From an uncultured bacterium (GTDB lineage Bacteria; Verrucomicrobiota; Verrucomicrobiia; Verrucomicrobiales; DEV007), in NCBI GenBank assembly GCA_963977015.1, contig CAXBMO010000023.1, positions 1 through 64,000 on the forward strand: a DNA stretch of 64,000 bases, read 5' to 3'. The position numbers and the translations under genes were made by a program. This document shows positions 1 through 64,000 of this stretch, one piece after another (position 1 is the first letter of the stretch; every line of letters starts with the position of its first letter). The notes beneath the pieces are model-generated. The model did no database searches. It was not told the origin of the DNA and was given only the letters and a program-made list of their open reading frames with translations.

Positions 1-233
1 TTAGGGTAGCGCAGAACTTCAGTTTTCAAGTGTCCATTTTTCGGGAAACAGGTCATTTGGATTGCGTGTCCGCTCTTTGATTTCGGAAAGTTGGCGCTTC
101 CTGCCGCGAATGCGGAAGAAATGGCGTAAATCCGCTCACTTTTTTGACCAGAATCACACGCGAAACTACCGCGATCGAATTTGGCTTGTAAGGGACGAAC
201 TCGCGCTCATTGTGATTTCACAGTCGTTTGCCC

Positions 234-452
234 ATGAAGCACCCGAACAAGCACATACAGGCCGCTCTCGAATATGCCGTCGATCATGATTGGCGGGTGG
301 TGAAGGCTGGAGCCCGAGCGCACATCTGGGGAACGATTTACTGTCATCATTCTGATCGCTCCGGATGCTTGTTTCGAGTCTTTTCAACCCCTCGGAACCC
401 GGAGAATCACGCCAAACACATCAAACGCGCAGTGGACCAGTGCCCTCACTGA
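234..452 (+). CDS. HicA-like small toxin (putative mRNA interferase)
   Basis: 72 aa from ATG 234: MKHPNKHIQAALEYAVDHDWRVVKAGARAHIWG...STP. It is basic and HicA-sized, with W-R-V...AH where HicA has GSH, and a small acidic ORF follows 15 nt downstream. Confidence 0.6.
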   Translation: MKHPNKHIQAALEYAVDHDWRVVKAGARAHIWGTIYCHHSDRSGCLFRVFSTPRNPENHAKHIKRAVDQCPH

Positions 453-467
453 GTCTAGAATGCCATC

Positions 468-710
468 GTGAAAATCCATGAATTCAGTTTGGTTCTCAGC
501 AAGGAACCCGACGAGGCTGAGGCTGACAAGATCGCCGGAGTGGTCGACGATGCCAGCATTGTAACGATAGCTGGCGTTCCCCAAATGTGGTTTCACCGGG
601 AGGCTACAAGCTTGGATGTGGCGATCCAGTCGGCTGTGGGCGATCTGAAAAGCCTCGGTATTGAGATTGAGCGTCTAGTGATCGAAGGAGAACTTCTTCA
701 AGCGGTCTGA
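468..710 (+). CDS. HicB-like antitoxin partner, N-terminal domain only (no HTH)
   Basis: Acidic 80 aa with an F-x-R-E-A-x-S-L-x-x-A-I-x-S-A segment typical of partners of this HicA-like family; apparently co-transcribed with 234-452. Confidence 0.55.
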   Translation: MKIHEFSLVLSKEPDEAEADKIAGVVDDASIVTIAGVPQMWFHREATSLDVAIQSAVGDLKSLGIEIERLVIEGELLQAV

Positions 711-998
711 ACGGCCCTTTCCCAACTAAAATCGGAGGAGAATTGGAGCGACGGGCCTTTGTCCTGGTTCAGCGTGAATCGCACAAACGGCCTGTGATCC
801 TATTGGATCGATCAGCTTATTTCGTAATGGTTGATTCGGCCCGCGTCTTGCCGCCGAAACCGACCTCGTTTTGTCTGAAAACGTGATCGTGCACTCCCAC
901 TGGTTCCGCAAGGCCGGAGGGCGTGGCGCATCATCAAGCCCCAGGAGGGCGGTTCATACGGATACGGAGATCCATTGCTACCGGCGGTCTTTAACCCA

Positions 999-1058
999 GA
1001 TTTTCAGGAGAAGTCCAATCATGGACTTCCTGAGAAGATGGAACGATGAATGTTGAAA
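999..1058 (+). promoter_or_regulatory. Degenerate copy of the shared promoter/operator module
   Basis: ATCATGGACTTCC matches the copy at 3241-3253. TGGACT at 1022 lies exactly 36 nt before ATG 1058. The upstream palindrome is degenerate. Confidence 0.5.
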
Positions 1059-3184
1059 TGAACCCCTTTGCCCGCGTTTTAGCGCTGTTCGCCATCCTCA
1101 GTTCCGCCTCTTCTGCTCAAGACTCAACGACGCCTGGAGATGCCTCTGCTCTCGTTCTCCACGTCGATCGGAATGGCAGGAACGATGGGGTGGGAACGAT
1201 CGAGGCCCCTTTCGCCAGTCTGGAGGCGGCTCGTGATCATCTGCGCACTCTGCGCGCCGGGGCTAGGCCGCTTCCTTCAGGACCCATCACGGTCTATCTG
1301 AGGGAAGGTGTTTACAGGCGGGATACACCGTTTGTCCTCGGGCCGGACGATGGCGGCAGCGAAGGCTCCCCGGTCGTCTATCGGTCGTTTCCTGGCGAAC
1401 GTGTTCGTCTCAGCGGTGGGATTGCCCTTTCTGCCAAGGATCTCGAAACCGTCACCGATCCGGCCATTCTCAATCGCGTCCCGCCATCCGTGCATGACGC
1501 GATCCGGAAAATCGATCTGCGCAAAGCGGGAGTGACCATGGAGCAATTCGGAGAGATCCAGTATTGGCAGAAAGGCGGGTTGAAGTATCCGGTTGAGCGC
1601 GGTGCGGTCTGGATCGACGGGAAGAAACTGGTCGCGGCCCGGTATCCGAAAGCGAATGGAGGTCCCGCCGGAGATGGATTCGTCCTAACCGGAGAAGTGC
1701 TTCACACTGGTTCGATTCCCCGGCACGGTGTCGAGAAGTTTCCGGCTGGCGGCGTTTTCCAGTATACGGACGAGGAAGTGGCTTCCTGGGCCGCCCACGA
1801 AAACGTCTGGCTCCACGGATACATGAAGGAAACCTATGCCGATGGAACTCTGCGGATCCAGTCGGTCGATACCGAAGCCGGAACCATCGCTGTTGAGCAA
1901 CCGTCCTGGTATGGGATCGGCGAGGGCGGTCGTTATTTCTATCTCAACGTCCTCGAACATCTCTCCCTCCCCGGCGAAAGCTGGATGGACCGGGAGAACG
2001 AAGCGATCTATCTCATTCCGCCGAGCCGTTTTCGCGACGATTCCGTCGTGGAGCTCTCGGTCAGCCGCGAACCCCTTCTTCGCATTGATGGCGCAAGCCA
2101 TTGCGTGATTTCGGGGATCGATTTTCTCCTCACGAGGAGTGATGCGATCCAGGTGGAGCACGGGAGCGGGATATCAGTCGAGAACCTCGAAATTCGCCAG
2201 ATCGAAGGCAACGGAGTTGTGATGCCGAAAACCGGGGTGACCGACAACTCTCTGGTCGAGGTGTCGATGACCCAGGTGGGTGGTTATCCTTTTCGCATCG
2301 GCGGCGGCGACTTGCTCACCCAGAGTGGTGGCAACTCTCTGGTTTCCCATTGCCGCTTCCGTCACTTTGGGCTCAATCGCTCCGGAAAAAGCCAGCTTGG
2401 CGGAGTCGGGAATGTGGTTCGGAACTCGGACTTTTCCCACTGCAAGGAAGGGGCGCTGGCGGTGAGTGGAAACGAGAACTTGGTCGAATACAACCGCTTC
2501 CGGTATCTGAACCGCGAAGGGAGTGACGCGGGGGCTGTCTACATGGGGCGTAACCCCTCCGAAACCGGGACTCGGATCCGCTACAATTACTTTCAAGACA
2601 TCGGCAATGGGATCGAGGAAGACACCGGTATCCAGGGCGTCTACGTCGATGATCGTTCCGGATTCGTCGAGGTCCATGGCAATATTTTCAACCGGGTCGG
2701 CAGCGGGAAACAGGCAGCGGCTTTCAAGGTGAACGGTGGAAAATTCAATGCGTTTACCAACAACATCGTGATCGATGGTCGTGCCGTCTATATTCAGGTT
2801 CACAGCACGACCCCGGAGCAATGGGCGGGCTGGTATCGGAGCAAAGAGATTGCCGCCAAATTGGACCGGGTCGACGCGGAAAACCCGGAGAGCCCGTGGG
2901 CGCGCCTGTATCCGCAGGCTTTCGAAGTGGCCCGCACCGGAGCGATGGCGCCGACGACGAGCAATATCGTAAAGAACAACATCGTGATTCGAGGCGAGCT
3001 TTGTCACGGCATCATCGGAGGCCGCTACGGCGATCCTCTTCCGGAAAAGAGCGGGAACCAGGTAGTGGACCACGACCCCGGTTTTTCCGATCTTGAGGGA
3101 GGCGATCTTTCGATTCCCAAACGCATCATGGAGCTCGAATTCCCCAGTATTGAGTGGATCGATTTCGACCGAATCGGGCCGTAG
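1058..3184 (+). CDS. Secreted right-handed parallel beta-helix protein (putative polysaccharide lyase/glycoside hydrolase)
   Basis: Signal peptide MNPFARVLALFAILSSASSA; N-terminal G-x-D-x-x-x-GT-x-x-x-PFASL-x-x-AR...YLR-x-G-x-Y motif; many Asn-ladder repeats; DAGAVY and GVYVDD motifs. Start 1058 is preferred over 1046 because of promoter geometry. Confidence 0.8.
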   Translation: MNPFARVLALFAILSSASSAQDSTTPGDASALVLHVDRNGRNDGVGTIEAPFASLEAARDHLRTLRAGARPLPSGPITVYLREGVYRRDTPFVLGPDDGGSEGSPVVYRSFPGERVRLSGGIALSAKDLETVTDPAILNRVPPSVHDAIRKIDLRKAGVTMEQFGEIQYWQKGGLKYPVERGAVWIDGKKLVAARYPKANGGPAGDGFVLTGEVLHTGSIPRHGVEKFPAGGVFQYTDEEVASWAAHENVWLHGYMKETYADGTLRIQSVDTEAGTIAVEQPSWYGIGEGGRYFYLNVLEHLSLPGESWMDRENEAIYLIPPSRFRDDSVVELSVSREPLLRIDGASHCVISGIDFLLTRSDAIQVEHGSGISVENLEIRQIEGNGVVMPKTGVTDNSLVEVSMTQVGGYPFRIGGGDLLTQSGGNSLVSHCRFRHFGLNRSGKSQLGGVGNVVRNSDFSHCKEGALAVSGNENLVEYNRFRYLNREGSDAGAVYMGRNPSETGTRIRYNYFQDIGNGIEEDTGIQGVYVDDRSGFVEVHGNIFNRVGSGKQAAAFKVNGGKFNAFTNNIVIDGRAVYIQVHSTTPEQWAGWYRSKEIAAKLDRVDAENPESPWARLYPQAFEVARTGAMAPTTSNIVKNNIVIRGELCHGIIGGRYGDPLPEKSGNQVVDHDPGFSDLEGGDLSIPKRIMELEFPSIEWIDFDRIGP

Positions 3185-3221
3185 TGGAGTGCTTATTATC
3201 ATAAGCCAGACCAATAGCGTG

Positions 3222-3281
3222 AATCTTCATGTGGATTTTGATCATGGACTTCCCTGGCCCGGAGCCCGAACAATGGCAGAA
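3222..3281 (+). promoter_or_regulatory. Shared promoter/operator module (copy before sulfatase 1)
   Basis: AATCTTCATGTGGATTTTGATCATGGACTTCC-N-CCGAACAATGGCAGA-ATG; near-identical to 16882-16941 with the same spacing. Confidence 0.8.
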
Positions 3282-4651
3282 TGAAATCCCTCATCCGCAT
3301 GGTTGTCCTGCTTGCTGCTGTCACCGGAATCCTCTCCGCGCAGGAAGATACCAGGCGCCCGAATATCGTTTTCATCATGGCCGACGATCTTGGGCCGGGC
3401 TGGGTGGACTACGATGGCAGCAATCCCGAAGTCAACACGCTCAATCTCCAGCGACTCGCGGAGAGTGGGATGGTGTTTACGAAGGCGTATGCCGCGTGCT
3501 CGGTTTGTTCACCGACGCGGGCGGCCTGCATCACCGGCATGTCTCCGGCGCAGATCGGAATGACAACGCACATTCCTGGAAAGGCTGGCAATGAGCGCAA
3601 AGGGCCCAAGGGAGGGCCGCGCGATGCGGATTCGCTGGACCATCTCCCGCTCGAACTGCCCAGCTATGCGCGTGAATTGAAAAAGCTGGGCTACACGACC
3701 GGCTTCCTTGGCAAATGGCATTTGGCAGGGGAGGGCTCGGTCGCGACCAGGGATGGAGTCGTGAACGGCGACTGGCATCCGGAGCATTATGGGTTCGATA
3801 CCAACCTCGGCGGCTGTGCCTATGGTCAACCCAAGTCCTGGTTTGATCCCTACCGAAATGGAACCCTTCCGAATCGTAAGGAAGGCGAGTATCTGACGGA
3901 TCGGCTGGGCGACGAAGCGGTCTCGTTCATTGCGGCCAATCAAGACAAGCCCTTTCATTTGACGCTCTGGCCATACTCGGTGCATACCCCGATCAAGGCA
4001 CCGAAAGAGTTGGTGAAAAAGAATGGTGGGAATGCCTTTCTCGCGATGCTCGAAAGCTTGGATGGCGCGGTCGGGAAGGTGCTCAACGCACTCGAAGCGA
4101 CCGGGACGATTGATAACACCATGGTTATTTTCTATTCGGACAACGGCGGTCACATCCCCACCACCTGGTTGGCGGATAAGAAAGCTTCGTTATTGGAAGG
4201 AGGGCTCCGGGTTCCCATGGTGGTTAGTTGGCCGGGAGTGATCAAGGGTGGCACGACCTGTGATGTCCCCGTCAACAGCATGGATTTTTTTCCAACCTTC
4301 GTGCACGCAGCGGGAGGCTCGACGGCGGAGATCGCTCAGTTGGAAGGACTGGACCTCAAGCCGCTCTTTCAGGGGGCGGACCAACTGGATCGCGACGCCC
4401 TTTACTGGCATTTCCCGCATAACCGCATGGAAGCTTCCCACTATATGGGGAGCACGATTCTCGAAGGCGAATGGAAATTCTATCAAGGATACAGTGTGAT
4501 TGAGGACAAACTGTTCAACCTCAAGGAAGATCCCATGGAGACAAGCAGTGTGCTTTCGAGTCACCCGGAATTGGCGGATCGTCTGCGCGGTAAACTTGAA
4601 GGATGGCTTGAAAAGGTGGACGCGAAGATGCCGAAGGAAGCGGCTCTCTAA
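3281..4651 (+). CDS. Sulfatase (S1 family, Cys-type), secreted
   Basis: Signal peptide; PNIVFIMADDLG, CSPTRAACITG, GKWHL, SDNGG and EGGLRVP motifs. Confidence 0.95.
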   Translation: MKSLIRMVVLLAAVTGILSAQEDTRRPNIVFIMADDLGPGWVDYDGSNPEVNTLNLQRLAESGMVFTKAYAACSVCSPTRAACITGMSPAQIGMTTHIPGKAGNERKGPKGGPRDADSLDHLPLELPSYARELKKLGYTTGFLGKWHLAGEGSVATRDGVVNGDWHPEHYGFDTNLGGCAYGQPKSWFDPYRNGTLPNRKEGEYLTDRLGDEAVSFIAANQDKPFHLTLWPYSVHTPIKAPKELVKKNGGNAFLAMLESLDGAVGKVLNALEATGTIDNTMVIFYSDNGGHIPTTWLADKKASLLEGGLRVPMVVSWPGVIKGGTTCDVPVNSMDFFPTFVHAAGGSTAEIAQLEGLDLKPLFQGADQLDRDALYWHFPHNRMEASHYMGSTILEGEWKFYQGYSVIEDKLFNLKEDPMETSSVLSSHPELADRLRGKLEGWLEKVDAKMPKEAAL

Positions 4652-4674
4652 GAATTTCCAATCCAAGAATTCCC

Positions 4675-5682
4675 ATGAACAAGAAGTCCATCATCTCTAC
4701 CGTCGGCCAGCACATCCTTGCGGAACAGCACAAGCATTCCCCCAATGCAACCGGGAGCTTTTCGTGGCTTCTTTCGGGGATCACGCTCGCGACCAAGATG
4801 ATTTCGGCCCGGGTGCGGCGCGCCGGACTCCTCGACGCCACCGGCGCGGTCGGGACCATGAATGTGCAGGGTGAGGAACAGCAGAAGCTTGATGTCTATG
4901 CCGACGAAGCCCTCGTCCATTGCCTCGGCGTACGGGACAATGTCGCCATCATCGCATCAGAGGAGAACGAAGAGGCCATCACCTTCGACGGGCGATCGGG
5001 GAAAGGGAAGTATGTGGTGCTGTTCGACCCGCTCGATGGTTCCTCCAATATTGACGTGAATACGACGGTCGGGACCATCTTCTCGATCCTCTCCCTGCCG
5101 GAAGGAATGTCGGAAAAAGACGATCCGAAGAAGGCGGTTCTCCAGCCGGGCGTCCGTCAGGTCGCGGCGGGCTATGTCGTTTACGGATCGTCCACCATTC
5201 TCGTCTACACTGCCGGGCACGGGGTGCATGGGTTCACCCTCGATCCGGGTGTCGGCGCCTATGTCCTCAGCCACGAGAACATGAGGATGCCGGAGACCGG
5301 TAAGTATTACTCCTGCAATACCGGATACTGGATTGATTTCCCGGCGCACTATCGCGACTACATTTGTCATCTTCGAGACGGAGGAATGGGGCGCGATTAC
5401 TCGCTCCGCTACATCGGTTCGCTGGTGGCGGATTTTCACCGGACGCTCATCAAGGGCGGCATTTTTCTCTACCCGCCCACCGCGAGCAATCCGGAAGGAA
5501 AACTGCGGCTACTTTACGAGGCCAACCCAATGGCCTTCATCGCGGAACAGGCCGGCGGTCTGGCGACGGACGGCACCAGACGCATCATGGAAATCGAACC
5601 CACCGGCATCCACCAGCGCGTCCCACTTGTGGTTGGCGGGAAGAGTGAGATGGAAGCTTTTGAGGAGATTGCTTCGCGTTAA
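4675..5682 (+). CDS. fbp: Fructose-1,6-bisphosphatase class 1
   Basis: NVQGEEQQKLD, ASEE, FDPLDGSSNID, RYIGSLVADFHRTL and GKLRLLYEANP motifs. Confidence 0.97.
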   Translation: MNKKSIISTVGQHILAEQHKHSPNATGSFSWLLSGITLATKMISARVRRAGLLDATGAVGTMNVQGEEQQKLDVYADEALVHCLGVRDNVAIIASEENEEAITFDGRSGKGKYVVLFDPLDGSSNIDVNTTVGTIFSILSLPEGMSEKDDPKKAVLQPGVRQVAAGYVVYGSSTILVYTAGHGVHGFTLDPGVGAYVLSHENMRMPETGKYYSCNTGYWIDFPAHYRDYICHLRDGGMGRDYSLRYIGSLVADFHRTLIKGGIFLYPPTASNPEGKLRLLYEANPMAFIAEQAGGLATDGTRRIMEIEPTGIHQRVPLVVGGKSEMEAFEEIASR

Positions 5683-5705
5683 GGTTCAGTGGCAGGCCCA
5701 CTTCA

Positions 5706-5730
5706 CAACTTGGCAGCGTTAGGCAAGTTG
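5706..5730. terminator. Possible hairpin between convergent fbp and SAM/vWA genes
   Basis: CAACTTGGC-N7-GGCAAGTTG (8 of 9 bp pair) in the gap between the two stop codons; only a short T-tract follows. Confidence 0.3.
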
Positions 5731-5732
5731 AT

Positions 5733-7229
5733 TTACTTGAGCGGCTCAATCTTTACCTCGCCGCCGACTGCGTTGGCGAACGTTTTGTATTGAGACAACG
5801 CTTTTTTGAAATTTGCGCTCGGATTGGCAAACGGGCACCAAAAAACAACTTTCACATTCTTGGAGCGGCACAGGTTTTGAACCTTTCTCATATAACCCGG
5901 ATTGGTAGCATCACTGAAATCAGAGAATACAAAAATCGTTTTGGGATAGGTTGTTTGATTCACCAGCAACTCCAGGGCGGTGCCCAGGCTCTGGAACCCT
6001 CCACCCAGGTTTGTGCTCGAACGAGTGAGTTTATGATTGGACTCGATGGAATCGCACCGCACGACTTTGAACAATGAGCGATTCATTCGCTTTGCTTGAG
6101 CAATGCTTTGCGAAGCACCGGTTTTGGCCGTCTTGGCGTTGATTTCAACCAGTAGCTGCACCTTATCGTTGGATTTGTAAGGAACGATGCTGGTGAGAGG
6201 CCGTTGTTCGAATCCACCACTGAACACCACCATGACTTGGGCGGTTCGAAAACTGCGTTCAATCTCTTCAATCACAAAGGGAACGGACCCATACATGGAC
6301 CGGGTAACATCAAAAACAACCGCCAGCTGGCCGGTGGTGGACATTCCCATGAATGAGCCGGCTCCCGCGCCATCGAGACCCGTACCCATTCCCATGGCGC
6401 CGCTTCCCAGATCACCATCGCCCATCCCAAGCGGGCCTGTGCTGGTTCTGGTCACGTTGGGCACGCTGAAGGCAGCCGTGGTATTGGCCTTCATCATCAT
6501 GGCCATCGGTGCTGCCGCCGATGAGGCGGATGCGGGGTTGCGCTTGACCTGTTTTTGCACCGTCTTCTTTTTCATCTCCTGCTGTGCGGTGGGCGCAGGG
6601 GCAACGATCGACGCCACAATTTCCGGTTCGTCCTTCGTCGGGGGCAGGATGACTAACAAGGCCGCCACCAGCGCGATGGCTGCGTGGACCCCAACCGCAA
6701 TGAGGATCGCGGTGGCCTTGGAGCCATTTCGAGAGTCTGGGGCGTTTTTCTGCGAGACCGGCGCGATCGCGGGCGCGGCGCTGAACGCGACTGGTTGTTC
6801 CTGATAAGCCGGTTCCGGTGGCTGAGGTGCAGGACTTTGGGCGAAGGCGTTGGTGTCGTGAACTGGTATTGGAGATGCGTGGCCGGGGTGCTCCGGATCG
6901 ACCTGATGAGGGATCTGTGTGGCCTCAGTCTGGGAAACTGGATCGGGATCAATTGAGGCGGGCTCGGATTCGGGGGAAGTGCCGTCCACGTTGGGATCGG
7001 GGGCAACCGGAGGGGAGGGAATTGGCGTGCCCGGCAGAGGTGTTAGCAGGTGCGGGGAAAGCTCCCTGAGAATCTTTTTTCGAGCACCCAACGGGACGCC
7101 GATCGACTCCAATTCGGCATCGCTCAAGGAAGCGAGAATCTCGACCTCATCGATCTCGTGGGCCGCAAAGATGTCGGCGTATTTGGTCAGGCCTTTGGCT
7201 TCAAGCCATTCATTGAAGTTCATGGTCAC
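5733..7229 (-). CDS. SAM-domain, Pro-rich, single-TM (His-containing) protein with C-terminal vWA-like domain; putative TonB/TolA-type energy transducer
   Basis: N-terminal SAM signature (WLEAKGLTKYADIFAAHEID...LSDAELESIGVPLGARKKIL); Pro-rich linker; TM AILIAVGVHAAIALVAALLVIL; Gly/Met linker; MIDAS-like LAVVFDVTRSM and TIFVFSD. GTG start overlaps the upstream stop; ATG 7223 is an alternative start. Confidence 0.7.
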   Translation of the reverse strand: MTMNFNEWLEAKGLTKYADIFAAHEIDEVEILASLSDAELESIGVPLGARKKILRELSPHLLTPLPGTPIPSPPVAPDPNVDGTSPESEPASIDPDPVSQTEATQIPHQVDPEHPGHASPIPVHDTNAFAQSPAPQPPEPAYQEQPVAFSAAPAIAPVSQKNAPDSRNGSKATAILIAVGVHAAIALVAALLVILPPTKDEPEIVASIVAPAPTAQQEMKKKTVQKQVKRNPASASSAAAPMAMMMKANTTAAFSVPNVTRTSTGPLGMGDGDLGSGAMGMGTGLDGAGAGSFMGMSTTGQLAVVFDVTRSMYGSVPFVIEEIERSFRTAQVMVVFSGGFEQRPLTSIVPYKSNDKVQLLVEINAKTAKTGASQSIAQAKRMNRSLFKVVRCDSIESNHKLTRSSTNLGGGFQSLGTALELLVNQTTYPKTIFVFSDFSDATNPGYMRKVQNLCRSKNVKVVFWCPFANPSANFKKALSQYKTFANAVGGEVKIEPLK

Positions 7230-8209
7230 TTCTTTTTCGCTGCGGGTTTCTTGGCTTTCCCTGGTTCCTTGGGTGGGGCTTTCGGCGCGGCTTCTTGTTC
7301 TCCTTCGTCCTTCGGTTCCGGCGGTTCAGGGGGCTTCGGTTGGTCCAGTTCTTCTGCCAGCAAGCTTTCGGCTCCCTGGCTGGCGCCTTCCCAAAGTTTG
7401 CCCGAGTTGTAAACTTTCGCGTAGGTATGAACCATTCCTTTCAGCTCGGCCTGGCGATTCTCACTTCCAAGGTTTTCCAAGAGCCGGGCTGCTGCCTGCA
7501 GGCTTCGTTTGGCCAATTCGGTTTGTTCCCCAAAATGAAAGCTGTAAGCGGATCCATAGGCGGCAATGGCTTCCTTGGGCTTGCCGGAACTTTCGAGAGC
7601 CAATCCGCGAAGATAGCCCAATTCCTCGGCGCCTGGATCCGTCGGCGCGAGTTGAACGGCGTCAATCAGCTGGATCGCCGGCTCCCAATTCTTCTGTCCG
7701 ATCTCGATCCAACATTGGATGATCGGAGGTGCTTCCCGGTGTTGGAGAGGGAGCGTTTCCCGCTTCAGGCGGGACGACCAATTCGCGACTTGTTCGGCAT
7801 TTCCCAATTCCCGGTGGATCTCAATGATTCGCAAGATGCCGAGTGAAGAATGGTTGCCCGGCGCGGGATAAAAATTGCCGCGTGTATCCTTAATCACTGC
7901 CTGGTATGCCCGGAGGGCCTTTTCCAACTCTCCCATCGCGTGAAATTCTTCAGCCTGGTTCCACGCGTCACTTGTCGGAAACGCGATGTTGGCAATCCGG
8001 TTCAGCGGAATCAGTTGTGGGGTGGGGACGGAGCCGATTCTGACGGAAACACCGTTCGCACCGGCGGAAACCACGTCGAACTGTTCGGTTTGGCCGTTGG
8101 TGAGTGTAACATCGGCCTCGACGCTTTTGGCTCCAGTGATCAGGAAACCGTAATCAACAAGCAGTAGTAACAATACGATGCGGAACCGCGAGATGAGGGG
8201 CTTATGCAT
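7226..8209 (-). CDS. Exported TPR-like protein with Pro/Lys-rich tail
   Basis: Hydrophobic N-terminus; small beta domain (VTLTNGQ...IPLNRIANIAF); helical repeats (YLRGLALESSGKPKEAIAAY); C-terminal PKPPEPPEPK...KKPAAKKK. Confidence 0.7.
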   Translation of the reverse strand: MHKPLISRFRIVLLLLLVDYGFLITGAKSVEADVTLTNGQTEQFDVVSAGANGVSVRIGSVPTPQLIPLNRIANIAFPTSDAWNQAEEFHAMGELEKALRAYQAVIKDTRGNFYPAPGNHSSLGILRIIEIHRELGNAEQVANWSSRLKRETLPLQHREAPPIIQCWIEIGQKNWEPAIQLIDAVQLAPTDPGAEELGYLRGLALESSGKPKEAIAAYGSAYSFHFGEQTELAKRSLQAAARLLENLGSENRQAELKGMVHTYAKVYNSGKLWEGASQGAESLLAEELDQPKPPEPPEPKDEGEQEAAPKAPPKEPGKAKKPAAKKK

Positions 8210-8238
8210 AGAAATGAGATAGCAGGTGATGGAACGAT

Positions 8239-11142
8239 TTATTGATCATGATTACTCTCCTTCGGCACATACTCCGCCCTCCATTTCAGAAAAAGCTGCA
8301 TCCCCTTATCAAGATTGGGGTGATCGATATTCTTGAGGCGCGTAAGCATGTCCTTCAAAATCAGCAACGCCTTCAGATCCTCACCCTTCTCCTTCATGAT
8401 CAAGGCTGAACGCAAATAGGCTTTGGTCGACCAATCGGCATGGCCGGGAAAGGCATTGTAAGTGTTGATGTAAACCACCAAAGCTTCGCTGGTTTGTCCT
8501 TGTTGGTCGAGGCAGAGGGCGTAGCTGAAATTTGCTTCCGCTGAGTATCGATTCCACTGGCGATTATCCATGTAGGTCTCCCATCGGGCCTGGGCCGCCG
8601 GCCAATTCTTGTCCTGGGTCAGCAATCGCGCAATCCCGATGCTGGCCTCTTCCGCCAGGTCCGCGTTGTCGAACTCGTTGAGAACCCGGTCGAAATACAT
8701 CATGGCCCGCTCTCGCGCTTCCGGAGCTGAGGATTTCGCGTCAATACGCGCGCGATCGAGAAGCGCAAAGTCGTAGTCTTCGGTTCCGGGCCGGTTTTTC
8801 AGGATGTAGTCATAATAGGTTGCGGCTCGCTCGGGATCGTTGCGCTCTTCGGTCAACCAACGCGCCAAGCGCACGATCACATAATTGGACTGCTCTTCGG
8901 GATTGAAGCGCGAATCCAGGGCGAAGAACTGCACATTAATATCGCTTTGTTGATCCCCCTTTTGTTCTTCGAGTTGCTGGATCTTTCCAATCCGCGTCCA
9001 AGCCTGCAAGGTCGGCCCGGCATCGGGAGATCCGCTAAGGTCATCCATGCGCTGGAGAAGTTCGTCCGGTAGATGTTCTTTGAGGAAGTCCAGATAGGTG
9101 CCAAAAAGCTCGGCCACCCCGGAAGTCGGATCGCTGCCCTTTTCAAAGAGTAGTTTCTGCTGGCGCGCCAAAGCCTCATCGGTCCGCCCCAGCGCCACCA
9201 GGGTGGGCAACGCGCCGATCAGCGCATCCGCGCGGTAAGCCGTGTCGGGATGATCCCGGTCCAACTCGTCAAAAAAACTGCCGGATTCTTCCCAGGCTTC
9301 CAACGAGGCCGCGTTCATGAGCAACTGCCACAGCGAATAGGCGGCGACTTCTGCCTGACCGGGAAACTGGGACGCGGTTTCCTTCCCCTTGAGGTAGGAC
9401 GGGCGAATCACCTCTTCATAGGACGCTTCTTCGATGGAGGCGATATCGCCCCACAGATTCCAGCCCCGGGGAACTTCTTCTGCTGTGGGAAACTTCTCCA
9501 ACAACCGTACCACCAACGGCTTGGCCGCCTCGTTGTCATCCAACATGAATTTGCAAAGGCCGTTTTGATACAGGACGCTCGGCGTGACTGCCGATCCGGG
9601 AAAATCCGCGAGAAACGAATCGAAAATGTCCGAGCCTTCCTGCCATTTGAACATCTGCATCTTGGACGATCCCAAGAAATACCGCGCCAGTTCCTCTCGT
9701 TTGGCGGGAGAGTAGTTCTTCAGATACGCTTCCAGCTCCTGCTCCGCCTCTTCCGGACGTCCCAGTTGAAAGGCGCAGGCGCCGACGATGAAATCCGGAA
9801 TGTCGCGCATCTCCGAACCCACTTCCATGTCCACCCGGACCTCCGTTGCAATATCGTAAGCTTCCTGGTAATCGCCATTGATGAAGACGATCTCCACCAG
9901 GTAACGGACGACGGCCGGTTTCAGCTGATGTTTGGGAAACTCCGCCAGAAATGACTTCCCATGGTTGTAGGCGGCTCCCCAATCATCCGTTTGCACGGCG
10001 GAAACGACCGCGTTGTGCAAAAATTCCGGACGTCGGGAGTGGTCCGGCACAACATCCGAGAGGAGCGCAAAGGCGGCATAGCTGGCGGAAAAGTTTTTCA
10101 ACTGAAAATGGCAGGTTCCGCTTGTCGCGATCATCTCCCACAGCTCTTCGCGCATCTTCGCTTGCTGATCACGCAGTTCACCAATCAGCTCATCCGCCAT
10201 TTGCGCGACTTCGGGGCGTTTGTCAGCCTGCTTGCGTTGTTCATACAACTGGATCTGATGATCGTGCTCCGCGATTTGCCTGCCGGGGTGCGCGACGAGC
10301 CGGTACCAAGCCAAGGCGAGAAGCGGATCGCCATTCTGAAGTGCCAACCCGCCGAGGTAGTGAAACTTGTGATTGCGATTGACGCGATCCTCCAAGGTAT
10401 CGCTGTTGGGGATGTGGCGATATTGGTCGAGAAATTTCAGCGTCTCTGCCCTGGAGACTTTGGGGCTCCAGTCATCGGCGAGAATCGCGAAAACGGTGTT
10501 CTTCAATTGGCTACTTGCCTTCTCGTGATCCAACACGCCGACAATATAATTGTAGCCTTCCTCGACATCGCCAGCCTTGATGAGGCAACGTCCCAGGTTC
10601 ACCGCGATATAGATGCGTTGGCGAATTGGCAGGCGATTGCCCTTGTCCTCTTTCAGCGCCTTGCGATACAAGTCCCGTGCCTTGGCGTAGTCCTCCACGA
10701 ACATCCGGATATTCCCCCATTGAGCGAGGGAGTGCATGCGGAATTGGTTCGGTTGCCAATTCACCGGGTTTCCATCCGGCGTGACGATGTTGTCGTTGGT
10801 GAGGTCGTAGCATTTCTCGAAGCTCTCACCAGCGGGATCCCATTGCTTGAGGCCCATCTGTGACAAGCCGCGCAAATAGTACCAATGCCCAAAAACGGGG
10901 CCAAACATCTTCCGCCCTTTGCCGTTGGGTTCCCACTTTGTCAGGATCTGGTTACAACTTGCAATCGCCTCCTCATATTTCTCCGCCTGAACCTGCTGGA
11001 TCGTTTTGATATAGGCTTCGCCAATGTCCTGCGCGGTGGATTCCGTAATCAGGAAAGCGTGAACGGTGATCAAAAGACTCACCAGACCCAGCACGGTTGC
11101 CCGCATTCCTTTGCCTCGACTGCTGGGGTTCAGGGATTGCAC
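8239..11142 (-). CDS. Large exported tetratricopeptide-repeat protein
   Basis: 967 aa of TPR-type repeats (YYLRGLSQMGLKQW, F-L-x-x-F-P turns, YQNGLCKFML); signal peptide follows the alternative ATG 11106. Confidence 0.85.
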   Translation of the reverse strand: MQSLNPSSRGKGMRATVLGLVSLLITVHAFLITESTAQDIGEAYIKTIQQVQAEKYEEAIASCNQILTKWEPNGKGRKMFGPVFGHWYYLRGLSQMGLKQWDPAGESFEKCYDLTNDNIVTPDGNPVNWQPNQFRMHSLAQWGNIRMFVEDYAKARDLYRKALKEDKGNRLPIRQRIYIAVNLGRCLIKAGDVEEGYNYIVGVLDHEKASSQLKNTVFAILADDWSPKVSRAETLKFLDQYRHIPNSDTLEDRVNRNHKFHYLGGLALQNGDPLLALAWYRLVAHPGRQIAEHDHQIQLYEQRKQADKRPEVAQMADELIGELRDQQAKMREELWEMIATSGTCHFQLKNFSASYAAFALLSDVVPDHSRRPEFLHNAVVSAVQTDDWGAAYNHGKSFLAEFPKHQLKPAVVRYLVEIVFINGDYQEAYDIATEVRVDMEVGSEMRDIPDFIVGACAFQLGRPEEAEQELEAYLKNYSPAKREELARYFLGSSKMQMFKWQEGSDIFDSFLADFPGSAVTPSVLYQNGLCKFMLDDNEAAKPLVVRLLEKFPTAEEVPRGWNLWGDIASIEEASYEEVIRPSYLKGKETASQFPGQAEVAAYSLWQLLMNAASLEAWEESGSFFDELDRDHPDTAYRADALIGALPTLVALGRTDEALARQQKLLFEKGSDPTSGVAELFGTYLDFLKEHLPDELLQRMDDLSGSPDAGPTLQAWTRIGKIQQLEEQKGDQQSDINVQFFALDSRFNPEEQSNYVIVRLARWLTEERNDPERAATYYDYILKNRPGTEDYDFALLDRARIDAKSSAPEARERAMMYFDRVLNEFDNADLAEEASIGIARLLTQDKNWPAAQARWETYMDNRQWNRYSAEANFSYALCLDQQGQTSEALVVYINTYNAFPGHADWSTKAYLRSALIMKEKGEDLKALLILKDMLTRLKNIDHPNLDKGMQLFLKWRAEYVPKESNHDQ

Positions 11143-11144
11143 GG

Positions 11145-11585
11145 CTAGTTCGCCAAACTGATATTTTTGATCTTCGCCTTCGCACAGGCGTTCAGCACAT
11201 CGATAAATCGTTGCCCTTTCGCCTCATCCTGACAGTCGATGATGATTTGCGGTTCGGCCTGCGCCAAGGCGGTAGCCTGGGCATAGCGTTCCAGGCGATC
11301 GGTCAAAACCGGTAAATCGCGATCGTTTGGATCGCTGTCCGCCGATTCACCGTTGATCAGAATCGCGCCGCTCGGATCAATCTCGATCAGCGTCTGCTTG
11401 ATTTTCACCTTCCGCGAATCCTCGGCCGCAACCCCGGGCAACGTCAGGCTCAAATCCGCCTCCATCTTCTGCAGGGTGGTGGAGACAATGAAATAGATGA
11501 GAAGCAGGAATCCCACATCGATCATCGGCGAGATATCCGCTTCCGGATTGTCTTCTTCCTCAAATGGGTCGCTCTTGTTGGGCAT
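11145..11585 (-). CDS. exbD: ExbD/TolR family protein
   Basis: DISPMIDVGFLLLIYFIVST TM with the conserved Asp; C-terminal periplasmic domain. Confidence 0.9.
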   Translation of the reverse strand: MPNKSDPFEEEDNPEADISPMIDVGFLLLIYFIVSTTLQKMEADLSLTLPGVAAEDSRKVKIKQTLIEIDPSGAILINGESADSDPNDRDLPVLTDRLERYAQATALAQAEPQIIIDCQDEAKGQRFIDVLNACAKAKIKNISLAN

Positions 11586-11605
11586 CGGTGAGTGGGGCTT
11601 TTGAG

Positions 11606-12031
11606 TTAATCCACCACATAGGTGGAAAAGATAACGGTGGGCACACCAGCTTCCGCGGAAGCCTGGCTCGTCGCCTTGATGTGTTTGTAGGGTACCCGGG
11701 CGTCCGCGCGCAGATGAAGGCGTGTCCGCGGATTTCTCGCCTTGGCATCGGCCATGCGTTGTTTGAAGGTCTCCAGCGAGATGATCTGGCTGCCTTCATT
11801 GGAGATGCGACCGTCCTGGAGCACATTCATGATCACGCGACCCTCGATCAGCTCGGGAACTTTCGCATCGCTGGCGATCGGCACGACCACGCGCTTGTCC
11901 TTCTGATAGGTGATCATGTTTGCTGTCACCATGAAGAAGATCAGGAGGAGGAAAACGAGGTCGATCATTGGCGACAGATCCATTTTCAGATCTGAACCGC
12001 CAAAAAGAGCTTCGCTATTGTCGTTGGCCAT
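11606..12031 (-). CDS. exbD: ExbD/TolR family protein
   Basis: DLSPMIDLVFLLLIFFMVT and LRADARVPY motifs; start set at ATG 12031, just after the exbB stop. Confidence 0.9.
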   Translation of the reverse strand: MANDNSEALFGGSDLKMDLSPMIDLVFLLLIFFMVTANMITYQKDKRVVVPIASDAKVPELIEGRVIMNVLQDGRISNEGSQIISLETFKQRMADAKARNPRTRLHLRADARVPYKHIKATSQASAEAGVPTVIFSTYVVD

Positions 12032-12044
12032 ATTTCCGCCCCGG

Positions 12045-12863
12045 CTACTGGGCTTGTTCCTGGTGATAGGCGGCAAGGGCCCGGCGCAGATGAGCCATCA
12101 GTTCATCGGCGGATTCGTCGGTGAGAGCCACCATTGACTGGAGCCGGTCGCGCATGATGAAGTAGCAAAAGATCGCCGGCAAGGCGACCAACAAACCGCC
12201 TGCGGTGGTCACCAGGGCCATGGAGATATCGCCCGCGAAGGCCGAAGGATCGCCTCCGCCACTGCTGGAGAGGGTTTGAAACGCCAGAATCATTCCCGCA
12301 ACCGTTCCCAGCAACCCGAGCATGGGGCCGGCCTGCGCGATCACCGAGAAATAGTTGATCATCCGGGCCCGGCCGCGATTGAACTTCCTCGATGCGGCTC
12401 CCATGAGATCCGCCAAGTCCTGTTTTTCGGTTTCCACCGCGTGAAATCCTCGTTCTCCCAGGTGATTAAACGCTGCGCTCATTACTGAAGACAGACAATT
12501 GGCGCCCGGTTGTAGTTTGGCGACAGCCGACTCCAGATCGGCATTCTCCATGTCCTGCCTTAGCGCATTGACGAGGTGATCCGGGGCGAAATTCTTCTTC
12601 TGAATATCGATCATCCCAAAAAAGAACATCCCAATGACGGCGGCGGACATTGCCCCGAGGACAATCATCATGGGTCCTCCTGCAACAACCATGTCCCAAA
12701 GGCTGGCTTTGCCTCTGGTGGCAGTGCCCGGAGTTTCGGCCGCTGCGGGAGCGGGGGAGGTTACGTCCTCCAAGCCTGGAATGTCCAAATCTTGAGCCTG
12801 GGACACGGTGAGAGTGAAAGTGCAGCAGAGCACCAGGAGGCTCGCGGTGATTTTAGGAAGCAT
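12045..12863 (-). CDS. exbB: MotA/TolQ/ExbB proton channel protein
   Basis: IAQAGPMLGLLGTVAGMI and ISMALVTTAGGLLVALPA motifs. Start set at ATG 12863, which gives a signal-like N-terminus; the longer ORF start at 12947 lies inside the promoter motif. Confidence 0.92.
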   Translation of the reverse strand: MLPKITASLLVLCCTFTLTVSQAQDLDIPGLEDVTSPAPAAAETPGTATRGKASLWDMVVAGGPMMIVLGAMSAAVIGMFFFGMIDIQKKNFAPDHLVNALRQDMENADLESAVAKLQPGANCLSSVMSAAFNHLGERGFHAVETEKQDLADLMGAASRKFNRGRARMINYFSVIAQAGPMLGLLGTVAGMILAFQTLSSSGGGDPSAFAGDISMALVTTAGGLLVALPAIFCYFIMRDRLQSMVALTDESADELMAHLRRALAAYHQEQAQ

Positions 12864-12909
12864 CGTCGGAAAATTGGGAGTTGGGGGCTTGTTGATGAAG
12901 AACGAAAGA

Positions 12910-12969
12910 TGCTGACAGATTAGCAATTCAAAGGCAATGAAATCCATACCTCAGATCCACATGCACATT
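12910..12969 (-). promoter_or_regulatory. Shared promoter/operator module (copy driving the exbB operon)
   Basis: Minus strand reads AATGTGCATGTGGATCTGAGGTATGGATTTC. TGGATT-N18-TAATCT with an extended TGn; predicted +1 A at 12910. Confidence 0.75.
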
Positions 12970-13269
12970 TTGTGAAGGCCGATGTCTCCGGGAACAAGAT
13001 GATCTTCACGGATCATGGGTTTAAAACGAAGGGAATGGCAGTGTCCATTCCCGAAAACCATCTGAACATTTTGTCCAATCAGTCGCCGTCTGTGCGAAAG
13101 TCAGGCCAACGTCGTTCGTGACCGTGGTCCTCGCAGCTTTCAACCTGGATGCCGAGAACGGCGGGAATGTGAGCTGGAAGTCTTTGCGGAGATGACTTCG
13201 CGTTGAGTTTCTGCACATTCTATGCGAACTCGCGATGATCTCTGCGAGATATAGTTCAGACAAGACACC

Positions 13270-14685
13270 ATGTATCCAAACGCCCCCCCTTCCCAATTCG
13301 TTCCCGTACTTATCTTCACTTCGATTTGTCTGCTGATGAGCGCCGACGCAGCGGAACGGCCCAATGTGATCCTTGCCATGGCCGACGATATGGGTTGGAT
13401 GGATCTTTCCTGTTACGGAAACGACCGCGTCGCCACCCCCAACATCGACCGGCTTGCGAAGGAGGGGATCAAGCTAACCCAATACTATTCAGCATCTGCG
13501 GTTTGCTCGCCGACCCGGGTTTCGGTGTTGACCGGAAAGTACCCGCTTCGCTTCAACGTCACCGGGCACTTCAATGATCGCGGACAATTCCTTCCCAAAT
13601 GCAACACGTTGCCGGCCCTATTGAAGACCGCTGGATACCAAACCGCTCACGTCGGAAAATGGCATCTCGGAGGATTGCGCGTGGCCGACGCGGAACGCCG
13701 AGACCAGATTCCGGGACCGCGGGAACATGGCTTCGATCATTTCCTGACACAGCAGGAACAGCAACCTTTGCGCGGGACGATGGGGCGCGAACGCACGCTG
13801 TTTCGGCAGGGAGGAACCTGCTTGTTTCGCAACGACGAGGTGGTGGGCGAAGATGATCCCTATTACCCCATGTACCTGACGGACATCTACGGTGACGAAA
13901 GTGTTCGTCTGATCGAGGAGTTTCACCAAAGCGATAAGCCGTTCTTCCTGAACCTCTGGTGGTTGACGCCGCACAAGCCTTACGAACCGGCCCCCGAGCC
14001 GCATTGGAGCGAAACCGCAGCGCCCGGCATCTCAGAAGATCAGCATTGTTTCCGGTCGATGATGGCGCGGATGGATTACAATTTCGGCAAAGTCCTCGAT
14101 TCATTGGACCGGTTGGGAATCGCCGACAACACCGTCGTGATTTTTGCCAGCGACAATGGCGGTGCCTGGGAAGCCAATCTTGGCGACCTGAAAGGCGGCA
14201 AGACCGACCTGCACGAGGGCGGAATCCGGGTCGCGGGTTTGGCTCGATGGCCAGGGCGGATTCAGGCGGGAAGCGAGTCCGCCGCGTTATGTCATTCAAA
14301 CGACTGGCTGCCGACCATCTGCTCGGCGGCGGGCGTTTCGCTTCCGGAAGATGATGGCTTTGACGGGATGGATCTGCTGCCGCTCCTGACCGGCAAGGTG
14401 GATTCGCTCGAGCGTGGAAACCTGTTCTGGCAGATTCGCCTGTACAAGAGCCTGCAGCGCCATGATCCGAAACCGAAGCCCTATGCGACGGAGATTGCGC
14501 GGAAAGGGAAGTGGAAGATGCTGGCGAAGGACGGCGAGCCGGTCGAACTCTTCAATATCGAGTCAGACCTCTACGAGAAGCACAATCTTCTGAAGGAAAA
14601 TCCCGAGATCGCGGAGGAGTTGAAGAAGGAACTGCAGGCTTGGCTTGCCGCGCCGAGACGCCAGTTTGGGAACATTCCGAACTGA
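13270..14685 (+). CDS. Sulfatase (S1 family, Cys-type), secreted
   Basis: PNVILAMADDMG, CSPTRVSVLTG, GKWHLG, SDNGG and HEGGIRV motifs. Confidence 0.95.
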   Translation: MYPNAPPSQFVPVLIFTSICLLMSADAAERPNVILAMADDMGWMDLSCYGNDRVATPNIDRLAKEGIKLTQYYSASAVCSPTRVSVLTGKYPLRFNVTGHFNDRGQFLPKCNTLPALLKTAGYQTAHVGKWHLGGLRVADAERRDQIPGPREHGFDHFLTQQEQQPLRGTMGRERTLFRQGGTCLFRNDEVVGEDDPYYPMYLTDIYGDESVRLIEEFHQSDKPFFLNLWWLTPHKPYEPAPEPHWSETAAPGISEDQHCFRSMMARMDYNFGKVLDSLDRLGIADNTVVIFASDNGGAWEANLGDLKGGKTDLHEGGIRVAGLARWPGRIQAGSESAALCHSNDWLPTICSAAGVSLPEDDGFDGMDLLPLLTGKVDSLERGNLFWQIRLYKSLQRHDPKPKPYATEIARKGKWKMLAKDGEPVELFNIESDLYEKHNLLKENPEIAEELKKELQAWLAAPRRQFGNIPN

Positions 14686-14766
14686 AAAAGGAGCGCGACA
14701 CAAGGCAATTCCTGTTTCAAACGCTCCCTGGTGAACAGTGAGGCATTTCGCAACAAGCGACCATCG

Positions 14767-16029
14767 TTAGGTTGCTCCGACGGATTCACTCAATCTCCGG
14801 ATTTCGCGGAGGTCTTCCGGGAGCTGCAGGACAAGCTCCGCCCTTGCCAACGCCAGACTCGATTGTGTTTTTGCCGCGTCTCTCATCTCCGAGTCGCCGG
14901 CGTTGGCCAATGCGTGGAAGGCTTTCTGCAGCCGGATTCCCACTTCGACGGTGCCGGCTCCATCCCGGCCCATTGCCAGGAAGGCGTCCTCAAACATATC
15001 GTGTATGCTCAGCTCGGGAATCTCGACGCGGTCGTATTTGCAGGGCGCTTTTTGATCGTCGTCCACGGGTTGGTTCCAAAAGATGAAAATGCGCACGAAG
15101 GTCCCGATTATATCGATCGCCGTTCCCGGATCGTTGACCGCGGGCGACAATGCGCGGCTGGCAATCTCCGAAAGTGCGACGAGACCGAAGCGAGGATCCT
15201 CGTCAAAAGTTCGATCGTCGCCGACCTTGAAAGCCGAGATCATTCGCTCCGTATCGACATCCGCAGGATCAGGGGCTTTGCCGATGATATAGGCGAGCGG
15301 TTGGTCGGGGGTGGAAAACGCCCCCGGGAGCGAGGCAACCCTGATGCGGACATCTCCAACTTCGGCGCATTCCTGGAGCTTCGCGACATCGACCTGTCGC
15401 ACATAGCCGACCGTCGATCCATAAATGGGCTCACCTTCGTCAGACTGCGGCTTGGCGGGAACACCGCCCAGCGTGGGGGCGAGGCGTCTTTCCTCGCACG
15501 CCTTCAGGGTTGCGGATTCCACTTTATCGATGGTGTTGCCGAGAAGCCCCAGGCGGGCAATGCAGTCGACCCATCGTACGAAGGTTAGGATTACGGCTGC
15601 GAAGACCAACAGGGTCAGGCAAAAGAGGACAAAGAGACCACCGGTTTGGTAATAGCCGTTCAGGAGGGCAATCAGCGCGACAATACTATAGATGAACGCT
15701 CCGATAAAACTGGAGAGAGCGTTCTGCGATACGTCGTCAGAGATGATCAGTGGAAATGAGCGCGGAGTCGCGGTTCCGCTCGCCGATGTGTAGGAGGAAA
15801 CCATGGAGCCCACCGCGAAGGTGGCAATAACCAGCATACTCGCTGAGATGACTTTCAGGAGCGTCTCGATCGTTTCCGGAGAGATGATGGGGGCAAACTG
15901 ACCCATTCTTCCGTAGTCCGCTGTTTTTACGAGAAACGCCGCGGCAATCGAGAGAATGCACATCGCCAGAGGCTTGACCCAAAGGCGTTCACGAAGTCGG
16001 CTGATAAAGAACTTGAGGCGACAGATCAT
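14767..16029 (-). CDS. DUF2254 family membrane protein
   Basis: RLWVKP, multiple TMs, ATPRS, DPRFG and EIASRALSPAVNDPGTA motifs. Confidence 0.85.
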   Translation of the reverse strand: MICRLKFFISRLRERLWVKPLAMCILSIAAAFLVKTADYGRMGQFAPIISPETIETLLKVISASMLVIATFAVGSMVSSYTSASGTATPRSFPLIISDDVSQNALSSFIGAFIYSIVALIALLNGYYQTGGLFVLFCLTLLVFAAVILTFVRWVDCIARLGLLGNTIDKVESATLKACEERRLAPTLGGVPAKPQSDEGEPIYGSTVGYVRQVDVAKLQECAEVGDVRIRVASLPGAFSTPDQPLAYIIGKAPDPADVDTERMISAFKVGDDRTFDEDPRFGLVALSEIASRALSPAVNDPGTAIDIIGTFVRIFIFWNQPVDDDQKAPCKYDRVEIPELSIHDMFEDAFLAMGRDGAGTVEVGIRLQKAFHALANAGDSEMRDAAKTQSSLALARAELVLQLPEDLREIRRLSESVGAT

Positions 16030-16235
16030 GGTGAACAGGGGGCGCCATTGAACCGTTTGTCATGACCAGGCAAAGCCGCCGCCTTGGCTGGGAATGCTAA
16101 TGCGGTGGGAATCGGGATGTCAAGCAACGGAGATTAGATGGACGGCTCCGGGTTCTCGGATCAAGAACCGCCTGCCTTACGCCCCGATGATGGAGGGTTG
16201 GCGGTATTCAGTGAGGCGAAGGGAATGCCGTCGGT

Positions 16236-16715
16236 TCAAACCACAACTCCCGTTACTTCGCCCTCAAAAACCATCTTGCCATCCACAAATCCCTGGGCCT
16301 CGAAGATTGCCATCCTCGATCTCAGGGTTTTCGTTTTGACGACCATCAATAGATCACACCCTGGTTCCACGGCTCCTCGGAATTTCACATGGTTCACTCC
16401 GCCAAACCCAAAAAACTTTTTTCCACCGGTCTCGAACTTCAGATGATAAATCAGTGAACTGATCTGAGCCGCCATTTCGATCATGAGGACGCCCGGCATG
16501 ATCGGGCGCCCGGGAATATGCCCTCTCGTCCAGAATTCATCGGGTCGCTGGGTCTTGATCCCAACCGCAAGTCCCGACTCCAGATCCAGCGAAATCAGCC
16601 TGTCGACCTGCTCAAATTCATCACGCTGCGCATTCAGCGTAAGAATTTCATCCTTCGTAACCGCCACCTCTTCGGTGTTGATGGTTACAGGGTCCACGAT
16701 TGGTTGTGATGCCAT
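16236..16715 (-). CDS. FabA/FabZ-type 3-hydroxyacyl-ACP dehydratase (hotdog fold)
   Basis: EFWTRGHIPGRPIMPGVLMIE carries the catalytic His/Glu; VKFRGAVEPG. Confidence 0.88.
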   Translation of the reverse strand: MASQPIVDPVTINTEEVAVTKDEILTLNAQRDEFEQVDRLISLDLESGLAVGIKTQRPDEFWTRGHIPGRPIMPGVLMIEMAAQISSLIYHLKFETGGKKFFGFGGVNHVKFRGAVEPGCDLLMVVKTKTLRSRMAIFEAQGFVDGKMVFEGEVTGVVV

Positions 16716-16881
16716 ACTTTGTCAGTGCAATTGTTTTGGCTCAGGTAGTGGTCACAGCGCCTGGTGTCAATCGATCTTGGTGGATCCTCCGTCCAACGAG
16801 GCGCCTTGGCCGAAAGGCGTCAGGGGTTCCCAATGGAGCCCTGATCACGGGCTCGAATCATCCCCGGTTTCCAACTCTGCA

Positions 16882-16941
16882 AATCTTCATGTGGATTTTG
16901 AGCATAGACTTCCTGTGCTGATGGACCGAACAATGGCCGAA
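16882..16941 (+). promoter_or_regulatory. Shared promoter/operator module (copy before sulfatase 3)
   Basis: AATCTTCATGTGGATTTTGAGCATAGACTTCC...CCGAACAATGGCCGA-ATG; same 59-nt offset to ATG as the copy at 3222. Confidence 0.8.
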
Positions 16942-18305
16942 TGAACCCCCGTATCTGTATCATCGCGCTGTTGGTGGCCGCCACCGCCAGCCTCTCCGCG
17001 CAGGAAGACTTCAAGCATCCCAATATCGTCGTTTTCGTTGCCGACGACATGGGGTGGGGGGACTCCGCCACCTACGGTCATCCGATGATCAAAACGCCGA
17101 ATCTCGACAAGCTGGCGTCTCAGGGCGTGAAGTTCACCCAGTTCTATTCGGCCTGTGGCGTGTGCTCGCCCTCCCGTGCGGCCATTCTAACCGGGCGAAC
17201 GCCGTATCGGAATGGGGTTTGGCGCCATCTTTCGGGAAATCATGAAGCACACCTTCGCGCGAGCGAAATCACGTATCCGAAACTGCTCAAGGGAATCGGC
17301 TACGAAACCTGTCATGTTGGAAAATGGCACCTCCTTTCCAAGCCGCAGTTCAACAACCCCGACTTTCCGCAGCCCGGCGACCACGGCTACGATTATTGGC
17401 TCTACACCCACAACAACGCGAGCCCGAGCCATGAGAATCCCGACAACTTCTTTCGAATGGGTGAGCCCGTTGGCGAGACCCAACGTTTTTCGGCTCAGTT
17501 CGTAGCTGCAGAAGCCGAGCGTTGGTTGACAGAGATGCGCGATCCGAAGAAGCCGTTCGCGCTGTCCGTTTGGGTGCACGAACCCCATTCCCCCATCGCA
17601 ACCGATTCGCAGTTTTCGGATCTCTATAATGGTCATGAGAACGCCAAATATATGGGAAACATCACCCAGTTGGATTACGCTCTTGGCCAGGTGATGGACG
17701 CCTTGGACAAAGTCGGTGCGGCGGATAATACGCTGCTGGTTTTCACCTCCGACAACGGCCCCGTCGCCAATTTTGGAGGCACCACGGGAGGGTTGCGCGG
17801 CGGCAAACGAAGCAGTTATGAGGGTGGGATCCGCGTTCCCGGCGTGGTGCGTTGGCCGGACCACATTGAGCCGGGAACGGTCAGCGATGTGCCGGTGATC
17901 GGTTCTGACATTTTCGCCACCGTGCTCGAGATTGCGGGAGTTCCGCTTCCGGATGACCGAACGATAGACGGCGTCAGCATGGTCCCGGCCTTTGCGGGCA
18001 AGCCCCTCGAGCGCGAGATCCCCATGTTCTGGCGCACCCATGTTTCCCAAGGTGATGAACGCGTCGCGATGCGAATTGGCGATTGGAAAATCGTTGGCAA
18101 CGACACTCTCACCAAATTCCAGCTCTACAAAGTTCAGACAGACTGGAAAGAGGAAAACGATCTCGCTGCGGACATGCCGGAGAAGACCGGGGAGATGAAG
18201 AAAAAGCTTTTGACGCTGTGGAGCGAGATCGAAGTGGAGGGGCCGAAAGAGTGGTGGCTCAATGAGCGGCAGAAACCCTCGCGAGGCGCGACGCTGAATT
18301 ATTAG
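16941..18305 (+). CDS. Sulfatase (S1 family, Cys-type), secreted
   Basis: PNIVVFVADDMG, CSPSRAAILTGR, GKWHL, SDNG and YEGGIRVP motifs. Confidence 0.95.
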   Translation: MNPRICIIALLVAATASLSAQEDFKHPNIVVFVADDMGWGDSATYGHPMIKTPNLDKLASQGVKFTQFYSACGVCSPSRAAILTGRTPYRNGVWRHLSGNHEAHLRASEITYPKLLKGIGYETCHVGKWHLLSKPQFNNPDFPQPGDHGYDYWLYTHNNASPSHENPDNFFRMGEPVGETQRFSAQFVAAEAERWLTEMRDPKKPFALSVWVHEPHSPIATDSQFSDLYNGHENAKYMGNITQLDYALGQVMDALDKVGAADNTLLVFTSDNGPVANFGGTTGGLRGGKRSSYEGGIRVPGVVRWPDHIEPGTVSDVPVIGSDIFATVLEIAGVPLPDDRTIDGVSMVPAFAGKPLEREIPMFWRTHVSQGDERVAMRIGDWKIVGNDTLTKFQLYKVQTDWKEENDLAADMPEKTGEMKKKLLTLWSEIEVEGPKEWWLNERQKPSRGATLNY

Positions 18306-18384
18306 ATTGGCGGTTCCTTTCTTGCGGCGTCAGGATCCTTCGGGGGTGAGTTGAAAAAGCTGCGTCTCCCGGGGGGGGCGGATG

Positions 18385-19245
18385 CTATTCCAACGTTCCC
18401 ATTGCACCGTCCTGGAATTGCCGAAACGCGTCGAGGATTTCCTGCTGAGTGTTCATCACAAACGGTCCCTGACCGACGATCGGTTCGTCAATCGGCTCTC
18501 CGCCGAGATAGAGCAAGCGGGTGTCGCTTTCGGCGGTGACCTCGATGCCTTCGCCTTCGCGCTCGAAAAGGACGAGACCTCCGACTCCGGTGGCCTGGTC
18601 CGCCACCCGGACGCTGCCTTCCATCACGACGAGCGCTGTGGTGTGACCGTCGAGGGCGGGCAGATTCACGGATGTTCCGGCCTGAAGCGTTACGTCCCAG
18701 AGGTTGATCGGCGTGAAGGTCATTGCCGCTCCTTTGGTCCCTTTGAAGTCGCCCGCGACCACGCGCACACTGCCGCTGCCATCAGGCAACTCAACCACAG
18801 GGATGTTCGCTTTGGCGATGGCCTGATAGCGTGGCTCGGCGCCTTTGTCCTTTGCGGGAAGGTTGACCCAGAGTTGCGCCATTTGAAAGACGCCCCCTGA
18901 TTTGGTGAAGGCCTCGGAATGGAATTCCTTGTGCAGGAGCCCATTCGCCGCAGTCATCCACTGCACGTCACCGGGCCCGATGATCCCGCCGCCGCCGTGC
19001 GAATCGCCGTGAGCCACTTCGCCCTGGAGGGCGAGCGTCACCGTCTCGAAGCCTTTGTGCGGGTGGACTCCGACACCGCGCGGAGTGTTGCCGGGCGCAA
19101 ACTCCCAGGGTGCCGCGTAATCGAGCAGCAGAAACGGGTCCAGCTCTTTGCCGAGGGAATCGTAGGAAAAAATCGAGCGGACCGGAAAGCCGTCGCCGAC
19201 CCAGTGCATTCCGGGAGACTGTTTGGTGAGTTTTAGCTTTTTCAT
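18385..19245 (-). CDS. Pirin family protein
   Basis: VGDGFPVR, DPFLLLD, HPHKGFETVT, GDVQWMTAA...H-x-E, QLWVNLP and GPFVMN motifs. Confidence 0.95.
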   Translation of the reverse strand: MKKLKLTKQSPGMHWVGDGFPVRSIFSYDSLGKELDPFLLLDYAAPWEFAPGNTPRGVGVHPHKGFETVTLALQGEVAHGDSHGGGGIIGPGDVQWMTAANGLLHKEFHSEAFTKSGGVFQMAQLWVNLPAKDKGAEPRYQAIAKANIPVVELPDGSGSVRVVAGDFKGTKGAAMTFTPINLWDVTLQAGTSVNLPALDGHTTALVVMEGSVRVADQATGVGGLVLFEREGEGIEVTAESDTRLLYLGGEPIDEPIVGQGPFVMNTQQEILDAFRQFQDGAMGTLE

Positions 19246-19450
19246 GGGGTGGGTTGGTTAATCAATTGGTCGTTCTCCGGCAAAAATGCTTTCGCTTCGG
19301 CACTCCAACAATGGCATGATGGTTTTCCTCTGTGGGATTCTTTTCCGCATGTTAACGGGCGCGCCGATCACGAACGCCGCTCCGAGAGGAAAACAAGCGA
19401 ATGGAAAACTGCGAGTGGCACTCGCCAAAACCTGTGAAACGTTGAGGAAC

Positions 19451-20947
19451 ATGTTCAGTCCATTCCTTCTCCTGTCGATTCTTGCCAGTGTCGCTCTCCT
19501 CGGCTCAGCAAAGGCGGCCCCCCTCGCCGGAAGCAAACCCAACATCATTCTCGTCATTACCGATGATCAGGGCATGGGCGATCTGTCCTGCATGGGGAAT
19601 AAGGTCGTCCGAACGCCGAATATTGATCGGTTTTACGGCGAATCGATGCGTTTCACCGATTTCCAGGTCAGCCCCACTTGTGCGCCGACCCGCGCGGCTC
19701 TGATGAGTGGCCGCCCGCCGTTCAAAGTGGGAGTGACGCACACCATCATGCAACGCGAACGGATGGCGCCGGACGTTTTCACGCTGCCACAAGCCTTGCA
19801 GAGCGCCGGGTATGTCACGGGGCTTTTCGGGAAGTGGCATTTGGGCGACGAAGAGGCCTACCTCCCGCAGAATCGAGGGTTCGACGAAGTTCTCATGCAC
19901 GGGGCGGGGGGCATCGGTCAGGTGAATCTTGGCGATTTTCCGCCGAACAAGGAAAACGTCTATTATGATAACGTCTTGCTCCACAACGACACGATTGTGC
20001 AGACGAAAGGCTACTGCACGGATCTGTTCTTTCATTCGGCCCTCGCCTGGATTTGGAAGCAAGAGGAAACCGGGAATCCCTACTTTGCCTATGTGGCGCT
20101 GAACGCACCGCACGCTCCCCTGGTTGCTCCGGAGGCTTACACGAATCGATTCATCGAGCTCGGTTATGACCCGGGGACTGCGGGACGCTACGGGATGGTC
20201 GAGAACATCGACGACAACTTTGGGCTCTTGATGGAGAAGCTTGAGGCGTGGAATGCGCTGGACAACACCCTGGTCATCTTCATGACGGACAACGGTGCAA
20301 CCCATCTCAACGGGAAGCTCAACGGAGAAAGAGTGAAACATTTTAACGCGAACCTCAGAGGCAGCAAGAATTCGCCCTTCGAAGGAGGCACCCGCGTTCC
20401 GGCCTTCTGGCAGTGGCGCGGCAGGTTGGACACAGGAGTGGACATCGATGGGTTGACGGCTCATCTCGATCTCTACCCGACGTTCTGTGAACTGGCGGGT
20501 GTATCGCTTCCGGATACGATGCAGGAGCTGGACGGACGTTCGCTTCTGCCGCTTTTGAAAGACCCCAACGCGGATTGGCCCGATCGAAAACTGTTCTTCC
20601 ACTGCGGGCGCTGGAACCCGGGCAAACGCGACGCCGCTGTCGATGAAAAATGCGCCGTTCGTACTACGGAATGGCGGTTGGTGAACAATGAGCAGCTTTA
20701 CCATATCGCGACGGATCCATCCGAGACCATCGACGTGGCCGCCAATCACCCGGAAGTCGTATCAAACTTGCGCAAGGCCTACCTGGAATGGTGGGATTCC
20801 ACGCTTCCGTTCCTGGTCAACGAAGGGCTTCCCCGGGTTGGCCCTGAAGAGCAGCCCTTTGCGCTGCGTTACGAAAAGCAATTGGCGGAGAAGGGGATTC
20901 CTGAATGGGCACCGGAAGGTCTCGACCAGATTGAGGCTGCCCAATGA
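19451..20947 (+). CDS. Arylsulfatase (S1 family, Cys-type), secreted
   Basis: PNIILVITDDQG, CAPTRAALMSG, GKWHLG, TDNG and EGGTRVP motifs. Start set at ATG 19451 (GAGGA upstream, signal peptide follows). Confidence 0.93.
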   Translation: MFSPFLLLSILASVALLGSAKAAPLAGSKPNIILVITDDQGMGDLSCMGNKVVRTPNIDRFYGESMRFTDFQVSPTCAPTRAALMSGRPPFKVGVTHTIMQRERMAPDVFTLPQALQSAGYVTGLFGKWHLGDEEAYLPQNRGFDEVLMHGAGGIGQVNLGDFPPNKENVYYDNVLLHNDTIVQTKGYCTDLFFHSALAWIWKQEETGNPYFAYVALNAPHAPLVAPEAYTNRFIELGYDPGTAGRYGMVENIDDNFGLLMEKLEAWNALDNTLVIFMTDNGATHLNGKLNGERVKHFNANLRGSKNSPFEGGTRVPAFWQWRGRLDTGVDIDGLTAHLDLYPTFCELAGVSLPDTMQELDGRSLLPLLKDPNADWPDRKLFFHCGRWNPGKRDAAVDEKCAVRTTEWRLVNNEQLYHIATDPSETIDVAANHPEVVSNLRKAYLEWWDSTLPFLVNEGLPRVGPEEQPFALRYEKQLAEKGIPEWAPEGLDQIEAAQ

Positions 20948-23142
20948 GAACGTTCCCGATTTTTCTGCTCTCTGTTCTGATGACGGTGGCGGGACCCGCA
21001 TCGTCGTTCGGGGCTGACTTCTATGTTTCCCCAAGCGGGGCGGACACGTGGACGGGCGTTCTGGATACGCCAAACGATGCGGAGACTGATGGTCCGTTCG
21101 CAACGCTTGAACGGGCTCGTGATGCGGTCCGCGCGTTGAAAACTCAAGGGGTTGAGAAAAATGTTGTCGTGCAAATTCGAGGCGGAGAATACCGTCTGAG
21201 TGAAACGATCGTCTTCGGATCGGAGGATTCGGGGACAGCCGAGTTCACGATCACCTACGAGGCTTATCCCGGTGAGAAACCGGTGTTCAATTCCGATTTC
21301 GATCTCGAAGGCTGGAGGAAACCGGACGTTCCGGTTCCCGATCTGCCAGAGGACGCCCGCGGAAGAGTCTGGGTGGCGGATGTGCCAGGACGGAAGTTTC
21401 TCACGCTTTATGACGAAGCTGGTCGTCTTCCCCGGGCGCGATCGGAAGGGTTCATTCCGATCATGGCGGAATCCAAGGATGAGGATTCCAAATCATCGCG
21501 GGTCGCGCTTCACTTTCCGGCTGGCCGGTTGAGGAATTGGCCAAACCTTGGGGACGTCGATCTCATCGTGCGTCCCAATCACGCGTGGATCGTCAACATC
21601 CTGGCCCTGAAATCGGTCAACGTGAAGACGCAAATCGCGACGACCGATATCCCGGCGACCTATGCGATGAACGAACTCCATTATTTGAAGGGAACGGAGT
21701 CTGTTTGGATCGAAAACGCGATCGAGGCTCTCGATTCCCCTGGCGAGTGGGTTTTGGATACCAAGAATGGAAAGCTATATCTGTGGCCGAGAGCTGACGA
21801 AGTGCCTCAGAAAATCACGGCCCCTCATCTGAAGGAATATATTCGGGTGGAAGGCGAGATCGATAGGGAAGGCCCAACGGATATTCCCGTGCGAAATCTG
21901 ATCTTTCGGGGGCTGACGTTCACGCATGGAGAAACCTACCGCGTCGAAAAGGAAGACAAGGGGCTGCAACACGATTGGGAAATGCACGACAAGGCAAATG
22001 CCTTGCTTCGCCTGCGAGGCGCTGAGAATTGCGCCGTAGAGGGATGCCACTTTCTTCAAAGTGGCGGGACCGCGATCCGGGTCGACTTGCTGGGACGCAA
22101 CAACCGGATTCAGGACAATCACATCGAACACATGGGGGCAACCGGCGTGTTGCTCTGTGGTTATGGGCCGGGTACCAAAGACGTCAATCATCACAACGAC
22201 GTTTCCAACAACCATATCCATCACGTTGGCGAAATCTATTCGCACGCTCCCGGAATCTTCCTCTGGCAGAGTGGCGAAAATCGCGTGGCTCATAACCTGG
22301 TCCACCACACGCCCTACTCGGGCATCATTGTCTCCGGCGTCATGACGGAATTCTTTTCCAAGCGAAGCAACGCCCGTGAATTGTCGCGGACCATTCGCTG
22401 GGGAGAAGTGGGGCTGGCGCGAGGCGAAATCACTTGGGAAGAAGTCAGGCCTTTCCTACACACCCATGACAATCTGATCGAGTACAATGAGATCCATCAT
22501 GCCATGCAACAGCTCGGCGATGGCAATGGGATCTATATTCGCGGCGCTGGAGCAGGAAATGTTATTCGTCGCAACTATATTCATGATCTTGTATCGCCGG
22601 TTGCTCTCCAATCCGCGATTCGGACCGATGGCGGGCAGCGCGACACTCTGATCGCTGAAAACCTGATCCATCGATGCACCTCCCAGGGAATTCAGCTGAA
22701 GCTGAACAATCACGCGGTCAACAATATCATCGCGGATCTGATCGCGCCGATTCATAATGGCGAAACGCGCCCGCCCAGCTACCTGAAGCTGCGCGAGGGG
22801 CCGATGACGGGAGGGGTGATTCAACGGAACATCCTTTACCATCCTGGCACCGAAGCCGTCTTTTACGATCAGGGGCGAAACCGTCGGCTCGTGGCGGCTT
22901 GGGCGAAGGAAGCGGATACCGATCACAACCTCTATTTCTGCGTCGGTGATCCTCAACTGAGCCGGACCGTGCTTAAGCAGGGAAGGCGACAGGGCATTGA
23001 CGCCCACAGCCTCGCCGCAGATCCGCAATTCGTGGACCCGGCAAACGGCGATTTTCGGCTGAGGCCAACTTCACCGGTTCTGAAACTTGGGTTTGTTCCG
23101 ATTGACCTGTCAAAAGTCGGGTTGCAAGGAAAGGAGAAATAA
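20944..23142 (+). CDS. Secreted right-handed beta-helix protein, GH141-like
   Basis: Signal peptide; ADFYVSPSGAD...DGPFATLERARDAVR, IRGGEY, YEAYPGEKP, LDSPGEW, PYSGI and DGNGIY motifs; Asn ladders; ATGA overlap with the sulfatase. Confidence 0.8.
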   Translation: MRTFPIFLLSVLMTVAGPASSFGADFYVSPSGADTWTGVLDTPNDAETDGPFATLERARDAVRALKTQGVEKNVVVQIRGGEYRLSETIVFGSEDSGTAEFTITYEAYPGEKPVFNSDFDLEGWRKPDVPVPDLPEDARGRVWVADVPGRKFLTLYDEAGRLPRARSEGFIPIMAESKDEDSKSSRVALHFPAGRLRNWPNLGDVDLIVRPNHAWIVNILALKSVNVKTQIATTDIPATYAMNELHYLKGTESVWIENAIEALDSPGEWVLDTKNGKLYLWPRADEVPQKITAPHLKEYIRVEGEIDREGPTDIPVRNLIFRGLTFTHGETYRVEKEDKGLQHDWEMHDKANALLRLRGAENCAVEGCHFLQSGGTAIRVDLLGRNNRIQDNHIEHMGATGVLLCGYGPGTKDVNHHNDVSNNHIHHVGEIYSHAPGIFLWQSGENRVAHNLVHHTPYSGIIVSGVMTEFFSKRSNARELSRTIRWGEVGLARGEITWEEVRPFLHTHDNLIEYNEIHHAMQQLGDGNGIYIRGAGAGNVIRRNYIHDLVSPVALQSAIRTDGGQRDTLIAENLIHRCTSQGIQLKLNNHAVNNIIADLIAPIHNGETRPPSYLKLREGPMTGGVIQRNILYHPGTEAVFYDQGRNRRLVAAWAKEADTDHNLYFCVGDPQLSRTVLKQGRRQGIDAHSLAADPQFVDPANGDFRLRPTSPVLKLGFVPIDLSKVGLQGKEK

Positions 23143-23145
23143 TCC

Positions 23146-24333
23146 ATGAGCGAATCCCAAGAAAAGGCCTCCATCGAATTCATCGACTCGCGTTTCCCTT
23201 CGATCGAGCATCTCCGTGAACGCGCCCGCCAGCGGATGCCGCGTTTTGCCTATGAGTATCTCGAAGGCGGCTGCAATTCGGAGATCAACCTGCGGCGCAA
23301 TACCGACGAGATCCGCGACATTCAGCTGCGGCCGTGGTATCTGCGCGATTATGCGGGTTCGAATCTGAAAACCGAACTGTTTGGCAAGACCTACGATGCC
23401 CCGTTTGGCGTCTCGCCGATCGGACTTCAGGGATTGATGTGGCCACGCGCCACCGAGATTCTCGCCAAAGCGGCCCATGCTCATAACATTCCCTTCATCC
23501 TCAGCACGGTTGGCACGGCCAGCATCGAAACGGTCGCCGAAATCACCGAGGGGAACGCGTGGTTTCAGCTTTATCATCCGGCGGAAGACGAATTGCGCGA
23601 CAAACTCCTCGATCGAGCTGCGGCCGCGGGAATGCCGGTTCTCGTGATCCTTGCCGACACGCCAACGTTTGCGTTTCGGCCCAAAGAGATCAAAAACGGC
23701 CTGTCCATTCCACCTCAGATGTCGCTCAACAACGTCATTCAGATGACGACGCATCCGACCTGGTCATTCGGGCAACTCTTTGCGGGCGCGCCGGAGTTCA
23801 AAACGATGAAGCCCTACATTCCCAAAGGGCTCAGCATGAAACATCTCGGGCTGTTCATGAACAAGACCTTTTCCGGCCGGCTGAATCCTGAGAAGATCAA
23901 AGCAATCCGTGATCGCTGGCAGGGAAAACTCGTCGTCAAGGGCGTCGTGAACGAGGAGGATGCCGCCACCGCGCTCGATCTGGGTGTGGATGGAATGATC
24001 GTGTCGAATCACGGCGGCCGCCAACTCGATGCGGGTCAATCGACGATCAAGCCGCTGACCGAGTTGGCGGAGAAATTCGGCGACCGCACCACGATGATGA
24101 TCGACAGCGGCTTGCGTGCAGGTCCGGATGTTGCGTGCGCGTTGGCCAGTGGTGCGAAGTTCACCTTCATGGGACGCTCCTTCATGTATGGCGTCGGCGC
24201 GTTAGGACGAACTGGCGGGAATCACACCATCACGATGTTGAAACGGCAGTTGCAGCAAGTCATGGAGCAGGTTGGTTGCGAGCGGGTGACGGATTTTCCG
24301 AAGCATTTGGTTCGCAACTCACCCCCAACCTGA
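23146..24333 (+). CDS. FMN-dependent alpha-hydroxy-acid dehydrogenase (L-lactate dehydrogenase-like)
   Basis: YLEGG, WFQLY, VVKGV, VSNHGGRQLD and DSGLRAGPDV motifs. Confidence 0.93.
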   Translation: MSESQEKASIEFIDSRFPSIEHLRERARQRMPRFAYEYLEGGCNSEINLRRNTDEIRDIQLRPWYLRDYAGSNLKTELFGKTYDAPFGVSPIGLQGLMWPRATEILAKAAHAHNIPFILSTVGTASIETVAEITEGNAWFQLYHPAEDELRDKLLDRAAAAGMPVLVILADTPTFAFRPKEIKNGLSIPPQMSLNNVIQMTTHPTWSFGQLFAGAPEFKTMKPYIPKGLSMKHLGLFMNKTFSGRLNPEKIKAIRDRWQGKLVVKGVVNEEDAATALDLGVDGMIVSNHGGRQLDAGQSTIKPLTELAEKFGDRTTMMIDSGLRAGPDVACALASGAKFTFMGRSFMYGVGALGRTGGNHTITMLKRQLQQVMEQVGCERVTDFPKHLVRNSPPT

Positions 24334-25335
24334 AACGGTCAACTTCCCAATTGACGTTCCGGATTCGAGCCGCCGGTGTCCTTCGAGGATGTTTTCGGCA
24401 GTGATCGGGCTGAGATTGTCGTTCGCGGTGGCGAGGAGTTTTCCGTCGTCGATCAGCTCCGCGACGCGGTTGAGGATGTGATGCTGCTCCATGATGTCGT
24501 CGGTGTTGAACATCGACCGGGTAAACATGAACTCCCAACAGATCGACACGCTCTTTTTCTTGAACGCTCCGCTCAGCGAAAGGTGACTGCGGTGATCTGT
24601 GATCAGCACGAGGCCGCCCTGCGGCGCGATTATCTCTCCCATTGCTTCCCAGACCCGGTCGATTTCGTTGAAGTTGGCGATATAGTCCGCGTTCTCGAAA
24701 CCGAGATCGCGGAGCTGGGCGGGCATGTCGCCGTGGTGGTTGATGATGTGATCGGCGCCCAGCTTTCGGCACCAGGCGGCGCTCTCTTCGCGTGAGGCGG
24801 TTGCGATGACGGTGAGCCCCGCAAGCTTTGCCAGCTGAATGGCGATCGACCCGACACCGCCGGCGCCGCCGATGATGAGAAGCGTTTTCCCAGTATTCGA
24901 AGCAGCTGAATCGAAGTCGATGTCCAGGCGGTGAAAGAGCGACTCCCATGCAGTTAACGCCGTCAGGGGTAACGCGGCGCTGGTGGTGGCGTCGAGCGAG
25001 GTTGGGCGTTTTCCGACGATGCGTTCGTCGACGAGTTGGTATTCCGCGTTCGAGCCGGGGCGCGTCACGTCGCCGGCGTAGTAGACGAGTTCGCCTTTTT
25101 TGAAGAGCGAAGCGCTGTCTCCGACGGCTGCAACGATACCGGCCGCATCGAAGCCAAGCGTTTTTGGCGCTTCGCCATCTTTGGGCCGGACTTTGTAGTC
25201 GACCGGGTTGAGCCCGACGGCTTCGACCTGAACGAGGAGGTCATGCCCCTCGGGCGAAGGCGTCGGGAGTTCGACTTCGCGGGCGGAACCCGGTTCGCTG
25301 CTGTCTTGGTGGAACTGGATGGCTTTCATTGGCAT
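24319..25335 (-). CDS. Zinc-binding alcohol dehydrogenase-family/quinone oxidoreductase-like protein (adh_fam_1 type)
   Basis: NPVDYKVR, LGFDAAG, YAGDVTRPGSNAEYQLVDERIVG, GGAGGVGS and WEFMFTRS motifs. Confidence 0.92.
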   Translation of the reverse strand: MPMKAIQFHQDSSEPGSAREVELPTPSPEGHDLLVQVEAVGLNPVDYKVRPKDGEAPKTLGFDAAGIVAAVGDSASLFKKGELVYYAGDVTRPGSNAEYQLVDERIVGKRPTSLDATTSAALPLTALTAWESLFHRLDIDFDSAASNTGKTLLIIGGAGGVGSIAIQLAKLAGLTVIATASREESAAWCRKLGADHIINHHGDMPAQLRDLGFENADYIANFNEIDRVWEAMGEIIAPQGGLVLITDHRSHLSLSGAFKKKSVSICWEFMFTRSMFNTDDIMEQHHILNRVAELIDDGKLLATANDNLSPITAENILEGHRRLESGTSIGKLTVSGWG

Positions 25336-25556
25336 TGCATTTATGATGTTGGCGATTTCGATCAGGGCAAGGGTAGGGGAGAACTCGAGATGGGAAAAAT
25401 TGATTGTGGAAATGGAATCGATGAGAAGTGCAAATCAAACGATCCGGGCTCGATCCAATGTTGCCGCTGTTTTTCGTCGCTGCAAAGGGGGTGGCCGACT
25501 CCATTGATTGGTCGGCGGCGGCCGGAACTCCTGGAAATCCAAACCAGCAGAAAAAA

Positions 25557-25584
25557 ATGTAAGTTACATCTATTGTAGGATACA
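25557..25584. promoter_or_regulatory. Tandem TGTA-N3-TACA operators, probable MarR autoregulatory site
   Basis: ATGTAAGTTACAT (25557-25569) and TGTAGGATACA (25574-25584), ending 8 nt before the MarR start. Confidence 0.65.
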
Positions 25585-25592
25585 GACTCAAA

Positions 25593-26033
25593 ATGCCTTG
25601 CGACTTCGACACCTCTCCCGGCTTTCTGATCGACCGGAACGCGCATCTGCTTCGCCTGTTCATCAAGCAGACCCTGGCGGATCTCGATCTCGATCTCACC
25701 GCCGAGGAGGTTGCCATTCTGATCGCCCTTGAGACCAGGGAGGTGCGACGGATCGGCGATCTCGCCTCGCTATTGCTGCGCGATGCGACCACCGTGACGC
25801 GCCAGATTGAAGGGTTGGAGCGTAAGGGATGTGCCGAACGTCGCCCGAGCGAAACGGACCGGCGGGTCGTCGAGGTTTTTGTCACGAAAAAGGGGCATGC
25901 CTGTTTTGAGAAACTCGATCCTGTGCTCGACGCGAAACGCGAGATCATTCTCGCCGGTATTTCAGAACCCGACTTGAAAACCCTGACGCGTTGCTTGCAG
26001 ACCATCCGCGAGAATGTCCTCGCCCTTTCCTGA
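25593..26033 (+). CDS. MarR family transcriptional regulator
   Basis: DLASLLLRDATTVTRQIEGLERKG...DRRVVEVFVTKKG winged HTH. Confidence 0.93.
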   Translation: MPCDFDTSPGFLIDRNAHLLRLFIKQTLADLDLDLTAEEVAILIALETREVRRIGDLASLLLRDATTVTRQIEGLERKGCAERRPSETDRRVVEVFVTKKGHACFEKLDPVLDAKREIILAGISEPDLKTLTRCLQTIRENVLALS

Positions 26034-26051
26034 TCCCCACTTTTTTTCAAC

Positions 26052-27221
26052 ATGATCGTCATTCGCCACCTCTTTCCATTCGTCTGTCTCGTGATCGGGA
26101 CCATGCTGATCCTTTCCTGCAAACCAGCGCCTTCGGGGCCGCCTCCGGGCATGGGCGGCATGCCCACGGTGACGGTAACGAACGTGGAGGCGCGGATGAT
26201 CCCGGACGACGTCAGCTTTGTCGGTCGAGTCGCGGCAAAAGACCGGGTTGACCTTCGCGCCCAGGTAAGCGGCATCCTCACGAAACAACATTTCGAGGAC
26301 GGAGCCCACGTGAAAAAGGGTGACCTTCTTTTTGAGATCGAGCCGGATGATTACGCGGCGGCGTTGGCTTCGGCCGAAGCCCAGGTGGCCAGCGCCGAGG
26401 CGGAAAAAGACAACGCGAATCAATATTTGAAGCGGCTGAAATCGGTAAAAAGCGGCGGTGTTTCGGCGACGGAACTGGAGAATGCGGAGATCGCGGCCCG
26501 GAAAGCGCAAGCAGCGCGCGATCAGGTGGAGTCGGCCCGGCGCATCGCGGAACTGGACTTGAAGCGCACCAAGATTCACGCGCCGATCGACGGTCAAATC
26601 GGCAAAGCCATGGTCGACGCGGGAAACCTGGTCGACGCCGCGACGGGCACCTTGGCGACGATCGTTCTGACCGATCCCATCCGGGTGCAGCACGCCCTCA
26701 GCGAGCGCTTTCTCACCGAGGCCATGCAGAATCAGCAAGACCGCGACCCGAGCCTGCCGCCGATCCGCGATACCCTGGTTCCGCGCATCACGCTTTCCAC
26801 CGGCGACCGCTATCCGCATGAAGGAAAGATCGTTTTTCTCGACAACGAGGTCGGGGCGAACACGGGTTCGATTCAAGCCGAGGCCGAGTTCCCGAACCCG
26901 GACGATCTGTTGACGCCGGGGCAGTTTGTCGATTTGACGGTGCAACGCGGCGCTGCGGTCGAGCGTCTCCTGGTGCCGCAGTCGGCGGTGCAGCAGAATC
27001 AGCAGGGCCACTTTGTTCTGGTGGCCGATGCGGAGGGCAACGTGGTTCAACGCATGGTCACGGTCGGAGACCGGTTCGGGCCGGAATGGTCGATCGAACA
27101 GGGCGTGTCAGCCGCGGAAAGAGTGATCACCCAGGGAATCGAGAAAGTTCGCCCCGGGGCGAAGGTCAATGCGGTGGAAACGACGACGCTCACGAAGGCT
27201 GAATCTCAACCGGCGGGTTGA
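26052..27221 (+). CDS. RND efflux periplasmic adaptor (MFP), lipoprotein
   Basis: Lipobox [30 protein letters not shown] and [14 protein letters not shown] motifs. Confidence 0.93.
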
Positions 27222-27247
27222 TCGTTCACTGCCAATCACTCACCACC

Positions 27248-30200
27248 ATGTTCAGCCTCTTCTTTATCGACCGCCCGCGTTTTGCCTTTGTGATCTCGAT
27301 TGTGATCACGATCGCGGGCATCATCGCGGTTCGCACCCTGCCGATTGAGCAATATCCCAGCATCTCCCCGCCGCAGGTGAGCGTCACGGCGACGTATCCC
27401 GGCGCGAGCGCGGAGGTGATCGAAAACACGGTGGCGACGATCATCGAATCGGAGGTAAACGGCGTCGAGGGGATGAGCTATATGTCCTCGACTTCGACCA
27501 ACAGTGGAAGCTACAACCTGTCGATCACTTTCGATCTGGGAACGGATCCCGACATGGCGACGGTGAATGTGCAGAACCGGGTCGCCCAAGCGACGTCCCG
27601 TCTTCCCACGGACGTGAACGACCAGGGGGTCGTCGTGGAGAAGCGGTCCTCGGACATGCTTCTGATTTACGCCGTCACCTCTGAAGGCGGCGCGGCCGAT
27701 GTGCTGGATCTTTCGAACTATATTTCAGTGAACATCGTGGATGCTCTCTCCCGCGTGCCGGGCGTGGGCGGAACGACCATCTTCAGCGAAGCCGATTACG
27801 GCATGCGGGTCTGGCTGGATCCGAACCGTCTCGCAAATCTCGAACTCACCACCAGCGACATCGCAGCGTCGATCCAATCGCAAAACATCCAGGCGGCGGC
27901 TGGAGGCATTGGCCAGGCGCCGACCTCTGACGATCAGCAACTCGCTTACACGGTTCGCGCCCAGGGGCGCTACACAACGGTGGAGGAGTTCGAGGATATC
28001 ATCGTCCGCGCCGAGCCCGACGGGAGTTTGCTTCGGCTCAAGGACGTGGCGCGGATCGAGTTGGGGGCGCAATCCTACACCGGGGTCAATACACTGAATG
28101 GCAAGGACTCCGTCGTTTTCGCCGTTTATCAGATGCCCGGTTCCAACGCGCTGGATGTGGCCGAGGGCGTGAAATCGAAGATGGTCGAGATCTTCGAGAC
28201 CGCGTCGACGGACATGGCCTACACCCTTGTGAGCGACGGCACGAAATTCATCACCGTGTCGCTGAAGGAACTCGTCATCACTCTGCTCATCGCTCTCGGA
28301 CTGGTGACACTGGTCGTGTTTGTGTTTCTCCAGGACTGGCGGGCGACCCTGGTGCCGGTGATCGCGATTCCGGTTTCATTGATCGGGACGTTCGCCGTCT
28401 TCACGCTGATCGGCTTTTCGATCAATATCATCTCGCTGTTCGGGTTGGTTCTCGCGATTGGCGTTGTGGTCGATGATGCCATCGTGGTGATTGAAAACGT
28501 GAAACGGCATCTCGCGGAAGGACTCGACCCGGTTGAGGCGACGCGAACCACGATGAAAGAGGTCTTCTCGCCGATCATCGCCACCACTCTGGTCTTGATG
28601 GCGGTGTTCGTTCCGGTGTCGTTCGCTGGTGGTGTCGAGGGGCGGCTCTACCAGCAATTCGCAATCACGATCGCGATCGCGGTGGGCATCTCTTCGCTCA
28701 ACGCCCTGACTTTGTCTCCGGCCTTGTGCGCCACTTTTCTGAAAGCGGAAGCCGCCGGCCGCAAGAAGTTCCTGCTCTTTCGCTGGTTCGACTTCGGGTT
28801 CGAGAAACTGACCAGCGCATTTGTCGGCAGCGCGGGATTTCTCGCCGCGCGGCGGGTTGTCACCGCCTTGGTGCTGGTTGTGATTTCGGCGGTGGCGGTA
28901 TTTCTTTTCAGCCGGACGCCATCGGGCTTTTTACCGAACGAAGACCAGGGCTTTCTGTTCGTCGATGTGCAGTTGCCCAATGGCGCCTCGCTGGCGCGGA
29001 CCGATGCCTTCATGACGGAAGTCGAGGCGAGGATCATGAAAATGCCCGGAGTGAAAAATGTGATCGCGATTCGGAATTTCTCCATCCTCGCCGGCACCGC
29101 AGCCAATGTCGGATTTGCCGTCGTCGAACTGGAACACTGGGACGAGCGGACTTCGCCCGCCGTGAGCTCGGATGCCATCGTGGGCCGGCTTTTCGGCGAG
29201 CTGGGCACCATGCCAGGCGCCACGGTGCTCGCTTTTAGCCCGCCGCCGATTAGCGGTTTGGGCAGCAGTTCGGGTTGGGAAGCCATCGTTCAGGATCCCG
29301 AGGGGCGGCCAGCTGGAGAGCTGGCGTCCGCGGTTGGCGGCGTCGTTTACGAGGCCAACCAGAGCCCAATATTAGACCGCGTCGCCAGCACCTGGCGCGC
29401 CGATGTGCCGCAGCTCAATCTCACCCTCGACCGCGACCGGGCTCAATTACTCGGAGTCGATCCCAGCTCGGCCTTGTCGACCCTGGGAGCCTATCTCGGC
29501 TCGCAATACGTGAACGATTTCACCCAGAACGGCCGCGTTTACCAGGTGATGATGCAGGCCGACGAGCCATTCCGCAATGATCCCGACGACATCGGCAAAC
29601 TCTACACCCGAAACAACTCCGGCGAGATGGTGCCGCTTTCCGCCCTGGTCGAGGTGTCCGACATTCTCGGTCCGGAAACCATCACCCGCTACAACCTGTT
29701 CCGCTCCGCTTCGCTGCGGGGTTCTGCCGCTTCCGGCTCGAGTTCGGGCGAGGCCATGGCCGAAGTGGAGCGGCTCATGAAAGAAACCCTGCCCGCCGGA
29801 ATGACGTTTTCCTGGACCGGCTCGTCCCTGCTGGAGCTGCAATCCGGCGGCATCGCCCCACTATTGCTGCTTTGTCTGCTCGCCACCTATCTCTTTCTCG
29901 TGGCCCAGTATGAAAGCTGGTCCATTCCGCTTTCGGTGCTCTACATCACGCCGGTCGCCGTGCTCGGGGCGCTGCTCGCGATTCTGCTGAGGAACCTGAG
30001 CCTCGATCTCTACGCCCAAGTGGGGCTCATCCTACTCGTCGGCCTCACCACGAAGCAAGCCATCCTCATGGTCGAGTTCGCCAAGGAAGCCCATGAAAAG
30101 GAAGGACTCACCGTTCTCGAGGCCGCCAGCAAAGCCGCCCAGCTCCGCTTTCGCTCCGTGATGATGACCGCCCTTTCCTTCATCCTCGGCGTCGTTCCGC

Positions 30201-30358
30201 TGGTGATCGCTTCCGGCGCCGGTGCCAATGCCCGCCAATCGCTCGGTACCGTCGTCTTCGGCGGGATGATCCTCGCTTCCGTGCTGGGGACCCTGCTGAT
30301 CCCGGGCTTTTTCACCCTGATGCGGCGGGAGAGGCGGGCCGTAAATCCGGCGAAATAG
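27248..30358 (+). CDS. RND efflux permease (HAE1, AcrB-like)
   Basis: [17 protein letters not shown] proton-relay Asp pair, [18 protein letters not shown]; start set at ATG 27248. Confidence 0.96.
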
Positions 30359-30411
30359 GGGTTGGCCAAGCTGCCCTTTCGAGTGTTAAATAGCGCCCTA
30401 ACATACCTACC

Positions 30412-31851
30412 ATGCGCGTTCTCCATTTCCTCCGATTTCCTGCGACTTGCGGCGCAATCGGCGTTCTCCTCGCGGGCTGTACCGTCGGTCCCGACTTCGA
30501 AAGTCCTGCCGTCTCCGGCATGACCCCAGCCTCGTGGCGGGCCGGAACGGGCATCACTTCGGAGTCGCCGTCTCAACTTGGCCAATGGTGGAAGCGTTTG
30601 GATGACTCCACCTTGAACCGGCTCGTCAGCCAGGCCATCGAACGCAATCACGACGTGCGTTTCGCGGAAAGCCGGGTCCGGCAGGCCATCGCCGCACGGC
30701 GCGCCACCGCGGGGCAATTATATCCATCGCTCGGCACGGCGCACTCCGCGACGCGCCTCCAAAGCTCCAGCGCCACGACCACCAGCACGCTCCAGCCTCG
30801 CGTGGTCGAAAGTCACGCCCACGGTTTCGAATCTTCCTGGGAACTGGATCTCTTCGGTGGAATCCGGCGCTCGGTCGAGGCGGCCGACGCCGATATCGAA
30901 ACGAGTGAGGAAGATCTGCGCAACGTCCTCGTTTCCGTGATCTCCGAAGTCGCACTCAACTATGTCGACTATCGCAGTTTTCAGGAACGGCTCGGCATCG
31001 CGCGCTCCAATCTGAAGAGCCAGCTTGAGACGCTCGAATTCGTCCGCAGCCGGCAGCAGGCGGGACTGGCGGAAAACCTCGAAGTGTCCCAAGCGGTCAG
31101 CAACGCGGAGAACACCCGCGCCCAGATTCCGAGTTTGCAGACCTCCGCCACCGCCGCGAAAAACCGCCTCGCCACCTTGCTGGGATCCGCTCCCGGCGAA
31201 GTCGATTCGCTCCTCGGGACTTCCCCGGCCTTGCCGGACGTTCCCACCCGGATTGGCGTCGGAATTCCGGCGGAAACGATTCGCCGTCGCCCGGATGTTC
31301 AAGCGGCAGAGCGGGCCCTCGCCGCCGAGACTGCGCGAACCGGCGTCGCGATCGCCGAATTGTATCCGAAATTCGCCCTCAACGGCAGCATCGGCGTAGA
31401 AGCGCTCAAATTTTCCGATCTCTTTTCCGGCGGGGCCGACGTCTTTAACATCGGGCCGAGCGCGAGTTGGAACCTCTTTCGAGCCGGTGCCGTCAAGGCC
31501 AATATTGAGGTGCAGGACGCGGTGCAGAGGCAGGCGCTGATCAGCTACGAACAATCGATTCTGGTCGCGCTCGAAGAAGTCGAGAATGCGCTCACCGCTC
31601 TGGCCAACCAGCAGATTCGCGAGCGCGCCCTAGCCAAATCCGCCGAAGCCTCCGCCACCGCTGCTGAACTGGCGCGGTCACAATTCGAGGACGGCGGCCT
31701 TACCAGCTTTCTCGACGTCCTCGACGCCGAGCGAACCCGCCTTTCCGCGGAAGACTCCCTCGCGACCAGCCAGGCCCAGATCGTCTCGAACTTGATTCAG
31801 CTCTACCGGACGCTTGGCGGAGGATGGGAGACAGTTCGTCCGAGAGGGTGA
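30412..31851 (+). CDS. RND outer-membrane factor lipoprotein (NodT/OprM family)
   Basis: LAGCTVGPDF lipobox; SWELDLFG, RRRPDV and LYRTLGGGW motifs. Confidence 0.95.
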   Translation: MRVLHFLRFPATCGAIGVLLAGCTVGPDFESPAVSGMTPASWRAGTGITSESPSQLGQWWKRLDDSTLNRLVSQAIERNHDVRFAESRVRQAIAARRATAGQLYPSLGTAHSATRLQSSSATTTSTLQPRVVESHAHGFESSWELDLFGGIRRSVEAADADIETSEEDLRNVLVSVISEVALNYVDYRSFQERLGIARSNLKSQLETLEFVRSRQQAGLAENLEVSQAVSNAENTRAQIPSLQTSATAAKNRLATLLGSAPGEVDSLLGTSPALPDVPTRIGVGIPAETIRRRPDVQAAERALAAETARTGVAIAELYPKFALNGSIGVEALKFSDLFSGGADVFNIGPSASWNLFRAGAVKANIEVQDAVQRQALISYEQSILVALEEVENALTALANQQIRERALAKSAEASATAAELARSQFEDGGLTSFLDVLDAERTRLSAEDSLATSQAQIVSNLIQLYRTLGGGWETVRPRG

Positions 31852-31924
31852 GCAAGTTTCGTTGCCTGGGAGGGGCTTCTGCCGCTCGAATGACTACGTG
31901 CAGTCGGGAATCGGTGGTGGTACG

Positions 31925-32857
31925 CTATTTCGTGGTCTCGGTTGGGTTGACCGTGTAAGAGCCTGCCGTGCGGAGGTAGAGGACAGTGGCTTCGTCGCCT
32001 TCATTGGTTAGGTGAAAGCTTGAAGGTCCTTTTGAACGGAAGTAGCTGCCGGGTTCCAAAGTTTTTGCCTCCGTTTCGTTCGTCCCCCGAAGGCTTGGCT
32101 GTCCCTCGATCACAACCGAACGGAAGAATGAACTGCCACTGCGAATTTCACCACGAAAACCTGCCGGCAACTTGAGCAGGGTGCCGGTGGCCTCGTCTTC
32201 TTCCGGCTTTCCCCAGAGAAATGCAATTTCAGGACCTTCGGCACCGGGATGGGTCCGTTCAATCCAGGTGATATGGGTCGCATCCAGCCAAACGATATTG
32301 GATTGATGAACGTTGATAGGCCTCTCACCATTGTCGGTGGCTTCTTCGGTCGGCAGAACAAGATAGGGCCCGCGCTCGATTTCGATGTAGGCCATGTTAT
32401 CGGTGCCACTTGCTGCCGTGATGTGCACTTCACCAGCTGGCTGCGTCCAGAAGGAGCCTTGCGGCATCCACATTTCCGCCGCCTCGGGATCGTCGTTGTG
32501 GATCTGGCCGCTGATGACAACGCCTCGATAGGTAACGTTGTGCGTGTGGGGCGGCGACGAAAAGCCGTCGGCGAATTTGACGAGAAAACCAGTTTCGCCC
32601 AACCCGGCTCGGTCGCCCCAGAGGGTGCCGGCCTTCGGCCCTTTGTCGCCGCGCGCGGGATTCAGTGGTGTCCACTCCACATCGGAAGCCAGGACAATGG
32701 TGATGTTGGTATCATTTTCAGAATCGGGTTTGTGCGCGTCGGCCGCGTCTAGAGATAGGTTGCGGCCGACAAAGAGGATTGCGACCGCGAGCAAAGGCGC
32801 GCCGGCGGTTGTGATTCTCCGGGCCATCCCATTTTGAAATAGATCATTCACATTCAT
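31925..32857 (-). CDS. DUF4437 family bicupin protein
   Basis: [38 protein letters not shown] and [14 protein letters not shown] motifs. Confidence 0.85.
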
Positions 32858-33088
32858 GATTCAAATTCGCGGCGATCAGCAATCAGGAAAATTGAATGTT
32901 TGAATATGTACGATGAGCGAAACGAATAGATTCCAATTCCAGCTCGAATTGGATCTCTTCAGCCTTCGCTCCCTTACCCGTTCGGATCTGAATTGGAATC
33001 CAAGGGGTTACGGTCGCCTATCGTGGAATGGTGCCGGATTTCTGCAAAAATCTCGCCAGGTGACGAGGTTCTGCTATGGTGATTTCTT

Positions 33089-33964
33089 GTGAAAGAAGCC
33101 CTCGAAATCCACGATGTTGAAACATTTGGTTTAGCTACGCGATATGAGGTCGTGAGGGCACATGCAGATGATGACCGTGGTTGGATTTCCGGTGCACCGA
33201 TCTGCGAACTCTTGAGGATTCATCACATTGCCCACGTTGGACTCATGTGGGCGAAACCGCCGTTTACCGTCATACGCGCGGAGGCCTCCGGAACGTTTGG
33301 ACTGGTGGGGCTGGAAGGTCGGGGCGAGACGTTGATCGACGGCGAATGGCGTGAGGTGAAAGCGGGGGAGATCTGTTTGCTGCCTGCGTTTGCGCCCACC
33401 GGGATTCGCGCAGCCAACAAGAAGGTGTGGAGTTTTGCCTGGGTGCGTTACGAGGAGTCGCGGGAAACCTCTCCGATTTTGTCGTCGAGCAGTCCGGTGA
33501 TCCATGCCGGGAGTGTTCACGCGTTGAATCACGCGATCGCCGGCTTACACGTGGAGGCAACCCGGGAGCCGCCAGAGCCGGCGATGCTGCATCATTGGGT
33601 CGAGTTGATTCACGGGTTCGTGAGGCGTGCGGCTCGGCCCTACCAGGGAGACGACCGTCTGTGGCGGGTGTGGGAGGCTGTCGAAAAGGATCTGGTGCGG
33701 AGTTGGAAGCTGAAGGACTTGGCGGAAATTGGTTGTTTGAGTCCGGAGCATTTGAGGCGCCTCTGCCAGCAGCAGTTGGGAAGGAGCCCCATTCAGCAAG
33801 TGACTTACCTGCGGATGCGCCGAGCCGTGCAGTACCTCACCACGACGCATGAAAAGGTCGAGACGGTTGCACAGGCCGTCGGTTATGAGAATCCCTTTGC
33901 GTTTTCGAACGCGTTCAAACGTTGGACGGGGAGAAGGCCGAGTGATTATCGCGACGAGGCGTGA
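33089..33964 (+). CDS. AraC family transcriptional regulator
   Basis: C-terminal double HTH (LSPEHLRRLCQQQLGRSP...VGYENPFAFSNAFKRWTGRRPSDYR). Confidence 0.93.
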   Translation: MKEALEIHDVETFGLATRYEVVRAHADDDRGWISGAPICELLRIHHIAHVGLMWAKPPFTVIRAEASGTFGLVGLEGRGETLIDGEWREVKAGEICLLPAFAPTGIRAANKKVWSFAWVRYEESRETSPILSSSSPVIHAGSVHALNHAIAGLHVEATREPPEPAMLHHWVELIHGFVRRAARPYQGDDRLWRVWEAVEKDLVRSWKLKDLAEIGCLSPEHLRRLCQQQLGRSPIQQVTYLRMRRAVQYLTTTHEKVETVAQAVGYENPFAFSNAFKRWTGRRPSDYRDEA

Positions 33965-34141
33965 GAAGATGGGCTCGCCGTCCGGTTGTTCGCTGGACGA
34001 GGTCGCTTTCGCAAGATGATCAGTTTTCATCAACGGGGTATCGACCAGCGTCGGGCTGAGTGGATCCCGGTCTAACTTCACCTTCGCAAGTTGCCAGGAT
34101 TGGTGGCAACGGGCAGCTCAGGCTGGTCGAGATAGTTCATG

Positions 34142-34174
34142 AAATCCACATGTGGATTTGAGCCATGGGCTTTC
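34142..34174 (+). promoter_or_regulatory. Shared operator module with a perfect 18-bp palindrome (before PAS-AraC)
   Basis: AAATCCACATGTGGATTT (34142-34159) followed by GAGCCATGGGCTTTC; keeps the CATGTGGAT-N7-ATGG spacing. Confidence 0.75.
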
Positions 34175-34212
34175 TCGCTGGGATCGGCAAGATGGTGCAA
34201 ACTTGAACTATC

Positions 34213-35040
34213 TTGAGTTCCTGGAAGAAACAGAACGAGCCTGATTCGGGCGGTCTTGAAGGTGAAGAGCATCTCGCTCTTCAGTCAGCGTTTTTTGCAT
34301 CAATGAAAGAACCCCAGGCCATTCGACGATTGTTCGAATACCTCCCTGGTGTTTGTTTCTTTGTCAAAGATCGCGAGAGCCGGTTGATCGCCGGGAACCA
34401 ATTGCTGCTGGACCGGTTGGGGTTGAAGTCGGAAGCCGAACTCATCGGCACCTGTGATGCTGATCACTTTCCACCGGAAGTTTGCGCGGCTATCGTGAAC
34501 GACGACCAACAGGTCTTCCAATCCGGACAACCAATTGTTGGCCGCGTAGAGTTGGGATACAACGCACGGCGGATTCTGGATTGGTACACAACGACCAAGT
34601 TACCCATCCTTGGTCAGGACGACGAAGTGATTGGGCTATGTGGCTTTACCCGGCTTTATGAGAAGGCCAGCCTTCCCGGCCCGGCTTCAGGCTACGCTGG
34701 TCTGGAAGAATCCGTTGACTTGATTCGGCGAAACCCGAACCGGCGGGTCAATTCCGAAGAAATGGCCAAAGCGGCGGGAATATCCGTCAGTCAACTGAGG
34801 CGCAGATTCCGGCAGACTTTTGGAATGACGCCGCGGGAGTTTGAGCAAGTCTCGCGCATCCAAGGCGCGAGTCAGGCCTTGATTGAGAGCGATTCGACGA
34901 TTGCGGAGATCGCGGTCGACTTCGGGTTCTACGATCAGAGTGCCTTCTCCGTACAATTTCGCAAGCACACTGGCTATACCCCTGGAGAATACCGGCAGTT
35001 ACGCACTCAAACGCACAACGCCATACTCCAAAACCACTAA
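34213..35040 (+). CDS. AraC family regulator with N-terminal PAS_4-like domain
   Basis: FFVKDRESR...DDQQVFQSGQP...WYTTTKLP PAS segment; GFYDQSAFSVQFRKHTGYTPGEYR HTH. Start is uncertain (TTG 34213 or a later ATG). Confidence 0.9.
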   Translation: MSSWKKQNEPDSGGLEGEEHLALQSAFFASMKEPQAIRRLFEYLPGVCFFVKDRESRLIAGNQLLLDRLGLKSEAELIGTCDADHFPPEVCAAIVNDDQQVFQSGQPIVGRVELGYNARRILDWYTTTKLPILGQDDEVIGLCGFTRLYEKASLPGPASGYAGLEESVDLIRRNPNRRVNSEEMAKAAGISVSQLRRRFRQTFGMTPREFEQVSRIQGASQALIESDSTIAEIAVDFGFYDQSAFSVQFRKHTGYTPGEYRQLRTQTHNAILQNH

Positions 35041-35691
35041 GCTCAGCCAGAGTGGTCGATTTTTAATAAACTTTGTTCGTACGCTCCAAGATTCCCGCTC
35101 CGGAACGTGGTGCAGTAGGAAAGATATTGGGAACCCTCACCCATTTTCTGAACGTGGATTTTAAACCCCTCATCATGATTTCTGAAGCTCCGGAGCCAGT
35201 GCGAATTTTCGCGGAGGCACCCGAGAAGGGCTTGGTGATGGCCACGGAGGCTCCTGAGGGGGCTTACAATTCAACGGTAGACCAAATTTTCAAGGTTGCC
35301 ATTCCTTCGCGGGAATTGGTAGCGCACCCAGCCGGAGTTAAGGGGTTTTCTTCGCGCTGGGTGTTATTTTCCTGGTTGGTTGACGGGAAGCGGTTGGCAG
35401 GTAAGCCAAGCCGCTCCTCCCTCAAACAAGAGGCACGGCAAACCCCGGAACGGTCATTGGAACCCGGCTTCCTCGCCGCCGTTTGCCAGCAACTCAGTTA
35501 CGTGAATCTCTTTGGCGATCGTTCCCCCAGCCATGGCTGTTTCGAGTCCGACTCTTCTCTTTTCCTGGCACTCCCAAACCGGACGAACCGCGAACTTTGG
35601 AGCTGTATAGCAGCCGACCGAGTCGCGGCCTTTTTATGCCCGGTTTTCCCCATTCACTCATTTTAAGAATCCTTCCCACCCCAGACTGACG

Positions 35692-38600
35692 ATGACGAAC
35701 CAACCCGAATCCCCCAAGAAGAAACGTAGTCTTTTGACGCGTCTTTTTGGTCAGAACGAGATTGATGCAGCTTCCGGCAACGGCAAACGCAAGTTGATGT
35801 TCGAGACGCTGGAGGCACGTGTTTTGTATTCCGCTGCACCAGTGGACGGAGGCGTTGAAGCCGAAGCGCCGGAATCCTCTCCCGCAGCTGAGGCGGAACA
35901 CGTTGCCACGGTAACCCCGACGGACCCAAATGCCGAGACGCAGCAATCTGCGGAGGGGACGTTGACACCGGAACCGGTGCGTGACGAAGAAGGTGTTGAT
36001 CAGGTCTTCGCATCGCCGGACGAGATCCCCACGGATTCCTCTGCCGAGGTGGCCGATGCTCCGGCGGACGATTCCGTGCTGACCTCGGAGGACTTGAGCC
36101 CGCTGATTGAGGAGGCCATCGCGCGTTGGACCGAAACCGGGTTGACCGAGGAGCAGGCAGCCGCGCTGTTGAACGTGACCTACGAAGTCGTGGACTTGGA
36201 AAGCAATGCCCTTGGCGTCACCGACGGCTTCGTGATCCGGATTGACGACGATGCGGCGGGAAGCGGGTGGTTCCTCGATGAAACACCGACCTTGGATGAG
36301 GAGTTTCAGTTCGTCTCGGGCACGGAAACGCAGATGGTCGCGGAAATGGATTCGCTGGCGGAAGACCGGTTCGATTTGCTCACGGTGTTGATGCACGAAC
36401 AGGGGCACATTCTGGGCCTGGCCGATGCAACGTCCGATCAGTTCGCCAATTTGATGTCGGGCATTCTTGAAGCTGGGGAACGTCTCACGCCGGCGGAAGC
36501 TCAGGCCGAAGGCGCCACGGCCGGCAGTTTGGAAGGCGAGCGCTTTGCCTTAACCACTTCCACCATCTCAGGTGGCACGCTTTCCATCGTCGGTGATGGG
36601 GCGGACGATGCAGTGATCCTTCAGCTCAACGGGGCAAACTACGAAATCAGCACGGATGGAGGAGCGAATTTTACGACCGTGACGAGCGATGGCAGTCCTG
36701 TGGCGAATATCTCGATCGACTTGGGTGGCGGCAACGATAGCGTCATCATCGATAGCGACATCGATGTGACGGGAACGGTCACGATCACCTCCACGTTGAT
36801 CACCCTCAATGGTGAGGTCGCCTCCGATGGGGATCAGGACTACAGCGGTCGGGTTAGGCTGGGGGCCAATGGAAGTATCGACGCGGGCGGCACGCTCACG
36901 ACATCATCAACTCCTTCCCGTGTTTTGGTCGGTTATGACTTCGATAATGGAGGTTCTACCCTTGATGAGCAACGGGCGGCAACAGTCACCGACGCAAACG
37001 TTTCAGCAAGTTTGTTTGATACGGGTGCAGGACTAATTACCCGTGTCGATTCATCCGCAAACAGTGCTTCAGGAGCCAATGATGCGGAGGGCTTTGCGTT
37101 CGGCACCGCCAATGATTTTTCCTTCGGTGGTGCTCAGAGCAACTTTGGTTTCGCGGACCAAGGCAATGGAGATAACTTGGATAGTGGTACCAGGAATGCG
37201 GTGGCGCAAGATGACTACATGACCTTTAGTGTCACTCCTGCGCCCGGCAATCAGATGAACCTGACAAGCTTCTCCTTCCTGACGCGTGTCAATACCACTG
37301 GCAATTCGGCGGAGAGATGGGCGCTCTTTGCGTCAACGGATGGATTTGCAACCGCTCCTGCCACCGGGAATGCCATCGCCATCGGACAAACGACCACCGT
37401 GACTACCTTTGTTTCGAACGTGGTGGATTTGAGCGCTGCTGAATTTCAAGGGATTACCTCGGAGATTGAATTTCGTCTCTACATCTATGGGGGAAATAAT
37501 AGCAGTAGTTCCGCAACGCAGTTTGATAAGGTAATCCTCAACGGGAATACCAGCTCCTTGAACAACGCCCCAGTCGCCACCAACGACACCGCAACGGTTA
37601 CTGAGGCTGGTGGCTACCAAAACAACATCGCCGGGAGCGATGCGTCGGGCAATGTCATCACGGATGCGACCGCTGACAGCGATGCGGATGCTGGCGATAC
37701 GCTTTCCATCACGGAGATCGATAGTAACCCGGTAGCAGCGAACACCACCAGCGTCGATGGAACCCTGGTAGCCGGAACTTATGGCAGCCTGCGAATTGGC
37801 GCGGATGGATCGTGGACCTATACCGTCGATCAATCGGATGCCGATACCGAGGCGCTGGCGACGGGCGATTCTCCGACCGAAGTTTTCACCTATACCCTCA
37901 GCGACGGAACCGACACGGCAACGGCAACCTTGACCGTAACCGTGAATGGTGCTGATGACGCCGTGAGCGGGATTCTCTACGTCGATGGCAGTTGGAGTGG
38001 ATTGAACGCGGGTGACCGGATTGAGGATGCCGATGCGGGAACGACCGGGGACCAGTTGGCGTTTTTCAATGGCAATGCCTTCGCCACAATTGGAGACGCG
38101 ATCGCAAATGCGGGGACCGGAGACACTATTGTGGTAAACGCTGGAACCTACGATGAGACGGTGGTTCTGAATGATGGCAAAACCCTCGAAATCACCGGCC
38201 CGAATGTGGATCAGGCGGTCACGGTTACCGAGTTGTCCAGCGACGTCGGAACCACGATCACGATCGAAGGCGGGTCCACGTTGACCTTTGCCAATACCAC
38301 AGAGCAAACGATTGCTGGAACCGTCGAAGGCTCCGGAAGTTTGGTGGCGAGCAATACCGCCAACCTCTTCTTGAGTGGCGCAAATACTTACGCTGGTGGA
38401 ACGACGCTGACGGACGGTTCCCAGTTAACGGCCTCCAACACGAGCGCACTTGGCTCAGGAACCGCCACCTTAACCGGCACTGGTGTCTCGCTGATTTTTG
38501 GCGTGGACGGTACGTTCGCCAATGCGATTGAAACCCTTGACAACGGCGATGACAAATCCATCACCGCAGCTTCTGGAACGAACGTGGTATTGACGGGTGA

Positions 38601-41600
38601 CATCAATCTGAACGATGGATCTGCCCCTCATAATCGGTTCGCGGTGGAGGCCGACGCAACCCTGTTAGTCAATGGGCTCATCACTGCTGGTTCAGGGTTT
38701 AACCAAATCTCAGGCAATTCGGCTTCAGAACTGATCTTGACGAACGCATCGAACGCGATCGGCGGGACGATCAATATAGAAGCTGATGGCAGACTTGTGG
38801 TGAGAAATAGTGGTGCTGCAGGGACTGCCGAGATTCGCATTGATGCCTTGAATGCGACTTTGGTTTTGGGGGATGGGGTGGACCTTGCGAATACCGTTGA
38901 GTTTGGCCAAGATGAGACCACCAAATTTATCAGGCTCGAAGATGGGGCGACATCCGCGACGATTTCCGGCACCTTCCAGATCTTCGAAAGCAATGTGAAT
39001 TCGAACCGAATCGTCTTGGAAACAGGGCAAACCCTGGAGATTTCGGGTCCCGTCACACGAGTCAACAGCGGCCGCGTTTTGAATTTGTTCGGCGATGGGA
39101 CTCTCATCCTTAGCAATTCATCGATTGCGATTAATGAGGAAATTGATGTGAGATCTGGGACGTTGATCCTGAATGGAACCCAATTGGACTTCGGGCTAAC
39201 GGTTTATGTGCGAACAGGTGCAACCCTGGGTGGAACCGGCTCCATTCAAGGCACCGGATCGAACGGAAACGCGACGATTTTAGGGACATTACTGGGTGAC
39301 ACGACCGCTCTGGACGGGACGGGAACCCTGACCATCAACACGGGAGCTACGCTCGATTTAACCAGCGCCGACGTTTCTTCGGATGCTGCCAGCTACAGCC
39401 TGGCGACATTCTCCAGTGTCGTCGGAACGTTTGATAACGTTGTCGGACTTCCCAGCGGTTATGAAGTGGAATACACCGCCACGGGCGTCAATCTTGTGAA
39501 GAGCAACCAGGCTCCAACCATTACCAGTTCCGACACCGTCAACTTTGCCGAGAACGGCGTGGGAACGGTTATTGATGTCCAGTCCACCGATACCGAAGGT
39601 TCCACTGAGGGAGCGGGATTGACCTATACGATTTCCGGCGGCGCGGATTCGGCTCGTTTCGATATCGATGCCAACACCGGCGTGTTGACCTTCAAGAGCG
39701 CACCGGATTTTGAGGCTCCGTCCGATGCGAATACCGACAATGATTACCTGGTCCAGATCACGGTGACCGATGACGGTGGTTTGACCGATGTGCAGGATCT
39801 CACGGTTTCAGTGACCAATCTTGACGAGGCTCCAAGTATCACCAGTGGCGCCACCGCCAACTTTGCCGAGAATGGAACGGGCACGGTCATAGACGTCGAA
39901 TCAACCGATCCGGAAGGCTCAACCGAAGGATCTGGACTGACTTACTCGATTTCCGGCGGTGCCGATTCGGCTCTCTTCGGCATCGACGCCAACACTGGCG
40001 AGTTGACCTTCAACAGCGCACCGGATTTTGAGGTTCCGGCAGATTCCGGCTCCGACAATGTCTACAACGTTCAGGTTCAGGTTTCGGACGGCACGAACGA
40101 CGTCACTCAGGACATCGCGGTGACGGTTACGAATGTTGACGAAGCTCCGAGCATCACCAGTGGCGCCACCGCCAACTTTGCGGAGAATGGCACGGGCACG
40201 GTCATTGATGTTCAGTCCACCGATCCGGAAGGCTCAACCGAAGGATCTGGATTGACTTACTCGATTTCCGGCGGTGCCGATTCGGCTCTCTTTGGCATCG
40301 ACGCCAATACCGGCGAACTGACCTTCAACAGCGCACCGGATTTTGAGGTTCCGGCAGATTCCGGCTCCGACAATGTCTACAACGTTCAGGTTCAGGTTTC
40401 GGACGGCACGAACGACGTCACTCAGGACATGGCGGTGACGGTCACGAATGTCAACGAAGCTCCGGTGAACACGGTGCCGGGCGCCCAAAGCGTCAATGAA
40501 GATACCGCCTTGGCGATCGGCGGCGTGAGCGTGAATGATGTGGATGGCAATCTGGCTGCCATGCAGGTATCGGTGACCAATGGAACGTTGAGCGTGACCT
40601 TGAGCGGAGCTGCCACGATCAGCGCGGGAGCCAACAACAGTGCTACGGTTACGATCAGTGGTAGTGAAACGGACATCAACGCGACTCTGGCGAGCCTGAG
40701 CTACCAAGGTAACTTGGACTTTGCGGGCAACGACACCCTCAGCCTAGTTTCTACCGACAGTGGCGGGACTCCGCTGAGCGACACCGACGCGGTGGCGATT
40801 ACGGTGAACCCAGTCAATGATGCACCAGTGCTCACGGGGGACCTGGTAGCAAATATCCAGGGTGGTTCCACCTACACCATCTCGGCGTCCGATCTGGGCT
40901 ATTCCGATCCGGACGATATCGATGCGGGGGTGACTTTCACCGCGGGCAGTGCGGTAAACGGCAAAATCCAGGTTGGTGGCGTCGATGCCAATAGCTTCAC
41001 TGGCACGCAACTGGCTGCGGGAGATGTCACCTTTGTTCACGACGGAACTCAGGCAAACAGCGCCTCGTTTACAGTCAATGTTGAAGACGGAAACGAAGAC
41101 GGCAGCCCGCCAACCAACAGCACTTTCAACTTTGTGGTGACTCCGGCTTCGTCCGTTGTTTTGGCTGGCTATGATTTCACGACGGATAACACGGCGACGA
41201 CGGCAGATGGAGTCAGCGCCTCCGCCGTTACCGGGGCTGGAGGATTCTCCAATGCCGGTGTTGTCGGATCAATTGGCGACACGACTCAGGAGGCTGCCAG
41301 TGGAACACCCTTTGGCTCTTCCTCGACCGGAAGTTATGGCGACACCAATGATGGAATTGATGGCAACAATCTCGCTCAAGCCATTACTGGTCAGGACTAC
41401 ATCACTGTCACCATCACTGCGGAGTCTGGAAACACCCTCACCGTGACGGGATTTTCCGTCGATACGGCTCGCGCTGGTGGCAGGTCTCCGGAAAGCTACA
41501 ACATTCTGGCGCAGGTGAATGGCGGCACGACATGGGATGCTTCAGGTGCCTTGACGACAAACCAGGAAACCTTGATCTCTCAAGCGACCACGGACTGGCA

Positions 41601-42696
41601 TGACACCTTTATCGATCTATCCGGGGATCCTACGTTCCAGGAGATACAGTCGGTCGAGTTCCGGATCTATTTCTGGGGCGCTAGCGGATCTACCAACAGT
41701 TCGCGAATCAACATTGACCAGTTGGTGGTTGAAGGAACGGTCAATCCGATCAACACCGGCGGTGAAACGACAACTTCGCCGACTGTGGTGAAGACCGAGA
41801 CCGATGCAGGGACGGTTACCGGCTCTCAAAACGTGGCGAAGGCGTTGGACCCGCAAGGTGCCGTGGGTAACGCGTTGAGCGCGCTAGATTCATTGGTTTC
41901 GCTCTTCAACTCCTTCCAGTCCAACGCGGGTGATTTCTCGGGGCGCGCCAACCAGGTTTCGTCCGGAATTTTCATCTTCAGCATCACACCGCTCTTCGCT
42001 GACGACGGAACCCTCCAGGACGGATTCGTGAGTCTCGGGTTTACGGGGACCTCTCAATCCGGCAACGAAATATCGATCACAGGGCAATTCAACCCGCTAT
42101 CCACGGTCAACAATGGCTTCAATTTCCAGGGACTCGACGGCACTCCGATGACGGTGGTGGAAGTTTATCAGGCATTGCTCCGTCCGGTGTATAATGAAGA
42201 ATATGCGTTTGGCGGACCGCTGGAAGGTGATGACGAAGAACGAGATCGCTACACCTACGTCCCGACCGCTTCGGAAACTGAAGAGGTTCTGGCTGCCACC
42301 GAAGCGAATCCGGAATCGCAAACAGACTTCAGCAATCTCCTCGACGCAGTTCAGTCGACAGAAGCATCCTCGATTTTTGCAGGAGTGCAGGTTGGCGAGA
42401 CGTTCGAGGATTTGGTTCCCGTGTTGGCCGGCTCAGGCATCCCTGGAGAGGAGTTGATCCTTCGTGTGAACGGCAACCGGTATCACGTAATCGTGGATGA
42501 GCATGGAAATTGGATGAATCTCTTTCCTGACGAGAAACTTCCTCCGGGTTCGCGGGTTGAAGTTGCGTCGGCCCACGCCTCCGAAGGCGCAAGGGTCTAT
42601 GAAGTCGATTCCTTTGACACCGAAAACGTGTTGGAACAGGACGGCGATGTGAAATCCGGCGACATGCTGGGACAGATCGTTGACGCGGTATCCTGA
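35692..42696 (+). CDS. Giant (2334 aa) LEPR-XLL surface protein: metzincin-like domain, VCBS/Ig repeat, autotransporter-associated beta-strand region, cadherin-like repeats, duplicated beta-sandwich domain
   Basis: FETLEARVLYS; HEQGHILGLAD..LMSG; GTYGSLRIGADGSWTYTVD; LSGANTYAGGTTL; three APxITS...APDFE repeats; no PEP-CTERM or beta-barrel at the C-terminus. Confidence 0.85.
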   Translation: MTNQPESPKKKRSLLTRLFGQNEIDAASGNGKRKLMFETLEARVLYSAAPVDGGVEAEAPESSPAAEAEHVATVTPTDPNAETQQSAEGTLTPEPVRDEEGVDQVFASPDEIPTDSSAEVADAPADDSVLTSEDLSPLIEEAIARWTETGLTEEQAAALLNVTYEVVDLESNALGVTDGFVIRIDDDAAGSGWFLDETPTLDEEFQFVSGTETQMVAEMDSLAEDRFDLLTVLMHEQGHILGLADATSDQFANLMSGILEAGERLTPAEAQAEGATAGSLEGERFALTTSTISGGTLSIVGDGADDAVILQLNGANYEISTDGGANFTTVTSDGSPVANISIDLGGGNDSVIIDSDIDVTGTVTITSTLITLNGEVASDGDQDYSGRVRLGANGSIDAGGTLTTSSTPSRVLVGYDFDNGGSTLDEQRAATVTDANVSASLFDTGAGLITRVDSSANSASGANDAEGFAFGTANDFSFGGAQSNFGFADQGNGDNLDSGTRNAVAQDDYMTFSVTPAPGNQMNLTSFSFLTRVNTTGNSAERWALFASTDGFATAPATGNAIAIGQTTTVTTFVSNVVDLSAAEFQGITSEIEFRLYIYGGNNSSSSATQFDKVILNGNTSSLNNAPVATNDTATVTEAGGYQNNIAGSDASGNVITDATADSDADAGDTLSITEIDSNPVAANTTSVDGTLVAGTYGSLRIGADGSWTYTVDQSDADTEALATGDSPTEVFTYTLSDGTDTATATLTVTVNGADDAVSGILYVDGSWSGLNAGDRIEDADAGTTGDQLAFFNGNAFATIGDAIANAGTGDTIVVNAGTYDETVVLNDGKTLEITGPNVDQAVTVTELSSDVGTTITIEGGSTLTFANTTEQTIAGTVEGSGSLVASNTANLFLSGANTYAGGTTLTDGSQLTASNTSALGSGTATLTGTGVSLIFGVDGTFANAIETLDNGDDKSITAASGTNVVLTGDINLNDGSAPHNRFAVEADATLLVNGLITAGSGFNQISGNSASELILTNASNAIGGTINIEADGRLVVRNSGAAGTAEIRIDALNATLVLGDGVDLANTVEFGQDETTKFIRLEDGATSATISGTFQIFESNVNSNRIVLETGQTLEISGPVTRVNSGRVLNLFGDGTLILSNSSIAINEEIDVRSGTLILNGTQLDFGLTVYVRTGATLGGTGSIQGTGSNGNATILGTLLGDTTALDGTGTLTINTGATLDLTSADVSSDAASYSLATFSSVVGTFDNVVGLPSGYEVEYTATGVNLVKSNQAPTITSSDTVNFAENGVGTVIDVQSTDTEGSTEGAGLTYTISGGADSARFDIDANTGVLTFKSAPDFEAPSDANTDNDYLVQITVTDDGGLTDVQDLTVSVTNLDEAPSITSGATANFAENGTGTVIDVESTDPEGSTEGSGLTYSISGGADSALFGIDANTGELTFNSAPDFEVPADSGSDNVYNVQVQVSDGTNDVTQDIAVTVTNVDEAPSITSGATANFAENGTGTVIDVQSTDPEGSTEGSGLTYSISGGADSALFGIDANTGELTFNSAPDFEVPADSGSDNVYNVQVQVSDGTNDVTQDMAVTVTNVNEAPVNTVPGAQSVNEDTALAIGGVSVNDVDGNLAAMQVSVTNGTLSVTLSGAATISAGANNSATVTISGSETDINATLASLSYQGNLDFAGNDTLSLVSTDSGGTPLSDTDAVAITVNPVNDAPVLTGDLVANIQGGSTYTISASDLGYSDPDDIDAGVTFTAGSAVNGKIQVGGVDANSFTGTQLAAGDVTFVHDGTQANSASFTVNVEDGNEDGSPPTNSTFNFVVTPASSVVLAGYDFTTDNTATTADGVSASAVTGAGGFSNAGVVGSIGDTTQEAASGTPFGSSSTGSYGDTNDGIDGNNLAQAITGQDYITVTITAESGNTLTVTGFSVDTARAGGRSPESYNILAQVNGGTTWDASGALTTNQETLISQATTDWHDTFIDLSGDPTFQEIQSVEFRIYFWGASGSTNSSRINIDQLVVEGTVNPINTGGETTTSPTVVKTETDAGTVTGSQNVAKALDPQGAVGNALSALDSLVSLFNSFQSNAGDFSGRANQVSSGIFIFSITPLFADDGTLQDGFVSLGFTGTSQSGNEISITGQFNPLSTVNNGFNFQGLDGTPMTVVEVYQALLRPVYNEEYAFGGPLEGDDEERDRYTYVPTASETEEVLAATEANPESQTDFSNLLDAVQSTEASSIFAGVQVGETFEDLVPVLAGSGIPGEELILRVNGNRYHVIVDEHGNWMNLFPDEKLPPGSRVEVASAHASEGARVYEVDSFDTENVLEQDGDVKSGDMLGQIVDAVS
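39505..40452 (+). repeat. Three tandem cadherin-like repeats (318, 315 and 315 bp)
   Basis: Units start at 39505, 39823 and 40138. Units 2 and 3 are nearly identical at DNA level. Confidence 0.92.
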
Positions 42697-42998
42697 GTTA
42701 CTGCCCGCCCATTTCCCGGCGCAACCTGATTGGCACCCAAGGGTTCCAGTTGTGGACCTCTGCATTGCGTGTGAATCGGCCAATGAACCATTTTGCCAAG
42801 ATGAAAGATGAACCCGGCGTTTACCCGCAAAGTCGCAGTTGCGAACGTTTCGCCACGCTGAAATCCAGCGGTCAGCCGACGGATCGGGCTCTGTGGAAGA
42901 AGGTGACATCAAAGGCTGGAGTCTGTTCTCCACCAGTTGGGAAGAGAAAACGCTGGATTTTGGAAGATTGTATTTATTTTGTATTTACCGACATTGTG

Positions 42999-43058
42999 AA
43001 TCCAGATGTGGATTTTGACTATGGAAGAACCCCGCTTGCGCCTGTTAGCATTCATGCA
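42999..43058 (+). promoter_or_regulatory. Shared promoter/operator module (copy before the pilin-like cassette)
   Basis: AATCCAGATGTGGATTTTGACTATGGAAG; TGGAAG-N18-TAGCAT with an extended TGn; A of an ATG at the predicted +1 (43058); AT-rich TTGTATTTA direct repeat just upstream. Confidence 0.75.
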
Positions 43059-43165
43059 TGAACGGAGGAATTTACGCCCTTTATCAAGAACGAAGCATCG
43101 AACTCCGTTGCTGTGAATCGATTGATTCAGTGGGGCCACAAAGTCAGGCTCGATCCTAATGCCAA

Positions 43166-43867
43166 ATGGAATTTAAGAATCAGCAACCAATCTCCAACCG
43201 GGACTTTCGGAAAGCCGGCCGTGGCTTTTCGTTGGTCGAGATGTTGGTGGTCGTTGCGGTGATTGGCATGTTGCTGGCGTTGAGCGCGCCCTCGATTCTG
43301 ACGCTGACGTCGACTTCGCTCACTACCGGCGCATGGCAGCTGAACGGGTATTTGAACCTGGCCCGGGCCGAGGCGATTCGCGATGGACGGGTGGTCCGGG
43401 TGGCCTTGGTTCGCAACTGGGACAACGAACAGCACTCCGCACTGCGAAAGTTGAGCACCTGGAAGTGGGATGACGAGGCGGAAGTGTTCGTGCAGAGTGG
43501 CGGATGGGAGATCCTGCCGGAGGGAGTGGTGATCGAGCCGGAATTTCCGGACTACGTGCGAAGCGCGGACTATGCCAAAGATGACGCGACCACGGTGCAG
43601 GCGCAGTTTCCGGAGCGGGACGAAACCTTGAGTATCTCCGGCGACACCGTGGAGGTGACCACGCTGGACTTCCTGCCAAACGGGCGAGTCCGGGAGTCAG
43701 GGGAGATTCCCAAGCGGATGATCGGTTTTGTCATGACGCTGGGCTACGTTGACGAACAGGGAAACGTGGTCCGGACCGCGTCCCGGGATGACTCGGGCCA
43801 ACCGGCCAACTGGGCGCAGGTGAACGTCGATACCCTAACCGGGAGGATTCAGGTTCACCGGCCATGA
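43166..43867 (+). CDS. Verru_Chthon cassette protein D (GspH/FimT-like minor pilin)
   Basis: Prepilin motif G|FSLVEMLVVVAVIG; LNLARAEAI; C-terminal NWAQVNVDTLTGRIQVHRP. Confidence 0.85.
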   Translation: MEFKNQQPISNRDFRKAGRGFSLVEMLVVVAVIGMLLALSAPSILTLTSTSLTTGAWQLNGYLNLARAEAIRDGRVVRVALVRNWDNEQHSALRKLSTWKWDDEAEVFVQSGGWEILPEGVVIEPEFPDYVRSADYAKDDATTVQAQFPERDETLSISGDTVEVTTLDFLPNGRVRESGEIPKRMIGFVMTLGYVDEQGNVVRTASRDDSGQPANWAQVNVDTLTGRIQVHRP

Positions 43868-44376
43868 AGCGGCGCGCCTTTTCCCTCATCGAAGTGACGG
43901 TCGCGATCGCGTTGGCGGCGGTCTTGATCACTGCGGTCCTCGCCATCCTGCCCCAGGGGATGCAGGCGGCGCGCAATGCCGAGATTCGCACGCTGGCCGG
44001 GATGATTCTGGAAGACGTCCGCGATCGGCTGGAGGGGCAGAGCCTGGAGGAAGGGGTTCCGCCGATTTCGCCGCTGTTTTACGACGAGAGCGGCCGGATC
44101 GTGGAAAGCGATGCGGCCGAAGACCGCCACGCAGAACGATTTTACCGGGTCGACCTGCAGATCGTAAAACCGGCGGGCGAGCAACTGCCGACCAATGCCG
44201 GAGGGCTGATGGCAGCGATGGTGGAGTTGGGGTGGCCGGTCGATGAAGCATCGGCGGAAGGCGAATTGTTGGGGGAGCGCCCGTCAACGCTGACGCAGAC
44301 CTTTCTCGTTACCACGCTGACGGGACCGGATTGGGAGGAAATCGACGCCAACTACGAACCCAAAATCGAGTTCTAA
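43864..44376 (+). CDS. Verru_Chthon cassette protein B (GspI/PilV-like)
   Basis: A|FSLIEVTVAIAL...LPQGM; FYDESG; ATGA overlap with D. Confidence 0.85.
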   Translation: MKRRAFSLIEVTVAIALAAVLITAVLAILPQGMQAARNAEIRTLAGMILEDVRDRLEGQSLEEGVPPISPLFYDESGRIVESDAAEDRHAERFYRVDLQIVKPAGEQLPTNAGGLMAAMVELGWPVDEASAEGELLGERPSTLTQTFLVTTLTGPDWEEIDANYEPKIEF

Positions 44377-45473
44377 TGTTGAGGGCGAAGCGACAGATCA
44401 CGAACGCAAAACGGGTTTCCCGCCCGTTTGGCAAAGACTCCCGCCAGCCGGACGTGCGCATCGACTGCGGGAATGGAGCGGAGACCCATTTTACCAGGAT
44501 TTCTCGAGCGGGTTTTTCGCTGTTGGAAGTGCTCATCTCCATGACCCTGCTTTCGGCCCTTGTCCTTGCCCTCGCCGGAATGCTGGACCCCGTTCTCAAA
44601 ACCTGGAGCAATGGTGAAAAGCGGGTTGCCCGGTTTCAGGGCGCGCGGGCCGCGTTGGAGCTGATCACCCGGGAAGTGACTCCGGCGGTCGTCGACACCC
44701 GCATGCAGTTCGTGGTCATGCCCGCGGAGTTGCTGGGGGACGTTGGAGCCCGGCATGTCGCGGCCAACTCGCCGGCGATGCTCTGGATGGCGCCGCTCGG
44801 CGAGCGGAATCGGCTGTATTGCGTTGGCTATTATTTGAGCCGGGATCCCGACGCGAAGCGCTATCGATTGAAGCGCTTGTTTGTTTCGCCGAATGATCCG
44901 AACGGATATCATCCCAAAACGGTGAACGAGTCCGAGATTCGCGGTGAGGATGTGCACACCAGTCCGGTCGATGCGAGCTGGTTCACGAACAACTGGGACG
45001 AGACCGCCTTTGACGACGAAGACCCGCAGAATGAGGATGTGGTGGTGGCGACCGTGGCGGATGGGGTGATCGCCTTTTGGATTCAATGCTACGATTTGCT
45101 GGGCAACCCGATTCCCTGGATGTCGGCCTCCGACGTTCATCCGGAGTCGGAACTGATCTTCAACTCGGCCGGGTATTTCTCGATGGCCACCAGTGTGCCG
45201 TTCGAGGACGAGACGAGCTTTCGTTACATGACCGATCACGAGATGGTGATGAAGGCGCTCCGGGTGCCGGCTGAACTGGAAATCCGGATATATACGATCG
45301 ATCGCACCCAACTGCTGCGGGACATCGAGATCCCGGAAATGCCGGTCATCATGGACGGTGACGTGCTGGATTTGGAGGCGTCTGCTCTCGAATTTGAGCG
45401 GCGGCTGGAGGAAAACGGGGTGGAACAACCGCAGGCGTTTTCAACCCGCGTGAAACTTCTGAATGGAAGCTAA
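44376..45473 (+). CDS. Verru_Chthon cassette protein C (GspJ/PilW-like)
   Basis: G|FSLLEVLISMTLL; FQGARAALELITRE; VGYY; start set at ATG 44376, overlapping the stop of B. Confidence 0.85.
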   Translation: MLRAKRQITNAKRVSRPFGKDSRQPDVRIDCGNGAETHFTRISRAGFSLLEVLISMTLLSALVLALAGMLDPVLKTWSNGEKRVARFQGARAALELITREVTPAVVDTRMQFVVMPAELLGDVGARHVAANSPAMLWMAPLGERNRLYCVGYYLSRDPDAKRYRLKRLFVSPNDPNGYHPKTVNESEIRGEDVHTSPVDASWFTNNWDETAFDDEDPQNEDVVVATVADGVIAFWIQCYDLLGNPIPWMSASDVHPESELIFNSAGYFSMATSVPFEDETSFRYMTDHEMVMKALRVPAELEIRIYTIDRTQLLRDIEIPEMPVIMDGDVLDLEASALEFERRLEENGVEQPQAFSTRVKLLNGS

Positions 45474-45481
45474 GCCAACAG

Positions 45482-48400
45482 ATGAATGTCCTGAATCCAG
45501 AACCTATTCGCTCCAAACCACGCGGTGTGGCGCTGCTGACCACGCTGGTGCTCGCCAGCATGATGGCGATGATCGTCATCGCGTTTCTTGTGAGCATGAG
45601 GCTGGAACTGGGATCCGCAGCGGCGTATGAGCAAACCCAGAGCGCCAAAGTGCTTTCGCAAAGCGCGCTTTCCCACGGCATCGAATTGCTCCGGACGAAC
45701 ATTCCCGAACCAGCCCGGATCAGCGAAGCCACCAGCGAAGCGGATGCCGAACTTTGGGTGACGAATCCGGGCCGCCTGACCATCATCCAGGGAAACGGCG
45801 AACCTCGTTACGTCGATCTCCACACCGGTGCGGTCACGGAGGATCCGGGGAACGGAGCGGAAAGGGATCTGGATTCGGTCGATCTGAACCGGCCCTTGGC
45901 GGGAGAGGAATTCCCGCCGATCACGGTGGCGTTGGATGAGCGCGGGATGCCTGATCCGGACGCGGAACGACCGGAAATGCGGGTGCGCTGGCACAATGTG
46001 CTGCGCGACCCCTCGCAGGCGGCTGCGAAGGAGAATCCAATCGTGGGCCGTTACGCGTTCTGGATGGATGATGAAAGCGGGAAGCTGAACTTCAACGTCG
46101 CCGGCGGCAAGACCGCTCTCGGCGAGGAGGACAACGAGGGGTTTCACGAGCAGCTCGCCACCGGGATGATGCCGCCGCTCTTCAACCTGGGGAGCGACCG
46201 GATCTTGTATCAACAAGCTGGTCAGAGACGAGCCTGGGCGCTCGGACGACCCCGTTCGGTCAACCTCGACGTGTTGGCCGATGATCCCAGCGAACTGGAT
46301 GTCGAGGGTTTGCTCGAACAGGCCTGGCTCAACGGATTCAGCCGTTACCCGGAGGCGATCATGGATTTCGTCCAGACCAGCGATCCCGTGGAGTGGTATC
46401 ACCTCCGGAAATACAACCTGACGTTTTACAGCCGGAGCCCGGAGTTCAACGTGTTTGGAAGATCGCGTTTTTTTACGACGAAGATTCCGCTCTCGCTGGA
46501 AGGAGGACCGAACTATCAGCTTCCCTTTGTCTACGGCAGCAACCTGGAGCGACCGGAGGACGGCCCCTTGCATCTGCATGCGTTGATGAGCCTGGGGCTC
46601 GCAAAAGACGTCGAAGATGAAGACAAATCCGACGTCGAGCTTCGCGCCCACAACGTCGTCAACCAAGGCCAGGTGGAGATGCTGATGGGCTATATGCGGA
46701 GGAAATGGCCGGGCTACAGCCAGAGTTTTGTGGATAAGTACGGGGAAAAGGAATGCTACCAAATGGCGCTCAGCATTGTGCTTTGGCCGCGGATCGCTCT
46801 GGACGAAAGTATCCACAGTAACCAGAACGCCTACCTCCAGCGAACGACCAGCGCTGTTTATGCACCACCGATCGAAGAGAGACCGGGTGCCTATCCGGAA
46901 CGGCATTTCTGGCGGTTCAACGTGGGCGGGGAGGAAGTGCTCATGCTCCCGCAGCAGCCGGGGCCGCACATCACGGAGGTCAGGCTGAAATTCGAGCTGG
47001 AGGATGCCGGAACTCCCGAAACGTATCGTGTGAAATTCAAGTACGAATCGGAGTACTACATGCATCCATTCGGAACGCAGACTCAGCTCAATAAATTCCC
47101 GATGAAGGTCGATTACCTGAAGATCGAACCCGAGGGAGAGAGTGCCTGGGAGGTCGGGACGACCGATCCGGATAGCACTGACCTGGACCGCAGTTGGTAT
47201 CAGCAAAACAAAAATGAGCCCTATTCGGACTCCGATTGGAATACGAGGCTCAACCGGCTTGCGGCAAGTGGCGGGACGACCTGGCTCGGTCCCTCGAACA
47301 CTGCCTCCAATAACCGAAGCAACCGTCGTGTGGTGGGTTCGACAGCCCGTTACGTGGGGAAGACCGACGCCGTTGTCCCCGCCAATGCCAGCGACGCTCG
47401 GGAGTTTAATCTCAGTGGTGGAGAGTTGAGTTTGGATTTCAAGATCCGTCTCGGGATGACGACTTCCAGCAACCCGCTGCGGCCCCGCCAGATGATCCCG
47501 ATGGGGGACACGGACAGGGATGAGCACGTCCTGGACGGCACCGTCGAATTGAGCGAGTTCGAACGCGAGAAGTATGTGACGTTCTACATCCAGGATCCGC
47601 GGCTTAGCGCGTTGAAGGATGCTTGGGTCCGTCTGGACGACGACGAGGGAACCCTTGGACAGGCAAACCCGGGTGAACCGCTGGAACAGTCCTCGGAGAA
47701 GAGCAAATTCCGCTTCTACTCGTGCGGCCGGGGAAGCATCAAATCCGTGATAAGTGAGGATCGCAATTTTCCTCTGCACCTGGGGTCCTACGGGAATGAA
47801 TTCGCCTCGAACAGCCCGGTTTCGTCGATCGGCTTCTGGTCGATGCTCCACACCGGCATTCAATCCAATGCGCCCTGGCGCACCCTCAACCTCGGTCCCA
47901 CCTCGACCCAGATTTCCGACAATCCGCCGGACGCCGTGTTGCTCGACTTGTTCGGCTCGACCTATCCCATGCAGAATGAGCAGTGGGAGATCGACGCCAC
48001 CTTGCCGGACGAATTCTCCACCGTGTCCTTCATGAACAGCACCGCCGGCCAGGTCAACCTGAACACACGGGTTTACCCCCAGAGTCCCTGGTTTCAGGCG
48101 CCGGAACGCAAGAAACCGCTCGAAGCCGTCTTCAAACACCTGCGGCCGGACGAGGACGTGGACGAGTTGGTCGACAACATCATCGAGAACCAGACCGACG
48201 AACGATTCTTCCGCTACGTCGGGGAGTTGGCTGAGATCGATGGTTATGAGCGGAGCGATGCCTACCCGGGTTACCCGGGCGACGACGAGGAAGAGGAGAA
48301 AAGCGACGAACCGACCCGATTCGAAAAAGAGGAGCTCCTTCGAAACATGGCCGGATGCCTCACCACCAAATCGAACACCTTCAGCCTCTGGGGCGTGGCC

Positions 48401-48859
48401 CAAGTCGTTTCCAAACAACCCCATTCCGGGGATTCCCCGTCCTACGGGGAATTCGAGCTTGGCGACAGCGTTCGCTCGGAAAAGCGGTTCTTCGCCCTCA
48501 TCGAGCGTTACATCTGGCCGGGCAAAGACGGCGTTCCCGGCAATGCGCATCTTGCGTCCGACGGCACCTGGGATCGGATTTCCACGCCAACGACACCGGC
48601 TGGCAACAGTGATGGCGACCGGCTCTACAACCTGCCGGGTTCGCCGCCGCAGACGGCCCCGAGCGGAGGGCGCCGAGGCCTGAATCGCGAGGGCACCCAT
48701 CCGGAGTACGACGGTCCGGAGGAGGTCGGCATGGATCCCTACACTCAAAAGGCGCTCGGCACCGTGCCGTGGACGCATTCGGACCTGGCGGATGCCTACA
48801 ATCCGCCGCAACCGGTGATCAAATACCGGGTGATTTACTTCAAATATCTCGATTCATGA
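45482..48859 (+). CDS. Verru_Chthon cassette protein A (large GspK/PilX-like protein)
   Basis: G|VALLTTLVL with no Glu5; WVTNPG; NPIVGRYAFWMDDESGKLNFN; STAGQVNLN; LTTKSNTF; LIERY. Confidence 0.88.
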   Translation: MNVLNPEPIRSKPRGVALLTTLVLASMMAMIVIAFLVSMRLELGSAAAYEQTQSAKVLSQSALSHGIELLRTNIPEPARISEATSEADAELWVTNPGRLTIIQGNGEPRYVDLHTGAVTEDPGNGAERDLDSVDLNRPLAGEEFPPITVALDERGMPDPDAERPEMRVRWHNVLRDPSQAAAKENPIVGRYAFWMDDESGKLNFNVAGGKTALGEEDNEGFHEQLATGMMPPLFNLGSDRILYQQAGQRRAWALGRPRSVNLDVLADDPSELDVEGLLEQAWLNGFSRYPEAIMDFVQTSDPVEWYHLRKYNLTFYSRSPEFNVFGRSRFFTTKIPLSLEGGPNYQLPFVYGSNLERPEDGPLHLHALMSLGLAKDVEDEDKSDVELRAHNVVNQGQVEMLMGYMRRKWPGYSQSFVDKYGEKECYQMALSIVLWPRIALDESIHSNQNAYLQRTTSAVYAPPIEERPGAYPERHFWRFNVGGEEVLMLPQQPGPHITEVRLKFELEDAGTPETYRVKFKYESEYYMHPFGTQTQLNKFPMKVDYLKIEPEGESAWEVGTTDPDSTDLDRSWYQQNKNEPYSDSDWNTRLNRLAASGGTTWLGPSNTASNNRSNRRVVGSTARYVGKTDAVVPANASDAREFNLSGGELSLDFKIRLGMTTSSNPLRPRQMIPMGDTDRDEHVLDGTVELSEFEREKYVTFYIQDPRLSALKDAWVRLDDDEGTLGQANPGEPLEQSSEKSKFRFYSCGRGSIKSVISEDRNFPLHLGSYGNEFASNSPVSSIGFWSMLHTGIQSNAPWRTLNLGPTSTQISDNPPDAVLLDLFGSTYPMQNEQWEIDATLPDEFSTVSFMNSTAGQVNLNTRVYPQSPWFQAPERKKPLEAVFKHLRPDEDVDELVDNIIENQTDERFFRYVGELAEIDGYERSDAYPGYPGDDEEEEKSDEPTRFEKEELLRNMAGCLTTKSNTFSLWGVAQVVSKQPHSGDSPSYGEFELGDSVRSEKRFFALIERYIWPGKDGVPGNAHLASDGTWDRISTPTTPAGNSDGDRLYNLPGSPPQTAPSGGRRGLNREGTHPEYDGPEEVGMDPYTQKALGTVPWTHSDLADAYNPPQPVIKYRVIYFKYLDS

Positions 48860-49476
48860 AAACTACGGTCCTAACCATTCTAATTGGACTCTGTGCGGCC
48901 TTCCTGGCCCGGGAAGCAGTGGCTGCGGAGCGGGGATTACTCCCGCTTCAGCCCCAGCAACTGCTTGTCGCACTGCCCAAGACCCGGGAGGGATGGGTCC
49001 TTAAGAAATCCATCGCTTCAAATGACGCCGACGAGTGGCTGGTTTCCAAGGCCGAGCGGCTTTTTGAACTCCCGCCACGGAATCGGGGCGAGAAACCCGC
49101 CCTGGCCCGATTCAGTATCATCGACACCGCCAAACAGGGGGCCCTGCTTGAGAGGTTCGAGAACTTTGCGCCGGGTCAAGTCACGGAAGGGGTCGAGGCG
49201 TTAACCGTCGACGGTATGCCGGCGTTTCGCTCGGTCTACGGCTCCAGGGTCAAGCTTCAAGTGTTGGTCTACGAGCGATTTGTGCTTGGAGTGCTGCTGA
49301 AAAATCAGGAGCAGGACGCGCTGAAAGATTGGCTACGGCTCGTGGAAATTGGCCAGCTGCGCGGTCCCGCCTCGAATTCCAAATTTGTTCGCCGTCCCGA
49401 AGAAGTCACCATCGTGAAGATCGATGAACTCGACCCCGAAAAAGCCTACAGCTACAGCTTGTCCATGTCACGCTGA
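48856..49476 (+). CDS. Hypothetical exported protein, translationally coupled to cassette A
   Basis: ATGA overlap at 48856-48859; signal peptide MKTTVLTILIGLCAAFLAREAVA. Confidence 0.7.
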   Translation: MKTTVLTILIGLCAAFLAREAVAAERGLLPLQPQQLLVALPKTREGWVLKKSIASNDADEWLVSKAERLFELPPRNRGEKPALARFSIIDTAKQGALLERFENFAPGQVTEGVEALTVDGMPAFRSVYGSRVKLQVLVYERFVLGVLLKNQEQDALKDWLRLVEIGQLRGPASNSKFVRRPEEVTIVKIDELDPEKAYSYSLSMSR

Positions 49477-49525
49477 CACCGTTCAACGATGCCTGCTGAT
49501 TGAGGGGGAATGGAAGTCCAAAACT

Positions 49526-49608
49526 CCGCATCTCAAGATTACGCGAAGCCAATCTTCAAAAAATGAGGAACAACTTGCCCGTTCGTCATCATTTTCAAGC
49601 GCGCCCTA
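49526..49608. repeat. Intergenic repeat, copy 1 (MITE-like, left end degenerate)
   Basis: Aligns along about 80 bp with 62262-62343 (CCGCATCTCAA...GCGAAGCCAATCTTCAAA...GAGGAACAACTTGC...GTCATCATTTTCAA..CCTA). Confidence 0.8.
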
Positions 49609-49696
49609 GGAGTTGCACCTTGAGCCAGAGTTGCTAGTCTGGCAGGGCCTGAGCAGAGAAGGCGAACCAGCCTCTGCCAATTTGAGCGTATTGAAG

Positions 49697-50710
49697 ATGA
49701 GCAATTCCAAGCAATTTTTTGTGGGCCTCGATATCGGGGGAACGACGGTCAAGTCCATGTTGGTGGATGGTGACGGCGAGCAGGTGGGCCAGATGGTCGA
49801 GCTTCGCAGCCACGTCCAGGAAGGATACCGGAAGACGTTTGAGCAGCTCGAGCAATCGCTGAGTGTCCTGTCAGAACAGAATGGAATAGGTAGCGACAGC
49901 ATTGCCGCGGTTGGATTGGATGTTCCCGCTCCTTGTTCGAAGGGGGTGATTTGGGGGAAGGCGAACTTGTCGGAGGATTGGGTGGGAACGGACATCTGCG
50001 CAGAATTTGGGGAAGAAATCGGCAAGCCGGTCTTCATGACGAACGATGGAAATGCTGCGGCGTACGGGGAATGGCTTTACCGCAAGGAACGCACGGATGG
50101 CCTGGCATTTGTTGCTCCCGGGACGGGGCTGGGTGGTGGATTGGTGTTGCCAGGTGGAGCTCTTTACGAAGGCGCCAATGGTCTAGCCATGGAAGTCAGT
50201 GACTTAACCGTTCCGTTTGATGAGGATGGTCGCACTCCCACGGACGCGACCGGGCGGGAAGGTTGCCTCGAAGCCTGGGTGTCGCTTGTCGCGATCCGGA
50301 GACAATTGCAAATTCGTCTCAGCAAGGACGAGAGTCAGGATCACCCCTTGGCCAAGGAGGATTCCCCGATTGAAGAAAAGGCTCTCAAATTGCGTGATTA
50401 TGCCGAGAAAGGCGATTCGCTTGCCTTGGAGATTTTCCAGAAACAGGCCCATGTCCTCGGATACGGTCTGGCGGACCTGACCAGTATTTTGGACCCGGGT
50501 CTCATCGTCCTGGGCGGCGGGCTGGCCGAGACGGGATTTCGCGATTGGTATCTCGAAGCCGTGAAAGGCGGCTTCTATGATCGTGCGGCTCCCTTTTATA
50601 AGCGGAGCCCGATTCACCCTCACCCGGAGACAACCACATTCGAGTGGGCGATTGGAGGGGATGCCAGCGCAGCCTTTGGCGTGGCACGTAAAGCGATGGA
50701 CCTTTTGTGA
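49697..50710 (+). CDS. ROK family sugar kinase-like protein
   Basis: VGLDIGGTTVK, NDGNAAAYGE, GTGLGGG, GCLEA and IVLGGG motifs; start set at ATG 49697. Confidence 0.88.
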   Translation: MSNSKQFFVGLDIGGTTVKSMLVDGDGEQVGQMVELRSHVQEGYRKTFEQLEQSLSVLSEQNGIGSDSIAAVGLDVPAPCSKGVIWGKANLSEDWVGTDICAEFGEEIGKPVFMTNDGNAAAYGEWLYRKERTDGLAFVAPGTGLGGGLVLPGGALYEGANGLAMEVSDLTVPFDEDGRTPTDATGREGCLEAWVSLVAIRRQLQIRLSKDESQDHPLAKEDSPIEEKALKLRDYAEKGDSLALEIFQKQAHVLGYGLADLTSILDPGLIVLGGGLAETGFRDWYLEAVKGGFYDRAAPFYKRSPIHPHPETTTFEWAIGGDASAAFGVARKAMDLL

Positions 50711-50737
50711 GATTGGGCTTTCCCAGGAATCTTGCGT

Positions 50738-52180
50738 TCAGGCGATGAGATCCTTGATCACATGGCCGTGAACGTCTGTCAGGCGATAGTCTCTTCCCTG
50801 AAAACGGAAGGTGAGTTGTTCGTGGTCGAAACCCAGCAAGTGAAGAATCGTTGCCTGAAGATCGTGAACGTGCACCCCGTTCTCGGCGACTTGAAAGCCC
50901 AGTTCGTCGGATGCGCCATAGTCGAAACCTCCTTTAACGCCTCCTCCGGCCATCCACATGGTAAACACGTCCGGGTAGTGGTCTCGTCCAAGGATCTTGC
51001 TCTTCGCCGTTCTTCCTTCCCGAAACGGCGTGCGTCCAAATTCGCCGCCCCACACAATCAAGGTTTCTTCGAGAAGACCACGCTCGCGCAGATCATTGAT
51101 GAGCGCAGCGACGGGCTTGTCCATGGTGGCGCATTTGTTGGTCAGCCCCTTTTCGAGTCCGGTTGCTTCTCCGGTGCCATGATAGTCCCAGCCCCAATCG
51201 AAAAGTTGGACGAACCGGACGCCGTTCTCGACCAAACGCCTGGCGAGTAGGCAATTGTTGGCCAAGCTGGCTCCTCCTGGCGTTGCTCCGTAGTTTTCAA
51301 GGGTCGCCTTGGATTCCTTGGAAATATCCATGACTTCCGGGACAGCCGTCTGCATTCGAAATGCCAGTTCATATTGGGCAATCCGGGTCAGCGTTTCAGG
51401 ATGGCCCATTTTCTCGGCTTGAAGCTGATTCAAGTCAGACAGGGCCTCGAGACTCAGTTTGCGCATGTCCCGGTCCATCCCGGGCGGGTTGCTGGAATAC
51501 AGCACCGGTTCTCCCTTGGATCGGCATTGAACCCCCTGATAGACACTCGGCAGAAAGCCTGAGCCGAACGAATTCTTGCCGCCGTTCGGTTGGACGCCGC
51601 TGGAGATCAAAACGACATACCCGGGGAGGTTTTCATTCTCGCTTCCCAATCCGTAGGTTACCCACGAACCCATTGATGGCCTGCCGGAACGAGGTGAGCC
51701 GGTGTAGATCAGAAGTTCAGCCGGCGCATGGTTGAATTGGTCGGTATGCATGGAGTGGATCATGCACAGTTCGTCGGCAACCGGGTGCAGGTTGGGAATT
51801 GCGTCTGACATCCACGTTCCGTTCCTGCCAACCTGGGACCATTTCCGCGGCGAACCCATCAACTTCGGAACACCCGTGGTGAAGGCGAATTCCTTTCCGG
51901 CGAGGAAGGCATCAGGGCAGTCTTGATCCGTTCGTTTCGCGAGTTCCGGTTTCCGGTCGAACAGGTCCAGGTTGGGCGGCGATCCTGTCATATGGAGGTA
52001 AATGACGCGCTTGGCCTTCGCGGGGAATACCGGTTTGCGGGGAGCGAGCGGGTTGACCACTCCAGCGGAAGCTTCGCTCGCCAGCATCGCATTCAGTGCG
52101 ATCCCGCCAAGACCGGCGGTCGATTGACGGAGGAAATGCCTCCGGGTTTGCAGTTGGATGTTTTCCAGTCGTGGGTCCAT
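50738..52180 (-). CDS. DUF1501 family protein (sulfatase-like fold, Tat-like RR leader)
   Basis: TRRHFL, PAKAKRVIYL, CLLARRLVENGVRFVQL, WGGEFGRTP, GRDH and RLTDVHG motifs; start set at ATG 52180. Confidence 0.92.
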   Translation of the reverse strand: MDPRLENIQLQTRRHFLRQSTAGLGGIALNAMLASEASAGVVNPLAPRKPVFPAKAKRVIYLHMTGSPPNLDLFDRKPELAKRTDQDCPDAFLAGKEFAFTTGVPKLMGSPRKWSQVGRNGTWMSDAIPNLHPVADELCMIHSMHTDQFNHAPAELLIYTGSPRSGRPSMGSWVTYGLGSENENLPGYVVLISSGVQPNGGKNSFGSGFLPSVYQGVQCRSKGEPVLYSSNPPGMDRDMRKLSLEALSDLNQLQAEKMGHPETLTRIAQYELAFRMQTAVPEVMDISKESKATLENYGATPGGASLANNCLLARRLVENGVRFVQLFDWGWDYHGTGEATGLEKGLTNKCATMDKPVAALINDLRERGLLEETLIVWGGEFGRTPFREGRTAKSKILGRDHYPDVFTMWMAGGGVKGGFDYGASDELGFQVAENGVHVHDLQATILHLLGFDHEQLTFRFQGRDYRLTDVHGHVIKDLIA

Positions 52181-52191
52181 TTCAGCAGGGG

Positions 52192-55100
52192 TTATCGTTT
52201 CAGGAAGATTTCGTCCAGGTTCAGGATCACATTGGCGACTACTGTCCATGCCGCGAGGTCGGCGGGTGGATAGCCCTCGGGAAGCGGTCCGAGGGGATTG
52301 GTCGCCATCTCAAGAGCCATTTCCGGGGAGGAACGGAAGCGATCGCGTGAAGTGTTGAAGAGATCTGTTAGTCGTTGAATTTCGATCGCGGTTGGCTGGC
52401 GTAACAGGCATTTCGTCAGACCGTGTTCCACTCGGGTCTCTGTCGTGTCCGATCCCGCATAGATCTGGCGAGCGAGAGCTTGCGCAGCTTCGATGTAGAC
52501 CGGGTCGTTCATGGTCACGAGCGCCTGCAGTGGGGTGTTGGTGCGACCACGTCGGCTGGTGCAGACCTCCCGGTTTGGTGCATCGAATGCAGCCATGCTG
52601 GGGTAGGGGCTCGAACGCCGCCAGGTCGTGTAGATTCCGCGTCGATATCGGTCTTCACCCTGACTCGTTTTCCAATCCGTGGCCGAACCAAAGGCCGCTT
52701 TCAGACCCAGTTCAGGTTGTGGCGGTTTGACGGGAGGGCCGAACATCTTGTCGCTCAAGAGGCCGCTGAGGAAGAGTGATTGGTCACGCACCATTTCGGC
52801 GGAAATCCGAAAGCGAGGCCCGCGTGCATAGAGAATGTTGAACGGATCAGAATTCTCCAGTTCTGGGGTAACCACCGAGCTTTGCTGATAGGTTAAAGAC
52901 AGCACCATCAATTTGAGGAGATGCTTCAAGTCCCAGCTCTCTCCAAATTGGATTGCCAGCCAGTCGAGGAGCTCGGGGTGGGAGGGAAGTTCGCCTTGGG
53001 AACCAAATTCTTCGTTGGTGGCGACGATTCCCTGCCCAAAAATCTGAGCCCAAAACCGATTTACCATCACCCGGCTGGTCAGCGGATTCTCGGGATCAAC
53101 CAGCCAATGCGCGAGCGCGAGCCGGTTGCGCGGAAGGTCCTCCCGCAAGGGGTGAAAGACCGCTGGCGTTGCCGCGGAAAGTTGATGAGCAGTATTTTTG
53201 TAATTTCCGCGAATCTGCAACTTGGTCACTCTCGGTGTGCCACTCAGGTCGCGCATGACCGGAACCGTGGTGTTCGGCTTCAGGGAAGCCAGTTGTTGGG
53301 TCAACTTGGCGAGTTCCTGGCGCTCCGGGTGAAGTGAGGTAGCAATACTTCGATGGAAGACTCGGATCGATTCCAATTGGGCTTCCGAGGGGGCGGTCGC
53401 CTTGATGGCTTCGCGAACCGCTGTGGGAATCTGGGCCCATTGGGTGATGTCCGGGTCATTTGTGATCGAAAATCGAAAGTTGGTGAGGACGTGTTGGCCT
53501 TTCGAATACCGTTGGTTCAATCTCAGCGTGAGCGTTCCCTCCTCCAGGTTCATTGGCTTCCCGAGAATCAGTTTCAGGCGATGATCCTTTCCGGTTTGAC
53601 CGCCTATCGCCCATCCCTTTTTGGGATCAAGTTTGGGTGAAATAACGCTCTGAGCTGGGAATCCTGTTTGGGAGAAATCGGCATGAGCCGACCGAAACTT
53701 CAGGGGCCGTGAACCGGAGAACGAGTAGGTGGAACTTGGGTTGGGTATCTCTGGAGAATCCTCCCAAACTGCGTTTCGAGACGCATCCAAAACTTGAATG
53801 CGGAATCCTTTGAGGCGCTCCGGTAGCCCCTTTCCGGTTCGATTCCAGAGAAGCAGCCGGTCGATCGGCATGGGCTTGCCAAGATCAAGCTCGAACCACG
53901 GGTCGCTTTCTGCCGCAGTATGTGAGACCGACTTCTTGGCGTAATCGCCATCGGTATTTCCATCGATGGCCAGTTGAGCCGGGCCATCATAGTCGGTTGA
54001 GCTTTGCGTGGCCGTTCCGGTTGGAGCCACATTCTTCCCTCCGCTGAATACCTGGAGCTCCGCGAGATGAATCATCTTGGATTTCCCCGGAAGCTCGATT
54101 CGGACATATTGGCCGACCGTTGGAGTGGGCACTTTTGGGGTCCATTCCGCAGAAAGCTGGGAAAGGACGAAGTTCGCGGTTTGTTCGGGAGAAACCTCCA
54201 ACTCAAGTCCCGAGATCGTTTGTTGGGAAGTGGGGAAACTCAGAACGTGATCCGTGACCGTGGATTCCTTCTTGCCGAGCGAAAGCCATCCCGTGCCGTC
54301 AGAAGCTTGTTCGAGATTTGAACCTTCCAGCTTCGCGTTCGTGAGAGGTTTCCAAGCCGGTTCCTGGCGAAGGCCTGCCAGCCAGTTCTTCTTTTCCTCT
54401 TCCAGTACAGGAGTGTTGGTGTCTAGCACTTGTTTCAGTGTTGTGATTCGTTCTGTCCAACTGCGCTTTTGCTCCAATTGCTCATCACTCCAGATCTCCA
54501 AGAGCGGGCGTTCATCCCGTTGATCGGAATCCTCGCTCTGATTGAAGAAATCATACATCTGGAAATACTCGTCGTGGGTGATGGGATCGAACTTGTGAGT
54601 GTGGCATTGCGCACAGGCCATGGTGGTTCCCATCCAAACTTCCATGGTTGTATTGACACGATCGACAACGGCTACGGTGCGGAACTCTTCGTTGTTGGTT
54701 CCGCCTTCATTGTTGGTGAGGGTGTTGCGGTGGAAGGCTGTGGCGACAAGCTGGTCTTCGGTGGGTGACTCCAGTAGGTCGCCGGCAATCTGTTCGATTG
54801 TGAATCGATCAAACGGCATATCATCGTTCAGAGCCCGGATTACCCAATCACGATAAGCCCAGATGGTTCGTGGAGGGTCGTCGGCGTAGCCCGCAGAATC
54901 CGCGTATCGAGCGAGATCCAGCCAGACGCGAGCCCAACGTTCTCCAAACGCTGGCTTGGCCAGTTGGGCATCAACATAGCGTTCGTAGGCGTCGTCTCCC
55001 GTGTCTTGCACAAAAGCGGACGCTTCTTCCCAAGTCGGAGGGAGCCCGGTCAAATCCAGCGCGACTCTCCGGGCCAACGTCCAGCGATCAGCTTGTGCGG

Positions 55101-55602
55101 AAGGGGTGAGGCCTTCCTCTTCAAGACGTTGGTAAACGAAGGCGTCAATGGGGTTCGAGACTGGCCAGGAAGGTGGGACCGCGGGAATCTTGGGAAGAAT
55201 CGGTTTCTCGTAGGACCAGTGCTTGGCGTATTCTCCTCCTTGTTCGATCCAGCGTCGGATCAAAGCGATCTCGTCTGGATCGAGACGCCGCCCCTTTCCC
55301 TTGGGAGGCATCTTGTCGTCTTCGTCATCGGTGGTAATCCGGTAGAGCATTTCACTGGCCTCAGCGTCTCCCGGGACGATTGCCGCATAACCTCCCAGGT
55401 CGGCCCGGGAACCCTCAATGGTATCGAGACGAAGATCAGCAGCCCGTTCGTTTTCGTCCGGGCCATGGCACGCGATGCAGTTGCTGGAAATGAGCGGACG
55501 AATATCCCGGTTAAAGTCAATCTTCTCTTCAGCTGCCGTCAGCATTGCTGAGCCGGCGAGCATGACCAGCGGGAGAGCGAAAATGGTGGGGTATTTCATC
55601 AT
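52192..55602 (-). CDS. Planctomycete cytochrome c / DUF1549 / DUF1553 protein with inserted F-type lectin (F5/8C-like) domain
   Basis: IDFNRDIRPL-CIACHG; WLDLARYADS; CAQCHTHKFDP; NPLTSRVMVNRFW; TPLQAL; internal AIDGN...HT...WFELDLG...WNR. TTG 55620 is an alternative start. Confidence 0.92.
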   Translation of the reverse strand: MMKYPTIFALPLVMLAGSAMLTAAEEKIDFNRDIRPLISSNCIACHGPDENERAADLRLDTIEGSRADLGGYAAIVPGDAEASEMLYRITTDDEDDKMPPKGKGRRLDPDEIALIRRWIEQGGEYAKHWSYEKPILPKIPAVPPSWPVSNPIDAFVYQRLEEEGLTPSAQADRWTLARRVALDLTGLPPTWEEASAFVQDTGDDAYERYVDAQLAKPAFGERWARVWLDLARYADSAGYADDPPRTIWAYRDWVIRALNDDMPFDRFTIEQIAGDLLESPTEDQLVATAFHRNTLTNNEGGTNNEEFRTVAVVDRVNTTMEVWMGTTMACAQCHTHKFDPITHDEYFQMYDFFNQSEDSDQRDERPLLEIWSDEQLEQKRSWTERITTLKQVLDTNTPVLEEEKKNWLAGLRQEPAWKPLTNAKLEGSNLEQASDGTGWLSLGKKESTVTDHVLSFPTSQQTISGLELEVSPEQTANFVLSQLSAEWTPKVPTPTVGQYVRIELPGKSKMIHLAELQVFSGGKNVAPTGTATQSSTDYDGPAQLAIDGNTDGDYAKKSVSHTAAESDPWFELDLGKPMPIDRLLLWNRTGKGLPERLKGFRIQVLDASRNAVWEDSPEIPNPSSTYSFSGSRPLKFRSAHADFSQTGFPAQSVISPKLDPKKGWAIGGQTGKDHRLKLILGKPMNLEEGTLTLRLNQRYSKGQHVLTNFRFSITNDPDITQWAQIPTAVREAIKATAPSEAQLESIRVFHRSIATSLHPERQELAKLTQQLASLKPNTTVPVMRDLSGTPRVTKLQIRGNYKNTAHQLSAATPAVFHPLREDLPRNRLALAHWLVDPENPLTSRVMVNRFWAQIFGQGIVATNEEFGSQGELPSHPELLDWLAIQFGESWDLKHLLKLMVLSLTYQQSSVVTPELENSDPFNILYARGPRFRISAEMVRDQSLFLSGLLSDKMFGPPVKPPQPELGLKAAFGSATDWKTSQGEDRYRRGIYTTWRRSSPYPSMAAFDAPNREVCTSRRGRTNTPLQALVTMNDPVYIEAAQALARQIYAGSDTTETRVEHGLTKCLLRQPTAIEIQRLTDLFNTSRDRFRSSPEMALEMATNPLGPLPEGYPPADLAAWTVVANVILNLDEIFLKR

Positions 55603-55616
55603 TGGTCGAAATGGGT

Positions 55617-57092
55617 TCAAGCAAGGATTCCGTTTACGATGTGTCCGTGAACGTCCGTGAGGCGGAATCGCCTTCCTTGGAAGCGGTAGGTCAGTTGTTC
55701 GTGGTCGATGCCGAGTAGGTGGAGAATGGTGGCTTGAAAATCGTGCACATGAACCGGATTCTTGATGGCGTTCATTCCGAGATCGTCGGACGCACCGTAG
55801 GTGATTCCAGGCTTGATCCCTCCTCCCGCCATCCAGGAGGTGAACGCATAAGGATGGTGATCACGCCCCCATCGAGGGCGGTTGTTGATGTCGCCCTGGA
55901 TAAAGGGAGTTCTTCCAAACTCACCACCCCAAATGACGAGGGTATCGTCCAAAAGACCACGCATCTTGAGATCCTTGACCAAGGCGGCACTGGCTTGATC
56001 GGTATCACGGCACTGGTTGTAGAGCTCCGTGGTAAGACTGTTGTGCTGATCCCATCCCGCATGCATGCACTGGACAAAACGCACCCCGCGCTCGATCAGG
56101 CGTCGAGCCATCAGGCAGTTGTAGGCATAGGTTCCCTGCTCGGTGACTCCCGGCCCGTACAGGTCGAGAACATGTTGCGGCTCATCAGAAAGATCCGTGA
56201 GTTCCGGGACGCTGGTTTGCATCCGGTAGGCCATTTCATACTGCGCGATGCGAGTCTGGATCTCGGGATCTCCGCTCTGATCGAATTTCCTGGCGTTGAG
56301 TTCTGCCAAATCATCGAGCATTCCACGGCGCAGTTCGGGGCCCACCCCGGGGGGATTTTCCAAATACAGAACGGGATCACCGATGCCCCGAAACTTGACC
56401 CCCTGAAAACGGGAAGGGAGAAAGCCCGCCCCCCAATAGAAGTCATAGAAAATCTGACCACAACTCGTCCCCTTGCTGATTGAGGTCATTGCCACGAAAC
56501 CGGGCAGGTCTTCTCCCTCAACTCCGAGTCCATACGTTAACCAGGCCCCCATGGTTGGGCGACCGGGGATTTGTCCTCCGCTTAGCATGAAGGAAATCGC
56601 CGGCGCATGGTTCACGGCATCGGTATGCATACTCTTCACGAAGCAGAGGTCGTCGACGATGCTCGCGGTGTGAGGGAAGAGCTTGCTCACCCAGGCACCA
56701 CTTTCCCCATGTTGGGCAAACGGTTCGATGCTATCCAGCACCAGTTTGCTGGAGACGTTCTGGGTCATCGTACTGAACCGTTTTCCTTCCACATATCCGG
56801 CGGGGAGTTGCTTTCCGTGAAGCTTCTTGAGAAGCGGTTTGTGGTCGAAAGTATCGACATGCGTGGGCCCTCCGTTTTGGAAGAGATAGATGACGCGCTT
56901 TGCTTTGGCCTGATGATTGGGAAACGATGAGCGGGACTGAGCATAACCACTTTGGCCGAGCAAGGTGGCAAGTGCGGCGCTGCCGATGCCGGTTGATGCC
57001 TTGCCGAAAAAATGGCGCCGATTGATTCCCTTTTGGTGATCCGTTACCGGACCAGGATTGACCGAGTTGAGAATGGGAGAAAAACGAGGCAT
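55617..57092 (-). CDS. DUF1501 family protein
   Basis: NRRHFF, AKAKRVIYLFQNGGPTH, WGGEFGRTP, GRDHHP and RLTDVHG motifs. Confidence 0.92.
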   Translation of the reverse strand: MPRFSPILNSVNPGPVTDHQKGINRRHFFGKASTGIGSAALATLLGQSGYAQSRSSFPNHQAKAKRVIYLFQNGGPTHVDTFDHKPLLKKLHGKQLPAGYVEGKRFSTMTQNVSSKLVLDSIEPFAQHGESGAWVSKLFPHTASIVDDLCFVKSMHTDAVNHAPAISFMLSGGQIPGRPTMGAWLTYGLGVEGEDLPGFVAMTSISKGTSCGQIFYDFYWGAGFLPSRFQGVKFRGIGDPVLYLENPPGVGPELRRGMLDDLAELNARKFDQSGDPEIQTRIAQYEMAYRMQTSVPELTDLSDEPQHVLDLYGPGVTEQGTYAYNCLMARRLIERGVRFVQCMHAGWDQHNSLTTELYNQCRDTDQASAALVKDLKMRGLLDDTLVIWGGEFGRTPFIQGDINNRPRWGRDHHPYAFTSWMAGGGIKPGITYGASDDLGMNAIKNPVHVHDFQATILHLLGIDHEQLTYRFQGRRFRLTDVHGHIVNGILA

Positions 57093-57116
57093 TGAGACAA
57101 GGGGCGAAAGTGGTGG

Positions 57117-60100
57117 CTACTCTTTGCTAAGGGTTTCATCGAGGTTGAGGAGCATGAGACTCACACAGGTCAACGCGGCGTGTTCGACCGTCGGCAGGCT
57201 CTGGTCGCGTGGCGAGTCCCCATAATTGAGGAGAAGTTCCGCTTCCGTCGGGTTCTTTTGATAGGCGTCTTGAGCGCGCTTGTAACTTCGTTTCCAGATC
57301 GCAAGTTCCTCGTCAGTCGGAATTCGGGTGAGGAGGGTTTCCCCGATCAATTGCAATTGAGCTGAGGTTTCGGATTCCCGCTTTAGTGCGCGCTTGGCCA
57401 GGTGGCGAGCGGCTTCCACGTAGGTCACGTCGTTCAGGGTGGTCAGCGCATGCATCGGTGTGTTGGTCCGGGCAACCTTGACGTCACAGATCTGGCGTTT
57501 GCTTACGTCGAAGAACATGGTTGGGCCCACAATTCTTCTCCAAAAAACGTAGAGACTGCGCCGGTAGAGGTCGTCTCCCGTGGCCCGCGCGTATTTCTTT
57601 TTGCCGAAGGTGGCTTCCTCCCAAATTCCTGGAGGTTGGTAGCCATTAAAGGCAGGGCCGCCGAGTTTCGGGTTCAGGAGGCCGGATGCCGCAAGAGCTT
57701 GATCGCGGATCATCCAACTTGGCAGGCGATGACGAGTTCCCCGCGCGAGCAAGCGGTTCTCGGGATCGAGGTCCCGCCATTTTGGATCCGGAGTGACAGA
57801 GCTACGTTGGTAAGTTTCGCTGGTGACAATGGTCTTCAGGAGACGCTTCACATCCCAGCCGGAGTCCATGAAATCCGCAGCCAACCAGTTCAACAATTCC
57901 AAATGCGCCGGATACTCGGCCTGAACTCCAAAGTCCTCGGCGGTCTTCACGAGGCCCACACCGAACAGCATTTGCCAGATTCGATTGACGGTTACACGTG
58001 CCGTCAGGGGATGGTCGCGAGACACGAGCCAACTGGCCAGGGCCAACCGGTTGGGAGGAGAGTTTTCATCCAGTGGTGGGAAGATTTCAGGTACCGAAGG
58101 AAAGACTTCCGGCCCCGGGTGATTGTACATCCCGCGGTCCAGGATGAACGTCTTCCGTGGCTTCTCGAGATCAGCCATCACCATCACCTTCGGGATCGCT
58201 TTCCGATGCGCTTCAAGGGCCGATTTTGCTTTCTCGGCTTTGGCGGCAAGGCTGCGATAGAGTGAATCGGAAGCACGGTGAGTTTTGGTGATCAGTTCGT
58301 TCTGTCCTTTGCTGCGTTTCTCGGTGGGTGTCCTCAGCGCCGCGATCAATTTGGCGTCATCCTTCTCATTGCCGGGAGATGGTGATTCGGTGGCGGAAAG
58401 CCTTACCCGTCCAATGAAGTGGTGTTGATGGACCGAATCATGCCGCAATGTGAACTCAAGCGGGCCGCTAACGGGAGCCCTGAGAATGAACGTCGCGTAA
58501 TGCGACTGCGAAACCGGTTTGCCGCTGAACACAGCCCATCCTGTGTTGGGATTTCCATCAAACGAACGGCTAACCGCGAGACCGCCTTGTTCGTAGGTCG
58601 CGGTAGCCGATGAAATGGGAATGAGCTTTCCTTCGGAACGAATTTCGAACTCTGTCAGGACGAAGTTGCCACTATCCGAACGTGCGAGCCCTTTGCCTGC
58701 GTTGCTGAAGGAAGGGTGTTGCAAGGCCTCAAGGCGAATGGCGGTAATGTTTTTCAGACCAGCCTCGGTCGAAATGACGAACGTCTCGCGGTCCGGGTTG
58801 GGGCCGGATGCGAGCACCGTTCGATCATCTTGAATCGTTAACTGGGTGGTTGTGGCCGAAGCGGAAATGGGGTTCAGGATCTTCCATTCGGTGATCGCGG
58901 AGAATTCGTTTTCCCATTTGTGCTGCTGAGGCGCTATGGCACGAGCGCGTTCGTCTACGGCCTGTCTCGCCTGAGAATAACGGGCCACCAACATCGCTTC
59001 CTTTTGCTTTTGAAGATCCGTTGCGATTCCAAGATTTGGTTTGGTTTGGGGATCACCACCGCCGCCAGAAACCGGTGTCTGGTTAAAGAACGCCGTGAAT
59101 TGGTAGTAGTCTTTCTGAGTGAGGGGATCGAACTTGTGATCGTGGCAGCGACAGCAGTTGAGGGTTAACCCGAGCCAGGCCGTTCCCATCGTTTCCGCCA
59201 TATCGAAGACATAGTCGACGCGGTTCTCCTCGGCAATGCGCCCGCCTTCTCCATTGATCATGTGGTTTCGATTGAAGCCGGTTGCGAGGATCTGCTCTTC
59301 GCTCGCATTTGGAAGGAGATCGCCAGCCAACTGCCAGATTGTGAATTGATCGTAGGGGAGGTTCTTGTTGAAGGCTTCGACCACCCAATCGCGCCACGGC
59401 CACATGGTCCGTTCGCGGTCGCCCTGATAACCGTTGGAATCCGCATAGCGAGCGACTTCAAGCCAATCCCAGGCCATTCGGACACCGAAGGCCTCCGTGC
59501 TCAACAGCTCATCGATCAAGAATTCCCAGTTCTTGGCATTCGGTTCCGCGGCGAAACGGGAGACCTGTTCTGGAGTTGGTGGGAGGCCTGTTAGATCAAG
59601 CGCTGCTCTTCGAACCAGGGTGTGCGGAGGTGCTTTGGCGCTGGGCGGAATTCCAACTTGATTCAGTTTCGTCTGGATGAATTGGTCAATCGGATTGGTG
59701 GGGAGTTGGGGATCCTTTGGAAGTTCTGGGACGCGCTCAAAGGCCCAATGCCCGCCCCAGGTTGCACCTTGGTCGATCCAATCGGCAACGAGGCGGATCT
59801 GAGACTCCGTGAGGGTTCGATGGGACTTCGGCGGAGGCATCAAATCTTCTGGATCGTCCGAGGTAAGTCGGTCCATGAGTTCGCTATTCCCGCTATCACC
59901 CGCCGTGATGAACTGCTTCGCGTTTGCTTCATCGTCCATGCGGAGACCGGCCTTCCGGGCCTTGGCATCAAACCCATGACAGTGGAAACAATTCTCGGAG
60001 AAAATCGGCCGAACATCGCGGGTGAAGTCAATGTCATTCGCGAGCCCCGAATCGACCGCATTGAACAGGACGATCAGTAGAAGGAAGGAATATCCTGGTG

Positions 60101-60119
60101 CTGGGAACAGGGAATCCAT
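57117..60119 (-). CDS. Planctomycete cytochrome c / DUF1549 / DUF1553 protein
   Basis: IDFTRDVRPI-CFHCHG; WLEVARYADS; CCRCHDHKFDP; HPLTARVTVNRIW; TPMHAL; start set at ATG 60119. Confidence 0.92.
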   Translation of the reverse strand: MDSLFPAPGYSFLLLIVLFNAVDSGLANDIDFTRDVRPIFSENCFHCHGFDAKARKAGLRMDDEANAKQFITAGDSGNSELMDRLTSDDPEDLMPPPKSHRTLTESQIRLVADWIDQGATWGGHWAFERVPELPKDPQLPTNPIDQFIQTKLNQVGIPPSAKAPPHTLVRRAALDLTGLPPTPEQVSRFAAEPNAKNWEFLIDELLSTEAFGVRMAWDWLEVARYADSNGYQGDRERTMWPWRDWVVEAFNKNLPYDQFTIWQLAGDLLPNASEEQILATGFNRNHMINGEGGRIAEENRVDYVFDMAETMGTAWLGLTLNCCRCHDHKFDPLTQKDYYQFTAFFNQTPVSGGGGDPQTKPNLGIATDLQKQKEAMLVARYSQARQAVDERARAIAPQQHKWENEFSAITEWKILNPISASATTTQLTIQDDRTVLASGPNPDRETFVISTEAGLKNITAIRLEALQHPSFSNAGKGLARSDSGNFVLTEFEIRSEGKLIPISSATATYEQGGLAVSRSFDGNPNTGWAVFSGKPVSQSHYATFILRAPVSGPLEFTLRHDSVHQHHFIGRVRLSATESPSPGNEKDDAKLIAALRTPTEKRSKGQNELITKTHRASDSLYRSLAAKAEKAKSALEAHRKAIPKVMVMADLEKPRKTFILDRGMYNHPGPEVFPSVPEIFPPLDENSPPNRLALASWLVSRDHPLTARVTVNRIWQMLFGVGLVKTAEDFGVQAEYPAHLELLNWLAADFMDSGWDVKRLLKTIVTSETYQRSSVTPDPKWRDLDPENRLLARGTRHRLPSWMIRDQALAASGLLNPKLGGPAFNGYQPPGIWEEATFGKKKYARATGDDLYRRSLYVFWRRIVGPTMFFDVSKRQICDVKVARTNTPMHALTTLNDVTYVEAARHLAKRALKRESETSAQLQLIGETLLTRIPTDEELAIWKRSYKRAQDAYQKNPTEAELLLNYGDSPRDQSLPTVEHAALTCVSLMLLNLDETLSKE

Positions 60120-60123
60120 TGGG

Positions 60124-61647
60124 CTATTCGGGGTTGATCGTCCAGAGTTCAGCGGGTTTACCCCGTGCCACAAGATCCTTCACTTCGTCGATGTCGAGCT
60201 CTCGGTTCCATATCGCAAACTCGTCCATGCGGCCGCGAAATGCCCGGATTGGGACGTAAGGCCATTCCTCGTCCCACAGCCAGTTGCCGATGCGGGCTAA
60301 GCCGGGGGCGATGTTGCTGTCGGGGGAAAGCTGGTTCGCGCCTGCCAACTCACCATTGAGGAAGACCTTACTCTTGCCGCTGATTCGGGAAATGGTTCCG
60401 GCGACGTGCACCCATTGCCCGGTGGGAACCACCTTTCGGGCCGGTGGCAAGGGGTGCCCGGTCTCGAAAGCCGCGACCCACATCGTTCCAGATCGGTTGA
60501 ACTGCCAATGGATGTCTCCGGAGTTCCAACCATTGGAATCCAGAATCGAGGTGTGACTGAAATCGAAGCGATCGACCTTCATCCACGCGGCGAAGGTCAG
60601 TTCCTCAAACTCACCTGGAATATTGATCTCGACATAGTCGGTATCGCGGTCAAAGAGGAGGCCATCCTTCCCGGGCCACCGACCGGAAACCCAACGCGCC
60701 CCCTGAATCCGACCGTCACTGACGCCTGCATTCTCCGCAAGATTTACCAGGAGATCCGGATTCTCCGTTGGACGAAAATCGTAATAGGCAATCAGATCCC
60801 GGTCACGGGCGAAGTCTTTCGCCGTATTTCTCCAGCGAAGGTAGCCAATCGATCCAGGAGTTGGGAACAAATCCTTGGTCGGAGCGGATGTCCGTCTCAG
60901 TTCGCCATTCGAGAACTGCACGGACTCTCCGTCCAAAACCGAGGAGAGGAGTTCCGTGGTCCCCGGCTTCTTGGCATCTACCTGACCGTTGAACACGTGA
61001 AGTTCACTCGCGCCGGTATCCTGATGAACCTGAACTCCAAATTCAGTTCCAAGGTCCTCGTAGTCAATTCCAGGGGTTGCAATGGTGAAGCCCTGAGCGC
61101 TTGGCGGAACGATGGCGCGAACGGCTCCGTCTTTGAGGCGAACATGAAACGCGTCATCAATCAAAAAGGAAGCCGGACCTTCCATCACGAGGTCCGCCCC
61201 ATTGGAAAATCGCAGGTGAATCGCGCCGGATACCAACTGGTAGTCACCCGGTTCAAAGCGGACGGCATCGGGATCGTGTCCTTCGCGGAATTTTGCGCCA
61301 GCTTCATCAACCAAAAGAGCAACGACCGGGCTGGGGGGCGTAGTAGACGGAGGCGGCGTGGGGATCTCTCGAAGGACCGCGATGAGTGCGATAAGGCAGG
61401 CGGCGGCTGTGATGATCCATGGAGCGGCTGCCTTCCATGCCGGGAAATTGAGACTGGTCGAGGGATGTGACGCGGGACGAGACTTCCTTGCAAACTCGGG
61501 CAAGCTTTCGGTGATCGTCGCCAGGAGCCTGAGCCGGGTTCGTGCCTCTTTGCTCTCCCGAAGCAACTCCCTCAACTGATCGTGCTCTTCAGGGGGAAGA
61601 TCTTCATCCAGGTAACGTCCCAGAAGCTCGTCGTTTTGCCTGCTCAT
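60124..61647 (-). CDS. FecR-like anti-sigma/sensor with C-terminal LamG (concanavalin-like) domain
   Basis: N-terminal LLGRYLD...ARTR anti-sigma helix; TM; DLGTEFGV...HVFNGQV; GRWPGK; WVHVAG; GRMDEFAIWNREL. Confidence 0.9.
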   Translation of the reverse strand: MSRQNDELLGRYLDEDLPPEEHDQLRELLRESKEARTRLRLLATITESLPEFARKSRPASHPSTSLNFPAWKAAAPWIITAAACLIALIAVLREIPTPPPSTTPPSPVVALLVDEAGAKFREGHDPDAVRFEPGDYQLVSGAIHLRFSNGADLVMEGPASFLIDDAFHVRLKDGAVRAIVPPSAQGFTIATPGIDYEDLGTEFGVQVHQDTGASELHVFNGQVDAKKPGTTELLSSVLDGESVQFSNGELRRTSAPTKDLFPTPGSIGYLRWRNTAKDFARDRDLIAYYDFRPTENPDLLVNLAENAGVSDGRIQGARWVSGRWPGKDGLLFDRDTDYVEINIPGEFEELTFAAWMKVDRFDFSHTSILDSNGWNSGDIHWQFNRSGTMWVAAFETGHPLPPARKVVPTGQWVHVAGTISRISGKSKVFLNGELAGANQLSPDSNIAPGLARIGNWLWDEEWPYVPIRAFRGRMDEFAIWNRELDIDEVKDLVARGKPAELWTINPE

Positions 61648-62180
61648 GAGGTTTCCGCCATTTTCCTTTCGATGCAGTCCGCAAGCTCCAGCCGAATGCG
61701 CCTGAGGAGCTGGTAAAGCGCATCGGGCTTTTTGTGATGTTGAGCCGCCAACTCCTTGATCGAGACCTGCGGGTCGTAGGCTTCCGTGATCAATTCGCGT
61801 CGTGCGTCCGGAAGTAGCGTCAGGCAGTTCTCAAGCGCTTCGATCCATGCGTTGCGTTTCGAGGACTGTTCGATCCCTTCTTGCGCGATTCTCTCAACCA
61901 GATCGTCATCGAGAACGAGGCGATCCCGGGCCTTGGTGCGCCGGAATTTGAGGATTTCAAATCGCGCGATCACGCAAATCCACTTCCCAAAGTTCCGGTT
62001 TGGGTCGTCCAATTCGGCGAACTTTCGCAAAGCGACCAAACTGACGTCCTGCATGATCTCGGCGACGTCGTTTCCCGACGGGATCGACGCCCGGATGAAG
62101 GCGCGCACCTCCGGTTCATGCTTGGTGAGAAGAAGAACGAACTGCTCGTGAGAGTCTGACAGGTGTGCTGAATCCGGCAT
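61644..62180 (-). CDS. ECF sigma-70 factor (Rhodopirellula/Verrucomicrobium type)
   Basis: FVLLLTKHE, IMQDV, FGKWICVIARFE, ALENCLTLL and LYQLLRRIRLELADCI motifs; its stop overlaps the anti-sigma start (ATGA). Confidence 0.93.
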   Translation of the reverse strand: MPDSAHLSDSHEQFVLLLTKHEPEVRAFIRASIPSGNDVAEIMQDVSLVALRKFAELDDPNRNFGKWICVIARFEILKFRRTKARDRLVLDDDLVERIAQEGIEQSSKRNAWIEALENCLTLLPDARRELITEAYDPQVSIKELAAQHHKKPDALYQLLRRIRLELADCIERKMAETS

Positions 62181-62242
62181 GGGGTTTCAGCCTATCACTC
62201 CCGAAGAGGGGCGGATCTGATGAAAAAACGGAAAAAAGTCCC

Positions 62243-62342
62243 AGGGAGCGCGTGAAAAGCGCCGCATCTCAACATCATGCGAAGCCAATCTTCAAAGAAG
62301 AGGAACAACTTGCGCGTCGGTCATCATTTTCAAACGCTGCCT
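62243..62342. mobile_element. 100-bp MITE-like element, copy 2, with imperfect terminal inverted repeats
   Basis: Left AGGGAGCGCGTGAAAA (62243-62258) versus reverse complement of the right end AGGCAGCGTTTGAAAA (62327-62342), 13/16 match. The body is repeated at 49526-49608. Confidence 0.55.
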
Positions 62343-63270
62343 AATCTGCCAGTTCTTCGCTCATGAACTGGCGGAGAAAGCGTGCGCTCTGGCGAAGTGC
62401 GCCATGACGACCCTTGAGCGTTTTCTCGTAGGGACGATCTTCCACCTCGATACAAACCGGGCCGGTATAGTCGGCCTGGCTGAGTGCGCTGAAAAAGTGC
62501 CCCCAATGGACGTCTCCAAGGCCCGGGAGTTTCGGCGTATGAAACTCAAGCGGAGTTGAGAGGATGCCCACGTCATCCAACGCCGCTTGATCAACGATGG
62601 CGTCTTTGGCGTGAACGTGAAACAGCTTGCTCGCGAATTCCTGAATCGGCTTCACGTAATCCATCTGCTGCCAGAGCAGATGGGACGGGTCGTAGTTGAG
62701 TCCAAAAGAATCGCTCTCGATGTCAGAGAACATCCGGCGCCATATCGCCGGGCTGATGGCGAGATTTTTGCCGCTGGGCCATTCATCGTTGCTGAAGTAC
62801 ATCGGGCAATTCTCGATGCCGATACGAACTCCGTTGTCTTCAGCCAGCCGGACCAGTGGTCTCCACACTTCGAGGAAACGCGGCCAATTTTGATCGATGG
62901 TTTTGGCGGGATCACGACCAATGAAGCTGGTGATTTGATGCACGCCCAGTTTCGGGGCGGATTGGATCAGTTTGACCAAATGGTCAATAGAGACCTGGGC
63001 TTCCGCAGGGACTGGCGTGAGCGGATTCGGGTAGTAGCCCAACGAGCTGATCGCCAGACCTTGGTCCGTGATCCTTCCCCGGATCTCGTCTGCCTGGCTG
63101 TCCGTCAGGTTGGCGACGTCAATATGGGTAATCCCGGCGTAACGCCGATCGGCTTCGCCCTTTGGCCAACACATCAGTTCCACGCAACGGAACCCTTCGT
63201 GGCTCGCAAAGTTGAGCACTTCGCTGAGTGATTGATCTGCCAGGATGGCACTAACGAATCCGAGTTGCAT
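62341..63270 (-). CDS. Sugar-phosphate isomerase/epimerase (xylose isomerase-like TIM barrel)
   Basis: [22 protein letters not shown] and CIEVED metal ligands; start set at ATG 63270. Confidence 0.92.
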
Positions 63271-63287
63271 GGTGAGAGGGGAACAAT

Positions 63288-64000
63288 CTAGAGTTGGACC
63301 CAGCGTTGGGTCTGGTGGCTTTCGAGAATGGCGTCGCAAAGCTGGATCTCGCGATGCCCGTCTTCGAATGTGGCGAAATGCTGGTCGGGTCCGAAGTTCT
63401 TCTTCGCGATGGATTCATAAAATGCCCGGAACCCCATCTTGAAGGTGTCGGGAAATCCTTCGGCATGACCGCCCGGAAAATCGGCAAATCTTCTGGCGAT
63501 ATCCTGATTGAGTCCCGGATCTTTGAGAACAATCTCGTTGGGACGGTCCCGCGCACCTCGCCAAATCTCATTGGGTTGTTCGCTATTCCATTGAATCGCT
63601 CCTTTCGAACCGGAGATTTCGTAGCGGAGACAGTTCTTCCGGCCGGAAGTCACTTGAGAAACAAACATGGCTCCGCGGGCGCCATTCTCGAACCGCAAGA
63701 GGACCGTGCCCAGGTCGTCGGTTGTCACCTCGATCGGCTCTGTTGCGTTGTTGTTCTGAGCCGTTCCTGAAAATGTTTCCACTTCGCCGGCAGGTCGCAT
63801 TCGGATGGGATGGACAGTGTGGACGTCGGCAAAAACGGAACTCACTTTTTTGCCGGTAATGTTCTGAACCAGGTCGATCCAATGAGTGCCGATGTCCGCA
63901 ACCGCCCTCAACTTGCCTTGTTCTTCCGCGAGAACCCGCCAGTTGTAGTCGCTGTCGTAAAGAAGCCAGTCCTGTTGATAGCTTCCGAAGACGGAGTGAA
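63288..64000 (-). CDS. Gfo/Idh/MocA oxidoreductase (5' end outside the window)
   Basis: The frame stays open to the window edge ([17 protein letters not shown]); [17 protein letters not shown] and ATFEDG motifs. Confidence 0.92.

Follow-up and report, generated by a model that had tools for sequence, protein, structure and literature searches.

Background

In Pseudomonas putida, the two-domain AraC-family proteins XylS and BenR act at the promoters Pm and Pb through tandem two-box operators, Od and Op; BenR activates Pb, whose distal operator is described as having no A box (bioRxiv 10.1101/400788). A second arrangement is found at PfeuA of Bacillus subtilis, where the AraC-family protein Btr binds as a dimer to a direct repeat, the right arm of which extends over a weak TgG -35 element; Btr carries a C-terminal siderophore-binding domain and has one target operon (PMC3333878). 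Several protein families that will be met below as targets have also been described: MarK of Novosphingobium is an aromatic kinase of the UPF0261 family (PMC12624787), plant Tm-1 is a fusion of UPF0261 and TIM-barrel domains (PMC5028733), and the DUF1080 family has been linked to breakdown of 3-ketoglycosides (PMC9007349).

Here we analyse a spaced motif found in a stretch of 64,000 bases (contig C23, bases 1-64000; hereafter the window) of a 6.89 Mb genome with Verrucomicrobiales-type genes. The motif is most probably the operator of a cupin-AraC protein encoded in the window at 33089-33964, a predicted ligand-dependent class II activator of sigma70 promoters. It resembles the XylS/BenR operators in that the putative binder is a two-domain AraC protein for which tandem two-box operators are proposed and in that the compact sites, like the distal operator of Pb, would be without one box; sequence, ligand and targets are however unrelated to those systems as reported, and up to 13 predicted target promoters are involved here. 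As at PfeuA, a proposed AraC-family dimer would lie on a direct repeat with the right arm overlapping a weak TG-G -35, whereas the 33089 protein has an N-terminal cupin only. No description of the motif or the regulon was found in the literature searched, most subscription journals and the regulon databases lying outside the scope of that search.

Occurrence of the motif in the window and in the genome

An earlier note, made from the letters of the window, had proposed six copies of the motif, one of them degenerate, ahead of a set of genes. The 30-mers quoted at 3222, 16882, 12969 (minus strand), 34143 and 42999 were all verified at these coordinates and strands, and these five copies, named below by these positions, are real (Table 1). 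The sixth, at 999 and before the beta-helix gene, is indeed degenerate and not equivalent to the others: its score with the foreign-trained matrix described below is at chance level, being reached by 194 positions of the genome and by 150 simulated ones. It retains the promoter half, has lost the central box, and has flank and signal-peptide DNA in common with the 3222 and 16882 copies. Searches against Pfam and NCBIfam bore out the genes listed downstream, i.e., two sulfatases, ExbB-ExbD-ExbD-TPR, the PAS-AraC gene and a Verru_Chthon-like pilin cassette, whose proteins score under the TIGR cut-offs; the beta-helix gene product matches BT_1002 with E 1.2e-6, across 87 residues only. The site ahead of exbB recurs at two loci of relatives (L096 and L142), and the gene order AraC, site, PAS-AraC is preserved in the genome G002. 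Genes were called with a simple in-house gene caller, according to which 12.4% of the genome is intergenic and which places some starts wrongly, for example those of exbB and the beta-helix gene.

Table 1. Sites, promoter elements and genes of interest in the window (scores in bits from the foreign-trained matrix)
Feature	Position	Strand	Score, evidence and context
Degenerate copy with predicted leaderless ATG at 1058	998..1060	+	9.1 bits; before GH141-like beta-helix gene 1058-3184
Candidate activator site	3221..3247	+	35.7 bits; before sulfatase 3281-4651 and FBPase 4675-5682
-10-like AACAAT, 6 nt, sulfatase ATG; predicted leaderless start	3269..3283	+	Read from the sequence; start predicted
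TG-extended TAATCT of putative exbB promoter	12922-12917	-	Read from the sequence
Candidate activator site	12944..12970	-	33.3 bits; before exbB-exbD-exbD-TPR-TPR-SAM/vWA operon, 12863 down to 5733
Candidate activator site	16881..16907	+	31.4 bits; before sulfatase 16941-18305; AACAAT 16929-16934, ATG 16941
FMN-dependent alpha-hydroxy-acid dehydrogenase	23146..24333	+	Piece of conserved cluster; no own site found
Cupin-AraC transcription factor, proposed binder	33089..33964	+	HTH_18 E 2e-21
Candidate activator site	34142..34168	+	39.1 bits; between AraC gene and PAS-AraC (34213 or 34303 to 35040)
Candidate activator site	42998..43024	+	37.9 bits; before Verru_Chthon-like pilin cassette 43166-49476
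TG-extended TAGCAT of putative pilin-cassette promoter	43046-43051	+	ATG at 43058 opens 33-codon frame

A matrix iterated from the window copies retrieved 13 sites in the genome with scores of 31.6-43.1 bits, followed by an AT-rich match at 26.4 bits and then by none above 20. When each copy was left out in turn, only 4-9 of the 13.77 million genome positions scored at least as high as the held-out copy, training copies included. A second, foreign-trained matrix was built from 27 sites of other genomes, and its top 13 matches comprise the five copies of the window plus eight other sites (25.3-39.1 bits; the next match has 19.7); the 27 training sites had themselves been found via the pattern or matrix of this genome, and the agreement is consequently a consistency check and not a blind one. 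All of the top 13 are intergenic, with a gene on the same strand ahead of each. The pattern R-M-A-T-N4-ATGTGGATTT-N4-YATGG likewise occurs 13 times in the genome, always in an intergenic region and always oriented toward its own gene.

The expectation that the motif would be enriched over random sequence held for the high-scoring tail only. In sequence simulated with an order-4 Markov model (13.48 million positions) no score reached 20 bits. Column-shuffled matrices, a weaker control, gave 0-12 matches at 18 bits or more compared to 17 real ones and thus overlap the lower range, which is why only the tail is informative. The 26.4-bit match (G000:C24:53524) was considered as a fourteenth site and dropped, since it is AT-rich and is missing among the best matches of the foreign-trained matrix, and a weak second copy at 13071 on the minus strand of the window (15.4 bits) falls inside the simulated background. 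The foreign-trained scan of this genome found no site ahead of 19286, 20944, 23146 or 13270, nor ahead of the AraC gene itself.

Site anatomy

The consensus derived from 55 sites reads R-M-A-T-N4-ATGTGGATTT-N2-R-N-Y-A-T-G-G. The R at -8 is present in 55/55 sites and the R at +12 in 53/55, although neither was part of the search patterns, and MAT at -7 was found in all 14 sites that had been chosen without using it. The AT pairs at -6/-5 and +15/+16 are both invariant, with a spacing of 21 bp. The 19-bp core has two boxes, is asymmetric, and is oriented in 13/13 sites. The site as a whole is asymmetric and can be read as three parts: 1) a distal RMAT box, 2) a central TGTGGATT box and 3) a YATGG box predicted to lie over the -35.

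This anatomy replaces the one proposed at first, i.e., a palindrome followed by a third half-site TGGAyT. The symmetry is confined to the outer bases and the left arm is no true mirror of the right, its complementarity at the eight positions in order being 27, 39, 39, 19, 19, 14, 18 and 33 of 40 sites. The two arms are not conserved alike (at its inner positions the left arm complements the right in 14-19 of 40), the mirror of the invariant GTG is not conserved, and in the supposed third half-site conservation over the 55 sites does not extend beyond ATGG. Some palindromic character is left over, since the inner left arm is complementary in ~45% of sites where ~25% would be expected, and this residue, together with a 34143 copy that is a perfect 16-bp palindrome and a TnG at 16-18 compatible with a -35, is what one would predict if a dimeric palindrome-binding protein encoded elsewhere, a repressor or a CRP-like factor, read AATCCACATGTGGATT and ATGG merely served as the -35. 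Such a protein would not account for the strict orientation in 13/13 sites, for an invariant GTG without an invariant mirror, or for the tandem form described below, which is without the left arm; moreover, none of the 55 sites departs from A15 and T16, and both halves of the tandem sites in G017 and G002 retain them, away from any -35. We consider a palindrome-binder quite improbable.

Identification of a candidate regulator

The regulator had been thought not to be identifiable from the sequence, but comparison across genomes names the cupin-AraC protein as a candidate. Among 41 relatives the pattern was found six times in G017, three times in G002, twice in G013, and once each in G030, G001 and six others, and the reversed pattern had zero matches in the same genomes; orthologues of the protein at 65% or more are present in exactly G002, G013, G017 and G030, and in both G013 and G030 the orthologue is closely followed by a site. 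In a set of 161 genomes of the order, for which matrix scoring was applied to at most 15 candidates per genome, all eight genomes with an orthologue of at least 67% carry the pattern, six of them twice or more, compared to 23 of the other 153 with the pattern once or more and a single one (G109) with it twice or more. Loci of 69-86% orthologues in a species collection have a site in 8/8 cases where the locus is full and none in a ninth, partial locus (L122). The sites in those eight loci precede TIM-barrel/Tm-1, FMN dehydrogenase, DUF1080, exbB or esterase/beta-helix genes; four low-scoring matches in the L092-L099 loci were excluded from the site set. The AraC gene is the sole regulator gene that is repeatedly present in the cluster, and in G117 and G125 it lies within the site-led operon.

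The co-occurrence is inflated by the fact that regulator and sites travel in one cluster and that the close orthologues are one clade, and Fisher tests were given no weight because kin genomes are not independent. The clade (100/100) includes an Opitutia assembly and splits two genomes that belong to the same genus, a hint of horizontal spread, and the nearest named relatives of the regulator are Verrucomicrobiota assemblies. There are exceptions: by family profile, G109 (two strong sites, 95% complete), G090 (one site) and G001 (one site, before a DUF1080 fragment) have no homologue, and G139 has one compact site and just a 46% homologue. These may reflect incomplete assembly or relic sites. 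Single pattern matches without a close regulator were inspected at 12 loci; five of the six in the first set lie in long reading frames, as do L148, L150 and L151 in the second, where L149 is below threshold and those of G090 and G139 look intergenic.

This genome has 19 AraC-type genes, and three candidates were compared as binder. It would be natural to suspect the PAS-AraC protein at 34213 or the XylR-like regulator that neighbours the C39 site, each of which adjoins a site, all the more as PAS-AraC follows a site in both G000 and G002, as expected of an autoregulated gene. Neither tracks the motif across genomes, however, and both were dropped: PAS-AraC homologues of at least 55% were found only in G002, G015 and G023, with none above 43% in the site-bearing G013, G017 and G030, and the XylR-like protein is present in 3/41 genomes and absent from G002, G013 and G030. 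A binder of either kind is very improbable indeed.

The cupin-AraC protein has a C-terminal double helix-turn-helix (PF12833, 76.4 bits compared to a cut-off of 33.6; fold matches with Z 14-17), and profile matches of its N-terminal domain to that of AraC reach E ~1e-3. In the predicted structure (pLDDT 88.8) an N-terminal cupin with putative dimer helices appears similar to the ligand domains of Clostridium BgaR (PDB 6nwo; Z 12.4, rmsd 3.2, 156 residues) and Escherichia coli AraC (PDB 2aac; Z 10.1, rmsd 4.0, 142 residues). Identity to both is 10-15%, the ligand is not transferable, and the protein scores 66 bits against the AraC equivalog model, far under its cut-off of 208.

Distant homologues and the tandem form

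Homologues of 44-52% stand head-to-head with a TIM-barrel gene in eight genomes, and the link between AraC and TIM-barrel genes extends to Alphaproteobacteria and one planctomycete. Where distant homologues (35-52%) are divergent to the TIM-barrel gene, the same core is found together with a weaker second repeat at +21. This tandem form comprises 13 sites, for which 21 is the best extra offset. With a tandem-form matrix, 13/29 held-out loci had a site at the start of the AraC gene that scored beyond the 99th percentile expected under the null, two of these loci being near-copies of a training locus; the other 16/29 distant loci had no tandem site, 0/14 close-orthologue loci had one, and no clear set was obtained in a scan of this genome. 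G017 and G002 employ both the compact and the tandem form with one regulator. In the compact form no upstream central box is detectable at -21 (55 sites), which leaves two bases and the tandem form as the basis of the proposed dimer register.

Both groups have an almost unchanging first recognition helix, E-H-L-R-R, and the central box is likewise nearly constant. The second differs, being SNAFKR in one clade and mostly SNTFLK or SNTFKK (Verrucomicrobiales) in the rest, and this difference, which is one of one clade versus the rest, suggests that the second helix tracks the variable second box.

Promoter geometry and predicted leaderless starts

The -10-like hexamers that had been noticed 18 nt past the last TGG are present as described in the 999, 3222, 12969, 16882 and 42999 copies, and the 34143 copy is indeed a poorer fit, with a -10-like CAAGAT two bases nearer than elsewhere. 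A hexamer of the form nAnnnT starts 38-40 bases past the first base of the core in 31/40 sites and in 14/15 held-out sites collected later, compared to null means of 6.1 and 2.0 and null maxima of 13 and 4 for the two sets. If a 17-bp spacer is assumed, the TGG that closes the site (TTG or TAG in some cases) makes up the first half of a weak -35, and the whole is laid out like a class II activator site at a sigma70 promoter whose -35 is poor. The proposal of one factor acting in fixed geometry over the -35 and toward the downstream gene is supported. Fixed spacing and TGG-containing boxes could also belong to the promoter of an alternative sigma factor, ECF or sigma54, and ECF genes are present in the window and beside the C13 site; this is hardly credible for an arrangement in which three boxes over 27 bp precede a distinct nAnnnT hexamer of the kind general in this genome, the distance of 13 from GG to GG does not match sigma54 spacing, and no sigma gene recurs in the clusters inspected.

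At 1058, 3281 and 16941 the A that had been remarked 6 nt beyond the hexamer turns out to be the first base of the start codon. A start codon stands 6 nt past the hexamer at these three places and at C13:163071, so that the messages are probably leaderless. Genome-wide, TAnnnT before starts peaks at the same 6-nt gap (51/1120 genes compared to 7-29 at other gaps), whereas no peak is seen for Shine-Dalgarno-like words.

Proposed mechanism

From the observed motif, its geometry, its conservation and its gene linkage we infer binding and activation of the following kind. A ligand-bound AraC dimer would occupy two half-sites in a 21-bp tandem register. In the promoter-proximal subunit one helix-turn-helix would read TGTGGATT and the other YAT, the site ending on the first three bases of the poor -35; in the distal half-site only the AT of the second box would be specified, by the RMAT box, which precedes YAT by exactly 21 bp. 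The ancestral divergon would have had a strong upstream and a weak downstream half, and in the compact promoters of this clade the strong half would abut the -35 and the distal half would retain the AT box only. The control mechanism, as far as it can be predicted, is of a known, textbook kind, and the regulon appears to be real and conserved, with an identifiable regulator. This gives an unstudied AraC subfamily a predicted operator, throughout Verrucomicrobiota and, with weaker support, in other phyla.

Composition of the regulon

The regulon is larger than the window and is centred on genes outside it. In two near-identical operons there, a gene for a PEP-hydrolase-like TIM barrel is paired with one for a UPF0261-Dabb protein, and in one of the two an FMN dehydrogenase gene follows; the copy of this enzyme in a site-led operon on C39 is 93% identical to the one at 23146 in the window. 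The other outside targets are two DUF1080/PVC-type haem dehydrogenase units, a second cassette, two DUF1552 clusters and one sulfatase. The conserved core, as judged from relatives, is the TIM barrel, Tm-1/UPF0261 kinase-like, FMN dehydrogenase and DUF1080/cytochrome c genes. In relatives, sulfatases and ExbBD turn up repeatedly as members, and the pilin-like cassettes, DUF1552 clusters and PAS-AraC are probable additions by this genome. Only 3 of the 113 sulfatase-like genes of the genome directly follow a site, and the regulon is consequently not a general sulfatase regulon.

Paralogous target pairs are 99, 97, 93, 69 and 61% identical. As several targets are paralogous and some promoter flanks are common, the 13 sites correspond to about eight independent acquisitions. 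The 42999 site has a paralogous promoter at G000:C5:8995 (25/36 upstream and 36/57 downstream bases in common), and the regions downstream of 999, 3222 and 16882 are identical at 30-38 of 57 bases, but that all copies are mere duplicated promoter DNA with no shared regulation is scarcely believable when other pairs are alike in the boxes only and the boxes are kept across unrelated targets and many genomes while the spacers vary.

Ligand and significance

For the inducer of the cupin-AraC protein we would give roughly even chances to a sugar-type catabolite of sulfated glycans, toward which the sulfatases, GH141-like proteins, esterase and DUF1080 point. Some compound that is neither sugar-type nor aromatic is possible but less probable. 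An aromatic ligand is unlikely but conceivable, given that the UPF0261 protein resembles MarK and that the FMN enzyme is placed between lactate and mandelate dehydrogenases. Structure searches with the FMN dehydrogenase, DUF1080 and beta-helix proteins fixed no substrate.

In some genomes the regulator sits in the operon of the Tm-1/TIM-barrel pair, and for this reason we mention a speculative reading to which we assign a low chance: the Tm-1-like kinase and the TIM barrel might make the AraC inducer, e.g., a phosphorylated sugar, in positive feedback instead of performing a step of catabolism, and a mobile clade might have rewired this local switch, via the compact operator and a copied module of promoter plus leaderless signal peptide, into a programme for the cell surface made up of sulfatases, ExbBD energisers and Verru_Chthon pilin-like cassettes. 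If true, this would be the first regulatory role for bacterial relatives of both Tm-1 halves and the first inducing condition for the pilin-like cassettes.

The regulator with a 60-bp promoter is a possible reporter for an inducer screen. The inducer would point to the substrate of the UPF0261/TIM-barrel pair and to the condition that turns on the sulfatases, ExbBD-TPR and the pilin-like cassettes. The regulon ties AraC to the UPF0261 and TIM-barrel pair, for which the literature searched holds one catalytic function, that of MarK. The UPF0261 target matches MarK (PDB 9mpy) with E 2e-61 and plant Tm-1 with E 3e-74. As read from the alignment with MarK, of eight residues named for that enzyme, among them the ATP-site lysine and residues of the acetovanillone pocket, the four aligned to K16, G195, H219 and H304 appear to be retained, whereas pocket residues T196, F283, I285 and H348 align to N, M, N and I; compared with MarK, the target also has a fused Dabb domain and a TIM-barrel gene ahead of it.

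Apparent transfer of promoters and signal peptides

One beta-helix gene and two sulfatase genes in the window, lying at the 999, 3222 and 16882 copies, have promoter DNA in common. All three also begin with a predicted leaderless ATG, and their signal-peptide codons finish with S-A-Q-[ED]. The sulfatases behind the 3222 and 16882 copies are only 31% alike. From this pattern of likeness, promoter and signal peptide seem to have been copied from gene to gene as one module. Leaderless initiation also looks common in this organism, since the start codons of the whole genome (G000) are preceded by a TAnnnT peak at 6 nt 5' (51 of 1120 genes) and by no visible Shine-Dalgarno peak. The short frames that precede the two pilin-like cassettes are dissimilar in sequence.

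Coordinates of the features discussed
Feature	Contig	Position	Remarks
Shared promoter/signal-peptide DNA	window	999-1130, 3222-3350, 16882-17010	ahead of and into three genes
SAM-domain protein	window	5733-7229	weak vWA match; last gene of ExbBD-TPR operon
Cadherin-repeat protein	window	35692-42696	2334 residues; immediately upstream of pilin-like cassette
Short frame, first pilin-like cassette	window	43058-43159	33 codons, predicted leaderless ATG; ahead of first gene
Short frame, second pilin-like cassette	G000:C5	after 8995	22 codons, predicted leaderless ATG; ahead of first gene
ECF sigma, FecR/laminin-G anti-sigma, two DUF1549/DUF1553 + DUF1501 pairs	window	50738-62180	
TIM-barrel and Tm-1-Dabb genes, copy 1	G000:C13	163071-165570	
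TIM-barrel and Tm-1-Dabb genes, copy 2	G000:C39	12407-14906	

AraC-associated genes and other neighbours

The same AraC subfamily adjoins TIM-barrel and Tm-1 genes at loci L107, L111-L113, L115 and L110, in Fodinicurvata, Microvirga and one planctomycete. Close to these genes lie either an SRPBCC gene or genes for binding proteins of the branched-chain type. A distant AraC homologue occurs in 40 of the 41 genomes of family f5, and its head-to-head arrangement with the TIM-barrel gene therefore looks core there. In G000 the TIM-barrel and Tm-1-Dabb genes are duplicated (99% and 97% identity, respectively); the duplication is, judging by sequence, recent. Dabb is fused to Tm-1 in this genome and is a gene of its own in several relatives. 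The grouping of ECF sigma, FecR/laminin-G anti-sigma and DUF1549/DUF1553 + DUF1501 genes is a frequent PVC arrangement.
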